A stretch of 39,113 nt of DNA from Candidatus Uhrbacteria bacterium. GTDB lineage: Bacteria; Patescibacteriota; Patescibacteriia; JACQRZ01. Below the pieces are notes generated by a model. The model was not told where the DNA came from and ran no database searches. It saw nothing but the letters and a program-made list of their open reading frames with translations. The stretch is from contig JACQRZ010000019.1 of the NCBI GenBank assembly GCA_016206235.1, positions 1-39,113 of the forward strand. The letters run 5' to 3'. How positions within the stretch are numbered: the stretch's first letter is position 1; every line of letters begins with the position of its first letter. Shown one piece after another: positions 1 through 39,113 of the stretch. Made by a program: the position numbers and the translations under genes.

Positions 1-16
1 CCTTTAATATGTATTT

Positions 17-44
17 GGAAATTGGAAATTAGAAATTAATAATG
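17..44. repeat. Degenerate tandem heptamer array: GGAAATT GGAAATT AGAAATT AATAATG, ending 1 nt before the pilO-like ATG
   Basis: Read directly. Units lie at 17-23, 24-30, 31-37 and 38-44. Positions 22-43 match the minus-strand sequence upstream of gpmI (10345-10366) at 21 of 22 nt. Confidence 0.8.
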
Positions 45-45
45 T

Positions 46-615
46 ATGCCCGTTGTTGACCACACAAAACAATTTCAGCTTCTAGAAAAAATTACGCCCC
101 TTCTTATCGTGTGTATTTTTGGCGTTGTGTGGGGTGTTTCGTATTACCTCTATATACAACATGAGCTTCAGCGGTACCTTTCAGGAGGTACGCTCCATCA
201 GGAAACGGTGAAGCGACAGCTTGCAGACCGCAGCTCCTATCTCGAGCGACTCAAACATTTTGCTGCACTCTACAATGAGCAGGGTACCGATCCAAAAAAC
301 GCATTTGCATCCATTGCACCTCTCAAAAAAGACATACCTTCTTTATTTCAACTGTATGAACAAATCGCATACAAGCACAATCTGGGGCTGCAATTAGTTG
401 ATATTATTGGTCAAGATGGAAGCCGCAAGGATGCTCCTGGAATTAAGGAAGTTATCATTGCACTTAAACTTACCAATGTTGATTACGAAAAAATGAAGAG
501 TTTGCTTGCCGATATTGAAACAAACGCTCGACTCACCGATGTACAGTCATTTGACTTTGACCCTGAGTCGCGCTCACTTTCTCTTAATGTGAAGATGTAC
601 TATTTTGCAAAATAA
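46..615 (+). CDS. pilO: PilO-like type IV pilus assembly protein
   Basis: 189-aa ORF with one N-terminal TM helix (ITPLLIVCIFGVVWGVSYYLYI), a coiled-coil-like segment and a C-terminal alpha/beta-like domain. It lies directly upstream of pilB. The family call is by architecture and context only. Confidence 0.5.
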   Translation: MPVVDHTKQFQLLEKITPLLIVCIFGVVWGVSYYLYIQHELQRYLSGGTLHQETVKRQLADRSSYLERLKHFAALYNEQGTDPKNAFASIAPLKKDIPSLFQLYEQIAYKHNLGLQLVDIIGQDGSRKDAPGIKEVIIALKLTNVDYEKMKSLLADIETNARLTDVQSFDFDPESRSLSLNVKMYYFAK

Positions 616-926
616 TGAGTTTTATGAAGTCATCACTTTCGCAACTCACAATAAAAAAGAATTCTCCGGTAAAAAATACGATCATGCTAGTGTGCGCAGT
701 GCTGATCGGTATCGCTGCGTATCTTATTTACGCATCGAGCATAAAATCTTTCTCGACTGGCATGGATGGAGATAGCAGTACCCCTCTTTCATTAAAGAGT
801 ATCAACTGGAACGAGACCCTCTTTTCAACGCCTGCATTTAAGGAGCTGAAAGTGATTGATGTGAGTGTTGATGCAACAGGGAAGCTCGGAAATTCAAATC
901 CATTCGAACGATTAAAAAAAGAATAG
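615..926 (+). CDS. Hypothetical membrane-anchored protein in the pilus operon
   Basis: 103-aa ORF whose start overlaps the pilO-like stop by 1 nt (TAATG). It has a single TM helix (IMLVCAVLIGIAAYLIYA) and no domain I recognise. Confidence 0.45.
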   Translation: MSFMKSSLSQLTIKKNSPVKNTIMLVCAVLIGIAAYLIYASSIKSFSTGMDGDSSTPLSLKSINWNETLFSTPAFKELKVIDVSVDATGKLGNSNPFERLKKE

Positions 927-936
927 GGTTTTAGGT

Positions 937-2655
937 ATGAATAAATTGGCTCAACTTCTCATCAATAAGGGGATGATCAAGGAAAGTGATTGGGATGTGC
1001 TCCAATCCGAGGCTGCCAAAGCACATATCCGCATTGAAGATCAGCTCGTAAAGAAAAAGATCATTTCAGAAAAAAATCTTGCCAATCTCCAAGGCGAGTT
1101 ATTTGGATTGCCATTTATTGATCTTGAAAAAGCAGATATTCCGCGCGAGATGCTCACTGTTATTCCTCAAGCAGTCGCGGAGAACTACGAGCTCGTCTTA
1201 TTTGAAAAAAAGGGACATGAAGTAAAAATCGCTCTTGTAGATCCTAGCAATTATCGTGCAATTGAAGCCATTGATTTTTGGGCAAAAAAAGAAGGGTACA
1301 AGCTCTCGCTCTATATCACGACGCTGAGTGGATATCGTAACGCCATGAAAAATTATGTTGTGGTAAAAAAAGAGGTACACGAGGCTCTTGACGTGCTTGA
1401 ACAACAGCATGCGTCCGACGCGCGCGGTAAGCGCCAGGAAAAACTCGTTGAAATTATTCGCAAAGCGCCAGTTGCAAAAATCGTTGCGCTCATGATTCAA
1501 GAAGCTGTTGATTTGAATACTTCCGATATTCACATCGAGCCGGGTTCCGCAGAGTCCCGTATCCGATTTCGCATTGATGGCATGCTGAAGACGTATCTTG
1601 CGTTTCCCACATCATTTCACACATCAATTGTATCGCGCATTAAAGTGCTTGCCGATCTGAAGATCGACGAAACGCGCATACCGCAAGATGGCCGTATTCG
1701 CATGAATATTTACGGGCAAGACATTAACTTGCGCGTCTCAACACTGCCCCTTATCGATAATGAAAAAGTGGTGATGCGTATTTTGCCGACTGCTTCAAAG
1801 GTGATCACCCTTCAAGAACTTGGTTTTTGGTCGCACGCTCTTGATGATCTCAATAGAATCATCGCCCGTCCTACAGGTGTATTACTCGTAAGCGGACCGA
1901 CAGGCTCTGGTAAATCAACAACGCTGTATTCGCTTTTGACAGCACTCAACAACGATAAGAGCAATATCACGACACTTGAAGATCCCGTTGAGTATTTTTT
2001 GAGTGGGGTCAACCAAGTGCAGATTAGCACTGAAGTAGGTTTAACGTTTGCCTCAGGTCTTCGGGCAATTTTGCGTCAGGACCCCAATATTGTGATGGTT
2101 GGTGATATCCGTGATAACGTGACAGCAGAACTTTCAACACACGCCGCTTTGACTTGTCATTTTATGCTTTCTACTATCCATGCAAAAGATGTGCTTGGCG
2201 TTATTCCACGTTTGATCGACATGCACGTTGAACCTTTTCTTATTTCTGCGGCGCTCAACACCATTATTGCACAGCGTTTAGTTCGCAAGCTGTGTGACAA
2301 GTGCAAAGAGCCTCAACAAATTCCTCAGTTGCTCGAAGCAGAGGTGCGCAAGGAACTTGACTTGATACCTCAGAAAGATGTGTTAGAAGGCATTGATCTT
2401 TCCACCCTCACTGTCTATCAAGGAAGGGGATGTGAGGCGTGCAATAAGAATGGATATAAGGGGCGGACCGTTGTTTCAGAACTCTTAGCTATGACAGAGA
2501 ACCTTACGCAGATCCTTTCAGCGAAATTTTCTCTTGAAGATCTTTCAAAAGAAATGAAGATCCAGGAAAAGATGACACTCAAGCAAGACGCAATTGTGAA
2601 AGCATTGAAAGGCCTTACGTCGATCGACGAGTTTATTCGGGTTACACGAGAGTAA
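937..2655 (+). CDS. pilB: Type IV pilus assembly (extension) ATPase PilB / GspE family
   Basis: 572 aa. It has Walker A GPTGSGKST, a Walker B region DPNIVMVGDIRD (Asp where GEIRD is usual), a His box LSTIHAKD and a tetracysteine motif CDKC...CEAC. Confidence 0.9.
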   Translation: MNKLAQLLINKGMIKESDWDVLQSEAAKAHIRIEDQLVKKKIISEKNLANLQGELFGLPFIDLEKADIPREMLTVIPQAVAENYELVLFEKKGHEVKIALVDPSNYRAIEAIDFWAKKEGYKLSLYITTLSGYRNAMKNYVVVKKEVHEALDVLEQQHASDARGKRQEKLVEIIRKAPVAKIVALMIQEAVDLNTSDIHIEPGSAESRIRFRIDGMLKTYLAFPTSFHTSIVSRIKVLADLKIDETRIPQDGRIRMNIYGQDINLRVSTLPLIDNEKVVMRILPTASKVITLQELGFWSHALDDLNRIIARPTGVLLVSGPTGSGKSTTLYSLLTALNNDKSNITTLEDPVEYFLSGVNQVQISTEVGLTFASGLRAILRQDPNIVMVGDIRDNVTAELSTHAALTCHFMLSTIHAKDVLGVIPRLIDMHVEPFLISAALNTIIAQRLVRKLCDKCKEPQQIPQLLEAEVRKELDLIPQKDVLEGIDLSTLTVYQGRGCEACNKNGYKGRTVVSELLAMTENLTQILSAKFSLEDLSKEMKIQEKMTLKQDAIVKALKGLTSIDEFIRVTRE

Positions 2656-2660
2656 CGGAG

Positions 2661-2681
2661 TTTCTAGTTTATAGTTTATAG
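2661..2681. repeat. Tandem heptamers TTTCTAG TTTATAG TTTATAG
   Basis: Read directly, just 3' of the pilB stop. It is the inverted complement of the 2705-2721 array. Confidence 0.8.
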
Positions 2682-2704
2682 AATTTGACGGAGAGAGATG
2701 GGCA

Positions 2705-2739
2705 CTATAAACTACAAACTACTCACTAAAAACTGATTG
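2705..2739. repeat. Tandem heptamers CTATAAA CTACAAA CTACTCA CTAAAAA CTGATTG, ending 1 nt before the pilT-like ATG
   Basis: Read directly. It contains the core ACTACAAACTA (2711-2721), which recurs at 17006-17016 and, reverse-complemented, at 31999-32009. Confidence 0.8.
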
Positions 2740-2740
2740 T

Positions 2741-3814
2741 ATGGATACCGCCCAAAGTCTTATCTTCAAAAGACTCCTAACCGATGCCGCAAAAAAAGAG
2801 GCATCTGATTTGCACTTAAGCGTGGGATCCCGTCCCATGATTCGCGTCGATGGCGCACTGCGTGTTATGGACGATGAAGATATGATGACGCAAGAATCAC
2901 TCAAAGGTATTGTTGACGCAGTAACAACCGATGAGCAGCGCGCAGAATTAAACACGAAAAAAGATCTTATTTTTACGACCGTTTTTGACAATCGCATTCG
3001 CGCAAAAATCCATATTTTTTTTCAAGAAGGATTTTTTACCGTATCGCTGCGCTTCTTGAGTGTGAACGTAAAAACATTGCGCGAGATGAAGTTGCCCGAA
3101 AGCCTGTTTCATTTTACGCATCTTCAAGACGGACTTGTCATTATTGGGGGAGATAATGGTTCGGGTCGAACAACGCTTGCGGCCGCTTTTCTTGAAGAGA
3201 TTAATCGTTCGAGCGTAAAACATATTCTCACAGTGGAAGATCCGATCGAGTACAATCTGGTAAGCAATAAAAGTATTGTCAATCAGCGAGAAGTTGGAAG
3301 AGACGTGCCATCAATTGAGGAGGGGTTAGTATATGCGCAAAAAGAAGACGTCGACGCAGTATTTATATGCGATCTTGGAAATGAGAGAGTTATTCGAAAG
3401 GCGCTCGAGCTTGCCGACGCCGGCATTCTCGTGTTTGTCATTATGAATACGAACTCGTCATTGACTGCAATTGAACGGATCATTTCGAGCTTTGATGAAC
3501 ATGAACAAGTATTGATTCGGGAGCTTTTGGCTCAAGTATTGCGTGGCATTATTATTCAGTCGCTCGTGCCAAAAATTGGAGGCAGTTTTGTGACGGTCCA
3601 TGAAGTGCTCTTGAATAATGCAGCGGTAAAGACGTTTATCCAGTCTAATAGACTACAACAATTGCCCCAGGTAATCAAAGCATCACGCGCGGAAGGCATG
3701 ATGAGTTTTGATCATGAACTCGCAAAATATGTGAAAGACCAAGAAGTGACAGCCGAGCAGGCACGTGAAGTCGCAAAAGACAAGCAGACACTAGAGTTAC
3801 TCCTGCACACATGA
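2741..3814 (+). CDS. pilT: PilT-like hexameric secretion-ATPase paralogue with degenerate catalytic motifs
   Basis: 357 aa, collinear with PilT (HILTVEDPIEY Asp box, QREVG). Walker A is GGDNGSGRTT (Lys to Arg). The GEMRD region reads CDLGNE. The His box TLHT reads IMNT. AIRNLIRE reads AVKTFIQS. Confidence 0.75.
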   Translation: MDTAQSLIFKRLLTDAAKKEASDLHLSVGSRPMIRVDGALRVMDDEDMMTQESLKGIVDAVTTDEQRAELNTKKDLIFTTVFDNRIRAKIHIFFQEGFFTVSLRFLSVNVKTLREMKLPESLFHFTHLQDGLVIIGGDNGSGRTTLAAAFLEEINRSSVKHILTVEDPIEYNLVSNKSIVNQREVGRDVPSIEEGLVYAQKEDVDAVFICDLGNERVIRKALELADAGILVFVIMNTNSSLTAIERIISSFDEHEQVLIRELLAQVLRGIIIQSLVPKIGGSFVTVHEVLLNNAAVKTFIQSNRLQQLPQVIKASRAEGMMSFDHELAKYVKDQEVTAEQAREVAKDKQTLELLLHT

Positions 3815-3830
3815 ATGCAGGGGTAATGAC

Positions 3831-3858
3831 CAATTTCTAATTCCCAATATCCAAATAA
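3831..3858. repeat. Heptamer-periodic array CAATTTC TAATTCC CAATATC CAAATAA (the reverse complement resembles the GGAAATT/AGAAATT family)
   Basis: Read directly, in the convergent spacer between the pilT-like gene and pyrC. Confidence 0.65.
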
Positions 3859-3895
3859 CTCTCAAATTTGAAAAGGTTAAAAGAATTTTGGTATG

Positions 3896-3923
3896 CATTG
3901 GACATTGGATATTTGAAATTATT
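3896..3923. repeat. Heptamer array CATTGGA CATTGGA TATTTGA AATTATT
   Basis: Read directly. It abuts and slightly overlaps the 3' end of pyrC. Confidence 0.65.
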
Positions 3924-4932
3924 TTGGCACAACGTGCCAATTGAGTGTTTCCCCGGCTTTGAATGGAACGACACCGCCGTATTCGAGCGGAACGGTCCAT
4001 TCTTTTTTTTCGAGAACCAGTTTTTCTTGTGAAAGCGGCAGGCCATAACATTCTGCTCCAAACTGTGAGACGAAGCTTTCCAGTTTTTCAAGTGCGTTGT
4101 TTTGCTCAAAAAGGTCTGCCAAGAGTGGCAAAGCAACCGGTGCTGTAAAAATACCAGCCATGCCAGAACTCGCCTCTTTCTTTTTTTGGGCATGTGGTGC
4201 GCTGTCCGAGCCAAAAAAGAACTTCGGATTTCCGCTCAACGCTGCCATGAGAAGTGCATTTCGATCTTTCGGCGTTTTTGCAATTGGCTTGCAAAAGTGG
4301 TGGGTTTTCAGCATTCCGCCAATAACATCGTCGAGCGTGAGGATGAGGTGATGTACGGTGATGGTGGCAGCAACCGTGTCGGGCAGCTCGGAGATGAGAC
4401 TGACTGCCGCTGCGCTTGAGACGTGCTCAAAAACAATGTTGAGTCGAGGAAAATCTGCGACACTTTTTTTGAGTATGGGAAGAAATAACTCTTCTCGCTT
4501 GAGACAGAAAACGTTCGGAGTCGGGTCTTCCCCATGAAGCAATAGGAGCATTCCACACTCTTGCATCGCCTCAACTACAGGGTAGAGGCGATTAAAATCG
4601 CTTACACCGTCGTCAGAACCTGTCGTCATATTCTTTGGATACACCTTGCCGGCAACTGTTCCAATCTTTTTTGCCTCGGCGATCATTTCGGGCGTTGTAT
4701 TGTCATTCACATACAGTGTCATGAGCGGTTCAAATGCTTCTCCTTTGAGATTCGAAAGAATGCGTGCCCGATAACTTTCTACGTCTGCCGCAGTTAAGAT
4801 TTTTGGCGAGAGATTTGGCATTACCGTAGCGCGCGCGAATTGCGCTGCGCTCAAGGGCAGGACGTTGGCGAGCATATCACCATCTCGCAGATGAAGATGA
4901 AAGTCGTCGGGTTTTCGAATCTCGAGTTGCAT
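3919..4932 (-). CDS. pyrC: Dihydroorotase, class II (E. coli PyrC type)
   Basis: 337 aa. The N-terminus MQLEIRKPDDFHLHLRDGDML matches the PyrC metal-binding HxH signature. Length and collinearity fit homodimeric class II DHOase. Confidence 0.9.
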   Translation of the reverse strand: MQLEIRKPDDFHLHLRDGDMLANVLPLSAAQFARATVMPNLSPKILTAADVESYRARILSNLKGEAFEPLMTLYVNDNTTPEMIAEAKKIGTVAGKVYPKNMTTGSDDGVSDFNRLYPVVEAMQECGMLLLLHGEDPTPNVFCLKREELFLPILKKSVADFPRLNIVFEHVSSAAAVSLISELPDTVAATITVHHLILTLDDVIGGMLKTHHFCKPIAKTPKDRNALLMAALSGNPKFFFGSDSAPHAQKKKEASSGMAGIFTAPVALPLLADLFEQNNALEKLESFVSQFGAECYGLPLSQEKLVLEKKEWTVPLEYGGVVPFKAGETLNWHVVPK

Positions 4933-4941
4933 AAATTACTT

Positions 4942-5976
4942 TTATTTCGCGTAGAGTTGATGCGCGTAATTGATAACCGATTGTACTCGCCATGGCCGTA
5001 AAAAAGTCATTGACCCAATCACGATTGCAGAAGCCCCGGCTTGATAGAGCTCGCGAACATCTTTTTTGGAAAGGACGCCGCCGCAGCCTGTGATGGGCTT
5101 GGAAAGTCCTTGCTTACGCGCGGTGCGTATCCACTCAGCAACTAAGGGCAAGAGAGGCTTGCCAGAAAGTCCGCCGCCACCGAATTGAGCAAGTGGGGAG
5201 GCAGTGGTTCCAAACAGCTTTTTCCAGTTAATTTTATCTGGCATCGTTCCCCAAGGAAGGGTGTTGGACATGCAAATTGAATCGCAGGCAGGATGATTGC
5301 TTACTTCAAGCGCTGCTGGCACGGGCATGAGAAGGTTGAATTTCAGCTCAAGCGGAATGCCGAGCTCTGAGAAGATATCAAGCAATTGACATGATTCATA
5401 AACAAGTTCATTAATGGGATGTGAGGGATTTACCCCGTTAGAGATAGCCCGCCTAAGTCCTTCGGACGCGCTAGCGCGGGCGAGATCTCTAACGGGGTGA
5501 AGTCCTACATTCGGGCACGATACGTTGATTTGCAAGCCAACCTTTCCATGAAAATCTGGCAGGTACTTTTTAAAAAGCGCTGCAAACTCCTTCGCTTCAG
5601 ATAAGCGCTCCTCAACAGTTTTACTTACTGACATGAATGAGATAAAAAAAGCGTCTGTTCGCTGCTGCCATAACCCCTTTTCAAAAAGTGTTTGTGCCCC
5701 AGGTCCGCTTAATCCGACAGCATTAAGCGCAATGCCCTTGAAGGGTTTTGCAACAATGCACTTTGGTTTAAAGTCTTTTGGCGTGATGCCGTCTTTTTTG
5801 AGAGGCATGTTTCCTGCGCGGGGATGGAGAGTTGTCGTCTTTGCAACAAATGTGCAGCCGCTGAACCGTAAACCAAGGGGTGCAAGTGGCTTATGGTAGG
5901 GATACCCTTCACCAAAAAATCCCATGCACCCAGAAGCGCCAAGCACGTGCCCAAATTCAATTCCTCGTAGTTTCAT
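4942..5976 (-). CDS. pyrD: Dihydroorotate dehydrogenase-like TIM-barrel flavoprotein (class 1-like, divergent)
   Basis: 344 aa. Motifs are GASGCMGFFGEG, LNAVGLSGPG, INVSCPNV and GGGGLSGKPLLPL...GCGGV...AGASAIVIGS. It is adjacent to pyrC. It carries an insertion after the SCPN motif relative to the class 1 enzymes I recall. Confidence 0.7.
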   Translation of the reverse strand: MKLRGIEFGHVLGASGCMGFFGEGYPYHKPLAPLGLRFSGCTFVAKTTTLHPRAGNMPLKKDGITPKDFKPKCIVAKPFKGIALNAVGLSGPGAQTLFEKGLWQQRTDAFFISFMSVSKTVEERLSEAKEFAALFKKYLPDFHGKVGLQINVSCPNVGLHPVRDLARASASEGLRRAISNGVNPSHPINELVYESCQLLDIFSELGIPLELKFNLLMPVPAALEVSNHPACDSICMSNTLPWGTMPDKINWKKLFGTTASPLAQFGGGGLSGKPLLPLVAEWIRTARKQGLSKPITGCGGVLSKKDVRELYQAGASAIVIGSMTFLRPWRVQSVINYAHQLYAK

Positions 5977-6004
5977 TACTTCAGCTTATCATGCAACCAT
6001 ACCG

Positions 6005-6033
6005 TTGCAATATCGGGCTTTTCTCGGTATGAT
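6005..6033 (+). promoter_or_regulatory. Sigma-70-type promoter TTGCAA-N17-TATGAT upstream of glyQS
   Basis: The -35 lies at 6005-6010 and the -10 at 6028-6033, with a 17-nt spacer. It places the in-frame ATGs at 6029-6037 upstream of the predicted start site, which supports a glyQS start at 6065. Confidence 0.45.
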
Positions 6034-6064
6034 GATGGGGTACAAGATTCGTAAAAGTATTGAT

Positions 6065-7348
6065 ATGGTTTCAGATATGGACAAGCTCGTTTCTCTTTGT
6101 AAGCGGCGGGGGTTTATCTTTCCTGGCAGCGAGATTTATGGCGGACTTGCAAACTCATGGGATTACGGCCCAGTTGGCGTTGAGCTGAAAAACAACATTA
6201 AACAGGCGTGGTGGAAGCGTTTTGTCGGGCTACGTAGCGATATGGTTGGCATTGACGCAGCACTCATGATGAATCCAAAAGTATGGGAAGCGTCGGGGCA
6301 CGTCGACAACTTCACCGATCCTTTAGCTGATTGCAAAAAGTGCCATCAGCGGTTTCGCGCCGACATGATTTCCGACGAGCATGCCAAAACATGCGGCGGT
6401 GAGCTGACCGAGGCGAAGTTGTTTAACTTGATGTTCAAGACGCACCTTGGTCCCGTGGAAGACGCTTCGGCCGTTGTCTACTTGCGGCCAGAGACGGCGC
6501 AAGCCATGTTCGCCGATTTTAAAAATGTCGTTGATTCAAGCAGGGTGCGTATTCCTTTTGGCATTGCTCAAATCGGTAAAGCCTTTCGCAATGAAATAAC
6601 ACCCGGAAACTTTATCTTCCGCACGCGCGAGTTCGAGCAAATGGAAATAGAGTATTTCATTAAGGAGGATCGGTGGCAGGAGCACTTCGAATACTGGTTG
6701 AACCAAATGAAAGAGTGGATGAAATTTTGCGGCTTGAGTGAAAAAAATCTCCACTTCTATGAGATTCCAGACGGGGAGCGGGCGCATTATTCCAAACGCA
6801 CTGTCGATATCGAGTATTCGTTTCCTTTTGGTATGAAGGAGCTCTATGGTATCGCCTATCGAACTGACTTCGATCTCAAGAGGCATCAAGAATATTCTGG
6901 GAAGGACTTGCGCTATACTGATCCGCAAACACAGGAAAAGTATCTCCCGCATGTGATTGAACCAACGTTTGGCGTGGACCGCACTCTATTGGCCGTGCTT
7001 TCCGAGCACTTTTATGAAGAAGAGGATCGGATCGTCTTAAAGCTGCCAACACCATTAGCACCATATAAGACGGCAGTATTCCCGTTGCTTGCCAATAAAC
7101 CCCAGCTTGTCGAGAAGGCACAGGAGTTACTATCTGATTTGAGCACAACGTATCCTATTGCATGGGATGATCGTGGTAATATTGGAAAGCGCTATTACGC
7201 ACAAGACGAGATCGGAACGCCGTTTTGTATTACGGTTGATTTTGAAACGCTTGACACCGATACCGTTACGGTTCGAGATAGAGACAGTATGAAGCAGGAA
7301 AGAATTGCAATTCATGAGCTCAAAGAGTATCTAAAAGAAAAATTATAG
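6065..7348 (+). CDS. glyQS: Glycine--tRNA ligase (dimeric class II GlyQS type)
   Basis: Conserved N-terminus MDKLVSLCKRRGFIFPGSEIYGGLANSWDYGP, with class II motifs (YLRPETAQ, FRNEITPGNFIFRTREFEQMEIE, GVDR). The ORF track starts at 5924, inside pyrD and the promoter. I prefer ATG 6065; 6077 is also possible. Confidence 0.9.
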   Translation: MVSDMDKLVSLCKRRGFIFPGSEIYGGLANSWDYGPVGVELKNNIKQAWWKRFVGLRSDMVGIDAALMMNPKVWEASGHVDNFTDPLADCKKCHQRFRADMISDEHAKTCGGELTEAKLFNLMFKTHLGPVEDASAVVYLRPETAQAMFADFKNVVDSSRVRIPFGIAQIGKAFRNEITPGNFIFRTREFEQMEIEYFIKEDRWQEHFEYWLNQMKEWMKFCGLSEKNLHFYEIPDGERAHYSKRTVDIEYSFPFGMKELYGIAYRTDFDLKRHQEYSGKDLRYTDPQTQEKYLPHVIEPTFGVDRTLLAVLSEHFYEEEDRIVLKLPTPLAPYKTAVFPLLANKPQLVEKAQELLSDLSTTYPIAWDDRGNIGKRYYAQDEIGTPFCITVDFETLDTDTVTVRDRDSMKQERIAIHELKEYLKEKL

Positions 7349-7356
7349 TCATAAAT

Positions 7357-7390
7357 GCTATATTGCTATATTGTTAAACAGCTAAACAGT
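7357..7390. repeat. Two tandem octamer pairs, GCTATATT x2 and TAAACAG(C/T) x2, followed by AACAAT reiterations
   Basis: Read directly in the glyQS/M16 spacer. Copies lie at 7357-7364 and 7365-7372, and at 7375-7382 and 7383-7390. AACAAT recurs at 7393, 7401 and 7412. Confidence 0.7.
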
Positions 7391-7426
7391 ATAACAATGT
7401 AACAATAATAAAACAATATATTTTCT

Positions 7427-8701
7427 ATGTACATCAAACATACTCTCGACAATAATGTCCGTGCCATTCTAGCACCACTGCATGACACAAAAACTGTTAC
7501 GGTGCTTGTACTTTTTGGCGTTGGATCGCGCTATGAACAAAAAAATATCAACGGCATTTCGCATTTTATTGAACACATGATGTTTAAGGGAACAAAAAAG
7601 CGGCCAACCGCGCTCTCTATCTCCAAAGAGCTCGATGCGGTTGGTGCGGAGTACAATGCCTATACTTCTAAAGATGTAACAGGATATTGGATTAAAATTG
7701 ACCATGAAAAGTTGCCGCTCGCGCTCGATTTGGTTTCGGATATGCTCTACAACTCAAAGTTCGACGCGAAAGAAATCGAACGTGAAAAAAAGGTTATTTG
7801 CGAAGAGCTTCATATGTATCGCGATAACCCGATTATGTATGTTGATACGCTCCTCGAAAAAATCATGTTTGAACCCTCCCCGCTCGGCTGGGATATTGGA
7901 GGAGAAGATGACATTATCCTCGGCATGAAGCGAAACGATATGGTTCGCTTTCGCGATTCGCACTATCACGGAGAAAATGTCGTTGTTGGCATTGCTGGAA
8001 ATTTTGACGAGAAAAAAGGCCTTGATCTTATTGCCAAGTCATTTGGCAACCCCATGGAAAAGGGTGTTCACGCAAATGTGTTTAAACCGTTCAAATACAC
8101 GCTTTCCAAAAAACCAAAGATGATCGTTCACTTTAAGGAGACCGAACAAGTCCAGCTTGATATGGGATTTCATGCCTATGGGTACGGCGACAAGCAGTGC
8201 CATGCAGCAGCCATGTTGAGTAACATCCTGGGCGCTGGAATGAGTTCGCGGCTTTTTATTCAAGTTCGAGAGCGATTAGGGCTCTGTTATTCAATCCGTG
8301 CAAGTCACCAATCTTTCCATGATACCGGCGTTTTTTCGGTGCAGGCGGGATTGAATAAAGTTCGAATCCATGAAGCAATCGCCGTTATCTTAAAAGAGCT
8401 AGCAAAGATCCGAGACAATGGGATAACGGCAGGCGAACTCAAGCGAGCAAAGGATAATACCAAAGGACGCATGGCCATTCAATTTGAAGATTCTGAAAAT
8501 GTTGTGTCGTGGTATGTGACTCAAGAAGTGCTTAAGAAAAAAATTGATACGCCAGAAGAACGGTTGAAAAAAATATACGCTGTCACGAAAGAAGACGTAC
8601 AACGAGTGGCAAAAGCTCTCTTTCAAACAAACAAGATCCATCTCGCTCTTATTGGTCCTTATAAAGATCAAAAAGAGTTCTTATCGCTTTTAAAAATATA
8701 G
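7427..8701 (+). CDS. M16 family (pitrilysin/insulinase-like) zinc peptidase
   Basis: 424 aa with the inverted zinc motif HFIEH (HxxEH) and a downstream acidic EREKKVICEE segment. Confidence 0.85.
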   Translation: MYIKHTLDNNVRAILAPLHDTKTVTVLVLFGVGSRYEQKNINGISHFIEHMMFKGTKKRPTALSISKELDAVGAEYNAYTSKDVTGYWIKIDHEKLPLALDLVSDMLYNSKFDAKEIEREKKVICEELHMYRDNPIMYVDTLLEKIMFEPSPLGWDIGGEDDIILGMKRNDMVRFRDSHYHGENVVVGIAGNFDEKKGLDLIAKSFGNPMEKGVHANVFKPFKYTLSKKPKMIVHFKETEQVQLDMGFHAYGYGDKQCHAAAMLSNILGAGMSSRLFIQVRERLGLCYSIRASHQSFHDTGVFSVQAGLNKVRIHEAIAVILKELAKIRDNGITAGELKRAKDNTKGRMAIQFEDSENVVSWYVTQEVLKKKIDTPEERLKKIYAVTKEDVQRVAKALFQTNKIHLALIGPYKDQKEFLSLLKI

Positions 8702-8731
8702 ATTGCGCCGAAAACGACGGGCAAAGGCGAA

Positions 8732-10339
8732 TTACATTAAATCTTTGAGGAGGCTTCTACCTGTCATATCGGGCGAAGGTTTGAGATTGATGCGCTCAAG
8801 GAGTGTAGGCGCAACATCTGCCAAAATGCCGATCGGATTGACATTTTTTTTGAGAAATTCTACTTCTGCTTCTTGACGATCGCGGCGCTGCTCTTCATCA
8901 ACAAGGATAAATGGCACGGGACTTGTCGAATGTTCTTTGACTGACCTGTGGGTCATGAGATCTACTTTACTCTCAGCGTTGCCATGGTCGGCAGTAACGG
9001 CGGTAATGCCCCCAACTTTTTTATTTGCTTCCACCACTTTACTCACACACTCATCAGTTGCTTGGAGCGCTTTGATTGTTGCCTCAAGATTTCCGGTATG
9101 TCCAACCATGTCGGGGTTTGCAAAATTCACGAGGCAAAAATCATATTTTTTCTTTGCGATCTCTGCAACGAGTTTTTCTGCCACCTGATACGCGCTCATT
9201 TCAGGTTTCATGTCGTAGGTACGTACTTTCGGCGAGGGTACTAAGATACGATCTTCCCCCTTGTAAATTTCTTCTTGGCCGCCATTGAAAAAGTAGGTAA
9301 CGTGCGCGTATTTTTCTGTTTCTGCGATGCGGAGCTGTTTATATCCCTCGTTGGCTATCAAAGCGCCGAACGGCTCTTTGATATGTTGTGGAGGAAAGGC
9401 GACGGTTGCCTCGAGACCTGCTTCGTATTCAGTCATGGTAACAAAGACGAGATTTGAAGGCCGTTTTTCGCGAGTGAATCCATCGAAGGCATCGAGCACA
9501 AAACTTTGGGCAATTTGACGCGCACGGTCTTCGCGGAAGTTAAAAAAGATGACAGCGTCGTTATCGTTCACTGTCGCGAGTGGAGCATTTTTTCTGTTGG
9601 TAATAATGACAGGCTCAAGCATTTCATCGTCAACTTTTGCTTCATACGATTTTCTAAGCGCTTCGAGTGGATCATGGAATGGCGTACCCTTCCCTAATGT
9701 TAAAAGATCATAGCTTTTCTGTGTTCTGTCCCAGGTATTGTTACGATCCATGGCGTAAAAACGTCCGCATAGTGACGCGATCTGGCCGACACGCAGCTTT
9801 TTCATGAGTTTCTGAAGCTCTTTGAGTTCATTGAGTCCTGCTTGCGGGGCTGAATCGCGTCCATCAGTAATGCAGTGAATAGAGACGTCTTTAAGCTTTT
9901 TTTCTTTACAAAATTGGAGCAGCGCTTTGAGATGATTAATATGGCCATGGACGCCACCGGTGCTCGTAATGCCCAAAAAATGAAGATGAGATTTATTTTT
10001 TACAACATGCTCCGCAGCCTTTCGGAATGCTTCATTTTGAAGAAATGATTTATTCTCGATTGACATATTGATGCGAGGCAAATTTTGATAGACAACAAGA
10101 CCTGCACCAAGATTCAGGTGGCCTACTTCAGAATTTCCAACTTCACCCCATGGCAAGCCAACGGCAATTCCTGATGCATCAAGAGCGCCGTATGGATAGT
10201 GAGCTATGAGATCGTTCATGAATGGGCGCTTTGCCAAGTACATGGGATTGCTTTCCTCGATGGGGCTAATGCCAAAACCATCAAGTACAATCAGGACAAG
10301 TGGCGGACGTGATGAGCGAGAAGGCATACAGTGACTCAT
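8732..10339 (-). CDS. gpmI: 2,3-bisphosphoglycerate-independent phosphoglycerate mutase
   Basis: 535 aa. Motifs are LVLIVLDGFG, NSEVGHLNLGAG, DGRD and ADHGNAE, typical of iPGM. The start is 10339 or the in-frame ATG at 10327. Confidence 0.9.
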   Translation of the reverse strand: MSHCMPSRSSRPPLVLIVLDGFGISPIEESNPMYLAKRPFMNDLIAHYPYGALDASGIAVGLPWGEVGNSEVGHLNLGAGLVVYQNLPRINMSIENKSFLQNEAFRKAAEHVVKNKSHLHFLGITSTGGVHGHINHLKALLQFCKEKKLKDVSIHCITDGRDSAPQAGLNELKELQKLMKKLRVGQIASLCGRFYAMDRNNTWDRTQKSYDLLTLGKGTPFHDPLEALRKSYEAKVDDEMLEPVIITNRKNAPLATVNDNDAVIFFNFREDRARQIAQSFVLDAFDGFTREKRPSNLVFVTMTEYEAGLEATVAFPPQHIKEPFGALIANEGYKQLRIAETEKYAHVTYFFNGGQEEIYKGEDRILVPSPKVRTYDMKPEMSAYQVAEKLVAEIAKKKYDFCLVNFANPDMVGHTGNLEATIKALQATDECVSKVVEANKKVGGITAVTADHGNAESKVDLMTHRSVKEHSTSPVPFILVDEEQRRDRQEAEVEFLKKNVNPIGILADVAPTLLERINLKPSPDMTGRSLLKDLM

Positions 10340-10340
10340 T

Positions 10341-10368
10341 TCTAATTATCAATTTCTAATTTCCAACA
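10341..10368. repeat. Heptamer array TCTAATT ATCAATT TCTAATT TCCAACA (the minus strand reads TTGGAAATTAGAAATTGATAATTAGAA before the gpmI ATG)
   Basis: Read directly. It shares 21 of 22 nt with 22-43 upstream of the pilO-like gene. Confidence 0.8.
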
Positions 10369-10415
10369 TTTATAGAAGAGGTTTGCGACGATCATTAAGA
10401 AATAAATTCTTCCAT

Positions 10416-10684
10416 GGAGTATAAGATACGAGCCAGCATGGCTTGAGAGGCTCAAAACTGAGGCGATTTCACGAAACCGACGACGAAGCTGTATATAACA
10501 TACTGCGAGGAGGAGTGACAAAGAAATCGACCAGTTTTGAACCTCCCGAAGGGCGAGCCTTGTTTGCTTTATTTTCTTCGTTGCTCGTCGCTAGCGATGG
10601 TTTACATCGCGTCGCTCCTCGCGCCACGAATCTCAAGCAAACAGGAGACACGCTCAACACATACTGGCTCGGATCTTATACCCC
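10416..10684. other. Rod-like structured element (candidate ncRNA or MITE-like palindromic element), class unknown
   Basis: Terminal 18-nt inverted repeat at 10419-10436 and 10664-10681 pairs at 17 of 18 positions and extends to 19 of 21. Nested perfect 8-bp helix pairs 10441-10448 with 10631-10638. Further helices pair 10478-10488 with 10576-10590, and there is a branch hairpin at 10594-10610. C[GAAG]G sits near the centre. The region is GC-richer than the other spacers and has no credible ORF. Confidence 0.4.
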
Positions 10685-10736
10685 TAAGGTATCACACAAT
10701 GATTCGCTGAGCAACATCATTCGCAGGTGCTTCGCG

Positions 10737-10765
10737 TTGACAAATGAAGAGAAAAAGACTATATT
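10737..10765 (+). promoter_or_regulatory. Sigma-70-type promoter TTGACA-N17-TATATT for tRNA-Leu
   Basis: Perfect -35 at 10737-10742, 17-nt spacer, -10 at 10760-10765. The tRNA begins 15 nt after the -10. Confidence 0.55.
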
Positions 10766-10779
10766 TGACTGATAAATAA

Positions 10780-10863
10780 GCCGCGGTGTCGAAATTGGTA
10801 AACGATGGCGACTCAAAATCGCCCGGGAGCAATCCCTTGTGGGTTCGAGTCCCACCCGCGGCA
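10780..10863 (+). tRNA. tRNA-Leu (anticodon CAA), no encoded CCA
   Basis: Manual cloverleaf. Acceptor GCCGCGG/CCGCGGC, anticodon loop CUCAAAA, long variable arm CCGGGAGCAATCCCTTG, T arm GTGGG-TTCGAGT-CCCAC, discriminator A. Confidence 0.9.
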
Positions 10864-10870
10864 AATACAT

Positions 10871-11104
10871 ATGCGAAAAGAGTTTTTATTGTTCATGGTT
10901 GGGAGGGGCATCCCGAAGAAGGTTGATAGCATTGCTGTCTTTTCTGACAACGATTCATATGTTCCGTTCGACAATCAAGATGATTTTAAAAATACACTCG
11001 GTTCAGCAATAGTTATTGAACATTCTGCAGGTCATTTTAGTGGTGCCATGGATAGCTGTATCGAGCCACCAATAGCCCTTGAGTCTTTGCTGAAATTATT
11101 GTAA
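10871..11104 (+). pseudogene. Remnant of a YdeN/RBBP9-type alpha/beta serine hydrolase (frameshifted N-terminus fused to the C-terminus; the core is deleted)
   Basis: ATG 10871 reads MRKEF.... The +2 frame at 10879-10923 encodes RVFIVHGWEGHPEEG and then TGA. One extra A in the A4 run at 10876-10879 would restore MRKRVFIVHGWEG. The in-frame tail IAVFSDNDSYVPF...EHSAGHFSG is the family C-terminus. About 100 aa, including the nucleophile elbow, are absent. Confidence 0.55.
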
Positions 11105-11143
11105 GGTACAAACACTTTTTCTTAAAACTATAGGAGGTGGGCA

Positions 11144-11884
11144 ATGGCTCGAGTTTTGGGACTCGCTCTTTTTATTTCAGGAAAAGGTTCAACCGCAGCC
11201 GCAGTTATGCAAGCCTGTCGCACCGGCGCACTTTTGAACAGAGTAAAACCTGCGTGCGCAGTTATGAATCATGACAATGCTGAAGGATTAGACACGCTTA
11301 TGAATGCAGGAATGGAGCCACGCGACATACATATTATTCCTTCGCGTGAGTACAAGGGTAGACAAGAGGAATTTGGGGAAGCCATATTAAAAAGACTTCA
11401 TCAGTATCGAGTTGACTGTATTGGTCAGTATGGCTGGATGGTAAAAACACCAGAGAATGTGATACGTGAGTACGCAGGCGTGATGATTAATCAGCATCCT
11501 GGTCCGCTTGATCCGGGACGTCCCGACTTTGGCGGTAAGGGCATGTATGGCATGCGCGTTCATTGCGCACGGTTGCTGTTTTGCAGATGGACAAATCGCG
11601 ATTTTTGGACAGAAGCAGTCGCACAGCGAGTTGCTGATGAGTATGATCAGGGAGCAGTTATGTATTCTCGGCAAGTACCTATTCTTCAAGAAGATGATCC
11701 ATATCGTTTGCGAGAACGTGTTTTGTATGAAGAGTATCACGTGCAAATAACAACACTCCGCATGCTTGCAGAAGGTGGGTCTAAAGTAGAAAGAAGAGTA
11801 ACACCATTGATTCGTCCAGAAGAACTACCAATCTTAGAGCGCGCAAAAGAGATTGCATGTATGCTGTTTCCGAAAGGCTCATGA
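11144..11884 (+). CDS. PurN-like formyltransferase (GAR transformylase family)
   Basis: 246 aa. It has ISGKGSTAAAV (compare ISGNGSNLQAI), INQHPGPL (Asn and His retained) and VADEYDQGAVM (Asp retained). It is preceded by a strong SD, AGGAGGT, 5 nt before the ATG. Confidence 0.7.
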   Translation: MARVLGLALFISGKGSTAAAVMQACRTGALLNRVKPACAVMNHDNAEGLDTLMNAGMEPRDIHIIPSREYKGRQEEFGEAILKRLHQYRVDCIGQYGWMVKTPENVIREYAGVMINQHPGPLDPGRPDFGGKGMYGMRVHCARLLFCRWTNRDFWTEAVAQRVADEYDQGAVMYSRQVPILQEDDPYRLRERVLYEEYHVQITTLRMLAEGGSKVERRVTPLIRPEELPILERAKEIACMLFPKGS

Positions 11885-11894
11885 GCAACTCCTG

Positions 11895-11923
11895 AACGGT
11901 TCTGCGAAAGCGGACCGTTTTTT
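11895..11923 (+). terminator. Intrinsic terminator after the PurN-like gene
   Basis: A 10-bp stem with one bulge closes a GCGAAAGC (GAAA) tetraloop and is followed by a T6 run. Confidence 0.65.
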
Positions 11924-12187
11924 CAACTTCGCGTTACCCGCTTCGATGAATTAACACGCGCCACTTTTTTACATAGCATTGACAAATGGGGAGGAAAATT
12001 CATGAACAAAAAGGGTGGCCTGATCCACTTGAGGAAATAGAAAGCAAGCAAGGCCGTGAAATGTCAAAAAAGATGCATCAATTGGCCGAAAAGCCAACGC
12101 GTCATGTTAAGCGAGCTCGCGATAAAGGAGAGGCATACCGTCATTTTCATAGGCGCTAGGGATTTTTCATGAAAAAGAAAAACCGTC

Positions 12188-12646
12188 TTAGAGAGGGTCA
12201 GAGAGGTGATGGAGTGAAAAAATTTCCTGTTCTTCCGTGCTCAGAGTTTTTACCAGAGCAAGGAGTTCATGATATTTAACCTCTTGCGCTGGATCGTCGC
12301 TTTCGTTTATGAAGTGCTCGCCTTCAGACGGAAGATCGGAGAATACAACATGCTTTTTTTCACGGAAGTAATCAATGAGCGTATTGCGTGTGATTTGCCA
12401 GATCCATGATGAGAAGTTGCCAAGATTGGTGTCGAATGTATGGATTTTGTTCGTTACCTTAAGAAAGACATGTTGAGTCAAGTCCTCAGCAATTTCTCTA
12501 TTGAAGAGTCGAACTATGAAAAAACGGAAAATTTGAGAAGCAAAATAATCAAAAATTAAAGCGCCAGCCTGCTGATTTCCATGCTGCCACTGGCAGGCAA
12601 GCGCATTACAATCAAACATTTCTGCACGGTCGTTGCTCATGTTCAT
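12188..12646 (-). CDS. ECF-type sigma-70 family protein, C-terminally truncated (sigma-2 present, sigma-4.2 HTH missing); possibly a pseudogene
   Basis: 152 aa. Region 2 is AEDLTQHVFLKVTNKIHTFDTNLGNFSSWIWQITRNTLIDYFR. The ORF stops at ...LSTEEQEIFSLHHLSDPL, where the sigma-4 HTH should begin. I found no HTH-like continuation in any downstream frame. Confidence 0.6.
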   Translation of the reverse strand: MNMSNDRAEMFDCNALACQWQHGNQQAGALIFDYFASQIFRFFIVRLFNREIAEDLTQHVFLKVTNKIHTFDTNLGNFSSWIWQITRNTLIDYFREKKHVVFSDLPSEGEHFINESDDPAQEVKYHELLALVKTLSTEEQEIFSLHHLSDPL

Positions 12647-12703
12647 AGTGGTATACGGCTGAATTCAAGATGTGGTACAGATATACGATGTATATCTATG
12701 ACG

Positions 12704-12731
12704 AAAAAAAGAACCGCCTGAGTAGCGGCTC
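12704..12731 (-). terminator. Orphan minus-strand intrinsic terminator-like hairpin upstream of the sigma gene
   Basis: The stem pairs 12711-12717 with 12725-12731 (one mismatch) around a 7-nt loop. On the minus strand it is followed by T7 (the A7 run at 12704-12710). No minus-strand gene lies upstream of it. Confidence 0.4.
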
Positions 12732-12759
12732 TTGTCATTGTGGAGATATGTGATATACT
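12732..12759 (+). promoter_or_regulatory. Promoter TTGTCA-N16-(TGa)TATACT for tRNA-fMet
   Basis: -35 at 12732-12737, extended -10 TGATATACT at 12751-12759. The tRNA starts 15 nt after the -10. Confidence 0.55.
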
Positions 12760-12773
12760 CTCAAAATGTTTGA

Positions 12774-12847
12774 CGCGGGGTGGAGAAGTCTGGCATCTCG
12801 CTTGGCTCATAACCAAGAGATCGCGGGTTCAAATCCCGCCCCCGCAA
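12774..12847 (+). tRNA. Initiator tRNA-fMet (anticodon CAT), no encoded CCA
   Basis: C1xA72 mismatch (CGCGGGG/CCCCGCA), anticodon loop CUCAUAA, T arm GCGGG-TTCAAAT-CCCGC, close to E. coli tRNA-fMet. The anticodon stem CTTGG/CCAAG has only two of the three canonical G:C pairs. Confidence 0.9.
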
Positions 12848-12850
12848 TAA

Positions 12851-12880
12851 AATAATTCACGCGAAAGCGTGGGTTATTTT
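12851..12880 (+). terminator. Intrinsic terminator after tRNA-fMet
   Basis: A stem of about 12 bp, including G-U pairs, closes a GCGAAAGC tetraloop and is followed by TTTT. Confidence 0.6.
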
Positions 12881-13021
12881 ATTGTTGAGGGAAACAACAG
12901 AATTTATTCTGTTGTGTTGGGATTTGAAGACCGTAGTGATGTTTGGCGAACATTCTGGTGAGCCAAACCACGAGGGGCGGCCTGCGAGCTCGCCGAGGGA
13001 ACGAGGCGAGACTTGTAGGCT

Positions 13022-13040
13022 AATCCCGCCCCCGCAACCA
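13022..13040 (+). repeat. Duplicated 3' end of tRNA-fMet (16-nt direct repeat AATCCCGCCCCCGCAA) followed by CCA
   Basis: 13022-13037 is identical to 12832-12847. This copy continues CCA, whereas the intact gene continues TAA. Confidence 0.75.
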
Positions 13041-13251
13041 AAAGGGACTGTTTCGCACTGGGACGGTCTTTTTTGATTTGTTGACCCAGCACTAACTCTT
13101 AAAAAAGTAATTTTATACGCTCTTAGCCATTACTCGGCAAGAAAGAACGCACAAGTATTATTTCACGTTCTCTGCAGAAAGTAGTGCTGGGTTGACTTTG
13201 ATGAATACTCAGCGTATCCTGATATCTATCATTCCTGCACTACTTAATATT

Positions 13252-14373
13252 ATGGAAATCAAACGCGATGAATTTGGACCAGAGTATGTGTTGACTGTCT
13301 CCGATCCTATTACTGGCATGAAAGGATTTCTTGTTATTGATAATACGTCGCGCGGTCCAGGAAAGGGGGGTATTCGCATGACCCGAACAGTTACTTTGGA
13401 AGAAGTGTATCGCTTAGCGCGGACGATGACATGGAAAAATGCCATTGCCGATATTCCATTTGGGGGAGCAAAAGGGGGTATCATCTGGAATGGCGGATCA
13501 GACGAGTTAAAGAAACAGCATGTCAAAGTATTCGCACAAAAAATCAAGCATCTTATGCCTCATGTATATATCGGCGGACCAGATGTAAATACTGGCGAAA
13601 AAGAAATGCAATGGATAGCGGAAGAGTCGGGTATTTGGGAAAGTGTAACCGGGAAACCATCGGCCTACTGTGATATCAAAAATGAAAAACAGCGCTGCGG
13701 ACTTCCTCATGAGCTCGGAAGTACTGGATTTGGCGTTGCACGAGCAGTAGTTGTCGCGCTCGAAATTCTTGGAATACCTTTGCAATCTGTTCGCATTGCA
13801 ATTGAAGGATTTGGCAATGTCGGTAGCTTTGCGTTTAAGTTTTTACAGGAGTGGGGCGCAAAGATTATTGCTGTTGCCGATAGCCGGGGCACGGCATATC
13901 TGGAAGCTGGCCTTGATTATAGAACGGCAGAGCAAGCAAAAAAACAGCATGGAACAGTCTCATCGTACCAAGGCGCACAGCAACTTTCGCACGATGATAT
14001 TTTCAGTCTTGATGCTGATGTGCTGATTCCGGCAACAATAACAGATGTCATTACCGAAAAAAATAAGGACTCCATCAAAGCAAAACTTATCGTGCAAGGC
14101 GCGAATATTTCTATGAGCAAGGAGATTGAGCGCGAGCTGTGGCAACGAGGCATTCAGATTATTCCTGACTTTGTCGCCAATGCCGGCGGCGTGATTTCTT
14201 CCTATGCAGAGTATGTCGGCATGACGTCAGATGAAATGTTTGCGCTTGTCGATGAGAAAATAACCAAGGCAGTAACAGACGTGTTGACGCAAAGCATCGC
14301 AGAAAAAAGATTTCCCCGTGATGTTGCAATGGAGATAGCTGTCTCTCGCGTAAAAGAAACGAAGCGCAAGTAG
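13252..14373 (+). CDS. gdh: Glu/Leu/Phe/Val dehydrogenase family protein (short form, probably glutamate dehydrogenase)
   Basis: It has GPGKGGIRM, the catalytic-Lys motif PFGGAKGG and the Rossmann motif GFGNVGS. MEIKRDEFGPEYV resembles the N-termini of short family members. The ORF track starts at TTG 13192, and ATG 13201 is an alternative. Confidence 0.8.
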   Translation: MEIKRDEFGPEYVLTVSDPITGMKGFLVIDNTSRGPGKGGIRMTRTVTLEEVYRLARTMTWKNAIADIPFGGAKGGIIWNGGSDELKKQHVKVFAQKIKHLMPHVYIGGPDVNTGEKEMQWIAEESGIWESVTGKPSAYCDIKNEKQRCGLPHELGSTGFGVARAVVVALEILGIPLQSVRIAIEGFGNVGSFAFKFLQEWGAKIIAVADSRGTAYLEAGLDYRTAEQAKKQHGTVSSYQGAQQLSHDDIFSLDADVLIPATITDVITEKNKDSIKAKLIVQGANISMSKEIERELWQRGIQIIPDFVANAGGVISSYAEYVGMTSDEMFALVDEKITKAVTDVLTQSIAEKRFPRDVAMEIAVSRVKETKRK

Positions 14374-14442
14374 GTCCTATAATCTAGACATTTTTCAAAA
14401 ATGTGAGATAATCCTCCTACGCACAATATAAAACGTAGATGA

Positions 14443-14516
14443 GGCAGGGTAGCTCAGCTGGTTAGAGCGAGGGAATCATAACCCCTAGGTCGCGAGTTCA
14501 ACTCTCGCCCCTGCTA
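14443..14516 (+). tRNA. tRNA with anticodon CAT (elongator Met or lysidine-modified Ile2), no encoded CCA
   Basis: Manual cloverleaf. Acceptor GGCAGGG/CCCTGCT (G1-U72 wobble), D arm GCTC-AGCTGGTTA-GAGC, anticodon loop AUCAUAA with an A31-C39 mismatch, T arm GCGAG-TTCAACT-CTCGC. Confidence 0.85.
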
Positions 14517-14521
14517 TGAAA

Positions 14522-14549
14522 AAAGTATCCTTATAAAAGTATCCTTATA
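14522..14549. repeat. Perfect 14-nt (2 x 7) tandem duplication of AAAGTATCCTTATA
   Basis: Copies lie at 14522-14535 and 14536-14549, followed by a partial third unit AAAGGAT. Confidence 0.85.
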
Positions 14550-14566
14550 AAGGATTCTTTTTTCTT
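14539..14566 (+). terminator. Weak intrinsic terminator after tRNA(CAT)
   Basis: A 6-bp ATCCTT/AAGGAT stem with a short loop is followed by a T-rich run (TTCTTTTTTC). Confidence 0.35.
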
Positions 14567-14623
14567 TAGCTCTGTTGCACAATCGGTAAATTGTTTTATT
14601 GTTACTAATGATTACTCTAGCTT

Positions 14624-16057
14624 ATGCCGCAAAAGCCAAACATTCCAACAGTGCTTATCATACTTGGCGCAACAGGGGATTTGATGACCAAAAAAGTGAT
14701 CCCCGCCCTTTTTTATTTGCATGAGCAGAGCAAGCTGCCTGAGCAGTTTAAGATTATTGGTTTTTCGCGCCGCGATTTGACGGATGAACATTTTAAAACA
14801 CATATTATCGACATTGTTGATCGAGCATACCCCGGACATACTTCGCAGACAAAGGCAGCCTTTTTAGACCTCTTTCTCTTCCAGCGAGGAAACTTTGATG
14901 TGAGGGAAGATTTCGGTTATCTCGCGAAACTGCTCGGCGCTGTTGACTCTCAGTGGGGCGTGTGCGCCAATAAACTTTTTTACTTAGCCGTGCACCCCAA
15001 TCATTTTGAGACGATCTTTACCAATATGGCACATGCTGGATTAACGATTGGCTGCGGACCCAATGAAGGTTGGACGCGCGTGATTGTCGAAAAACCTTTT
15101 GGCAATGATCTGAGTTCCGCAAAACAACTTGATGACACCATTCGTTCATACTTTCAAGAGGAGCAGATCTATCGCATTGACCACTATCCGGCAAAGGAGG
15201 TGCTACAAAACATTCTTTCTTTTCGTTTTTCAAACAAACTTTTTGAACAGTCGTGGAATAACGAGCATATTGAGTCGGTGCATATTCGGTTGTGGGAAAC
15301 GCTTGGAGTTGAGAAGCGAGGAGCATTTTATGATGCGGTCGGCGCGTTGCGTGATATGGGACAAAACCATGTTCTGCAAATCATTGCTCTTTTGACAATG
15401 GATCATCCTGAAAGTTATCATGCGAGCTCCATTCGAAAAAAACGCGCTGAGATACTTGAGCGGCTCGTGGTACCCACACGCGACGAGGTGCTCGCGTCGA
15501 CATATCGTGCGCAGTACCATGGCTACCGCTCGATTGCAAATGTGCATCCAGCCTCAGAGACAGAGACGTATTTTCGCGCGCGCGCGTATCTCGATACCCC
15601 GCGTTGGTGTGGCGTTCCTTTTATCTTTGAAAGCGGTAAGCGGCTTGGCGAGGCACGTAAGGAGATCATCGTGACATTTAAACATCCGAGTCCCTGCCTC
15701 TGTCTTGGCGACGGCCATCATCTCAAAAATATCGTCACATTCCATATTGAACCTGAAGAGAGACTCTCGCTACAGTTGGGAACAAAGAAGCCCGGGCTCT
15801 TATATGACGTGGAAGAGCGGATGGTACACATGCCCTATTCGCAAGGACCAAGTCTGCAGTACGCAGCAAATTACGCAAAACTTCTCTATGATGCGATTGT
15901 CGGGGATCAGACGCTTTTCACGAGCACCGAGGAGATACACTCTACCTGGCGGTTCATTGACCCTATCATTGAGCATTGGAACCAAGGCGTTGTACCGCTT
16001 GCAGTATATACGCCTGACACGAACGAGCCAATTCAAGGGAGACGCACTGCTCTCTAA
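14624..16057 (+). CDS. zwf: Glucose-6-phosphate 1-dehydrogenase
   Basis: 477 aa with the N-terminal NADP motif ILGATGDLMTKK and the active-site motif RIDHYPAKE (a variant of RIDHYLGKE). Confidence 0.9.
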   Translation: MPQKPNIPTVLIILGATGDLMTKKVIPALFYLHEQSKLPEQFKIIGFSRRDLTDEHFKTHIIDIVDRAYPGHTSQTKAAFLDLFLFQRGNFDVREDFGYLAKLLGAVDSQWGVCANKLFYLAVHPNHFETIFTNMAHAGLTIGCGPNEGWTRVIVEKPFGNDLSSAKQLDDTIRSYFQEEQIYRIDHYPAKEVLQNILSFRFSNKLFEQSWNNEHIESVHIRLWETLGVEKRGAFYDAVGALRDMGQNHVLQIIALLTMDHPESYHASSIRKKRAEILERLVVPTRDEVLASTYRAQYHGYRSIANVHPASETETYFRARAYLDTPRWCGVPFIFESGKRLGEARKEIIVTFKHPSPCLCLGDGHHLKNIVTFHIEPEERLSLQLGTKKPGLLYDVEERMVHMPYSQGPSLQYAANYAKLLYDAIVGDQTLFTSTEEIHSTWRFIDPIIEHWNQGVVPLAVYTPDTNEPIQGRRTAL

Positions 16058-16101
16058 CGATACGGCCGACTGAGATCACGCACATTTCTACGAGGCGTTA
16101 G

Positions 16102-16130
16102 TTGCCAGACAACCGATTGTGCGTTATACT
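16102..16130 (+). promoter_or_regulatory. Promoter TTGCCA-N17-TATACT upstream of parA
   Basis: -35 at 16102-16107 and -10 at 16125-16130. Confidence 0.45.
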
Positions 16131-16165
16131 TTGGGAGTCACGTTTGTTTCAATATGTGGGCGGGT

Positions 16166-16954
16166 ATGGCAAAAATAATTGCAATTGTAAACCAAAAAGG
16201 CGGCGTGGGGAAAACAACAACAGCCATGAATGTTGTTGATTTTTTGTCGCAAGAGGGAAAGAAGTGTCTTCTTATCGACCTTGATCCACAGGCAAACGCC
16301 ACGTCGGGCTTAGGACTGAATCCTGTAGAGCTCTTAGCAGGGACCTACGAAGTCTTGGCCGGAAGTGTGCATGCGTCAGATGCCCTGCAAAAACCTTCCA
16401 GCTATGCATTTCATCTTTTGCCCGCAACTGTTTCTCTTGCAGGTGCAAATATTGAGCTTGTGTCTGTTGACGAAAGAGAATTTCAGCTCAAGAAAAACAT
16501 CGAGCCTTTGCTTTCGCAGTACGATTATATTTTTATTGATTGTCCGCCTTCGCTTGGGCTTCTTACAATCAACGGTCTGGTTGCATCGGACAGCATTCTT
16601 ATACCCGTGCAGGCTGAATATTTTGCACTTGAAGGAATCGGTCAGCTTATGGAAACAATCCAGCTTGTACGAAATCACCTTAAACCTGATCTTGAAATTC
16701 TCGGAGCAGTTCTTACGATGTATGACAGACGGTATCGATTATCTGAAAGCGTCCTTCATGAGCTCTACCGCCATTTTCCGGAGAAGATTTTCCGCACTGT
16801 TATTCCTCGTAACGTCCGTCTTGCAGAAGCGCCAAGCCACGGAAAACCTATTTTTCACTACGATTCACTATCGCGAGGAGCAAAGGCATATGAGCGACTC
16901 GCAAAAGAACTTCTGGTTTTTTTCGAGGGAGTCGCTGCAGCTCCAACCGTATAG
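16166..16954 (+). CDS. parA: ParA/Soj chromosome partitioning ATPase
   Basis: It has the deviant Walker A KGGVGKTT in MAKIIAIVNQKGGVGKTTTAMN. The start is taken at ATG 16166; the ORF track starts at 16154. Confidence 0.9.
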   Translation: MAKIIAIVNQKGGVGKTTTAMNVVDFLSQEGKKCLLIDLDPQANATSGLGLNPVELLAGTYEVLAGSVHASDALQKPSSYAFHLLPATVSLAGANIELVSVDEREFQLKKNIEPLLSQYDYIFIDCPPSLGLLTINGLVASDSILIPVQAEYFALEGIGQLMETIQLVRNHLKPDLEILGAVLTMYDRRYRLSESVLHELYRHFPEKIFRTVIPRNVRLAEAPSHGKPIFHYDSLSRGAKAYERLAKELLVFFEGVAAAPTV

Positions 16955-16996
16955 CTCGTGTCATTATTTTTTGCTATAGTAACTCACACTAGTTAC

Positions 16997-17031
16997 GTAC
17001 TACCCACTACAAACTATTCACTACTCACTAA
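16997..17031. repeat. Tandem heptamers GTACTAC CCACTAC AAACTAT TCACTAC TCACTAA, ending 4 nt before the parB ATG
   Basis: Read directly. It contains CACTACAAACTAT (17005-17017), which is identical to the reverse complement of 31998-32010. Confidence 0.8.
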
Positions 17032-17035
17032 GATT

Positions 17036-17920
17036 ATGTCTTCTCCATCACTCGGCCGGGGACTCGACGCTCTTCTTTCGCGAAAGCTTCCAGTTTCCAG
17101 CACGCCACCTTCGCCACGCCATACCAATGACGGTACGCCTATTCAGGTGTCTGTAGACGGTATCAAGGCAAACAACAAGCAGCCGCGATACAGTTTTAAC
17201 GATGACCAGCTCAATGAGCTTGCCGAATCTATCCGCGAGTATGGCATCATACAGCCACTCGTTGTCATGAGGGAGGGCGAAGGATATCGACTGATTGCTG
17301 GCGAACGCCGACTGCGCGCTGCAAAAAAAATCGGACTCTCAACGGTTCCTGTTGTTGTTCGTGATGCTGCAGACCATGAACGACTCGCCTTAGCGCTTAT
17401 TGAAAATGTCCAGCGCGTTGATCTTAACCCAATTGAATTGGCGTTCGGGTATAAACAGCTTTTGGAGGAGTTTCAAATATCGCATGAAGAATTGGGCAGG
17501 CGGATCGGAAAAAGCAGGCCTGTTATCACCAATACTATACGCATGCTTCAGCTACCCCAAATGATTCAAGAAGGCATTAAGGAGGGAAAGATTAATGAAG
17601 GACATACGCGGCATCTTTTATCTGTCCGTGATGAGGAAAAACAACGAGAGCTTTACAATTCGATCGTTGCAAACAAGCTTACCTATGGTGACGCAGAGCG
17701 TATCATGCGCCAGATGACTGGCAAGCCAGCACCTCAGGCACGAAGAGTGAAGGGAAATCTGAGCCCCGACCCGCTTATTGCACAAAAAGAAGGGCACCTG
17801 CGTGAGTATTTTGGAACAAAAGTGCATATTGAAAAAAACGGCGAAAAGGGTAGTATTGTGATTGATTTTTATTCGCTTGAGCAGATGCGAGATTTGATCA
17901 GTAAGCTTTTAGGTGCATGA
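17036..17920 (+). CDS. parB: ParB/Spo0J partition protein
   Basis: MSSPSLGRGLDALL is the typical ParB N-terminus, followed by the GERRLRAAK arginine patch and an HTH. The ORF-track GTG start at 16958 would translate the repeat array. Confidence 0.9.
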   Translation: MSSPSLGRGLDALLSRKLPVSSTPPSPRHTNDGTPIQVSVDGIKANNKQPRYSFNDDQLNELAESIREYGIIQPLVVMREGEGYRLIAGERRLRAAKKIGLSTVPVVVRDAADHERLALALIENVQRVDLNPIELAFGYKQLLEEFQISHEELGRRIGKSRPVITNTIRMLQLPQMIQEGIKEGKINEGHTRHLLSVRDEEKQRELYNSIVANKLTYGDAERIMRQMTGKPAPQARRVKGNLSPDPLIAQKEGHLREYFGTKVHIEKNGEKGSIVIDFYSLEQMRDLISKLLGA

Positions 17921-18026
17921 ATCCCGTTAGAGTTTTACCAGAATAGTAAATAATAAAGAAACTATGAATAACAGCAAAGATCATTTTTTCGATATCACAA
18001 CAACTATTAAAAAACTCTAACGGGAT
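17921..18026 (+). promoter_or_regulatory. 16-bp perfect inverted repeat spanning the entire parB-murA spacer and enclosing an 18-codon uORF
   Basis: ATCCCGTTAGAGTTTT (17921-17936) pairs with AAAACTCTAACGGGAT (18011-18026). The right arm overlaps the murA ATG at 18025. The uORF at 17964-18020 (MNNSKDHFFDITTTIKKL) ends inside the right arm. Confidence 0.6.
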
Positions 18027-19278
18027 GAAATTTGTTATTAACGGCGGCAAGAAGCTGTCCGGAAGCATTCCCGTTTCGGGAATGAAAAACGCGGCGACAC
18101 CCATTATCGCGGCAGCACTCCTCACAGATGAGGAGTGTATTATTCATAATGTACCCCATATTCGCGACGTGGAAGTTATGCTTAGCATTTTGGAAAGCAT
18201 GGGAAGTCGTGTCGCATGGACGGGTGAGCATGATGTCACGATTTGCACTGCAGGTGCGCGCGCAGATACCATAGATGAAAAGACAATGAAACGTCTTCGC
18301 TCATCCATTCTTTTTATGGGTCCTTTTCTTTCGCGTTTTGAGCATGCATCAATTGCTGAGCCCGGAGGATGTATTATTGGCAACCGTCCCTTACATACAC
18401 ACTTTCATGCTTTGGAAAAACTTGGCGCGACGATTTCGCGAACAAACGGCCATTATGAAATTTCGCGAACCAACCTTCAAGGCACACGTGTAGTGCTTTT
18501 GGAGGCATCGGTGACTGCGACGGAAAACGCGCTTATGGCAGCCTGTATGGCGACTGGCACGACCACGATTATCAATGCAGCATACGAACCTCATGTTGCT
18601 GACCTTGCGAACTTTCTGTGCGCAATGGGAGCAAGGATCGACGGTATTGGTACGTCAACACTTACTATAGAAGGAGTGCATGCCCTGCACGGAACAGAAT
18701 ACACGATTATTCCCGATACTATTGAAGCCGGAACATTTCTTATCCTTGGACTGGCTACCAAAAGTGAAATTACTGTTCAGCATGCACGTTCTGATCACAT
18801 GGATCTCGTGCTGGAATGGCTCTACCAAATAGGCGCACGCTTTGATAGACAAGATGATTCCATTACACTGCGCCTATCGTCTGATTTGCGCGCAGCGCAT
18901 CTTGAATTCTATACGTATCCTCGGCTGCCAAGCGACCTCCAATCAATATTTGGCGTACTTGCAACGCAGCTTCGCGGTACAACGCTCATCCATGAAAAGA
19001 TGTTTGAAGGGCGTCTTGGCTACATTCAAGAATTGATTAAAATGGGTGCAAATGCCGTTATCTGTGATCCGCACCGAGTCCTTATTACCGGACCAACGCC
19101 GCTCTATGGCCAGGAGATACGTACATATGATTTACGTGCTGGAGCCGCGATGATCGTTGCCGGCCTGCTTGCAAGTGGACAGACAATCATTCATGATGTT
19201 GATATTGTTGATCGTGGCTACGAGTCACTCGAAACCCGACTTGCCGGATTAGGCGCAGATATCACACGAGTAGCGTAA
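18025..19278 (+). CDS. murA: UDP-N-acetylglucosamine 1-carboxyvinyltransferase
   Basis: 417 aa with the active-site Cys loop EPGGCIIGNRPL. It is collinear with MurA. Confidence 0.9.
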   Translation: MKFVINGGKKLSGSIPVSGMKNAATPIIAAALLTDEECIIHNVPHIRDVEVMLSILESMGSRVAWTGEHDVTICTAGARADTIDEKTMKRLRSSILFMGPFLSRFEHASIAEPGGCIIGNRPLHTHFHALEKLGATISRTNGHYEISRTNLQGTRVVLLEASVTATENALMAACMATGTTTIINAAYEPHVADLANFLCAMGARIDGIGTSTLTIEGVHALHGTEYTIIPDTIEAGTFLILGLATKSEITVQHARSDHMDLVLEWLYQIGARFDRQDDSITLRLSSDLRAAHLEFYTYPRLPSDLQSIFGVLATQLRGTTLIHEKMFEGRLGYIQELIKMGANAVICDPHRVLITGPTPLYGQEIRTYDLRAGAAMIVAGLLASGQTIIHDVDIVDRGYESLETRLAGLGADITRVA

Positions 19279-19382
19279 GCACGAAATCCTAAATTCGAAG
19301 CACGAAACAAAATTAAAATTCAAAAATAAAAAAGTTAAACAATTATGTTTCGAATTTCGATATTCGAATCTCGAATTTTACC
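19279..19382. repeat. Heptamer-periodic spacer: GCACGAA ATCCTAA ATTCGAA GCACGAA ... TTTCGAA TTTCGAT ATTCGAA TCTCGAA TTTTACC
   Basis: Read directly. The TTCGAA-centred units at 19348-19375 are inverted relative to 19279-19306, with CGAAAC/GTTTCG pairing. Confidence 0.7.
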
Positions 19383-19387
19383 AAGGT

Positions 19388-20659
19388 ATGTCCATTAACG
19401 ATATTGTTCCACAATCAAAAGACACCCCACGCTTTCCGTATGTTACATGGATAGTCATTTTCGGTATTGCAGTCGGTGGCAGTTTTTATGGCGGCTATCT
19501 CATGGGCGGGAAAGGCGTATCTCTTCCTGTTCAAGCGCCTTTAGGGCAAGAAAAAGAAGGAATCGTAAAAAATTTCGAGCGACCAGCACCGTCATATCTC
19601 AACAAAGATGTTGATTTTAATCTGTTCTGGGATGTTTGGAAACGCGTAAAAAGTGAGTATATTTCCAAAGATACTTCAGACACTCAGCTATTTTACGGAA
19701 GTCTTCGCGGTATTGTTTCTGCGCTCGATGATCCCTATTCTGAATTTTTCGACCCTGACCTTGCAAAACAATTTGATGAAAGCCTCTCGGGAAGTTTTGA
19801 AGGTATTGGAGCTGAAATTGGAATGAAGAACAAACAGCTTATTATTGTTGCTCCACTCGCGGGAACACCGGCAGAAAAAGCTGGTCTTAAAGCAGGAGAT
19901 CATATTTTGGCAGTTGATAAAAAAAGCACTGTTGATATGTCGATTGACATGGCAGTAAGTAACATTCGTGGCAAGGGTGGTACCAAGGTAACGCTGACGA
20001 TTTATCGGATAGGCGATAAGGAAGCACATGATGTTACGATTACTCGGCAAAAAATTGTGGTGCCATCAGTTGTGTGGGAACTGAAACCCGAATCAATCGG
20101 TTATATTAAGATATCGCATTTTAATCAGGATACTCAAGATCGATTTGCCGATGCGGTGCGCGAGGTATTAAGTAAGAACCCAAAAGGTTTAGTCATTGAT
20201 TTGCGAAATAATCCCGGAGGATATCTTGATACTGCAGTTCGCATTGCAAGTTACTGGGTTGAAGGCAAGACTATTGTTATTGAGAAATATGACGGAGAGC
20301 GTTCAGAAGAGTATCGAGCGCGCGGGCGTGCAAGTTTGAAAAATCTTAAAACCGTTGTGGTGGTCAACGAGGGAAGTGCATCAGCGTCAGAAATTGTGGC
20401 AGGTGCTTTGCAAGATTATGGAAAAGCAACGCTGGTTGGCAAAAAAACATTTGGCAAAGGATCGGTACAAACACTTCAGAAACTTGAAGATGGATCAGCG
20501 TTAAAGCTTACCATTGCCACATGGCTTACACCAAAAGGAAGATCCATCAACCAGGAGGGCATTACCCCGGATATTACCGTTGAACCGGCAAAAGGTGAGG
20601 TGTTAGCGGACAAAGAGAAGGATGTCCAACTCGAAAAGGCACTTGAGTTGCTGAAATAG
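19388..20659 (+). CDS. ctpA: Carboxy-terminal processing (S41, tail-specific) protease
   Basis: 423 aa with an N-terminal TM helix, a PDZ segment (GIGAEIG...AGLKAGDHILAVD), the catalytic Ser region GSASASEI and the Lys region TFGKGSVQ. Confidence 0.85.
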   Translation: MSINDIVPQSKDTPRFPYVTWIVIFGIAVGGSFYGGYLMGGKGVSLPVQAPLGQEKEGIVKNFERPAPSYLNKDVDFNLFWDVWKRVKSEYISKDTSDTQLFYGSLRGIVSALDDPYSEFFDPDLAKQFDESLSGSFEGIGAEIGMKNKQLIIVAPLAGTPAEKAGLKAGDHILAVDKKSTVDMSIDMAVSNIRGKGGTKVTLTIYRIGDKEAHDVTITRQKIVVPSVVWELKPESIGYIKISHFNQDTQDRFADAVREVLSKNPKGLVIDLRNNPGGYLDTAVRIASYWVEGKTIVIEKYDGERSEEYRARGRASLKNLKTVVVVNEGSASASEIVAGALQDYGKATLVGKKTFGKGSVQTLQKLEDGSALKLTIATWLTPKGRSINQEGITPDITVEPAKGEVLADKEKDVQLEKALELLK

Positions 20660-20687
20660 GTTATAGGTTATAGCTTGTAGATTGTAG
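20658..20687. repeat. Tandem heptamers AGGTTAT AGGTTAT AGCTTGT AGATTGT
   Basis: Read directly, starting within the ctpA stop codon. The reverse complement belongs to the CTAYAAN family. Confidence 0.8.
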
Positions 20688-20716
20688 AAAAAATCCCTGC
20701 AAGAGCAGGGATTTTA
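20688..20716. terminator. Bidirectional intrinsic terminator between convergent ctpA and rpmA
   Basis: An 11-bp stem AAAATCCCTGC/GCAGGGATTTT closes an AAGA loop, with A-rich sequence 5' and T-rich sequence 3'. Confidence 0.7.
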
Positions 20717-20737
20717 TGATTTCGATGTTAAAGAATG

Positions 20738-21040
20738 TTATGCAGCTTTTTTTGGAGCAATTTTATCTGCAAAGACGTTGATGAAGGTGGTCGGTTTCAG
20801 ACTGCCGTCAAACTTTTTTTTCTTGAGTCGTGTAAAATGGACAAAACCATCGATCAACGAATAGAGCGTGTCATCGCCGCCTCGCTGCGTGTTCTTTCCA
20901 GCATGATATCGTGTGCCGCGTTGGCGAACTAAAATGGCGCCTTTTTTTGCAAAAGCACCTTCAAAAAGTTTTATTCCGAGCCTTTTTGCCTGCGAATCGC
21001 GGCCCCAGGCTGTAGAGCCGCCAGCTTTTTTATGTGCCAT
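20738..21040 (-). CDS. rpmA: 50S ribosomal protein L27
   Basis: [24 protein letters not shown] is the canonical L27 N-terminus. The 100-aa protein has a Lys-rich C-terminal extension. No rplU is adjacent. Confidence 0.9.
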
Positions 21041-21268
21041 ATTTTATTAGGGCAGAGGATTTCTCAATAGTTCTTGTGAAAGTCTAGCATATGATTATGA
21101 CAAACGCAAGTCTTCAGTTATCTTGAAAAACAAAGGTTCATTTGCTATGCTATGCATTATGCCCAGTAATACAACATCGACTGTTTGGCTTCGCCAAACT
21201 GGGTATAATATGAAAACGATAGCAACCAGACAAACATAAATATACTAAATAAGAAAATCATCCGAAGG

Positions 21269-21670
21269 ATGGTCGATGATGATATACTGGGTATGATATT
21301 TTCCAAACTGTATTTACAACTCTTTTTCCGAGACCCCTTTTTACTTGTCAGCACCATTTTGGCCCTTGTTGGCAATATGCTCAACTGGGCGTTTATAGTA
21401 TGGAGGTACGATATTTTAGTCCGCCCAGAGCGGGAATTTATTTCTCTGCACTATAAAGTATTTTTGGGGCCCGATTTTTATGGTCCATGGCAGTATATTT
21501 TTTTTATTCCAGCACTTCTGCTTATTATTATGCTACTCAACTACTCGTTTGCGCGGCGCTTGTATCATTTTCAACGCATGAGTACGTACGCGCTTTCCAC
21601 TGCAAGTGTTTTTTGCCAAGCATGTGCTCTTCTGGCAACGCACCTTATTATTACGATTAATATTTTTTAA
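21269..21670 (+). CDS. Hypothetical polytopic membrane protein upstream of mraY
   Basis: 133-aa ORF with 3-4 hydrophobic helices, ending 4 nt before mraY. No motif recognised, and the start is uncertain. Confidence 0.45.
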   Translation: MVDDDILGMIFSKLYLQLFFRDPFLLVSTILALVGNMLNWAFIVWRYDILVRPEREFISLHYKVFLGPDFYGPWQYIFFIPALLLIIMLLNYSFARRLYHFQRMSTYALSTASVFCQACALLATHLIITINIF

Positions 21671-21673
21671 GTC

Positions 21674-22720
21674 ATGGGTTCTGAGGTTCTTAAAATTTCT
21701 CTTCTATCAACACTCGCATTTCTTGTTGCGTGGGCATGGGAACCACTCCTCATTCGATTACTCCAACGATATGGTATTGGCAAACAGATTCGAGATGGGC
21801 GATCTGCACCCGTCTATTCTAAGCTTCACCAAGCAAAAAAGGGAATGCTTACGATGGGTGGAGTGTTGGTGTGGGTAACAGTTCTCATCATTGCCGTGGG
21901 CGTATACTATCTCTCTGTTTTTTTTCCAAACCCATTCTTTTCAAACCTCAATTTTTTGAGTCGATCCCAGGTGTTTCTGCCCTTGGGAGCAATGGTGTTT
22001 GCTGCGATCGTTGGTATGGTCGATGATTTTTACAATGTAAAAAAATTGGGTCCAAAGGGTGGAGGACTTTCGATGCGACACCGCTTTCTTCTCTACACCC
22101 TTATTGCATCAGTATGCGCATGGTGGTTTTACGTAAAACTCGGATGGGATTTTCTCCATATTCCTTTTATGGGTGATATTTCTATTGGCTTGTGGTACGT
22201 GCCATTTTTTATTTTGGTCATTGTCGCAACAGCCTTTTCTGTGAATGAAATTGACGGCCTGGATGGTTTGGCAGGGGGTACGCTACTGTCTGCGTTTGGC
22301 GCGTATGGCGCAATCGCATTCATTGAAGGAAAATATGATTTGGCAACCTTTTGTGGTGTTATTATTGGCGCACTGCTCGCATTTTTGTGGTATAACATTT
22401 ATCCGGCAAAGTTTATGATGGGCGACACAGGGGCAATGTCGTTGGGTGTTACGCTCGGCATTGTGGCTATTTTAACCAACTCCGCGCTTTTACTGCCAAT
22501 CATTGGATTGCTGTTTGTTATTGCCTCACTTTCTGTCATTATTCAGACAGCGTCAAAAAAACTCTGGGGTAAAAAAATATTTTTATCTTCACCCATTCAT
22601 CATCATCTCGAAGCCAGTGGATGGACAGAACCGACGATTGTTATGCGTTTTTGGGTGATCGCCATTATTACAGCAGTTATTGGTGTCATTATCGTTCTTG
22701 TCGAACGAGGATTTTATTAA
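21674..22720 (+). CDS. mraY: Phospho-N-acetylmuramoyl-pentapeptide transferase
   Basis: 348 aa, polytopic, with NEIDGLDGLA and MGDTGAMSLG motifs. Confidence 0.9.
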   Translation: MGSEVLKISLLSTLAFLVAWAWEPLLIRLLQRYGIGKQIRDGRSAPVYSKLHQAKKGMLTMGGVLVWVTVLIIAVGVYYLSVFFPNPFFSNLNFLSRSQVFLPLGAMVFAAIVGMVDDFYNVKKLGPKGGGLSMRHRFLLYTLIASVCAWWFYVKLGWDFLHIPFMGDISIGLWYVPFFILVIVATAFSVNEIDGLDGLAGGTLLSAFGAYGAIAFIEGKYDLATFCGVIIGALLAFLWYNIYPAKFMMGDTGAMSLGVTLGIVAILTNSALLLPIIGLLFVIASLSVIIQTASKKLWGKKIFLSSPIHHHLEASGWTEPTIVMRFWVIAIITAVIGVIIVLVERGFY

Positions 22721-22730
22721 GAGTGTTTGT

Positions 22731-24218
22731 ATGGATGTTGCTGGTAAAAAAGTTGTTATCATGGGTTTGGGTTTGCATGGAGGAGGATTGGCTGTTGCAA
22801 AATGGATGTATGCGCATGGCGCGCGAGTTGTGATGAGCGACGTGAAATCGAAGGAGCAGTTGCAAGCATCATTGCAGAAGTTAGCAAACTATTGCCAAAC
22901 GTTTGGTGAAAACAATCCTGATGCGGACATGTTTCCAATTGAATATGGACTTGGCGGTCATCATACGTCTCACTTTGATGGTGCTGACATGGTCATCCAA
23001 AATCCTGGCGTGCCGCGCGAGTCAGAGTTTTTACAATATGCACGTTCTCACGGTAGCGCCATTGAAAATGAGGCAAGCCTTTTTTTTCTATTGACGCCGG
23101 ATATTACAACGATCGCTGTTACTGGCACACGGGGAAAATCAACTACTGCTGCATTGCTCTTTGATATGATTCGTCGTTGGAAGCCAGACTCGGTACTGGG
23201 CGGAGGGATTGCAACGGCGCGGGGTACGATTGGCAGTCTCTTTGATATCCTTGATCCTGTGCGTGAGCGGCGCAACCACGGCAAAGATTTCACTGTTGTC
23301 CTTGAGCTTTCAAGTTGGCAGTTGGAATTTTTCCCTCTTCATAAAAGCCACCCCAAACTCGCCATCATCACCAATGTGATGAACGACCACATGAACAGAT
23401 ATCCGTCAATGGAGAGTTATGTGGCTGCAAAAGGGAATATCGGACGTTTTCAAACGCCGAGTGAGTCGTTGATTTTGAATCACGATAACTACTATACTCG
23501 TTCGTTGGCCGAAAATCCCATGAATGGACAGCAGTATTGGTTTTCGCGTACGGGAAAGTTTTTTGACAAGGGATGCATGCTCGACGAAAATCTGAATGCC
23601 ATATTCAAAGATGGTCATGAAAGCACTGTTATCTGCTCGCTGAAAAATCGCCTGCTCCAAGGCGATCACAATATTGAAAATATCCTTGCCGCAGTTACCG
23701 GTGCTGTGATAGAGGGCGTGCCAAAAACAGCCATACAGCAAGCCATTGATGAATTTGCCGGTGTGCCTGGCCGTTTTGAATACATAGGAGAGATGGAGGG
23801 CAGAACCATCGTGAATGATACCGCCTCAACAACGCCCGATGCTACGATTGCAGCCCTTAAAATACTGCAAACACGTCAGGAGCGACAGGCCATTATTCTT
23901 ATCGCGGGTGGAGCAGACAAGAATCTGGACTTTGCACAAATGGCTCGGGAGATCAAAGGGAGTGTGCAGACAATGATACTTCTTGCGGGAACCGCTACGC
24001 CAAAACTTGTCGGGTGCCTTAAAGATGTAGGCTTTGAGGGTACCATCGAAATGGCAAATAGTATGGAGAAGGCCGTTGACGTGGCGTGGAAACACACATC
24101 AAAAGGTGATATACTCGTCTTATCACCCGGAGCCGCAAGCTTTGGTATGTTTGCCCACGAATTTGACCGAGGGGAAAAGTTCGTACAAGCAATAGAAAGG
24201 ATTCGTGGCAACGTATAA
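22731..24218 (+). CDS. murD: UDP-N-acetylmuramoylalanine--D-glutamate ligase
   Basis: N-terminal Rossmann motif KKVVIMGLGLHGGG and Mur ligase P-loop GTRGKSTT. The start is taken at ATG 22731; the ORF track extends to 22680, inside mraY. Confidence 0.85.
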   Translation: MDVAGKKVVIMGLGLHGGGLAVAKWMYAHGARVVMSDVKSKEQLQASLQKLANYCQTFGENNPDADMFPIEYGLGGHHTSHFDGADMVIQNPGVPRESEFLQYARSHGSAIENEASLFFLLTPDITTIAVTGTRGKSTTAALLFDMIRRWKPDSVLGGGIATARGTIGSLFDILDPVRERRNHGKDFTVVLELSSWQLEFFPLHKSHPKLAIITNVMNDHMNRYPSMESYVAAKGNIGRFQTPSESLILNHDNYYTRSLAENPMNGQQYWFSRTGKFFDKGCMLDENLNAIFKDGHESTVICSLKNRLLQGDHNIENILAAVTGAVIEGVPKTAIQQAIDEFAGVPGRFEYIGEMEGRTIVNDTASTTPDATIAALKILQTRQERQAIILIAGGADKNLDFAQMAREIKGSVQTMILLAGTATPKLVGCLKDVGFEGTIEMANSMEKAVDVAWKHTSKGDILVLSPGAASFGMFAHEFDRGEKFVQAIERIRGNV

Positions 24219-24228
24219 CCCCTTCCAC

Positions 24229-25374
24229 ATGGTACGGAAATCTTCGAAGTCTTTCCTCGCGCAACTTTTTGGAGGTAGATATGGAAAGCCGGATTACATT
24301 TTCTTGGCTTCTTTTTTTATTCTTCTTACGATCGGACTTATCATGCTGTCGTCAGCATCGGTGGTGGTGTCGTATAAAAAATTCGATAACAGTTCGTACT
24401 ATCTTATTCATCAAATCCTCTTCGGCCTTCTGCCAGGTTTAGCTCTCTTCACTCTTTTTTCACGCATTGATTACCATATCTTGAAAAGGTTTGCCTTTTT
24501 GTTCCTCGTTATATCACTTGTTCTTTTGGCAATGGTTTTTTTGCCAGGTCTTGGATATGAATACGGCGGTGCACGGCGCTGGATGCATCTGGGCAGTATA
24601 TTGTTTCAGCCGTCAGAAGTTGTGAAGCTCACGTTTTTACTTTATTTAGCAGCGTGGCTTGGGAACAGAGGCGAGAAGAAGGTTGGAGATTTCTCCTACG
24701 GATTTATTCCGTTTGCTGCCGTGGTGAGCATTATTAGTTTTCTTATCATTTTGCAGCCGGACATGGGGACAATGGCAGTTATTGCATTAACGGCATTTTG
24801 CATGTATGTTGTTGCCGGCGCTCGGATGAAGCACATTGCTTTGGCGGCAGGAGGCGGTTTCATACTTCTTCTCATACTGATTAAATCCGCATCGTATCGT
24901 CTAGAGCGTTTTACAACGTTTCTGCATCCCGAACTCGATCCGCTAGGAATAGGCTATCATATCAATCAGGCGCTTCTCGCTATTGGTACGGGTGGTTTTT
25001 GGGGACGAGGGTTTGGCCACTCGCGCCAAAAGTTTGCCTACTTACCGGAAGTAACCGGCGATTCTATTTTTGCGATTATCGCCGAAGAGCTTGGATTTTT
25101 CTTTGTCATACTTTTTTTAAGTCTCTTTATTTTTGTGATACTTCGCGGACTTCGTATTGCGCAACACGCTCCTGATACATTCGGGCTGTTAGTGGGAGTT
25201 GGTATCATGAGCTGGATTGGCTGCCAAACATTTATTAATATTGGTGCAATGCTCTCCCTGTTACCCCTCACTGGCATCCCACTGCCTTTTGTGAGCTATG
25301 GAGGATCTGCAATGGCTGTTCTCTTGGCTGCAATGGGTATCATGACAAATATTTCAAGATCACGTAGCACATAG
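24229..25374 (+). CDS. ftsW: SEDS-family peptidoglycan polymerase FtsW/RodA
   Basis: Polytopic, with QPSEVVKL, LQPDMGT and the C-terminal PLTGIPLPFVSYGGSA motif. ATG 24229 is preferred over GTG 24205. Confidence 0.85.
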   Translation: MVRKSSKSFLAQLFGGRYGKPDYIFLASFFILLTIGLIMLSSASVVVSYKKFDNSSYYLIHQILFGLLPGLALFTLFSRIDYHILKRFAFLFLVISLVLLAMVFLPGLGYEYGGARRWMHLGSILFQPSEVVKLTFLLYLAAWLGNRGEKKVGDFSYGFIPFAAVVSIISFLIILQPDMGTMAVIALTAFCMYVVAGARMKHIALAAGGGFILLLILIKSASYRLERFTTFLHPELDPLGIGYHINQALLAIGTGGFWGRGFGHSRQKFAYLPEVTGDSIFAIIAEELGFFFVILFLSLFIFVILRGLRIAQHAPDTFGLLVGVGIMSWIGCQTFINIGAMLSLLPLTGIPLPFVSYGGSAMAVLLAAMGIMTNISRSRST

Positions 25375-25375
25375 C

Positions 25376-26482
25376 ATGGAGCAACGAACTCAAAAAAAAC
25401 TCAGACTATTGTTTACTGGCGGCGGAACACTCGGGTCTGTTACGCCTCTTTTGGCTATCTATGAGGAACTTCAAAAAAGACACGTTGTCTCAGGGGCAAC
25501 AACTCTTTGGATCGGCACACGAAAAGGGGTTGAAGAGCAGCTGATTCGAGAATACATGATACCATTTCGTTGGATTTATGCAGGGAAGCTTCGAAGGTAT
25601 TTCAGCTTGAGAAATTTTCTCGACCCATTTCTGTTGTGTCTCGGACTCTTTCAGTCACTCTATAGAGTAGCGCGTTTTCGGCCAGATGTTATCGTTGGCG
25701 CAGGCGGGTATGTGTCGGTTCCCGTGATGTATGCCGGATGGTTTTGGAAGAAAAAAATATGCATTTTTCAGCTTGATATTGAGCCGACTCTTTCAAATCT
25801 TATCGTGAGTCGCATCGCAAACGCCATTGGTGTTGCATGCGAAGAAGAAGTACATTTTTTTCCAAAGACCAAAACGTCTCTTGTCGGTATTCCTGTCCGT
25901 GAAGCGATACGTCAATGCGGAACGCACGAGAGAAATCATTTGAGAAAAACTATCGGTGTTACGGATTCGCTTCCTGTTATGCTTGCGCTTGGCGGGGGAA
26001 CAGGAAGTTTGGGACTGAATACGATTCTGGCACAAAGTGTATCTGAACTATCAAAAAATATGCATATTTTCCATATAACCGGGCACAATAAACAAACCAT
26101 ATCTCACGATCATCAGGAGCGCTATCACCATATTGAACTTGCGGGCAAAGAGTTGCCAGCGCTTATGGCAGCAGCCGATGTTGTCGTAACTCGAGCCGGG
26201 TTAGGAACGCTCAGCGAACTTTCCTATTTAGGGAAACCAACCATTATTATTCCGCTTCCCAATTCGCATCAAGAACGCAACGCGGCATTTTTTGAAAAGA
26301 AGGGAGGCGCGCGGTATCTTGGAGAGCGCTATTGTACCCCAGAAAAGTTTGTGCGTGTTATACGAACAGTTCTGCAAAATGCTGACGAGCAAAAAATGCT
26401 TTCAGGCATCATATCGCAGATGTTTCCACGTACCAGTCACGAACTGTGCGCTAACCTTGTGCAGGAAACCGCTCATATATGA
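25376..26482 (+). CDS. murG: Undecaprenyldiphospho-muramoylpentapeptide beta-N-acetylglucosaminyltransferase
   Basis: 368 aa with the N-terminal GGGTLGSVTPLLA motif, a GT28 fold pattern and dcw context. Confidence 0.85.
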   Translation: MEQRTQKKLRLLFTGGGTLGSVTPLLAIYEELQKRHVVSGATTLWIGTRKGVEEQLIREYMIPFRWIYAGKLRRYFSLRNFLDPFLLCLGLFQSLYRVARFRPDVIVGAGGYVSVPVMYAGWFWKKKICIFQLDIEPTLSNLIVSRIANAIGVACEEEVHFFPKTKTSLVGIPVREAIRQCGTHERNHLRKTIGVTDSLPVMLALGGGTGSLGLNTILAQSVSELSKNMHIFHITGHNKQTISHDHQERYHHIELAGKELPALMAAADVVVTRAGLGTLSELSYLGKPTIIIPLPNSHQERNAAFFEKKGGARYLGERYCTPEKFVRVIRTVLQNADEQKMLSGIISQMFPRTSHELCANLVQETAHI

Positions 26483-27144
26483 ACCAACACTCAACGCAAC
26501 CCACCATTTCGGCAATTATTCCCGCGCTCAACGAAGCAGGAAATATTGCACGTGTCATTGCGCCTCTTATCGCGTCGGGTGTTTGTAAAGAGATAATCGT
26601 TGTTGACGACGGGTCAACAGATGGCACGGCTGCTATTGCGCGTGAAGCCGGCGCGCGCGTTATCGAGCAGCACCATCAAGGCAAGGGCGGTGCTATGCGC
26701 ACTGGGGCACAAGCTGCAGAGGGAGACATTCTCTGTTTTTTTGACGCGGATATTACCCAGATGACACCAGACATTGTTCAGTGTCTTGTCGCACCCGTGA
26801 GAGACGGTTTAGCAACCATGGTCATTGGGCTCAGAGATAAGCCTTTTTTTGAAAGATTTCTGAATCGTTTTGCTCCCGTTCTTGGCGGTGAGCGTGTTAT
26901 ACGTCGCTCTACTTTTTTCACTATGCTTTCATTGGGTGGCTCCACAAGTAACAATTTTGGGATTGAAACGTGGATGAACGGCTATTGTGCAAAAAAGAAA
27001 CTACCAGTAGAGTATATTTTCATGCCGGGAGTGCGGCATGTGATTAAAGAAAAAAAGTACGGACTGGCCAAAGGCTTTATCGCAAGGATAAAAATGATAG
27101 GGCAAATTCTGAAAGCGGAGATTGAAATAATGAAAATGCAGTGA
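26479..27144 (+). CDS. Family 2 glycosyltransferase (soluble, about 220 aa; polyprenyl-phosphate or GpgS-like)
   Basis: It has ISAIIPALNE, VVDDGSTDGT and a FFDADI DxD motif. Its start overlaps the murG stop (ATGA). Confidence 0.75.
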   Translation: MNQHSTQPTISAIIPALNEAGNIARVIAPLIASGVCKEIIVVDDGSTDGTAAIAREAGARVIEQHHQGKGGAMRTGAQAAEGDILCFFDADITQMTPDIVQCLVAPVRDGLATMVIGLRDKPFFERFLNRFAPVLGGERVIRRSTFFTMLSLGGSTSNNFGIETWMNGYCAKKKLPVEYIFMPGVRHVIKEKKYGLAKGFIARIKMIGQILKAEIEIMKMQ

Positions 27145-27178
27145 GAGCGCTCGGAGTAGAAAGAATCTGTTTATAACT

Positions 27179-28546
27179 ATGACCAATACATCGCAGCGAA
27201 TACACATGATCGGAATCAAAGGAGCGGGCATGTCTGCTCTTGCTTTGATGTTGAAAAGGCGGGGTGCAATTGTAAGCGGGTCTGATGTTTCAGATACATT
27301 TTTTACCGACAGTCTTCTTGCAAAGGAAGGTATTCCCGTTCATGCTTTCGGCGAAGTCGATATACAGAACGTTAGCCGAGTTATTTACTCAACGGCATGG
27401 GAAGGAAGTGATGAAGTAAAATGCGCAGGTGAAAGTGGTGTGAAGGTTCAAAGCTATGGCGAAGCTGTGGCACAGCTCTTCAATGTTATGAATGGCATTG
27501 CTGTTGCCGGATCACATGGCAAAACAACTATATCAGCATTATGCGCGCATGTGTTTTATGGACTTGGATTAGATCCATCTGCTCTTGTTGGTTCTGAAAT
27601 CGTTCAGTTCAATAGCAACGCGCTGACAGGGGCGTCTGACTATTTTATTTTGGAAGCGGATGAGTATCGGGATACATTCCTCATGTATCACGCACGAGCT
27701 GCTGTCGTAAGCTCAATCGACTACGATCATCCCGATTATTTTAAAACTCGTACGGATTATGACACATCTTTCGCGAAATTTGTGAATGGTACATCAGGAT
27801 CATGCATTGTATGCAAAGACGACAACGGAGTTCAACGGATTTGGAGCGCGATTTCATCATGCAATCTCGTAACCTATGGCAGCGATGCATCATATGATTA
27901 CGCGTTGAGCGAGATAGATGAATGTAAGAGTGAGGCGAAGGTTTTAAAAAAGGGAATTCCAGTTGGCAGAATGCGCATCCAGCTTATTGGGCGGCATAAT
28001 CTCATGAATGCATTGGCGGTGTATGCGCTTTGTGATACGTTAGGAGTTGGAACATGGGATGATATCTCGCGCCTCCTCTTTGAGTTTCAGGGCACGGCAC
28101 GGCGATTTCAAACAAAGGGCACTTGTGGCCATACGCTTGTTATCGATGACTATGCTCACCACCCGACCGAGATTCGCGCAACACTTCATGGCGCACGTAT
28201 GCGCTATCCGAACAAAATCATTGATTGCATCTTTGCACCCCACACGTTCAGCCGAACACAAGAACTTCTCGATGACTTTGCCCAAAGCTTTTCAGACGCG
28301 GATCACGTGTACATAACAGATATATTCGGTTCTGCAAGGGAACAAACAGGAAGTGTTTCAGCAGAGCAGTTAGTCGCAAAAATACAAGCTTTTTCTCCAA
28401 AAAAAGATCATGTACGGTATCTTGGCTCAAACGAACAAGCGCTTGACTATCTCATGACACATCTGAAAAATACTGATATCCTCGTAACCATGGGTGCTGG
28501 TGATGTCTATACAATAGGAGAGGATTTAATACGCCAACAGAAATAG
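27179..28546 (+). CDS. murC: UDP-N-acetylmuramate--L-alanine ligase
   Basis: It has IHMIGIKGAGMSALA and the P-loop GSHGKTT. It is collinear with MurC. Confidence 0.9.
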   Translation: MTNTSQRIHMIGIKGAGMSALALMLKRRGAIVSGSDVSDTFFTDSLLAKEGIPVHAFGEVDIQNVSRVIYSTAWEGSDEVKCAGESGVKVQSYGEAVAQLFNVMNGIAVAGSHGKTTISALCAHVFYGLGLDPSALVGSEIVQFNSNALTGASDYFILEADEYRDTFLMYHARAAVVSSIDYDHPDYFKTRTDYDTSFAKFVNGTSGSCIVCKDDNGVQRIWSAISSCNLVTYGSDASYDYALSEIDECKSEAKVLKKGIPVGRMRIQLIGRHNLMNALAVYALCDTLGVGTWDDISRLLFEFQGTARRFQTKGTCGHTLVIDDYAHHPTEIRATLHGARMRYPNKIIDCIFAPHTFSRTQELLDDFAQSFSDADHVYITDIFGSAREQTGSVSAEQLVAKIQAFSPKKDHVRYLGSNEQALDYLMTHLKNTDILVTMGAGDVYTIGEDLIRQQK

Positions 28547-28553
28547 CAATACT

Positions 28554-29474
28554 ATGGAGCTACCAATTCTTCACAATGAACCACTTTCAAAGCACACCAT
28601 ATTTCAAATAGGAGGACCTGCCCGATATTTTTTTCGCGTAAAAAATTATGTTGATCTCAAGGAGATTGTCCAATGGGCACAGCAGCATGAGGTGCCGTTG
28701 GCCGTGCTCGGCGGAGGGAGTAATGTGCTTGCAAGCGATAAGGGGTTCGATGGTTTGGTATTAAAAATGGAAGATCGTACGATTGACATTCAAGGATCGT
28801 TTATCAATGCGGGAGCTGGAGCGATTACCGCAATGGTCTCAAAGCTCACAGTTGAAGCCGGACTTTCAGGACTCGAGTGGGCATATGGTATTCCAGGAAC
28901 TATTGGTGGTGCGGTGCGAGGAAATGCCGGCGCTTTTGGCGGATCATTTTCCGACATCGTTTCCCTTGTTGAAATGCTGGATCCAAAAACACTTGAAATT
29001 CACCGCGTTACGGGCGAGGGGATGCAGTTTCAATATCGGCGCAGCATGTTAGCCAACACACCCTGGATCGTTACATATGCCATACTCAAAATGGACGTTT
29101 CAACACCAGAGATGTGCAAAGAACGCATGCAAGAGTTTTTAGACCAAAAAAAGACCAATCAACCATTGGGTATGCAATGCGCAGGATGTGCATTTAAGAA
29201 CGTTCCCGTTGCTTCCATCACAAAATCAATAGAATTGCCTGTCGAATTTTTGCAGACGGGCCGTGTGCCTGCAGGATATTTGGTTGATAAGGCAAAAATG
29301 AAAAATCATGTCTGCGGCCGTGCTATGGTCTCTCCCAAGCATGCAAATTTCATTGTCAATCTTGGTGGAGCTACAGCGATGGACGTGGTAGAATTAATGA
29401 AGATTATTAAGGATAGGGTATACCAGGAGTTTGGCGTAGTGCTCGAGGAAGAAATACAGTACATCGGTTTTTAG
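28554..29474 (+). CDS. murB: UDP-N-acetylenolpyruvoylglucosamine reductase
   Basis: 306 aa with an FAD-binding N-terminus (FQIGGPARYF, LGGGSNVL) and the GSFFKN-like motif AGCAFKN. Confidence 0.9.
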   Translation: MELPILHNEPLSKHTIFQIGGPARYFFRVKNYVDLKEIVQWAQQHEVPLAVLGGGSNVLASDKGFDGLVLKMEDRTIDIQGSFINAGAGAITAMVSKLTVEAGLSGLEWAYGIPGTIGGAVRGNAGAFGGSFSDIVSLVEMLDPKTLEIHRVTGEGMQFQYRRSMLANTPWIVTYAILKMDVSTPEMCKERMQEFLDQKKTNQPLGMQCAGCAFKNVPVASITKSIELPVEFLQTGRVPAGYLVDKAKMKNHVCGRAMVSPKHANFIVNLGGATAMDVVELMKIIKDRVYQEFGVVLEEEIQYIGF

Positions 29475-29500
29475 CTTCTAGCTTCTAGTCACTAATCAAG
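29473..29500. repeat. Tandem heptamers AGCTTCT AGCTTCT AGTCACT AATCAAG
   Basis: Read directly. The array starts inside the murB stop codon. Confidence 0.8.
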
Positions 29501-29521
29501 AGAAACTATTTACTATAAAAA

Positions 29522-31027
29522 ATGAATGAACTTTCACAGCGGTATTCTCGACCGCGATGGGATTATCTTGGCGAAACCAAGAGCGGCATTCTCACAATCG
29601 AGGGGTTGCCAGTAACAGAGATCGCAAAAAAATATGGCACTCCATGCTACATTATGGTAGAACGCGCAATTCGGCAACGTTTTCGCGAATTTAAGGCAGC
29701 GTTTCCATACCCAAAACTTCGCGTGCAGTATGCGTCAAAATGCAACTCCAATCTGGAAATCATGCGTATTGCAAACCAAGAGGGGGTGGAGCTTGACGCC
29801 AGCTCCATTGGTGAAGTTATCTTAGCGCTTTTGGCAGATTTCTCGCCGCACGAAATTACGCTTACCAACCTTTATAAAACACCTCAAGATATTTTGTTTG
29901 CCGTGAAGGTCGGTGTGCTTGCGATTACCGCTGATTCCCTTGAGGATCTTGAATTGATTGCACAGGTCGGCAAAAGCATTAACAAAAAAATTCGTATTTT
30001 TATTCGCCTCACACCGACAATTGATCTTGGGCAATATACGACACGAAAAGTACAGTACGGCATTCCCTACGCACAATACAAAAAAGCCTGCGATTTTGCT
30101 GCACGGTCGCCCTACCTCAATCCGATCGGACTCCATTTTCATGGGCCGTACGTCTACAATCCAAAGGTATATTTTATTGCTGCAAAAAAATTGGTTGACG
30201 TTGCGGAATATATGATACGCGAGCACAACCAAAAAATCAGTTATATTGATCTTGGCGGAAGTTTCCCCGTTGCTTACGGCGATACCGAAGTATTCCATCC
30301 TCGGGACATGGGCAAGAAGTTTTCCGATTACTTTGTAAAGCTGATCTACAAAGCGAATCTGCCGCTGCCATATCTGGTGTTTGAGCCAGGAAAGTTTTTT
30401 GTAGCCAATACAGGGGTCGGCTTAACACGCGTTATCAGCAAAAAGCTGCGCCGTACCACCACATTGGTTGTCGACGGCTCAACGTACGCATTCCTGCCCG
30501 ATCCGATCATTTACGAAGATGCAGTCTACGATATTTTGCCAGCATCAAAAATGCAACAACGCAGGAGTCAGCACTACAAGATTGCCGGATGTACCTGTGA
30601 TTGTATTGATACCATCTGTAAGAGTGTTCACTTGCCGCAAACCAAACCCGGCGATCTTCTTGCCATTATGGATTGCGGTGCATATAGTAACACGATCGCA
30701 TCAAACTTTAATTCACTCAAGCGCGCACCCATGGTTATGGTGAATGAGGAAGGTGTTGCACGACTTATTCGTCGCCGTGATCGTTTTTCTGATATGTTTG
30801 CACCAGAACTCGATGTGTTGAAAGTTGCTGATCCGCATGAGTTGCAGCGATACTACAACCTCTTTAGAGTGAATATCAATAAGATGTGGGGAGAACACAA
30901 AGAAAAAAAATCACCTGTGCGTGGACGATTTTCCTCTCAATCAAAGCGCAGAGCAAAGAAATCGCCACCGGCGCAACCATTGGCTACTCCAGATCTCTCA
31001 AATCCAATCACAACGGCAACAACATAA
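29522..31027 (+). CDS. PLP-dependent fold-III (Orn/DAP/Arg) decarboxylase, probably arginine decarboxylase, with a basic low-complexity C-terminal tail
   Basis: It has the PLP-Lys motif YASKCNSN, DLGGSFPV, FEPGKF and AGCTCDCID. The substrate is inferred from the downstream aguB and aguA. The last roughly 70 aa (KEKKSPVRGRFSSQSKRRAKKSPP...) lie beyond the usual domain. Confidence 0.7.
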   Translation: MNELSQRYSRPRWDYLGETKSGILTIEGLPVTEIAKKYGTPCYIMVERAIRQRFREFKAAFPYPKLRVQYASKCNSNLEIMRIANQEGVELDASSIGEVILALLADFSPHEITLTNLYKTPQDILFAVKVGVLAITADSLEDLELIAQVGKSINKKIRIFIRLTPTIDLGQYTTRKVQYGIPYAQYKKACDFAARSPYLNPIGLHFHGPYVYNPKVYFIAAKKLVDVAEYMIREHNQKISYIDLGGSFPVAYGDTEVFHPRDMGKKFSDYFVKLIYKANLPLPYLVFEPGKFFVANTGVGLTRVISKKLRRTTTLVVDGSTYAFLPDPIIYEDAVYDILPASKMQQRRSQHYKIAGCTCDCIDTICKSVHLPQTKPGDLLAIMDCGAYSNTIASNFNSLKRAPMVMVNEEGVARLIRRRDRFSDMFAPELDVLKVADPHELQRYYNLFRVNINKMWGEHKEKKSPVRGRFSSQSKRRAKKSPPAQPLATPDLSNPITTATT

Positions 31028-31036
31028 CCACAGCCT

Positions 31037-31948
31037 ATGCCTAGTATTAAACAGAGCACAATAAAACTTGGCCTTATTCAATTGCAGGCTGGCAATGACA
31101 TGCGCGCAAATACCGAGCGTGCGTATGCTTTGGCTCAGATGGCCGCAAAAAAAGGAGCACACATTCTCTGTTTGCCCGAGCTTTATAATACAGTCTATTT
31201 CCCTCAGCTTGAAAAGGCAGATAAAGACTACTATGCAGAAACCGTACCTGGATTTTCCACTGCAACATTTTGCGCTTTAGCAAAAAAATACAAGGTTGTT
31301 GTTATCGTTCCGCTGTATGAAAAGAAAAAAGTGAACGGCATATGGAAGTACTTTAACTCGGCAGTGGTCATCAATGAAAAAGGACAGATTCTTGATACGT
31401 ATCATAAGATTCACATTCCTCACGACCCTGGATTTTATGAAAAGTATTATTTTGAAGAAAGTAAAAGCGGCTACCGCGTATACAAAACATCCTATGCAAC
31501 CTTTGCCGTACTTATTTGCTATGACCAATGGTTTCCAGAAGCTGCGCGTGCTGCGCGGCTCAACGGCGCCGAAATTATTTTCTACCCGACAGCGATCGGC
31601 AATGTGGTCGGATACGCCCCGCCAGAAGGAGATTGGCATGCGTCATGGGAGCTGATGATGCGAAGTCACGCAATCGCGAATTGCGTCCATGTTGCAGCCG
31701 TTAATCGAGTGGGACGTGAAGAGCGAATGCGATTTTGGGGGCAGTCATTTGTATCAGATGCCTTCGGCACTGTAGTGGATCGCGCAACATCTTCCAAGGA
31801 GCAGGTCCTTATCGTTCCTGTTAATCTTGGTATGAATCACTATATTGAGGATGGATGGGGATTTCTTCGAAATAGGAGGCCAGATACGTATGGTATGTTG
31901 ACATCGAAAAAGCTTATTGAAAAATCAAAGAAATTAAAAAATATTTAG
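31037..31948 (+). CDS. aguB: N-carbamoylputrescine amidase (nitrilase superfamily)
   Basis: The Glu-Lys-Cys triad contexts are LPELY, YHKIHIP and LICYDQWFPEAAR. AEIIFYPTAIG is typical of AguB. Confidence 0.85.
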   Translation: MPSIKQSTIKLGLIQLQAGNDMRANTERAYALAQMAAKKGAHILCLPELYNTVYFPQLEKADKDYYAETVPGFSTATFCALAKKYKVVVIVPLYEKKKVNGIWKYFNSAVVINEKGQILDTYHKIHIPHDPGFYEKYYFEESKSGYRVYKTSYATFAVLICYDQWFPEAARAARLNGAEIIFYPTAIGNVVGYAPPEGDWHASWELMMRSHAIANCVHVAAVNRVGREERMRFWGQSFVSDAFGTVVDRATSSKEQVLIVPVNLGMNHYIEDGWGFLRNRRPDTYGMLTSKKLIEKSKKLKNI

Positions 31949-31983
31949 CAATATAAAGAAACACAAAAAGCACTCAAGAGTAA

Positions 31984-32018
31984 ATAGCTTATAGCTTATA
32001 GTTTGTAGTGAGTAGAAT
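31984..32018. repeat. Tandem heptamers ATAGCTT ATAGCTT ATAGTTT GTAGTGA GTAGAAT, ending 3 nt before the aguA ATG
   Basis: Read directly. This is the reverse-complement orientation of the CTAYAAN/TCACTAN family. Confidence 0.8.
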
Positions 32019-32021
32019 GTT

Positions 32022-33062
32022 ATGAATCCACCGATAGAGCAGGGGTTTCAAATGCCAGCAGAATGGGCTCGTCATGAGGGTACGTGGCTTGCTTGGCCAT
32101 ATGATGACACTACCTTTCCCGAGAGAGTAGAGAACGTCCAGAAGATTTTTTCGCACATGGTTGCTGCTTTAAGCACAAGCGAAAAAATCTTTCTTATTGT
32201 GCTCGATGAGGCAATGAAAAAAATGGCCGAGCATATGCTTCAGAGTTCGGGTGCACAAATGGATGCCGTGTATTTCTATAAAGTTCCTTTTGCAGACGTG
32301 TGGACACGTGATTATGGCCCGCTCACCATTACAAACAAAGAAGACAACAAGCGAGCATGGACTAAGTGGGTGTACAATGCCTATGGTAAAAGTCATGACC
32401 CCTATTATGCGCCCCTTCTTGCGGATAATGAGGTATTCAATATCATTGCACTTGAAGGACAAAAATTCGAACCAGGTATTGTGCTCGAAGGAGGTGCGAT
32501 TGAAGTGAATGGGGAAGGAGTGTGTCTCACGTGCGAGCAGACGCTTCTCAATCCAAATCGCAACCCCATTCTTTTTCGAGAAGATATGAAAAAATATCTT
32601 CATGATTTTTTGGGGGTGAAAAAGACGATTTGGTTGAAAGAGGGTCTTGTCAACGACCATACAGATGGCCATATCGAAGAGTTGGCACGCTTTGTCTCGC
32701 CAGACACCATTGTCTGCGCGTATGAAGACGATCCGTCTGATGAAAATTATGAAATCCTGCAGAAGAATTACGAAGTCATCAAGCAAGCAACAGATCTCAA
32801 CGGCAATCCTTTTCGAATCATCACATTGCCGATGCCTCATGTGAACTACGATGACGGCACAAAGGCGCCCGTTTCCTATTGCAATTTTTATATTGCAAAC
32901 ACGGTCGTGCTTGCGGCACTATTTCAAGACCCGAACGATCAAGAGGCGCTTTCTATTTTACAGTCCTGTTTTCCTGATAAAAAAGTGATCGGCCTTGATT
33001 GCTCAGATATCATCTATGGTGGAGGGGCGATTCATTGCATGACGCAACAGGTGCCAGAGTAG
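32022..33062 (+). CDS. aguA: Agmatine deiminase
   Basis: It has FQMPAEWARHEGTWLAWP, VWTRDYGP and the C-terminal catalytic Cys in GGGAIHCMTQQVP. Confidence 0.9.
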   Translation: MNPPIEQGFQMPAEWARHEGTWLAWPYDDTTFPERVENVQKIFSHMVAALSTSEKIFLIVLDEAMKKMAEHMLQSSGAQMDAVYFYKVPFADVWTRDYGPLTITNKEDNKRAWTKWVYNAYGKSHDPYYAPLLADNEVFNIIALEGQKFEPGIVLEGGAIEVNGEGVCLTCEQTLLNPNRNPILFREDMKKYLHDFLGVKKTIWLKEGLVNDHTDGHIEELARFVSPDTIVCAYEDDPSDENYEILQKNYEVIKQATDLNGNPFRIITLPMPHVNYDDGTKAPVSYCNFYIANTVVLAALFQDPNDQEALSILQSCFPDKKVIGLDCSDIIYGGGAIHCMTQQVPE

Positions 33063-33087
33063 CGCGAGGCTTCGCGGCATTCTTTTT
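33063..33087 (+). terminator. Possible intrinsic terminator after aguA
   Basis: A CGCGA-GGCT-TCGCG hairpin is followed by GCATTCTTTTT. A second GACGCC/GGCGTC hairpin lies at 33098-33117. Confidence 0.4.
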
Positions 33088-33119
33088 CACTACGTGCGAC
33101 GCCCCGGTGAGGCGTCTCA

Positions 33120-33147
33120 TTGCATTTTCATCAGTAATCATTACAAT
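33120..33147 (+). promoter_or_regulatory. Promoter TTGCAT-N16-TACAAT upstream of secA
   Basis: -35 at 33120-33125 and -10 at 33142-33147. The predicted leader would consist of the AATCACT heptamers. Confidence 0.45.
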
Positions 33148-33173
33148 ACACTAATCACTAATCACTAACCACT
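33132..33173. repeat. Tandem heptamers CAGTAAT CATTACA ATACACT AATCACT AATCACT AACCACT, ending 3 nt before the secA ATG
   Basis: Read directly. Confidence 0.8.
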
Positions 33174-33176
33174 GTA

Positions 33177-35957
33177 ATGTCTTTTCTATCGAAATTATTT
33201 GGAGATCCAAACAAACGTATTGTTCAATCACTCACGCCATTGGTTGAAAAAATCAACGCACTTGAAGATACTTTTGCAACAATGACCGAAGACGAGCTAA
33301 AAGATCAAACGGCTCGTTTCAAAAAGGAATTAGCCGACGGGAAAACACTCGACGATCTTTTGCCAGAAACTTTTGCTGTCGTTCGTGAGACAGCAAAGCG
33401 TCACCTCAAACAGCGCCATTATGATGTTCAGCTTATTGGTGGTGCGGTATTACATAGAGGACAGATTACAGAAATGCGTACTGGTGAGGGAAAAACACTT
33501 ACAGCTACAGCGCCAGTGTATTTAAATGCGCTCACAGGCAGGGGTGTTCACGTGATTACGGTGAATGATTACTTGGCCAAGCGTGACTCTGTTTGGATGG
33601 GAAAGATCTATCATGCGCTTGGGCTTACGGTTGGCTGTATTCAGCATGAAGCAGCTTTTTTGTATGACCCTTCCTATACTGAGACAATTCATGAGACTGC
33701 GGAAGACGGATCTGTTGCTGGGTATAAAATCGAACATACATCCCTCAAGCCGTGCACAAGAAAAGAAGCCTATGCGGCAGATATCACGTATGGCACAAAC
33801 AATGAATTTGGATTCGATTATCTTCGCGACAACTTGGTAGCCGATATCAACCAGATGTCGCAGCGCGATCTTGTGTATGCCATCGTCGATGAAGTCGACA
33901 GTATTCTTATTGATGAAGCGCGAACGCCGCTGATTATTTCCGCACCCGCTGAAGAGTCTGCTGATTTGTACTATCGCTTTGCTGATCTTGTTGCCCGTTT
34001 GAATGTGAAAGAAGATTACAACATCGATGAAAAGATGCGGGCAGCAACACTTACGGAAGCAGGGTTAAAGAAGATGGAGGAGTGGCTCGGCATGGGTAAT
34101 GTATACACCGCTCAGAGTATTACTATTGTGCATCATATTGAGCAGGCATTGCGTGCCCAAGCCTTATTTAAGAAAGACAAAGATTATGTCGTGAAAGACG
34201 GTGAAGTGATTATTGTTGATGAGTTTACGGGGCGATTGATGCATGGCAGGCGTTATTCGGAAGGCCTTCACCAGGCAATCGAAGCAAAAGAACGAGTAAA
34301 GATTCAGAGGGAAAGCAGAACGTATGCAACGGTAACATTCCAAAATCTCTTTCGCATGTACGAAAAGCTTGCAGGTATGACAGGCACTGCAGCAACAGAA
34401 GCTGAGGAGTTTTCCAAAATTTATAAACTTGAAGTTGTTGTTATTCCCACCCATAGAGACAACATTCGAAAAGATCTCCAAGACAGGATCTATAAAACTG
34501 AGCGAGGGAAGTATGCGGCTGTCGTTGAAGAGATCAAAGAGCGGCATGAAAAAGGGCAGCCCGTACTTGTTGGCACTATTTCCATTGAAAAAAACGAGTA
34601 CTTGAGCAAACTCCTTGAACGAGAAGGAATTAAGCACGTATTGCTAAACGCAAAGAATCATGAAAAAGAAGGTGAGATTATTGCCCAAGCTGGACGGCGT
34701 GGGGCTGTTACGATTGCAACAAACATGGCAGGACGCGGAGTTGATATTTTGCTTGGAGGAAATCCGCCTGACCAAGATGAAGCCGATCGAGTGCGTGAAT
34801 TTGGAGGTTTGCATGTCATTGGTACCGAGCGTCATGAATCACGACGAATTGATAATCAGCTACGCGGACGCAGTGGACGTCAGGGCGATCCAGGCTCGAC
34901 CCAGTTTTACGTTTCCATGGAAGACGATCTCATGCGTATTTTTGGCTCGGATCGCATTAAGGGGCTTATGGACAAACTTGGCATGCCCGAAGACGTCCCC
35001 ATTGAAAACACCATGGTTTCAAAATCACTTGAAGAAGCACAGAAAAAAGTTGAAGGACATAACTTTGATACGCGCAAGCACTTGGTTGAATATGATGATG
35101 TACTCAATAAGCATCGAGACATTATTTATCACCGGAGGAAGGCTGCTTTGAGGCAGTTCGACGACGAGATGAGAAAAGCGACTGCTTTGGAAAAAGATGA
35201 AGTGTTGTCCGAAGAGCCTCAAGAAAAAACAACACTCCGAGATACGATTTTAAAAATGGTTGAACAGGAGATCGAGCAAGTCGTGATATTTCATACAGCT
35301 AGTGAAGATCCAAAAGAATGGAATCTCACCGAGATCTATGAAGTGGTCAATACCATTTTCCCATTGCCGCTAGAAAAACGAATTTCCTTTGAAGGAAAGG
35401 AGACTGAGGGTGATAAGCTTGCGCACGCAACTTCACGCGACGCTGTAATTGAATATCTCAATGGACTGGCAGTGCAAGAGTATGCTGCATTTGAAGAGCG
35501 CGTTGCCAACCAAATTAAGCAGGTGTACCCCGACGTGAACATATCGCTTGCCTTGCGCCAAATTGAAAAAGATATTCTCATCCGCGCCATTGATGGTCTG
35601 TGGGTGGAGCATCTCGAGGCTATCGACCATCTGCGCCATGGCATTGGCTTGCGCGGTTATGGCCAGCATGATCCGCTCGTTGAATATAAAAAGGAAGCAT
35701 ATCGATTGTTCACCGAACTTATTGCTATGATTCAAAAGCAAGTCGTGTATAGCATCTACAAGATCGGCATGGTTTCTGACTCAACAACACCTTCATCAGT
35801 GCTGCCAAAAAATGCATCATACAGCGCGCCGCCAAAAGAAGGTGATGGCGCAGATCAAAAAGTGGGCTTGCCCGCCGAGCTTTCCGCGAAGGTGGGGCGC
35901 AATGATCCATGCCCTTGCGGAAGCGGCAAGAAGTATAAACGCTGCCACGGCGCCTAA
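33177..35957 (+). CDS. secA: Preprotein translocase ATPase SecA
   Basis: 926 aa with Walker A MRTGEGKT, a DEAD-like DEVDS motif and the C-terminal zinc motif [14 protein letters not shown]. Confidence 0.95.
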
Positions 35958-36003
35958 GAACATAAGGAAAATCATTGAAGTGAGGTTGTTTTTCTATGGC
36001 AGA

Positions 36004-36249
36004 ATGCTATACTTACATCAGAAATCGAAGCTTTACATGATAAAAAAATCACAAAAAGGCATCTGGGAAACAGACGTAAAGACGATCAATCTTTCGAACC
36101 CGAAAGTGTTGAAGTGGTATGTTGAGCGTAAGATCGAGGTTGGCGATTGGAAGGCTCTTGATCGACCCACTCTTGCTCGCATGCTTGGAAAACTTTCTAT
36201 TAATGCGCGCGTTAAGGCGTTGCTTAGAGATTTTTTACATTCGTTATGA
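36004..36249 (+). CDS. Small hypothetical protein translationally coupled to the MNT gene
   Basis: This is the part of the ORF that lies downstream of the secA stop. The alternative start is ATG 36037. Its stop overlaps the MNT start (ATGA). No family recognised. Confidence 0.4.
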   Translation: MLYLHQKSKLYMIKKSQKGIWETDVKTINLSNPKVLKWYVERKIEVGDWKALDRPTLARMLGKLSINARVKALLRDFLHSL

Positions 36250-36602
36250 CTTCAAAGAAAAAAAATATACGCCGTATTTCTTCATCGATTACTGCGCTTT
36301 CAAAAAGGGTTGTTTCTTACTATAAACCGGAAAAGGTGATTCTTTTTGGCTCGCACGTATGGGGAAAACCAACAATGGAAAGCGACGTTGATGTGCTTAT
36401 CATAAAAAGAACACTAAAATCTAAAATCGAACGTCAGCGTGAACTTCGAGCACGACTTTATCCGATGAGTATGCCTGTCGATTTTATCGTATATACGCCT
36501 TCTGAATTGAAAAAAAAAGTGCGAAATGACTGCAATCTTTTTATTAAAGATGTACTTAAAAACGGCATTGTATTATATGAAAAAAACAAAATACGTCGCT
36601 GA
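36246..36602 (+). CDS. Minimal nucleotidyltransferase (MNT, Pol-beta superfamily) antitoxin-type protein
   Basis: 118 aa with the signature LFGSHVWGKPTMESDVDVLI (GSx10-SDxD). Confidence 0.85.
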   Translation: MTSKKKNIRRISSSITALSKRVVSYYKPEKVILFGSHVWGKPTMESDVDVLIIKRTLKSKIERQRELRARLYPMSMPVDFIVYTPSELKKKVRNDCNLFIKDVLKNGIVLYEKNKIRR

Positions 36603-36957
36603 GTGGTTTAAGCACGGAGATGCCGACTTAAAAGCAGCAGAAATTCTTCTTCGTGAAGGCGGCCCCGCCCATGTTATTTGCTTTCATGCTCAGCAGATTG
36701 GAGAAAAATATCTCAAAGGTTACGTTGCCGCTCAGTCTAAATCTATTCGAAAAATTCATCAACTTGATGAGCTCCTCAACGAATGTGAGCAGCTCGACCA
36801 CTCGTTTGAATCATTGCGACATAGCGTATTCTATCTGGCCGAGTTTTATATCGAGACTCGTTACCCTGGCGATATTCCTGAAGTTGGAATAAAAACAGCG
36901 TCGAAAGCAGTTGATGCTGCAAAAGAGCTTCGCGACTTCGTTCTTAAGAAATTTTGA
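36577..36957 (+). CDS. HEPN domain protein (toxin-type partner of the MNT)
   Basis: Helical protein with the ETRYPGD motif typical of MNT-associated HEPN proteins. ATG 36577 overlaps the MNT 3' end by 26 nt. Confidence 0.8.
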   Translation: MKKTKYVAEWFKHGDADLKAAEILLREGGPAHVICFHAQQIGEKYLKGYVAAQSKSIRKIHQLDELLNECEQLDHSFESLRHSVFYLAEFYIETRYPGDIPEVGIKTASKAVDAAKELRDFVLKKF

Positions 36958-37115
36958 GATTTTCAAAAAGAGCGCTTCAAAAAATGTCATGGGTATAGCA
37001 TATCAATATTGAGCAGGGCGGAGGCGAGCGTAGTCTCCAAGAACTTATCACCAGCGAACCTTTAACTCTTGAGCAACTGACATCTGAGAAGCTCGAGGAC
37101 GTTTTCAATTTCTAT

Positions 37116-37352
37116 GTGAACGGCGTGCGGAACGGCACGCATGGAGATGATCTTTTGCGATCAATGGCGAATGAGAGAAATTTCGAGTCGATATGCGCGA
37201 CAGCGCTCATGCGTATTTTAACGATTCGCATTGATCAGAACCCCCAGAACACTGCTTCGCGTAAAGAGATGCGTAACCGATTGATCCCGCTTCTGAAAAC
37301 AATTGTCCGCAACCGAGCGCATGCGCGCCGCACTGACGATCCATTAAAATAG
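37116..37352 (+). CDS. Hypothetical ORF, possibly the 3' remnant of a longer gene
   Basis: The frame is open from 36999 but has no ATG, GTG or TTG before GTG 37116. No motif recognised. Confidence 0.25.
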   Translation: MNGVRNGTHGDDLLRSMANERNFESICATALMRILTIRIDQNPQNTASRKEMRNRLIPLLKTIVRNRAHARRTDDPLK

Positions 37353-37377
37353 AACTTCAAGCGGTATAATGGAAAGT

Positions 37378-37548
37378 ATGACTAAAGAACAATTACGACC
37401 TAAAGGTGCAATTGGTATTTACATTGTTCATAACAGTTCTATTTTTCTTTTGTTGAGAAACTCCAATCATGCAGGAGGCGCAACATTATACATGGCTCGC
37501 GCCTTCAGATATAAAGATAAAGAGATTGAGGTTGCTTCCTGGATTTGA
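37378..37548 (+). pseudogene. Possible N-terminal fragment of a Nudix-like gene (56 codons)
   Basis: MTKEQLRPKGAIGIYIVHNSSIFLLLRNSNHAGGA... resembles a Nudix N-terminal beta-strand region but stops before any Nudix box. It falls below the ORF-track length cutoff. Confidence 0.25.
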
Positions 37549-37606
37549 TAAGGTTTTAAAGCGCGTGCTACCGCTGACGCAATAAACATATAAACTGCCA
37601 AAGACT

Positions 37607-38065
37607 ATGGACAATTGCATTTTTTGCAAAATAACGGCTGGCGAAATACCTGCCGCAAAAATTTGGGAAGACAATGATTTTCTTGCCGTACTTGATGTAA
37701 ACCCTAATACTAAAGGAATGGCGCTGGTGCTTCCAAAAACTCATTATGACTCTTACGCCTTTGATATGCCCGACGATGTCTATTCACGTTTTTTAAATGC
37801 AGCAAAAACGGTTGGAAAAATTCTGGAAAAAGGATTAGCGGTGCAACGAGTTGCAATGGTTATTGAGGGTATGGGTGTGAACCACGCGCATATCAAGCTC
37901 TATCCGCTCCATGGACTAACAGAAAAATTCCAGGAAATGTGGGCGCATGAAAGAGTGTATTTTGAAACCTACCAAGGATACCTTTCAACGCAGCTTGGCC
38001 CCCAAGCAGATATCGAAGAGCTCAATAAACTCGCAGATGAAATTAAACGAAATGCGGAAATATGA
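37607..38065 (+). CDS. HIT (histidine triad) family protein with a variant triad
   Basis: It has CIFCKITAGEIPAAKIWED and VLDVNP...LVLPKTH. The triad region reads NHAHIKLYP, with Lys at the third His position. Confidence 0.75.
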   Translation: MDNCIFCKITAGEIPAAKIWEDNDFLAVLDVNPNTKGMALVLPKTHYDSYAFDMPDDVYSRFLNAAKTVGKILEKGLAVQRVAMVIEGMGVNHAHIKLYPLHGLTEKFQEMWAHERVYFETYQGYLSTQLGPQADIEELNKLADEIKRNAEI

Positions 38066-38553
38066 TGCAACCACAACAAAACACGGAAAGCTATCAGCAA
38101 ATGGATTTGCGCCGAGGCATTGATTACATCGGCGTAACGTGCGCGTTTTGGTGTCACGACGGCAATGGCAGAATACTCATGCATAAGCGTGGTGAACAGT
38201 GCCGCGATGAGCAGGGAAGGTGGGATTGCGGAGGTGGCTCTATGGAGTTCGGCGAGACATTTGAAGAATGTATTCAAAGAGAACTCATGGAAGAGTATGG
38301 CACTGAGCCGCTGGAAATGAAACGCTTTTTAGTCGACAATGTGTTGCGCGAGCATAACGGAAAACAGACGCATTGGATCAAAATAGTGTATTGGGTGTTG
38401 GTTGATCCTTCAAAAGTCACAAATGCAGAGCCAGACAAACATGAATGTCTTGGCTGGTTTACGTTCGACACCTTGCCTTCACCTCTTCATTCACAAGTGG
38501 AAGTTGAAGTTGAAACACTGAAAAATTTTCTCCTTGGAAATGCTGCACTATGA
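38062..38553 (+). CDS. Nudix hydrolase
   Basis: Complete Nudix box [24 protein letters not shown]. The start overlaps the HIT stop. Confidence 0.85.
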
Positions 38554-39107
38554 TCTACTGTATTACAGGAAACAAAGATAAGTTTAGCGAAGTAAAGGCG
38601 ATAGTGCACCATGTTGAGCAGCGCGATATCGACTTGCCGGAGATCCAAGAGCTTGACGCGCGAGAAGTTGTCAAAGCAAAACTCCAAGAAGCCCTGAAAG
38701 TTGTCCAAGGGGACATTGTTGTCGAAGACACATCGTTGTACCTCCATTGCCTCAAGGGATTGCCCGGCCCATTTATCAAGTTGTTTTTAAAGACCATTGG
38801 CAACGAAGGTTTAGTAGAGTTGGCAGTAAAGTACGGAGACGCACGCGCAACAGCAAGGACAGTTGTGGGCTACGTTACAAGCGCGGGAGAAATACATTTT
38901 TTTGAAGGAGCGCTCGAAGGAACTATTGTGGCTCCGAGGGGAGAGAACGATTTTGGTTGGGGCCCTATTTTCCAGCCGGAAGGATATTCCAAAACGTTTG
39001 GCGAAATGTCTCGAGAAGAAAAAAACGCAGTCAGCATGCGCGGCAGCGCACTTCGTAAGCTCAAGGAATATCTCAATGCCAAGAAAAGTGATATACTTAC
39101 AGAATGA
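38550..39107 (+). CDS. rdgB: Non-canonical purine NTP pyrophosphatase (RdgB/HAM1/ITPase)
   Basis: It has [21 protein letters not shown] and FGWGPIFQP...KNAVSMRG. The start overlaps the Nudix stop. Confidence 0.85.
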
Positions 39108-39113
39108 GTAATC

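Follow-up and report, generated by a model that had tools for sequence, protein, structure and literature searches.

Heptanucleotide direct repeats have been described in several bacterial groups. According to Mrazek, heptamers are the commonest class of long simple sequence repeats (SSRs), and polymerase slippage was proposed as their origin. TAACTGA repeats are found in Beggiatoaceae, Cyanobacteria and Bacteroidetes. Sets of these repeats overlap upstream stop codons, sit just 5′ of start codons without a Shine-Dalgarno (SD) site and vary among strains by 7-nt steps. The heptamers of Nostoc lie near start codons or overlap them. A period of 7 nt is also known from a protein ligand: the model RNA of HutP is (UAG-N4)3, with sequence-independent spacers.

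The DNA analysed here, a stretch of 39,113 nt from Candidatus Uhrbacteria (the window), contains tandem heptamers in its spacers. The first-pass annotation did not recognise them as a described repeat family, but they behave like Mrazek's SSRs, the cyanobacterial STRR and the TAACTGA repeats.

Detection of the period-7 arrays

Tandem Repeats Finder (TRF), run on the whole window, reported 20 arrays, 12 of them with period 7. Eleven of these 12 are located in spacers, at or adjoining the coordinates of the first-pass annotation (those listed are 15–37, 2659–81, 2704–34, 10338–63, 16999–17030, 19348–78, 20656–73, 29472–88, 31984–32001 and 33149–73). The twelfth (36414–28) is a two-unit repeat within a coding ORF. 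Lag-7 identity is 0.318 in non-coding DNA compared to a baseline of ~0.265, with a lag-14 identity of 0.295; in coding DNA, lag-7 identity is 0.248. The non-coding DNA (~3.2–3.3 kb) contains six stringent period-7 arrays, the coding DNA (36 kb) none. Dinucleotide shuffles (n = 200) yield 0.05, and none of the 200 reaches six. No excess comparable to that of period 7 was found in non-coding DNA for periods 4–6 and 8–12. Array density in the window is 1.79 per 10 kb; control loci of other bacteria, 945 kb in total, have 0.18 per 10 kb.

In a per-spacer test of the 22 spacers of at least 21 nt, nine are individually significant (p ≤ 0.04; p = 0.003 for seven of these) and three further spacers have p ~0.06. 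TRF, lag-7 identity, shuffles and the per-spacer test thus agree that the tandem heptamers are real. The statement that most spacers consist of them was too strong: about half carry arrays (~10–11 of 22 with the weaker cases counted). The proposed array at 14522–14549 does not belong to the heptamer arrays; it is a period-14 duplication beside a tRNA, with a hairpin.

An assembly or sequencing artefact found no support and can practically be dismissed, because contig L003 of an independent Logan assembly is 100% identical over 17849–19318, including the first 40 nt of the spacer at 19279, and because the arrays (17–35 nt) are far shorter than one sequencing read. Furthermore, they respect ORF boundaries exactly.

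Two dispersed families

The arrays are copies of two dispersed families rather than arbitrary drifting heptamers. Family A is TTGGAAA-like. Family B is (TAG-N4)n on one strand and (CTA-N4)n on the other. The arrays are as follows.

A1 (family A), 15–44, + strand: TTGGAAA TTGGAAA TTAGAAA TTAATAA; 5′ leader of gene 46–615, ATG 3 nt past the array end; no C; TRF period 7, spacer p = 0.003.
B1 (family B), 2658–2681, + strand: (GAG)TTTC TAG TTTA TAG TTTA TAG; PilB 3′ trailer, beginning 3 nt past the stop; stops in three frames within 23 nt; TRF, p = 0.003.
B2 (family B), 2705–2739, − strand: + strand CTATAAA CTACAAA CTACTCA CTAAAAA CTGATTG; PilT 5′ leader, 1 nt between array end and ATG; contains TCACTAA; inverted partner of B1; TRF.
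A2 (family A), 3831–3858, − strand: reverse complement TTGGATA TTGGGAA TTAGAAA TTGG; PilT 3′ trailer; sense strand without G; consensus-pattern matches.
A3 (family A), 3896–3921, + strand: CATTGGA CATTGGA TATTTGA AATTA; 3′ trailer of the minus-strand gene 3919–4932, overlapping its stop codon (3919–21); inverted partner of A2; spacer p = 0.003, pattern matches.
A4 (family A), 10340–10368, − strand: sense TGTTGGAAA TTAGAAA TTGATAA TTAGAA, then ATG; 5′ leader of the iPGM gene (8732–10339, minus strand), abutting its start codon; no C; TRF, p = 0.04.
B3 (family B), 17000–17034, − strand: + strand CTACCCA CTACAAA CTATTCA CTACTCA CTAAGAT; ParB 5′ leader, 1 nt between array end and ATG 17036; contains TCACTAA; TRF, p = 0.01.
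Weak array, 19283–19308, no strand assigned: GAAATCC TAAATTC GAAGCAC GAAAC; in the MurA 3′ trailer, partly complementary to 19348–19378 (fold z −1.5); whole-spacer p = 0.06.
A5 (family A-like), 19348–19378, orientation ambiguous because the core TTCGAA is palindromic: TTTCGAA TTTCGAT ATTCGAA TCTCGAA TTT; Ctp 5′ leader, ending 9 nt ahead of the ATG; unit one mismatch from family A; TRF period 7, 4.4 copies.
B4 (family B), 20657–20687, + strand: TAG GTTA TAG GTTA TAG CTTG TAG ATTG TAG; array begins with the TAG stop codon of Ctp; bidirectional terminator hairpin 3′ of the array (z −4.1); TRF, p = 0.003.
B5 (family B), 29472–29488, + strand: TAG CTTC TAG CTTC TAG; array begins with the TAG stop codon of MurB; TRF, p = 0.003.
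B6 (family B), 29492–29519, − strand: + strand CTAATCA AGAGAAA CTATTTA CTATAAA; 5′ leader of the decarboxylase gene at 29522, ATG 2 nt past the array end; TCACTAA at 29489 overlaps its 5′ end; core chains.
B7 (family B), 31985–32015, + strand: TAG CTTA TAG CTTA TAG TTTG TAG TGAG TAG; 6 nt 5′ of the agmatine deiminase ATG (32022), the sole TAG-oriented leader array; TRF, p = 0.003.
B8 (family B), 33149–33176, − strand: + strand CACTAAT CACTAAT CACTAAC CACTGTA; SecA 5′ leader, abutting ATG 33177; two TCACTAA; one G in 28 nt; TRF, p = 0.003.

TAG/CTA recurs at distance 7 in 26 cases versus 1.8 expected (z 18), with 19 recurrences at distance 14, nine at 21 and 0–3 at each other distance. Chains of 3–5 cores form eight spacer arrays; the 36 kb of coding DNA hold just two chains, each of two units. 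The drift of 1–3 substitutions per unit described earlier turned out to be uneven. In family B the TAG/CTA core is invariant and variation is confined to the four N4 positions of the seven, which are ~56% identical between neighbouring units (hand count), and the arrays are near-copies of each other across spacers. Of ten mismatches in score-defined arrays, none falls in the core (p about 0.004, uncorrected for phase choice); the invariance is partly circular where chains are defined by TAG. One-mismatch cores (GAG, TAA, CTG, TTA and CAA) are found at array ends.

Arrays 11–30 kb apart align at 77–95% identity over 18–36 nt. The alignments between spacers (z 5.8 to 11) are 30/36 (B4 with B7), 21/22 (A1 with the copy at 10340–68, A4), 24/26 (A1 with the copy at 3831–60, A2), 22/27 (A2 with A4), 23/27 (B2 with B3), 17/18 and 17/19. 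Accordingly, A2 stands as a clear copy of family A, although its periodicity is weak. Family consensus patterns give nine matches versus 1.2 expected and 14 versus 0.7 expected. Units cluster beyond composition (12 pairs with at most one mismatch versus 2.7 expected, P = 0.002); CTACTCA and CTACAAA each occur in three separate arrays. TCACTAA occurs five times, always in non-coding DNA, on the sense strand and 11–33 nt 5′ of an ATG, and is common to four leaders.

Position and turnover

As had been noted earlier, the arrays are confined to non-coding DNA at cistron boundaries. Some begin in stop codons (20657, 29472 and 3919–21) and some end 0–9 nt ahead of an ATG. Their absence from coding DNA is expected, since 7 cannot be divided evenly by 3 and stops are part of family B. 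B3, first placed at 16997–17031, is intergenic if ParB starts at ATG 17036, but not if it starts at GTG 16958; in the long ORF, the Pfam ParB_N domain starts at residue 63. No arrays are present in the spacers with strong sigma-70-like promoters (16102, 14385, 12732 and 10737).

The sense strand of 5′ leaders carries CTA-N4 in 4/5 and TTGGAAA in 2/2 cases, that of 3′ trailers TAG-N4 in 3/3 and TTTCCAA in 2/2. This suggests that array orientation tracks leader versus trailer position (Fisher p = 0.14 for family B), at odds with the earlier view that occurrence in both orientations speaks against a strand-specific role. The rule is drawn from 13 arrays and is partly forced by inverted pairs. An SD-like site precedes merely 1–3 of 38 genes. 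The folds of array-bearing leaders are no more stable than those of shuffles, or are less stable (z +2.0, +1.2, +0.7 and +0.4); for A1 (z +2.0), structure is below that of all 200 shuffles.

The ParA-ParB, ParB-MurA and MurA-Ctp spacers are 81, 104 and 109 nt long. In syntenic relatives (60–69% Ctp identity) the same spacers measure 6–10, 16–33 and 18–38 nt, and no arrays are present in them. On this comparison, the arrays are shown to have lengthened intercistronic and gene-end spacers in this lineage (relatives: 6–38 nt). Exactly two perfect adjacent units are found in 7/13 arrays. A difference between the homologous B4 and B7 is repeated at the same column of each doubled unit (GTTA GTTA versus CTTA CTTA), which points to homogenisation within each array. 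These patterns show that units turn over within an array by 7-nt slipped-strand gain and loss, and an origin of the arrays by such slippage is well supported.

Explanations and related repeats

Slippage, an SD-independent unstructured leader and protein-binding arrays, all proposed in the first-pass annotation, are still live options. The reading that we favour, at an even chance, is that the arrays are heptanucleotide direct repeats of the STRR/TAACTGA type, in two families, which in this Uhrbacteria genome have a role in the transcript at the boundaries of cistrons. Such a role may explain why arrays are retained and why the same words occur at many loci. The arrays would provide G-poor or C-poor, structure-free RNA straight after stops or before starts, in an organism that hardly uses SD sites. 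They might serve as a ribosome landing sequence for S1-type, SD-independent initiation. Alternatively, they might bind a cooperative single-strand RNA-binding protein reading a 3-nt core per 7 nt; cold-shock proteins have footprints of ~7 nt. Against this reading, half of the spacers carry no arrays, those of essential genes among them, and most genes also lack an SD site; arrays are thus not needed for initiation.

A possible, though less probable, explanation is that the arrays are functionless. A lineage bias to 7-nt replication slippage would make and erode them wherever selection allows, i.e. in non-coding DNA, and TAG-stop seeding, AT-rich composition and TAG...TAG microhomology slippage would account for the TAG core and for shared words. 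The closest available relatives lack the arrays, which are therefore not conserved and could be neutral. The doubled units, the within-array homogenisation, the mismatched cores at array ends, sporadic arrays with other units in the unrelated contigs L009 and L023, and Mrazek's proposal all agree with this. However, independent local slippage does not predict recurring words and families, such as the similarity of distant arrays, the repeated CTACTCA, CTACAAA and TCACTAA or the unit clustering beyond composition, and useless spacer DNA is expected to be lost from a streamlined CPR (Candidate Phyla Radiation) genome.

Other explanations are improbable. REPIN- or MITE-like elements, with arrays as the hairpin-forming arms of inverted doublets that are spread by a transposase from another part of the genome, would fit the dispersed copies in both orientations and the layout of array, gap and inverted array (2658/2705, 3831/3896, 19283/19348 and 29472/29492; L009 1732/1803 and 10423/10473; L023 4470/4528). 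GTAG, which family B carries, is the tetranucleotide conserved beside E. coli REPs. The L009 and L023 pairs fold far beyond shuffles (z −7.6, −3.2, −3.1 and −2.7), but the window pairs do not (z −1.2, −1.5 and +0.1; the B1-B2 hairpin of −17.2 kcal/mol, z −1.2, is not significant). Many arrays are single (15–44, 17000, 20657, 31985 and 33149), the number and order of units vary among copies, neither target-site duplications nor defined ends were seen, and the window contains no transposase or RAYT gene. Slightly less probable still are iteron- or operator-like arrays, in which a transcription factor or nucleoid protein binds one core per 7 bp of double-stranded DNA. In favour are the invariant 3-bp core with variable spacers, in arrays of 3–5, and the inverted layouts, which are typical of dimeric binders. 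Precedents are the heptad repeats of the ctxAB promoter, SARP heptameric direct repeats and Nostoc recO promoter effects. Yet the arrays avoid the best-promoter spacers, occur where genes of an operon join and where convergent genes end, and touch start or stop codons, not −35/−10, and a 7-bp period places successive sites on different helix faces. Very unlikely, finally, are stop walls that catch readthrough or frameshifted ribosomes at gene ends. As 7 = 1 mod 3, three TAG-N4 units stop every frame, a property that MacGregor records for TAACTGA; all three family B trailers stop frames 0, +1 and +2 inside 23 nt; in two cases the trailer array begins at the gene's own TAG stop. But family A trailers leave frames open, family B leader arrays are CTA-oriented in 4/5 cases, five units exceed the need, and AT-rich spacers hold stops anyway.

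For transcript-level action, HutP offers a protein parallel, reading (UAG-N4)3 with the period of family B, but the CUA-N4 leaders would escape a UAG-reading protein of this kind. No published report of such arrays in the Uhrbacteria/CPR group was found. The arrays share their nature as intergenic heptamer direct repeats with the cyanobacterial STRR, and stop-codon overlap, start-codon abutment and the lack of SD sites with TAACTGA. We regard them as a new member, in a CPR genome, of a known and still unexplained repeat class of cyanobacteria and giant sulfur bacteria.

Period-7 arrays in the intergenic spacers

The runs of 7-nt repeats that the first-pass annotation placed in the spacers of the window exist; a tandem-repeat run, a shuffle test and a comparison of coding with non-coding DNA all bear them out. 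Tandem Repeats Finder (TRF) reports 20 arrays in the window. Twelve have period 7, and 11 of these lie in spacers at or near the positions first assigned. Identity at lag 7 is 0.318 in non-coding DNA, compared to a background of ~0.265 and to 0.248 in coding DNA, with echoes at lag 14 (0.295) and lag 21. Under a stringent rule (at least 80% identity across two unit shifts), six period-7 arrays are present in 3.2 kb of non-coding DNA versus 0.05 in dinucleotide-preserving shuffles (n = 200, none reaching six). The 36 kb of coding DNA in the window contain no stringent array, and among the periods scanned (4 to 12) only 7 shows such an excess. The density of stringent period-7 arrays is 1.79 per 10 kb in the window and 0.18 in a control set of 87 loci (945 kb) from other bacteria. 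The control loci derive from a metagenome scan with a Ctp alignment. The scan relied on highly conserved peptide words, and most of what it retrieved came from distant bacteria (≤53% identity); hence the loci were reused as controls.

The arrays are strongly in excess, but they occupy about half of the spacers and not most of them, as had been claimed. Of the 22 spacers that measure 21 nt or more, nine are significant on their own (p≤0.04) and three more are borderline. Together, the 13 arrays comprise 373 nt, corresponding to 11.4% of the non-coding DNA of the window. The stretch at 3831–3858 is weak as a periodic array, yet it is a clear copy of one of the two families described below. The array at 17000–17034 counts as intergenic only with ATG 17036 as the start of ParB, a start that is supported by the domain position. 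Over-long ORF calls, such as ParB at GTG 16958, can absorb array-bearing leaders and call for caution in annotation. The supposed heptamer array at 14522–14549 is a separate feature beside a tRNA and is listed below.

An assembly artefact is very unlikely because an independent Logan assembly contig (L003, from run SRR12113385) is identical to the window across 17849–19318 and the arrays are shorter than reads. The first bases of that Logan contig are non-genomic, positions 1–19 being a Nextera adaptor remnant (AGATGTGTATAAGAGACAG). Thus, the array feature is real and statistically strong; it had been placed correctly and described too loosely.

The window is a fragment of a bacterial chromosome carrying housekeeping genes: pilB, pilT, proS, an M16 peptidase gene, iPGM, gdh, zwf, parA, parB, murA, ctp, rpmA, the mraY-murD-ftsW-murG-murC-murB cluster, a polyamine pathway, secA, a HEPN/nucleotidyltransferase pair, HIT, NUDIX and Ham1. 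Its GC content is ~45% and the cumulative GC skew climbs steadily along it. ARAGORN calls three tRNAs, two of which are confirmed by Rfam; Rfam finds only these two in the window and no RNA family overlapping the arrays. Several other repeats and regions of the window were observed alongside the arrays.

Other repeats and regions (forward-strand coordinates)
7356–7407: period-8 array 5' of the M16 peptidase gene, TGCTATAT x2 ... TATAACAA TGTAACAA TAATAAAACAATAT; its 14-mer AACAATGTAACAAT is shared with a period-8 array that precedes Ctp in a distant CPR contig (L009, 164–191)
10780–10863: tRNA-Leu(CAA) by ARAGORN, unconfirmed by Rfam at the gathering threshold, overlapping the start of ORF 10805–11104, a serine-hydrolase-like fragment; the region 10369–11104 may be decayed
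12832–12852: 3' end of tRNA-Met (AATCCCGCCCCCGCA), recurring 190 nt downstream at 13022–13042, there followed by ACCA; the copy, for which Rfam and ARAGORN give no call, could be a remnant attachment site of a tRNA-integrated element or the tRNA-like 3' end of an unannotated RNA
14521–14551: perfect 14-mer duplication (AAAAGTATCCTTAT x2.2) directly after the second tRNA-Met, overlapping a small hairpin (ATCCTTATAAAGGAT) that is itself followed by a T-run; probably the terminator of the tRNA, outside the heptamer families
17921–18026: entire ParB-MurA spacer, at whose ends lie the two arms of a perfect 16-nt inverted repeat, ATCCCGTTAGAGTTTT ... AAAACTCTAACGGGAT, 74 nt apart; a MITE-like insertion or a long stem-loop ending at the MurA ATG
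36246–36957: nucleotidyltransferase/HEPN pair of the toxin-antitoxin type, followed at 36958–37606 by 649 nt devoid of called genes and arrays, possibly a pseudogene or foreign insert

Two families and their placement at gene boundaries

The core of the repeats was sought in an unbiased manner by asking which trinucleotides recur at distance 7 in the non-coding DNA of the window. There is one clear winner, CTA/TAG, with 26 recurrences versus 1.8 expected (z of 18). It recurs 19 times at distance 14, nine times at distance 21 and zero to three times at all other distances. The corresponding chains, (TAG-N4)n or (CTA-N4)n on the other strand, form family B, which comprises eight arrays with 2–5 exact cores apiece. 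In 36 kb of coding DNA, only two such period-7 chains are present, of two units each. About half of the variable N4 positions are identical between neighbouring units while the core is unchanged, and when arrays are picked by score alone, all 10 mismatches lie outside the core. The other arrays belong to family A, which is built on TTGGAAA or TTAGAAA with a TTCGAAA variant and is found at 4–5 loci, compared to eight for family B. Near-copies of arrays occur in different spacers.

Near-copies of arrays within the window (identical positions)
20653–20690 and 31981–32017: 30/36
21–43 and 10340–10368 (reverse strand): 21/22
11–37 and 3831–3860 (reverse strand): 24/26
PilT leader and ParB leader: 23/27

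Such alignments between spacers reach z values of 5.8–11 versus shuffles, and the family consensus patterns have 9 matches with 1.2 expected and 14 with 0.7 expected. In addition, the word TCACTAA is present five times in the window, in every case in non-coding DNA, on the sense strand and 11–33 nt 5' of an ATG (PilT, ParB, the decarboxylase gene and twice at SecA). The clustering of units into families exceeds what composition predicts. Because of these near-copies, shared words and unit clustering across spacers, the arrays are not independent, randomly drifting products of local slippage. Rather, they form two dispersed families of repeats whose internal period is 7, with a constant core in family B. 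Depletion of G or C in the units was rejected as a sign of selection (8/12 lack G or C versus ~45% expected, not significant).

Eight of the 13 arrays are 5' leaders that end 0–9 nt before an ATG. The remaining five are 3' trailers, three of which start within the upstream gene's stop codon (Ctp, MurB and the minus-strand gene 3919–4932). On the sense strand, leaders read CTA-N4 in four of five cases (family B) and TTGGAAA in two of two (family A), whereas trailers read TAG-N4 (3/3) and TTTCCAA (2/2). This split contradicts the arbitrary orientation first proposed, although the arrays are few (family B: Fisher p=0.14) and the two members of an inverted pair do not count as independent. In four spacers a trailer array is followed by an inverted leader array. 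The array sites are intra-operon junctions and convergent gene ends.

A function as promoters was rejected: only weak 9/12 matches overlap arrays (15–43 and 2685–2713), and the spacers with the best sigma-70-like matches carry no arrays. RNA hairpins or terminators were rejected as well, since the paired arrays of the window fold no better than shuffles; the only significant fold is a classical terminator at 20690–20720. Leaders bearing arrays do not exceed shuffles in structure, and one is less structured than all 200 of them. Shine-Dalgarno (SD)-like sites within 18 nt of the start codon are present in only 1–3 of 38 window genes. The arrays are nevertheless not a substitute for SD sites needed for initiation, because SD sites are nearly absent with or without an array and the G-poor, SD-less leaders of relatives are non-periodic. 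SD sites are similarly rare in the related contigs L004 and L007, while contig L005 (52% GC) has GGAGG at several genes; the clade seems not to be uniform in its use of SD sites. Primase initiation sites are CTA/CTG trinucleotides, but this reading was dismissed because, in an apparent single replichore, neither strand has more CTA arrays than the other.

Origin and possible role of the arrays

In seven of the 13 arrays exactly two perfect units lie side by side, and no array has three. Between the homologous arrays at 20657 and 31985, both copies of the doubled unit carry the difference at one and the same column (GTTA GTTA versus CTTA CTTA). Such doubled, homogenised units are what repeated gain and loss of 7 nt inside each array would give. 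The apparent slipped-strand turnover of units is shown indirectly in this way, by comparison of the arrays with each other. Arrays are barred from coding DNA because 7 is not a multiple of 3 and the TAG orientation gives stops in all frames.

The ParA-ParB-MurA-Ctp-L27 synteny is kept in contigs whose Ctp is 60–69% identical.

Length of syntenic spacers
ParA-ParB: 6–10 nt in relatives, 81 nt in the window
ParB-MurA: 16–33 nt in relatives, 104 nt in the window
MurA-Ctp: 18–38 nt in relatives, 109 nt in the window

The orthologous spacers of these syntenic relatives contain no arrays, and two of the relatives have G-poor, SD-less leaders without periodicity. As these spacers are short and array-free, the arrays represent a recent, lineage-specific gain. 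A second strain for comparing 7-nt copy numbers was not found, the closest Ctp being 69% identical. The search of genome contigs with PilB gave distant matches only, and look-ups of the exact L27, PilT, agmatine deiminase and Ctp proteins gave no record; that of MurA gave one contig, identical to the window.

None of the 87 control loci contains (TAG-N4)x4, and in comparison with them the window alone has a TAG signal at lag 7. Two contigs of the control set, L009 (Ctp 53% identical, 35% GC) and L023, are equally rich in period-7 arrays with other units. Unit families common to L009 and the window were rejected: the enrichment is nominal (9 versus 3.1 expected, P=0.011), the TAG core is specific to the window and the orientation rules are not transferable. 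In IMG/VR, many viral contigs (among them L089, L092, L095, L120, L134 and L175) carry (TAG-N4)x5 with variable spacers, at several dispersed sites each. Accordingly, TAG-core heptamer arrays are not unique to this genome, and they may be a wider, undescribed motif of phage genomes. Some of these viral contigs have 66% GC and units such as TAGTGAG, TAGTTTG and TAGCGAA.

Confidence is high for what the arrays are and how their units turn over; the proposed function is less likely than not, and for the statement that combines all three the chances are about even. The arrays would act on the transcript, at the borders of cistrons, and not on promoter DNA. This is suggested by the way they touch stop and start codons exactly, by a tendency of leaders and trailers to differ in orientation, by their avoidance of promoter spacers and by the invariant core beside a free N4. 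The G-poor or C-poor repeat RNA could serve as a structure-free landing sequence in a nearly SD-less organism. By analogy with HutP on (UAG-N4)3, a protein might read the core every 7 nt. The footprint of cold-shock proteins is ~7 nt. An obvious candidate for the binding protein is not encoded in the window. This reading is opposed by the lack of conservation of the arrays in relatives, by the array-free half of the spacers and by the CUA-N4 leaders, which are unsuited to a reader of UAG. In its strongest form, (UAG/CUA-N4)n and (UUGGAAA)n would be a genome-wide cis code at cistron boundaries, read by an oligomeric or cooperative ssRNA-binding protein (a HutP/TRAP-like ring or a cold-shock-domain protein) that controls both termination-reinitiation and de novo initiation along polycistronic mRNAs. 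This extension is improbable. If true, the long-unexplained heptamer repeats of bacteria would gain a translational function that is testable in a minimal genome.

A purely neutral origin, with the arrays being mere microsatellites, is rather unlikely; it is in line with the slippage-like turnover and the array-free orthologous spacers of relatives, whereas the near-copies and shared words of distant arrays are not expected from independent local slippage. REPIN-like mobile doublets are very unlikely. REP/REPIN elements are likewise short, dispersed extragenic repeats, often inverted doublets able to form intergenic hairpins, but the window units are direct heptamer arrays and not palindromes. 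The window doublets fold like their shuffles (z −1.2, −1.5 and +0.1) and no RAYT (IS200/IS605-like) transposase is encoded in the window. L009 and L023, in contrast, also show the succession of array, gap and inverted array, and their pairs fold into hairpins of much greater stability than shuffled sequence (z −7.6 to −2.7). The inverted pairs at L009 10423–10499 and 1732–1825 and at L023 4470–4553 (z −7.6, −3.2 and −3.1) are REPIN-like doublets with tandem-heptamer arms. Binding arrays on double-stranded DNA would account for a core read at fixed spacing, but the spacers with the best promoter matches are avoided; this explanation is slightly less credible still. Walls of stop codons in three frames fit the TAG orientation of the family B trailers and not the CTA orientation of most leaders, and are extremely improbable.

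Comparison with known systems

Intergenic heptanucleotide repeats of bacteria first became known about 1990. They are the commonest class of long simple sequence repeats (SSRs), yet the preference for 7 nt and the function lack an established explanation. The present case adds a new phylum (CPR/Patescibacteria, with small genomes), an invariant 3-nt core, a clean placement at cistron boundaries and an SD-poor genome. It also offers concrete RNA ligands, (UAG-N4)n, (CUA-N4)n and (UUGGAAA)n, and a CPR-sized proteome would leave a short list of candidate binders. A literature search found no paper on heptamer repeats in CPR/Patescibacteria. The repeats had been taken for no described family; the class, however, is described, as prokaryotic long SSRs, STRR and TAACTGA repeats.

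Contingency SSRs of phase variation were rejected. That class is defined by long tracts of perfect repeats that lie in promoters or ORFs of surface or virulence genes and switch their expression, whereas the arrays are degenerate, with at most two perfect units, and lie beside housekeeping genes (parB, murA/ctp, murB, secA, pgm).

HutP sites of the Bacillus subtilis hut terminator, (UAG-N4)3, have period 7 and sequence-independent spacers (PMC2425495). The window arrays at 2665, 20657, 29472 and 31985 resemble them in having sense-strand chains of 3–5 UAG units. In the HutP system two sites flank a G+C-rich terminator stem with a 12–17 nt linker; no such layout is present in the window, where no second UAG site is found on the same strand and the partner arrays read CUA-N4. 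On the transcript, half of family B has the CUA orientation, and the arrays accompany many housekeeping genes instead of one regulated operon. Neither a hutP gene nor a HutP domain is present among the window proteins.

Long SSRs with 5–11-nt units in prokaryotes are most commonly heptanucleotides, and a slippage bias has been proposed (Mrazek et al. 2007, after PMC4679880 and PMC4692102). Shared features are heptamer dominance, sporadic phylogeny, exclusion of non-multiples of 3 from coding DNA and an origin by slippage. The survey ties 5–11 nt repeats to large, GC-rich, free-living genomes, unlike the window (45% GC, from the small-genome CPR group). The window arrays are also too short and degenerate for "long" perfect SSRs.

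STRR and other heptamer repeats of cyanobacteria (Calothrix, Nostoc PCC 7120) and GGGNATC of Xanthomonas and Nostoc (PMC4692102; bioRxiv 10.1101/2022.06.06.494920) are closer. They too comprise several tandem heptamer families per genome, in excess in non-coding DNA and near start codons or promoters, sometimes on the start codon, and they are transcribed. The Nostoc unit TTTTGAA is 1–2 mismatches from units of the window and L009 (TTTCGAA, ATTTGAA). They differ in their large genomes, often long arrays (up to 26 or more units) and some G-rich, quadruplex-forming units, whereas the window arrays have 3–5 AT-rich units and an invariant 3-nt core. The STRR1–3 units are CCCCAGT, TTGGTCA and CAACAGT. 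The window units (TAG-N4, TTGGAAA-like) match neither these nor TAACTGA.

TAACTGA direct repeats occur in sets of 2–6 copies in marine Beggiatoaceae, some Cyanobacteria and Bacteroidetes (MacGregor 2015, PMC4679880). The sets mostly lie a few nucleotides upstream of a start codon, some overlapping the stop of the upstream gene; in forward orientation all three frames are closed by stops, few canonical SD sites lie nearby and no RNA structure is predicted. Strains differ in 7-nt steps, and a translational role has been proposed (all PMC4679880). One heptamer word is found at many intergenic sites (PMC4679880), and such recurrence is seen at the window loci too. The window arrays share the placement at start and stop codons, the three-frame stops, the rarity of SD sites and the lack of predicted structure. 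They differ in their units (TAG-N4 with a variable spacer, and TTGGAAA), which are degenerate and not perfect, in their presence at leaders and trailers in opposite orientation, in their frequent inverted pairs and in their host, a small-genome CPR bacterium. Since the behavioural features compared in the window are matched while the unit sequences differ, the arrays of the window are a new instance of a described class.

Follow-up and report, generated by a model that had tools for sequence, protein, structure and literature searches.

A PilT-derived putative pseudo-ATPase in the type IV pilus operon of a Candidatus Uhrbacteria genome

The type IV pilus is the surface machine conserved best among the ultra-small bacteria of the CPR/Patescibacteria. 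In Saccharibacteria, it has been connected with host attachment, twitching, and competence (PMC12206443; PMC9894109). In a Candidatus Uhrbacteria genome of 0.75 Mb (63 contigs, 89% complete), one contig (C6), which was analyzed over its whole length of 39,113 nucleotides and is referred to here as the window, carries a gene for a PilT-like ATPase directly downstream of pilB. A first-pass annotation of this DNA stated that every catalytic signature of the protein is substituted, and proposed that it has been retained in a non-catalytic role. The locus raises the question of whether the gene is a decaying copy of a retraction motor, a motor with altered chemistry, or a PilT that is kept for some purpose other than hydrolysis.

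The features of the locus are collected in Table 1. The reading frame was described as intact, which is correct: it contains no internal stops. The protein is also full length and collinear with PilT, as had been stated. HMMER aligned residues 9-355 with Aquifex PilT (2ewv; E 1.1e-65), and collinearity with Pseudomonas aeruginosa PilT (3jvu) and Geobacter PilT was observed as well. Indels in the alignments with PilT structures are at most one residue each, and none of them falls in the motif regions. Identity to canonical PilTs is 30-33%, at equal length and with a common two-domain fold. An AlphaFold2 model, for which 46 family members served as input, reached a pLDDT of 93.2 and a pTM of 0.89; it matches ATP-bound G. 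metallireducens PilT4 (6ojx_A) with a TM-score of 0.93 and an rmsd of 1.6 Å over 350 columns (Foldseek).

Table 1. Features of the pilB-pilT locus in the window, with positions counted from the first nucleotide of the window.
Feature	Coordinates	Strand	Basis or remark
Two small genes (189 aa, 103 aa)	46..926	+	pilO and ~108-aa gene slots, assigned by position only
PilB-type extension ATPase, 572 aa	937..2655	+	TIGR02538 503.6 bits, PF00437 392.7 bits
PilB VGDIRD	2098-2115	+	genome-specific
PilB TCH (orthologues TGH)	2152-2181	+	genome-specific
Degenerate PilT paralogue (P0001, putative pseudo-ATPase)	2741..3814	+	357 aa, intact ORF, PF00437 (T2SSE) match
Arginine-finger region (R87, R104 kept; adjacent canonical Arg replaced, K89)	2999..3052	+	alignment
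Walker A GDNGSGRTT (Lys143 to Arg, Ser144 to Thr)	3149..3175	+	alignment
Asp box HILTVEDPIEY, retained (E166, Mg-coordinating Glu)	3221..3253	+	alignment
Degenerate Walker B DVDAVFICDLGNE (canonical D....VGEMRD)	3347..3385	+	Gly to Cys, Glu to Asp, Arg and Asp gone
Degenerate His box DAGILVFVIMNTN (canonical ETGHLVF.TLHTN)	3416..3454	+	both His gone
AIRNLIRE-equivalent helix AAVKTFIQS (canonical TAIRNLIRE)	3620..3646	+	alignment

The TIGR01420 (PilT/PilU) model is matched over positions 3-342 of 343, with a score of 285.3 bits that is under the curated cut-off of 319.1 bits. Full-length homology and fold place the protein in the PilT/PilU family, and this score does not. The signatures of the family are divided in the same way: the Asp box with its Mg-coordinating Glu and two arginine fingers are present, while the Walker A Lys, GEMRD, the His box, and AIRNLIRE are missing. 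Assignment to PilU, which is characterized by intact Walker A, Walker B, and His box motifs without AIRNLIRE, fails on the degenerate catalytic motifs. The closest database relatives are named Candidatus Uhrbacteria or Patescibacteria group, and public records label these degenerate PilTs "TadA" or generic T2SS/T4P/T4SS ATPase, a naming that a dedicated family model would mend.

The extent of the losses was determined by comparing residues in 53 members of the subfamily and 54 sequences of the wider clade (107 degenerate sequences) with those in 77 canonical PilTs. The motif register agrees in the HMMER, MAFFT (77 canonical PilTs), and Foldseek structural alignments, and this concordance rules out mis-registration of the motifs. 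K143, G210, E211, R213, D214, H229, and H236 are present in all 77 canonical sequences. In Walker A, the canonical TGPTGSGKST is replaced by GGDNGSGRTT; position 143 is Arg in 52 of the 53 subfamily members, and the canonical S144 is Thr in all 53. Lys (18 sequences) and Arg (36) interchange at position 143 in the wider clade. The Walker B segment reads DAVFICDLGNE in place of DVIFVGEMRDL. R213 was kept in none of the 107 degenerate sequences and D214 in 14, and G210 is changed to Ser in 48 of the 53 subfamily members. The His box reads AGILVFVIMNTN (core AGILVFVIMNT), compared with the canonical TGHLVFGTLHTN; neither H229 nor H236 was found in any degenerate sequence, and the first of these positions is mostly Arg or Lys in the wider clade. 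The statement that every catalytic signature is substituted holds for the Walker A Lys, GEMRD, both His residues, and AIRNLIRE, but it goes slightly too far in view of the acidic residue at position 211, R87, R104, and E166, all of which are kept.

The Asp box was correctly recorded as retained, and E166, P168, and E170 are invariant in all of the groups compared. It has been shown that the Mg ligand of PilT-like ATPases is the Asp-box Glu (McCallum et al., 2017; PMC5424180). R87 was found in 53/53 and R104 in 52/53 subfamily members; K89 is present in 53/53, with the canonical Arg in 77/77. We infer that R87 and R104 are the two gamma-phosphate-sensing arginine fingers described by McCallum et al. 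(2017; PMC5424180). The first finger is essentially invariant across the clade, and the second is basic in 44 of the 54 wider-clade sequences. Conservation within the subfamily is 98-100% at G137, G142, T145, E166, P168, E170, Q182, D188, D203, R87, and R104. Essentially no variation is seen across the clade in the Asp-box Glu, in the glycines and Thr of the P-loop, or in the basic character of position 143. In addition, the clade has conserved residues of its own, namely an N-terminal MDT (an extension of 2-3 residues), K18, K89, H91, E96, S210, E223, L262, and H287, which indicate a changed function and not merely relaxed constraint.

The pattern is that of a predicted phosphate- and Mg-binding scaffold which is preserved, with the residues predicted to serve hydrolysis and gamma-phosphate coupling systematically gone. 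The invariance of the scaffold suggests that nucleotide is bound and that the N- and C-domains close around it, with hydrolysis that is very slow or absent; on this analysis the protein would bind nucleotide without turnover. The catalytic-Glu position bears on this point. It is Asp in the protein studied here and Glu or Asp in 51 of the 53 subfamily members, and together with the kept arginine fingers this acidic residue would allow for residual or unorthodox hydrolysis. A working ATPase with an Arg in the P-loop, Asp or Glu at position 211, and replacements in the His box, perhaps serving as a slow timer, would also be consistent with the Asp-box Glu and the complete P-loop backbone of the subfamily. 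We regard such an enzyme as very unlikely. In the wider clade position 211 is acidic in 25 of 54 sequences, which, taken with the Lys/Arg interchange at position 143, argues that catalysis was abandoned at the base of the clade. Engineered Walker A Lys-to-Arg mutants of other P-loop ATPases typically bind nucleotide, and hydrolysis by them is usually abolished. Furthermore, Walker A, Walker B, the catalytic Glu, and two arginine fingers are reported to be completely conserved across all PilT-like ATPases, and one His of the His box to be highly conserved (McCallum et al., 2017; PMC5424180).

Substituted motifs alone, together with a TIGR01420 score under the cut-off, could also point to a decaying gene or recent pseudogene, or to an artefact of assembly or alignment. 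The distribution of the substitutions speaks against this. A word-indexed search returned approximately 52 clusters at 47-63% identity and a further six at 35-40% with the degenerate pattern; ordinary PilTs were ranked below these clusters. An exhaustive HMMER search was carried out against 1.84 billion representatives, and the best 150 matches were examined. Approximately 95 of these were single-domain proteins of 320-420 aa, of which about 65 were without the first His of the His box. Nearly all of the latter were also without GEMRD (P0210 and P0265 were borderline). In all, the same substitutions were found across more than 100 sequence clusters. An intact orthologue, with 45-58% identity and no stop codons, was present in each of the 15 other genomes of the same family, and the orthologues carry the same substitutions. 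In a maximum-likelihood tree of 66 sequences, 28 degenerate proteins formed one clade (SH-aLRT 100), the sister of which is made up of operon-encoded canonical PilTs from other CPR lineages (named Doudna-, Azam-, and Dojkabacteria). The canonical PilTs from genomes that carry a degenerate copy formed a separate clade in the same tree. Judged from these sequences, the substitutions define one old monophyletic clade.

Selection on the gene was estimated from close genome pairs. For the degenerate PilT, dN was 0.059-0.106 and dS was saturated (>2), giving an omega of approximately 0.02-0.04, which is indistinguishable from that of the canonical PilT in the same pairs (0.018-0.043); because dS was saturated in all available pairs, omega is to be read as an upper bound only (below about 0.05). 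Mean pairwise identity over 13 genomes was 52.1% for the degenerate and 56.4% for the canonical PilT. By these estimates, purifying selection acts on the degenerate clade with the same strength as on canonical PilT. The conserved residues specific to the clade (among them K89, S210, H91, and the N-terminal MDT) and the confident AlphaFold2 model also fit poorly with decay or artefact. With an ORF that is intact here and in every relative of the same family, a decaying gene is refuted, and an artefact of either kind can be dismissed with near certainty.

The genomic context links the degenerate PilT to a type IV pilus operon. The spacer between pilB and the degenerate pilT is 85 bp; a hairpin in this spacer does not have an unusual folding energy (z -1.17; matched or exceeded in stability by 24 of 200 shuffles). 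The order and sizes of the two small genes before pilB match those in four related operons (L008, L009, L079, and L080). A pilM gene is located at the end of another contig (C23) on the + strand, which makes this contig the probable upstream neighbor of the window. No pilC is adjacent to the degenerate pilT in this genome. The gene order is pilM-N-O-x-pilB-(pheST)-pilT' in one relative (L008) and pilM-N-O-x-pilB-RR-pilT'-pilC-pilin-pilD-minor pilins in a more distant member of the clade (L009). In Doudnabacteria and Azambacteria, the same operon slot is held by canonical PilTs. The CheY-like regulator gene (RR) is absent between pilB and the degenerate pilT here, and the same gene precedes the canonical PilT in a Doudnabacteria operon; it is rejected as an obligatory partner. 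The Doudnabacteria genome with a canonical operon PilT has no other PilT. Based on the shared slot (pilM-N-O-x-pilB-[RR]-pilT-pilC), the degenerate clade and the operon PilT are positional orthologues.

A second pilT, with a TIGR01420 score of 393.6 bits, was found elsewhere in the genome (C28:17136-18128). Its motifs are canonical (GPTGSGKST, VGEMRD, and GHLVFSTLHT). The neighboring genes encode an RpoA-CTD-domain protein, a PD-(D/E)XK nuclease, and TyrRS; with these neighbors, the canonical PilT is effectively an orphan. The two paralogues share only about 32% identity, and each falls in a separate old PilT lineage. The second PilT-family match was read in 22 further carrier genomes and was canonical in every one; one carrier of the same family (G011, 91% complete) had no second PilT-family match at the threshold used. 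The class as a whole was sampled with 151 genomes, the 150 sampled relatives being at least 90% complete, and the tallies that follow are approximate, as they were read by hand among the matches listed. A degenerate copy was counted in about 65 of the 151 genomes, and about 61 of these ~65 carriers also had a PilT of at least 386 bits. Among the same matches, the degenerate copy was the only one in G074, G094, G155, and G097 (91-98% complete), the canonical type was the only one in about 57 of the 151 genomes, and about 25 had no PilT. The presence of a canonical PilT in ~94% of the carriers indicates that the dead copy is no replacement for the motor. Its presence alone in ~57 genomes indicates that the motor is independent of the dead copy, which would then be an accessory and not an obligatory adaptor.

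The last point is relevant to a precedent from other bacteria. It has been shown that PilU of Vibrio cholerae and P. aeruginosa works only through PilT, even when PilT is ATPase-dead, and that PilT without ATPase activity keeps a function as long as there is a second retraction ATPase (Adams et al., 2019; PMC6762196). By analogy, the dead operon PilT could engage the machine as a docking adaptor, with the orphan canonical PilT working only through it in the manner of PilU. Inactivated PilT variants and the natural R206S variant support PilU-dependent retraction (Adams et al., 2019; PMC6762196), the Arg equivalent to R206 (R213) is gone here, and a catalytically intact paralogue is present in ~94% of the carriers among the matches listed. 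We nevertheless consider this arrangement rather unlikely: about 57 class genomes have only a canonical PilT of the orphan type (among the matches listed), and the orphan has the look of PilT and not of PilU, since an AIRNLIRE-like motif (AVANLIRE; SATANIIRT here) is preserved in it. The V. cholerae variants (Walker A/B mutants and MO10 R206S; PMC6762196) resemble the present case in that an ATPase-defective PilT stands beside an intact paralogue and in that the Arg next to Walker B is gone. However, they are single-residue lesions of a laboratory mutant or a single strain, whereas the changes described here are multi-motif, ancient, clade-wide, and selected, with a loss of hydrolysis that is predicted from the motifs. 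The active partner in V. cholerae is PilU, whereas here it is PilT-like and not adjacent.

Co-occurrence of a degenerate and a canonical PilT could also be explained if the degenerate protein had a fixed place in a hexamer shared with canonical PilT or PilB, as a non-catalytic subunit much like alpha in F1 or B in V1 that alters the symmetry, speed, or force of the ring. The full PilT fold and many of the ring-forming core residues are kept. Tandem PilT-PilT fusions, some with one or both halves degenerate, were found in the databases, and they suggest that a single assembly can function with two PilT modules. The fusion proteins found fall outside the degenerate clade, however, and were rejected as Rosetta-stone evidence for a mixed ring, for which they offer weak support. 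Moreover, the paralogues are distant from each other in identity and lineage, and PilT and PilU are treated as separate rings in the published work cited. A mixed hexamer of fixed composition is thus improbable in our view, somewhat more so than the adaptor.

The most probable explanation is that the protein is a PilT-derived pseudo-ATPase, that is, a nucleotide-binding ring with little or no hydrolysis that would serve the type IV pilus machine in a regulatory or structural capacity and not as a motor. A pseudoenzyme is a homologue without the residues essential for catalysis that is maintained by purifying selection and not decaying, and both properties were found here. The retained non-catalytic role proposed in the first-pass annotation is supported by the motif register, the intact orthologues, the low omega, and the second canonical pilT. 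The degenerate PilT would still bind nucleotide and close its N- and C-domains around it, but its ATP hydrolysis would be very slow or absent. A PilT-like ring might be built from it, with or without subunits of active PilT, and this ring could dock on the PilC/PilM platform of the machine encoded by the operon. As a non-motor regulator the ring might, for example, occupy the motor site and so control when PilB and active PilT can reach it, in the manner of a brake or clutch for both extension and retraction. The power for retraction would be supplied by the canonical PilT encoded on another contig.

A more specific form of this proposal is offered tentatively, as we consider it the less probable outcome. 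In approximately half of the sampled class genomes, the operon PilT might be an ATP-binding, non-hydrolyzing ring whose competitors at the pilus base are PilB and active PilT. It would serve as a parking brake or clutch, with retraction taking place only after its displacement by the orphan PilT. If so, pili could be held fixed, for host attachment or DNA uptake, without ATP cost, and such a brake would suit energy-poor episymbionts.

The degenerate PilT shares with canonical PilT (2ewv; 3jvu/3jvv; 6ojx) the Asp box, the arginine fingers, the P-loop backbone, and the operon slot seen in CPR, and differs from it by the Lys-to-Arg change, the losses in GEMRD, the His box, and AIRNLIRE, and the MDT extension. 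Several PilT-family genes with divided labor are found in Geobacter (PilT1-4), Myxococcus (PilT, PilU, and three further), and Neisseria (PilT2 and PilU). In Geobacter and Myxococcus, all four motifs, namely Walker A, Walker B, Asp box, and His box, are reported to be conserved in the paralogues (PMC5065972; PMC13584747), whereas the degenerate PilT keeps the Asp box but not the other three. The Walker boxes are also conserved in PilT of Saccharibacteria, according to a study of type IV pili in that group.

The pseudoenzyme concept has well-known representatives in hexameric ATPases, where the alpha subunits of F1 and the B subunits of V1 are non-catalytic, nucleotide-binding paralogues. As in these subunits, the degenerate PilT is a RecA-like ATPase paralogue in which the fold is kept, nucleotide binding is probably kept, and catalysis appears to be lost. 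F1 alpha and V1 B, however, are parts of fixed alternating hetero-hexamers, whereas PilT belongs to the secretion/PilT-like branch of the superfamily. No description of the degenerate PilT clade was found by full-text searching of the open-access literature. The kind of pseudoenzyme is already known, and the PilT-derived example is apparently undescribed in that literature.

In genome surveys, the presence of pilT is read as a sign of retractile pili. In this large lineage, the pilT of the operon would encode a non-motor protein, and the true retraction motor would be the product of a separate gene. A PilT ring that is predicted to be hydrolysis-dead, and that is natural and tested by selection, could inform work on type IV pili in general, in particular on the exchange of PilB and PilT at the platform formed by PilC and on the gating of retraction.

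The adjacent PilB was also noted to have Asp in place of the usual Glu (VGDIRD). This substitution is real, and a second change, TCH, was observed in the same protein, but both are limited to this genome. VGEIRD (in one case IFLGEIRD) and TGH are found in nine orthologous operon PilBs and in the four other PilB paralogues that this genome encodes. Because the motifs of the orthologues are canonical, a corresponding defect of PilB is rejected as a trait of the whole system. As judged from these comparisons, VGDIRD and TCH are a lineage-specific curiosity or an assembly variant that stands outside the system described here.

Two canonical PilTs accompany the degenerate copy in G001, G004, G007, G010, G012, and G013, genomes of the same family as the window genome (G000). 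These canonical proteins fall into two distinct clades, one with the P-loop GQTG[NQ]GKS and the other with GPTGSGKST and the motif A[IV][AS]NIIR[STV]; the canonical PilT of G000 is of the latter type only. Tandem PilT-PilT fusions of ~660-1020 aa are also encoded in public metagenomes (P0123-P0130, P0137, P0150, P0185, and P0225 in our protein search). Both motif sets are complete in some of these fusions, and degenerate halves were found in P0124, P0150, and P0185, the P-loop of P0150 reading GANGSGRTT. The fusions fall outside the degenerate-PilT clade of window ORF 2741-3814.

Two substitutions were detected in the PilB of the window operon (ORF 937-2655): the catalytic Glu is replaced by Asp (VGDIRD), and the His-box Gly by Cys (TCHFMLSTIH). 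Both sites are canonical in 9 orthologous PilBs from relatives, as well as in 4 further PilB paralogues of G000. In total, five genes encoding PilB-like ATPases were identified in this genome (contigs C41, C4, C27, C28, and C6, the last being the window), but only two pilC genes and a single clear pilM. The number of extension-ATPase paralogues is thus unusually high relative to the 0.75-Mb size of the genome.

Features of the pilus operons
Feature	Locus	Position	Context
VGDIRD	window	2098-2115	PilB
TCHFMLSTIH	window	2152-2181	PilB
Imperfect hairpin	window	2664-2722	spacer between pilB and degenerate pilT
Weak promoter-like match, TTGACG-17-TAAACT	window	2685-2713	same spacer
CheY-like response-regulator gene	L009	7605-7997	operon with degenerate PilT
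CheY-like response-regulator gene	L079	6579-6977	operon with canonical PilT
pilM	L086 (extract of C23)	2225-3331 (G000:C23:6224-7330)	outward-pointing

The hairpin in the spacer downstream of pilB was not separable from chance, as window 2650-2745 folds at -17.2 kcal/mol (z -1.17 vs shuffles). The window operon is without a gene for a CheY-like response regulator. Such a gene lies between pilB and pilT both in the operon of a more distant member of the degenerate-PilT clade (L009) and in a Doudnabacteria operon (L079); the regulator is therefore an ancestral component of the operon, unspecific to the dead PilT.

The pilM gene is located at the extreme end of contig C23 (contig end 7387), and the first gene in the window (contig C6) is in the pilO position. 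Based on this arrangement, the two contigs are probably adjacent, with pilN lying in the assembly gap between them.

Follow-up and report, generated by a model that had tools for sequence, protein, structure and literature searches.

The spacer between gpmI and the tRNA-Leu(CAA) gene in the window (the whole 39 113-nucleotide contig of Candidatus Uhrbacteria bacterium analysed here) is 440 nt long and carries, at 10416-10684, an element of 269 bp (∼ 270 bp) bounded by inverted repeats. The question raised by this locus is whether the element is an RNA gene or an insertion; the original prediction had called it a 'novel ncRNA or MITE'. Neither half of that alternative is proven, but synteny favours the insertion or MITE-like side, the element being absent from the locus in every relative examined. 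We conclude that the element is a real, lineage-specific, non-coding foldback insertion. More tentatively, we regard it as a MITE-like foldback insertion, or as an internally deleted remnant of one. CPR bacteria (Patescibacteria) have compact genomes of small size, and mobile elements or non-coding RNAs have seldom been described from them. Against this background, the maintenance of a 270-bp non-coding insertion in a core promoter region is modestly curious.

Boundaries, authenticity and predicted shape of the element

The left terminal inverted repeat (TIR, 10416-10447, 32 nt, GGGGTATAAGATCCGAGCCAGTATG) is 84% complementary to the right TIR (10653-10684), the two forming the strands of a closing stem. 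Within the TIR, the core 18-mer GTATAAGATACGAGCCAG (10419-10436) has an inverted match at 10664-10681 with 17 of 18 positions complementary, as given in the original prediction; the repeat extends beyond it. Only 0.02 matches to this 18-mer are expected by chance, and two were reached in none of 100 shuffles. The element has a GC content of 0.50, versus 0.26 and 0.37 in its two immediate flanks and 0.21-0.34 in the ordinary short spacers of the window, which bears out the earlier remark that the gap is GC-richer than other spacers. The same remark called the gap the largest non-coding stretch flanking core genes. It is indeed the largest clearly non-coding spacer, but a 649-nt stretch with short ORFs only, at 36958-37606, is longer (GC 0.44, ORFs of ≤ 78 aa, downstream of a HEPN-domain gene). 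The sequences that flank the element, TTCCAT and TAAGGT, have no direct repeat in common and thus give no target-site duplication; a 2-bp TA duplication would be hidden in the palindromic tip of the TIR. Inside the element, nested and alternative inverted repeats (I1-I14) are found.

Two Logan contigs reproduce the ends of the element. L081 (SRR12113385_1775840) matches 10340-10439 at 100% identity and includes the left junction with 24 nt of the element, and L100 matches from 10599 onward into tRNA-Leu, again at 100% identity, and includes the right junction with 86 nt. Since both junctions recur in separately assembled contigs, the element is not an assembly chimera. That it is some other assembly or library artefact, such as a chimeric hairpin or adapter-derived sequence, is hardly credible. 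The suspicion arises because L081 breaks off within the element and continues as a mosaic-end adapter, because the adapter and the TIR have the 8-mer GTATAAGA in common, and because 10440-10598 is covered by neither contig. However, both junctions, together with the 24 nt and 86 nt noted above, are exact copies, the likeness between TIR and adapter (compared by eye) stops at the 8-mer and a closing CAG, and the arms of the element are not copied from neighbouring sequence. Adapter contamination accounts for positions 1-19 of L081, where the Nextera/Tn5 mosaic end AGATGTGTATAAGAGACAG is joined to window position 10439. Kinship of the TIR with the Tn5/Nextera mosaic end was likewise rejected: the shared 8-mer and CAG lie, in our own reading, in the orientation opposite to that of the Tn5 end, and we count them as coincidence.

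Both strands of the element are predicted to fold far more stably than shuffled sequence. Predicted energies are -106 kcal/mol (z -6.2) for the plus strand and -121.4 kcal/mol (z -9.1) for the minus strand; in either case none of 200 shuffles matched the value. A sliding fold scan of the whole window (280-nt segments) ranks the element as the top minus-strand outlier. Although the element had been described as rod-like, the predicted ensemble is a three-way junction, consisting of the closing stem and two hairpin arms of ∼ 105 nt each. The closing stem, in which the pair probability is 1.0 for either strand, comprises 24 bp (12+12) when the minus strand folds and 8+8+3 bp when the plus strand folds. 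Arm 1 (10445-10547) is built on a basal helix of 16+7 bp on the minus strand or 4+9+7 bp on the plus strand, as given by the helix table and inverted repeat I4; its interior is purine-rich and weakly paired, with a small apical hairpin at about 10487-10505. Arm 2 (10551-10655) has a basal helix between 10551-10569 and 10635-10655 (inverted repeat I2), in which one probed pair has a probability of 0.90-0.98, and a second helix of 5 bp between 10577-10581 and 10626-10630; the core helix of this arm measures 9-11 bp and its interior is pyrimidine-rich. Alternative or tertiary pairings between the arms are possible, as the purine-rich interior of the first complements the pyrimidine-rich interior of the second (I3, I10, I14).

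Several local features named in the original prediction can be placed in this fold. The side hairpin at 10594-10610 is present as the apical hairpin of arm 2 (GCGATG-GTTTA-CATCGC, with a 5-nt loop) and forms with a probability of 0.91 (plus strand) or 1.0 (minus strand). The proposed 8-bp helix between 10441-10448 and 10631-10638 is a perfect complement (I13), but its pair 10444/10635 has a probability near 0 and forcing the helix costs 6-15 kcal/mol. Likewise, 10478-10488 (cgacgacgaag) can be paired with 10576-10590 (cttcgttgctcgtcg) around a bulge of 4 nt, yet the pair 10480/10588 has a probability near 0. The C-GAAG-G sequence does occur at 10547-10552, where CGAAGG marks the junction between the two arms instead of an apical loop.

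Coding capacity, known RNA families and relatives

The element lacks coding capacity. The overlapping ORFs pointed out previously exist at their coordinates and have no Pfam match. The 109-aa ORF of the element has no database match, and a six-frame pseudo-protein of the element retrieved nothing at E ≤ 10 among 5.8 billion proteins. Its 63-aa ORF gave a single match in a search of 1.84 billion representative proteins, P0121, which is a translated tandem 174-nt DNA repeat. P0121 and the element have in common only an 18/23-nt motif, GATT.CTT.GTC...CCTCCTCG (E 0.86 at the DNA level); as this DNA-level match is not significant, we treat P0121 as a chance match and not as a homologue. P0121 itself lies at 1531-2351 of L096 (JGI Ga0114934_10012583), where tandem 174-nt repeats of GTCATTGCGA...GCGAAGCAATCTC and CTTCGTCGTGCCTCCTCGTAATGACG motifs have been called a 294-aa 'protein' within an ABC-transporter operon; it is a repeat element mis-annotated as a gene.

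Comparison with known RNAs was equally unproductive. An Rfam cmscan with all 4227 families gave no match at the gathering score, and permissive filters at E ≤ 10 gave noise only (for example mir-1323 at 21 bits, far below threshold); ARAGORN found no tmRNA in the element. The original prediction had seen no SRP, RNase P or tmRNA signature in the sequence, and the Rfam cmscan, which it had proposed and which also took in 6S and OLE, agrees. The idea that the element is a divergent member of a catalogued RNA (SRP, 6S, RNase P, tmRNA, a retron msr-msd, OLE, a HEARO-like RNA or a ribozyme-bearing viroid-like copy) draws on its size, its closing stem and a loose likeness of CC-GAAG-GG...GAGCC to SRP helix 8 only. 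As in a retron msr-msd ncRNA, a closing stem (the TIRs, in the place of a1/a2) surrounds hairpins, one of them long and near-perfect, and the total of about 150-270 nt is similar. In contrast to a retron, the window has no reverse transcriptase, the neighbours being gpmI, tRNA-Leu, a hydrolase fragment and a formyltransferase gene, and Rfam reports no msr match. Moreover, a housekeeping RNA would be expected to be conserved in relatives, whereas a covariance model of the element found nothing else in 824 kb (see below). We consider the catalogued-RNA reading effectively refuted, and its residual probability is slight.

No second copy and no homologue of the element was found. It is single-copy within the 39-kb contig. 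A pattern scan of JGI metagenomes for the TIR gave five matches, all of them bare 18-19-mers without extension and hence attributable to chance. IMG/VR viral contigs, phages and plasmids contained neither a homologue nor a matching TIR, and a fuzzy TIR search of 787 kb of related loci gave no match. A 34-nt match in Methylocella (E=0.07) was dismissed as noise. We also built a single-sequence covariance model (R1, 97 base pairs) that covers the element from end to end; run over 824 kb, comprising the window and related loci, it recovered the element itself only. Across 80 GTDB loci and 15 loci of closer relatives, blastn, nhmmer, the fuzzy TIR search and R1 all failed to detect a homologue. 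No transposase, integrase or reverse transcriptase is encoded in the window, and no IS with matching ends was found in the related loci, viral contigs, phages or plasmids. A search of the literature on MITEs or structured RNAs in CPR bacteria returned nothing relevant.

These results bear on both halves of the original alternative. It had named missing homologues and missing covariation as signs against an ncRNA, and as far as public data allow no homologue, and hence no covariation, was seen. It had also named dispersed copies and target-site duplications as the hallmarks of a MITE, and neither was found, the search for copies having covered the contig, JGI metagenomes, the viral and plasmid sets and the related loci.

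A replication origin was considered as a further explanation for the spacer and rejected, as GC skew is positive across the whole window and DnaA-like boxes are fewer than expected by chance, with none in the spacer.

The tRNA-Leu/gpmI locus and its promoters

gpmI (2,3-bisphosphoglycerate-independent phosphoglycerate mutase, 8732-10339) lies on the minus strand, with the element 76 nt upstream of its ATG, and tRNA-Leu(CAA) (10780-10863) lies on the plus strand as the conserved neighbour that anchors the synteny comparison. By its gpmI the contig falls among Candidatus Uhrbacteria-like Patescibacteria, the nearest gpmI product among 5.8 billion proteins being 80% identical. In four relatives (P0002, P0004, P0005 and P0010, gpmI 72-80% identical) a divergent tRNA-Leu(CAA) is followed by 81-125 nt, a SIMPL gene and gpmI. 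Two others (P0003 and P0006, 72-75%) have SIMPL directly upstream of gpmI on contigs that end before any tRNA. More distantly, L001 (68%) and L002 (60%) have tRNA-Leu and gpmI separated by 101 and 116 nt respectively. The element is thus absent from the tRNA-Leu/gpmI locus in eight related lineages, whose gpmI is at most 80% identical and which are too distant for an exact empty-site alignment. Its absence from the orthologous locus of all relatives examined identifies it as a lineage-specific insertion. The lineage of the window lacks SIMPL and has ∼ 270 extra bases in the slot that SIMPL holds in the closest relatives (gpmI 70-80%). A decayed SIMPL gene was looked for in the element by tblastn, by a protein profile against the six-frame translation and by nhmmer; all three were negative, and this candidate was rejected.

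The coincidence of the element with the SIMPL slot suggests another possible origin, namely a palindromic scar left by deletion and repair of SIMPL (through fold-back priming or template switching), which would be functionless and would never have transposed. The element fills exactly the slot of the closest relatives, it is single-copy in the contig with neither target duplication nor partner transposase, and the nested and alternative inverted repeats I1-I14 would fit successive inverted duplications. On the other hand, nothing in the element resembles SIMPL, the flanking genes or the rest of the window, so that the donor of the duplicated DNA is not seen, and a GC content of 0.50 differs from that of the local spacer DNA. 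We regard a scar of this kind as rather improbable.

The promoter region lies on the tRNA side of the element. The tRNA-Leu promoter (10737-10765, plus strand) is outside the element and consists of TTGACA, a 17-nt spacing and TATATT (11 of 12 matches). A weak sigma-70-like promoter on the minus strand (10716-10743; TTGTCA, 16 nt, AATGAT) points through the element to gpmI; as a consensus match, it is a putative promoter only. The -35 boxes of the two promoters overlap back-to-back (TTGTCAA here, TTGGTCAA in relatives). The same back-to-back layout is found in L001 (2303-2403) and L099 (1593-1685), with TTGGTCAA and a strong gpmI-side promoter of the form TTGGTC...TATACT; the gpmI-side -10 box is thus poor in the window (AATGAT) versus good (TATACT) in these two relatives. 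If the weak minus-strand promoter is active, the element lies within the gpmI leader. No convincing intrinsic terminator follows the element on either strand.

Two further sequence features were noted near the promoters. A 9-nt direct repeat, ATGATTCGC / ATCATTCGC, with 17-nt spacing lies at 10699-10724, between the element and the divergent -35 boxes, and might be a protein-binding site. Runs of AATTTCT/AATTTCC-type heptamers (GGAAATT/AGAAATT on the other strand) occur directly upstream of gene starts, including that of gpmI, at 10338-10369, 3-37 and 3824-3866.

The position of the weak gpmI-side promoter and the strand bias of the fold raise the possibility that the gpmI-sense (minus) strand encodes an orphan structured RNA, either a long gpmI 5' leader gained with the loss of SIMPL or an sRNA confined to this lineage that forms a three-way junction. 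In favour of such an RNA, the fold is more extreme on the minus strand (z -9.1 versus -6.2), where the element is the window's top outlier. The minus strand also has eight G-U pairs, the plus strand three, and all four transition-type mismatches within the two longest helices read as G-U on the minus strand. In addition, a promoter-like site stands upstream at the conserved divergent-promoter position. Finally, a long GC-rich intergenic region amid AT-rich spacers is a classic predictor of ncRNAs, on which discovery pipelines draw (PMC6429828, PMC8723152).

Against it, the excess of G-U pairs falls short of significance (P about 0.11, a binomial estimate), and we rejected a strand assignment based on the 8 to 3 asymmetry of G-U and C-A pairs. 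The missing homologues, and with them covariation, the missing Rfam match and the missing terminator count against an RNA, as do helices that are unusually long and perfect and a -10 box that is poor in comparison with the TATACT of relatives. Nor was a pairing seen that could serve as an expression platform: riboswitch-like sequestration of the gpmI start was considered and discarded, since the element folds alone and does not pair with the start region. We therefore judge an orphan RNA unlikely, if still worth serious consideration; should it prove to be transcribed, and to be conserved in closer relatives, the element would count as a new structured RNA with a link to the expression of a glycolytic gene.

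The Breaker-laboratory ncRNAs from GC-rich intergenic regions (raiA, OLE, HEARO) offer a comparison for such an RNA. Like them, the element is long, intergenic, non-coding, richer in GC than its surroundings and extreme in its predicted structure. Unlike the element, which has neither a detectable relative nor an Rfam match, those classes rest on conservation and covariation across many genomes, and the helices of the element are much longer and more perfect.

A possible MITE-like insertion and its neighbourhood

A MITE-like foldback insertion, or an internally deleted remnant of one, is the explanation that we favour, with the reserve already expressed. The element has TIRs and no coding capacity, its 269 bp fall within the MITE size range (under about 500 bp), its composition is foreign to its flanks, and it is absent from the orthologous site in relatives. 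A lack of conservation anywhere searched is what a young selfish insertion predicts. Helices as long and nearly perfect as these (24 bp and 16+7 bp) are what inverted duplications typically give, and evolved structured RNAs do not usually have them. The neighbourhood is also in flux, with a 174-nt insert at a tRNA-Met gene 2.2 kb away and a serine-hydrolase fragment beside tRNA-Leu.

Some features do not sit easily with a MITE. One copy is visible in the 39-kb contig, there are no flanking direct repeats, and the window holds no partner transposase. The interior is far more structured than a MITE that needs only its TIRs would require. Lastly, the advantage of 15 kcal/mol for the minus strand and its G-U count (8 versus 3) hint at selection at the RNA level, without reaching significance.

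We suggest the following sequence of events. The insertion would have landed, or been left, in the region of divergent promoters that separates tRNA-Leu from gpmI; the host lineage would also have lost the SIMPL gene usual at that place. A transposase supplied in trans would once have recognized the TIRs, and the element may now be passive DNA. If the weak gpmI-side promoter fires, the element would be co-transcribed in the gpmI leader, and its near-perfect duplexes of 24 bp and 16+7 bp could then be natural RNase III substrates, by analogy with Correia-type MITEs. The duplex transcripts of Correia-type MITEs have been described as substrates of RNase III.

The element resembles the known bacterial MITEs (Correia/NEMIS of Neisseria, ERIC, RUP and the cyanobacterial Nezha) in several ways. 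These are non-coding, 100-400 bp long and bounded by TIRs; they occupy intergenic or promoter sites near housekeeping genes, are absent at the orthologous site of relatives, and form long duplexes if co-transcribed. What defines these families is the presence of many dispersed copies together with a target-site duplication (TA in the case of Correia). By contrast, the element described here has one visible copy, no demonstrable duplication and no known parent IS, and its interior forms two separate long hairpins where a single foldback or an unstructured core would be usual. CIME-like remnants (cis-mobilizable or degenerate integrative elements), which are flanked by att repeats and associated with tRNA genes, are also small, non-autonomous insertions adjacent to a tRNA. 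The element differs from them in lying on the 5' (promoter) side of tRNA-Leu, in having inverted and not direct terminal repeats, and in duplicating no part of the tRNA. Were further copies of the element to exist, they would define a MITE family in Patescibacteria and point to a transposase that is so far undescribed. At present the element is an orphan, chiefly of value as a dated case of local genome flux near tRNA genes, alongside the loss of SIMPL, the probable hydrolase pseudogene and the tRNA-Met mini-insert.

The tRNA-Met gene (12774-12847, with a C1xA72 mismatch) is followed directly by the 174-nt insert (12848-13021). The 3' end of the tRNA (AATCCCGCCCCCGCAA) reappears after the insert at 13022-13037, and only this distal copy keeps an encoded CCA and the terminator. 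The relatives L087 and L002 have CCA immediately after tRNA-Met, and L087 also retains the terminator. The insert region folds with z -8.95 (12848-13047), the strongest plus-strand structural outlier of the window being 12848-13075, and the insert has no Rfam match. Such an att-like duplication bears the mark of site-specific integration at the 3' end of a tRNA gene, although the insert is tiny and integrase-less; it may be a CIME-like remnant.

More far-reaching interpretations can be framed, and we consider these distinctly unlikely. Either the element would be a functional, lineage-restricted three-way-junction RNA of ∼ 270 nt on the gpmI strand that has replaced SIMPL in the leader of the tRNA-Leu/gpmI operon, or it would belong with the tRNA-Met insert to an undescribed class of very small, highly structured mobile insertions that home to tRNA neighbourhoods in streamlined CPR genomes.

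On the other side of tRNA-Leu, fragments of a serine-hydrolase gene (PF06821) lie at 10865-11104, before the formyltransferase gene. The C-terminal piece aligns with positions 111-155 of the 172-position Pfam profile (E 3e-4, slightly short of the family cut-off), and an N-terminal piece in another frame, VHGWEGHPEEG, which Pfam does not match, was spotted by eye. In L002 the interval where these fragments sit measures only about 40 nt. The fragments are probably a pseudogene.

Follow-up and report, generated by a model that had tools for sequence, protein, structure and literature searches.

Translation start sites buried by base pairing are known from several systems. In the fold-back inhibition of IS10 and IS50 transposases and the coat-to-replicase coupling of phage MS2, the start is buried by an upstream complementary segment. 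Leader-peptide attenuators such as those of ermC, cat and secM-secA have conserved leaders, stalling peptides and alternative pairings. Among dispersed palindromic repeats, REPs carry a head of the GTAG type, generate no target duplication and are served by the Y1 HUH transposase RAYT (TnpA_REP). Bacterial MITEs that fold within mRNA have also been described, including the Correia/NEMIS elements of Neisseria, ERIC and RUP (PMC10969869). Rickettsia palindromic elements (RPEs) are described as palindromic and located in frame within genes, according to the summary of Ogata et al. 2000 in PMC10969869.

Here we analysed a hairpin between parB and murA in Candidatus Uhrbacteria bacterium (assembly GCA_016206235.1), on the 39,113-nt contig JACQRZ010000019.1, the whole of which is called the window below. 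The best explanation overall, with a probability of roughly 0.8, is a mobile-element insertion that rebuilt both the parB stop and the murA start codon, with translational coupling as a likely generic consequence.

The parB-murA hairpin and its insertion footprint

The upstream gene, parB (17036..17920, forward strand), matches Pfam ParB_N, HTH_ParB and ParB_C, and it can be aligned with ParB from relatives at its C-terminal end (...DFYSLEQMRDLISKLLGA). Its reading frame is open from a GTG at 16958, with the ATG at 17036 as the likely true start. The downstream gene, murA (18025..19278, forward strand), encodes UDP-N-acetylglucosamine 1-carboxyvinyltransferase (TIGR01072 equivalog, 494.6 bits vs a cut-off of 392.7), with an N-terminus, MKFVINGGKK, conserved in relatives. 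Between the parB stop (TGA, 17918-17920) and the murA ATG (18025-18027), two perfectly complementary 16-nt arms, ATCCCGTTAGAGTTTT (17921-17936) and AAAACTCTAACGGGAT (18011-18026), enclose a 74-nt loop, and the A and T of the murA ATG lie inside the stem. The junction reads ...GGT GCA TGA/ATCCCGTTAGAGTTTT-(74 nt)-AAAACTCTAACGGGAT/GAAATTT.... An 18-codon uORF (MNNSKDHFFDITTTIKKL, 17964..18020, forward strand) ends at a TAA (18018-18020) within the right arm, 4 nt 5' of the murA ATG. This geometry had been reported in an earlier note made from the DNA alone, and the coordinates and complementarity of the stem, its overlap with the start codon and the position of the uORF all proved correct. The earlier note overlooked a second short frame, ORF1 (MNPVRVLPE, 9 codons, 17917..17946, forward strand), whose ATG (17917) overlaps the parB stop as ATGA and which crosses the entire left arm before its stop at 17944-17946.

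The comparison with shuffled controls that the earlier note had proposed supports the fold. The 130-nt region has a minimum free energy of -29.8 kcal/mol vs -14.9 +/- 3.0 kcal/mol for 200 dinucleotide shuffles (z = -4.9), none of which folded equally well. The same junction sequence occurs in an independently assembled Logan contig from SRR12113385, so the hairpin is not a binning or assembly artefact. No Rfam family matched the hairpin at its gathering score, and the sole match at E <= 1 was a 19-bit chance match (E = 0.41).

The stem consists of the terminal inverted repeats of a 104-bp MITE-type element inserted at TGAA in an ancestral parB/murA ATGA overlap. The element proper (17922..18025, forward orientation) is non-autonomous, has an AT-rich interior and ends in TCCCGTTAGAGTTTT...AAAACTCTAACGGGA. 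It is flanked by direct repeats of TGAA at 17918..17921 and 18026..18029, the two copies of its target duplication (TSD), so that the left arm (17921..17936) comprises a 15-nt terminal inverted repeat plus the final A of the TSD. The total insertion is 108 bp, or 36 codons. The target TGAA lay inside the A-TGA-A of the ancestral stop/start overlap (17917..17920, forward strand), where the parB stop met the original murA start codon, whose ATG now opens ORF1. The left TSD copy preserves both the parB TGA and the old ATG. At the other end, the terminal A of the element (18025, within the right arm, 18011..18026) completes a new murA ATG, to which the right TSD copy gives the T and G, along with the first two bases of codon 2. 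The arms touch the parB stop and the murA ATG exactly because the TSD and the last base of the element rebuilt both codons.

Removing the element and one TGAA predicts an empty allele, GGTGCATGAAATTTGTTATTAACGG, in which the parB stop overlaps the murA start and GGTGCATGAA is directly joined to ATTTGTT. Such sites are present in relatives. Among same-family genomes, 13 have parB immediately upstream of murA, and neither the stem nor the uORF is found at any of these junctions; the check that the earlier note had named as able to refute it, conservation in close relatives, therefore went against it. The genes overlap by 4 nt as ATGA in three of these genomes, are separated by 1-4 nt in four and by 9-37 nt in five. 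The three overlapping junctions (G004, ...GCATGAAATT...; G012, ...GCATGAAGTT...; G005, ...CTATGAAGTT...) keep the predicted empty site, in genomes of other genera whose MurA is 55-77% identical. G004 reads GAGGCATGAAATTCGTTATCAACGG at the overlap, with G012 and G005 similar, and its empty site TTAGAGGCATGAAATTCGTTATCAACGG matches the joined window flanks TTAGGTGCATGAA and ATTTGTTATTAACGG.

In G006 the parB-murA spacer is 187 nt long and contains an unrelated 16-nt perfect inverted repeat, ACGACTTACGCAGTTG / CAACTGCGTAAGTCGT, with its arms 90 nt apart (L066:2779-2900). The repeat has the appearance of a separate palindromic insertion between these two genes; since it is unrelated, the junction appears to have been hit independently.

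The target duplication is a property of the family as well as of this copy. With the element defined as extending one base outside each CCCG...CGGG core, and ten shifted registers as control, an exact 4-bp direct repeat at the boundary was found in 24 of 40 distinct family members, compared with 0-2 in the shifted registers. Of these duplications, 22 of 24 are TNNA: TCAA (7), TTGA, TAAA and TGAA (3 each), and TCCA, TTCA and TTTA (2 each). The element accordingly shows the features by which MITEs are recognised: a size of 104 bp with no transposase gene and ORFs of only 9 and 18 codons, perfect terminal arms of 15-16 nt with 9-12-nt termini common to all family members, a TSD of fixed length, dispersed copies and empty orthologous sites. 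No movement of the element was observed, and the mobilising enzyme remains a candidate only.

Family members and a candidate parent

The host genome (754 kb, 89% complete) holds five paired copies and one remnant, and the arm sequence always occurs in inverted pairs. Two copies resemble that of the window in ending on a gene start. The first (C17:889-993) has arms identical to those of the window and lies between nfo (endonuclease IV) and pepP (Xaa-Pro aminopeptidase), ending on the pepP start. The second (C18:4196-4304), with ATCCCGTTAGAAATTT arms on both sides, ends on the ftsK start codon, downstream of the rpoC terminator and a promoter-like TTGTCA-17-TATACT site. Both have the flanks seen in the window (ATGA/ATCCCG...CGGGAT/GAAA), and the family termini conform to YCCCGTTAGAR...YTCTAACGGGR. 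The paired change in the C18 arms (GT to AA, AC to TT) was considered as a sign of selection on RNA structure and rejected: in relatives, arms with AAAT make up a common subfamily, so the change reflects a different master copy. An empty site for the nfo-pepP copy was also sought, but synteny is lost in relatives and only the ATGAAAC start context is shared.

A search with the 9-nt core CCCGTTAGA added two GC-rich pairs inside long ORFs, at 5434-5496 of the window and at C44:22543-22611 (63 and 69 nt core to core). The window member is a 65-bp palindrome (5433..5497) within a minus-strand gene (4942-5976) for a dihydroorotate-dehydrogenase-like protein, where its in-frame translation is ...PVRDLARASASEGLRRAISNG.... 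It contains an internal GUCC-UUCG-GAC hairpin and forms a 21-residue insert directly after the SCPNV catalytic loop, a segment absent from the PDB DHODH homologues 1ep1 and 5ue9. The 69-nt C44 member is in frame as PLEVAAPLSSRLVPEGRARLLTG in a DinB-like Y-family polymerase, in an arm frame different from that of the DHODH-like copy; judged by length against E. coli DinB, the insert presumably falls between the DxTG motif and the next helix. Homologues are without either insert. Neither in-ORF copy in this genome shows a clean target duplication, the window member being flanked by TTTA and TGAA. The apparent remnant (C49:2854-2885; L010 ~1855-1885) is a 20-nt element residue flanked by TGAA (ATGAA-CCCCGTTAGAGATTTTAAAG-TGAAG). 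It adds an 8-residue N-terminal extension, MNPVRDFK, 5' of a GTG, to a membrane protein with an O-antigen-ligase-like N-terminus, and this GTG is probably a rebuilt start.

Related elements are found across the class and phylum. Arm pairs at 75-105-nt spacing occur in 10 of 41 same-class genomes, with a single control match. One of them, G039, has 84 forward and 82 reverse arms vs 4 and 2 for the reversed control, or about 83 elements in ~1 Mb. In an even draw across the phylum, pairs at 45-75-nt spacing occur in 12 of 151 genomes, with no control matches. Members range from bare hairpins of 27-31 nt up to about 125 nt. Insertion at start codons recurs in G039 (twice), G006 and one metagenome contig. 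The start codon is rebuilt in the same way at pepP, at ftsK, at two G039 genes (scpB and a TRAM-like gene) and at a G006 glycosyltransferase; an arm ending in G has converted ATGTAC... to GTGTAC... in a metagenomic relative.

Two further loci (L017, G006:C5 ~111600-111800; L018, G009:C24 ~3500-3700) involve tRNA genes. There, arms CCCGTTAGAAAT...ATTTCTAACGGG follow the TTTTCAC loop of a tRNA-Glu UUC type, sit in a split, degenerate outer tRNA-like sequence and enclose an intact tRNA, Val-CAC in G006 and Ala-CGC in G009. The outer and inner tRNAs have stem sequences in common. Excision at the RNA level, as for an intron, was considered and is unsupported: intact tRNA-Glu(UUC) and tRNA-Glu(CUC) genes are present elsewhere in G006, so the outer split tRNA is dispensable, and it looks dead. 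A separate 101-nt Rfam tRNA match in G006 (L121:1674-1774; G006:C9:63073-63173; 46.5 bits), with a long extra arm and uncalled by ARAGORN, is unrelated to the element.

A candidate for the gene-bearing parent is found in G039. There, a ~279-bp unit (L090:3000-3284, minus strand) has 12-nt termini, ATCCCGTTAGAG...CTCTAACGGGAT, identical to those of the family, and encloses a single ORF (MNPVRDTRMFYTYLLQSVKDKRWYTGF...KRFLSLTG, followed by a stop) with a GIY-YIG domain (PF01541, E = 1.3e-15). The ORF begins MNPVRDTRMFYTY..., in the frame that corresponds to that of ORF1. The unit occupies the start of scpB, with 17 nt between it and the scpA stop, and the nuclease frame opens on the host ATG (MNPVR...), crosses the right arm and stops on the TGA of an ATGA, the ATG of which opens the adjoining unit. 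This tandem neighbour is a 121-nt gene-less copy, which retains the first 19 nuclease codons and ends on the scpB ATG; the two units (L090:2880-3290, G039:C19) are chained by ATGA overlaps. We therefore treat the link to a GIY-YIG enzyme as a lead with structural support, with the ~279-bp unit as a candidate parent on the strength of its sequence organisation. To our knowledge, GIY-YIG nucleases are not established transposases.

The window genome contains four small GIY-YIG genes. Two of these (C41:~12500-12830 and C14:~2620-2930) are intact, encode ~86 residues and are bounded by sister arms CCCCGCACTAAC...GTTAGTGCGGGG, within 19-nt inverted repeats CCCCGCACTAACTTACTCG...CGAGTAAGTTAGTGCGGGG. 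The nuclease stop codon lies within the right arm in C41 and just before it in C14, which also has a TCAA duplication. The other two genes, on C1 and C51, lack sister-type arms. None of the four genes in this 89%-complete genome has CCCGTTAGAG arms. A search of metagenomes for relatives that combine a gene with the window's subterminal TTTACCAGAA returned six copies, all of them gene-less and MITE-sized. Two longer arm pairs were tried as autonomous insertion sequences and rejected. The 1,677-nt pair in G039 is dnaA between two separate short elements, and a 2.5-kb pair lacks a transposase, enclosing ClpP, a DHH phosphoesterase and guanylate kinase.

Predicted burial and release of the murA start

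We found no Shine-Dalgarno enrichment in this genome, with an SD-like 4-mer at 45 of 496 starts vs 38 of 496 control positions. Where organisms lack Shine-Dalgarno sites, initiation is signalled mainly by an open start region. The probability that the start codon is paired was dropped as a measure of occlusion, its baseline being 0.58, and opening energy was used instead. For murA, opening positions -13 to +13 around the AUG costs 22.5 kcal/mol, the highest of 487 starts (median 6.8, 99th percentile 19.2), and by the same measure the pepP and ftsK starts fall within the top 12 and top 9. The sequestration proposed in the earlier note is thus borne out as a property of the start, but it reflects the architecture of the element and not an adaptation specific to murA.

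In the modelled mRNA, opening the murA start costs 18.9 kcal/mol when the message is free. A ribosome in the act of terminating at the parB UGA reduces this to 7.0 kcal/mol and one on ORF1 to 3.3-3.7 kcal/mol, so either ribosome is predicted to restore the cost to the genome norm. With a ribosome early in the uORF the cost is not relieved (16-17.5 kcal/mol). The AUG of the uORF itself is predicted to be accessible (6.0 kcal/mol). The earlier suggestion that upstream ribosomes melt the stem is therefore plausible. The most effective melting route would be the parB stop together with ORF1. Since the start is buried and a ribosome terminating at parB lowers its modelled opening cost, murA translation is probably coupled to upstream translation.

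The following sequence of events would account for these values. In the parB-murA transcript the arms would pair and bury the murA start, and because the host lacks Shine-Dalgarno sites, murA initiation would now need upstream translation. Ribosomes ending at the parB UGA, or re-initiating at the old ATG and passing through ORF1, would open the stem and free the AUG. Another route would be offered by the 18-codon uORF, which is accessible, since its end lies 4 nt 5' of the murA AUG. Given the insertion, we consider it slightly better than an even bet, from the modelled energies, that the stem buries the murA start and makes initiation dependent on upstream translation.

The layout of the right arm bears on whether such coupling is particular to murA. 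Of the three frames through the arm (...TCTAACGGGATGA), one ends at the TAA within it, 4 nt 5' of the ATG, another ends at a TGA overlapping the ATG, and the third enters the gene, so coupling to the start follows for any ORF that enters the arm. Such transparency to translation is generic to the element, which is not a regulator evolved for murA. The property would probably descend from a gene-bearing parent that borrowed the host start codon for its GIY-YIG nuclease and returned ribosomes to the host gene via an ATGA overlap. When the loops of the three gene-start copies were shuffled, an ATG-started ORF reached the arm in 28%, 43% and 28% of cases, the 28% being the chance expectation for the window uORF; the uORF alone is thus near chance expectation and by itself is weak evidence. 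The uORFs of the window and C18 copies are homologous, with the same 18-codon length and about two-thirds nucleotide identity. However, 15 of 18 codons have changed, only 2 of those 15 synonymously, and the peptide is not conserved. If the uORF is relevant, it acts through being translated and not via its peptide. An ORF runs into or near the right arm in 5 of 6 start-codon copies, which is suggestive of selection for coupling but not decisive.

These observations also bear on the earlier reading of the stem and uORF as an attenuator, or a translational-coupling device, acting at the first committed step of peptidoglycan synthesis. A dedicated cis-regulatory device, whether a leader-peptide attenuator or an evolved coupling hairpin, would tune MurA to upstream translation or to a signal sensed by the uORF. 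It would fit the exact geometry, the most occluded start in the genome and an accessible uORF AUG with its stop 4 nt from the murA AUG, as well as the presence of envelope/division genes (murA, ftsK) behind two of the three gene-start copies. Yet the stem and uORF are missing at all 13 of 13 same-family parB-murA junctions, while the same element precedes pepP as well as ftsK and has relatives within ORFs, as expected of a dispersed mobile repeat. The TSD and empty site show insertion, the uORF peptide is unconserved with comparable uORFs in 28-43% of shuffled loops, and neither an Rfam match nor an alternative anti-stem structure is evident. A device dedicated to murA is largely refuted by its absence in relatives, and we regard it as very unlikely.

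The coupling proposed for the inserted element depends on the left arm being part of the murA message. If a promoter within the AT-rich loop drove murA, the left arm would be off the murA mRNA, the stem would never form and murA would be uncoupled from parB. The loop is about 30% G+C, AT-rich DNA often yields fortuitous promoters, and some MITEs, such as Correia elements, supply promoters (PMC10969869). However, a consensus scan of 17921-18025 found no sigma-70-like site, and no promoter-like hexamers are conserved among the three copies. In C18 the promoter-like site is located 5' of the entire element, which is therefore transcribed through at that locus, and the ancestral arrangement at parB-murA was an operon with overlapping codons. 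We consider a loop promoter improbable.

Least probable, and in our judgement only marginally plausible, is a hairpin that serves as an RNA-processing or stability site, separating the parB and murA messages or stabilising one of them. A long perfect duplex in a co-transcribed spacer would suit such a role, and Correia hairpins in Neisseria are cut by RNase III (PMC10969869). Against this, a six-frame search of the 89%-complete genome detected no RNase III domain (PF14622, PF00636), in a search whose control set was positive in only 8 of 14 genomes. The 16-bp duplex is also short for RNase III, and a cut in the right arm would strip murA of its start context. The insertion with generic coupling remains the preferred reading.

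Implications and relation to known systems

In the literature covered, which is incomplete, we found no published MITEs or palindromic elements in CPR/Patescibacteria and no inverted-repeat mini-elements bearing GIY-YIG genes. Taken together, the sequences are consistent with a Patescibacteria-wide, apparently undescribed family of tiny mobile elements built for translation transparency, a broader proposal that we hold tentatively and rate somewhat below even odds. Its ~279-bp form would insert at TNNA, often the TGAA of an ATGAA start, borrow the host start for an ~86-residue GIY-YIG nuclease and return ribosomes via an ATGA overlap that its last base helps to rebuild. Gene-less derivatives would keep this wiring, leaving the host start dependent on upstream translation; because they keep it, they could sit on the starts of essential genes or in frame within them. 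If true, the family would be tolerated in genomes with almost no spare DNA, at the price of this dependence.

At murA, a selfish element occupies the 4-nt stop/start overlap of a streamlined, Shine-Dalgarno-less genome without killing the essential gene downstream. The survival of murA may be explained by the regeneration of both codons, leaving a structure that terminating ribosomes could open. For annotation, a strong hairpin with a uORF before an essential gene is easily misfiled as a riboswitch or attenuator; at murA it was left by a mobile element. Should the GIY-YIG link prove correct, the autonomous element would be unusually small and would use a nuclease class not known for cut-and-paste transposition. 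The in-frame inserts in DHODH and DinB add loops of 21-23 residues and thereby generate protein variation in CPR bacteria, as a counterpart of the Rickettsia palindromic elements.

The element resembles Correia/NEMIS, ERIC and RUP in that all are about 100-150 bp, with terminal inverted repeats, a short TSD, many dispersed copies and no transposase gene. The known elements are co-transcribed with their neighbours, as is predicted here, and their hairpins alter expression. Unlike those elements, the copies described here have YCCCGTTAGAR arms and a 4-bp TNNA duplication instead of TA, and they land on start codons, which they rebuild with their own last base. The candidate parent carries a GIY-YIG nuclease and not a DDE transposase, and RNase III was not found. 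Correia elements in particular are defined by 26-bp terminal inverted repeats, a TA duplication and RNase III cleavage; the arms and TSD differ here and RNase III was undetected in the 89%-complete genome, which places the element outside that group.

The similarity to RPEs is one of behaviour only. Both are palindromic and interrupt unrelated housekeeping genes in frame, so that the proteins gain additional peptide segments, and RPEs likewise occur in intergenic and RNA-gene contexts in reduced genomes. The present family is presumably unrelated to them in sequence, belongs to the Patescibacteria/CPR phylum, is shorter (27-125 bp), and has clear TSDs and a gene-start subclass. With REP/REPIN sequences it has in common a short, palindromic, high-copy and non-autonomous form, and REPs sometimes form doublets of ~100 nt that fold into long hairpins. 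The 4-bp TSDs and the CCCGTTAGA head separate it from the REP/REPIN-RAYT system, and the only gene-bearing relative found encodes a GIY-YIG protein.

At the level of translation, the locus resembles the ermC, cat and secM-secA attenuators in having a short ORF upstream of a stem-sequestered start, and in those systems the position of the ribosome on the leader decides accessibility. It differs in that its leader is not conserved with the gene and has neither a conserved stalling peptide nor an evident alternative pairing. A mechanistic parallel to a start freed by translation is with IS10/IS50 and MS2, where translation across the upstream segment, or its absence from the transcript, frees the start. 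Unlike in those systems, the occluded start here is that of a host gene, and the stem pairs one end of the inserted element with the other.
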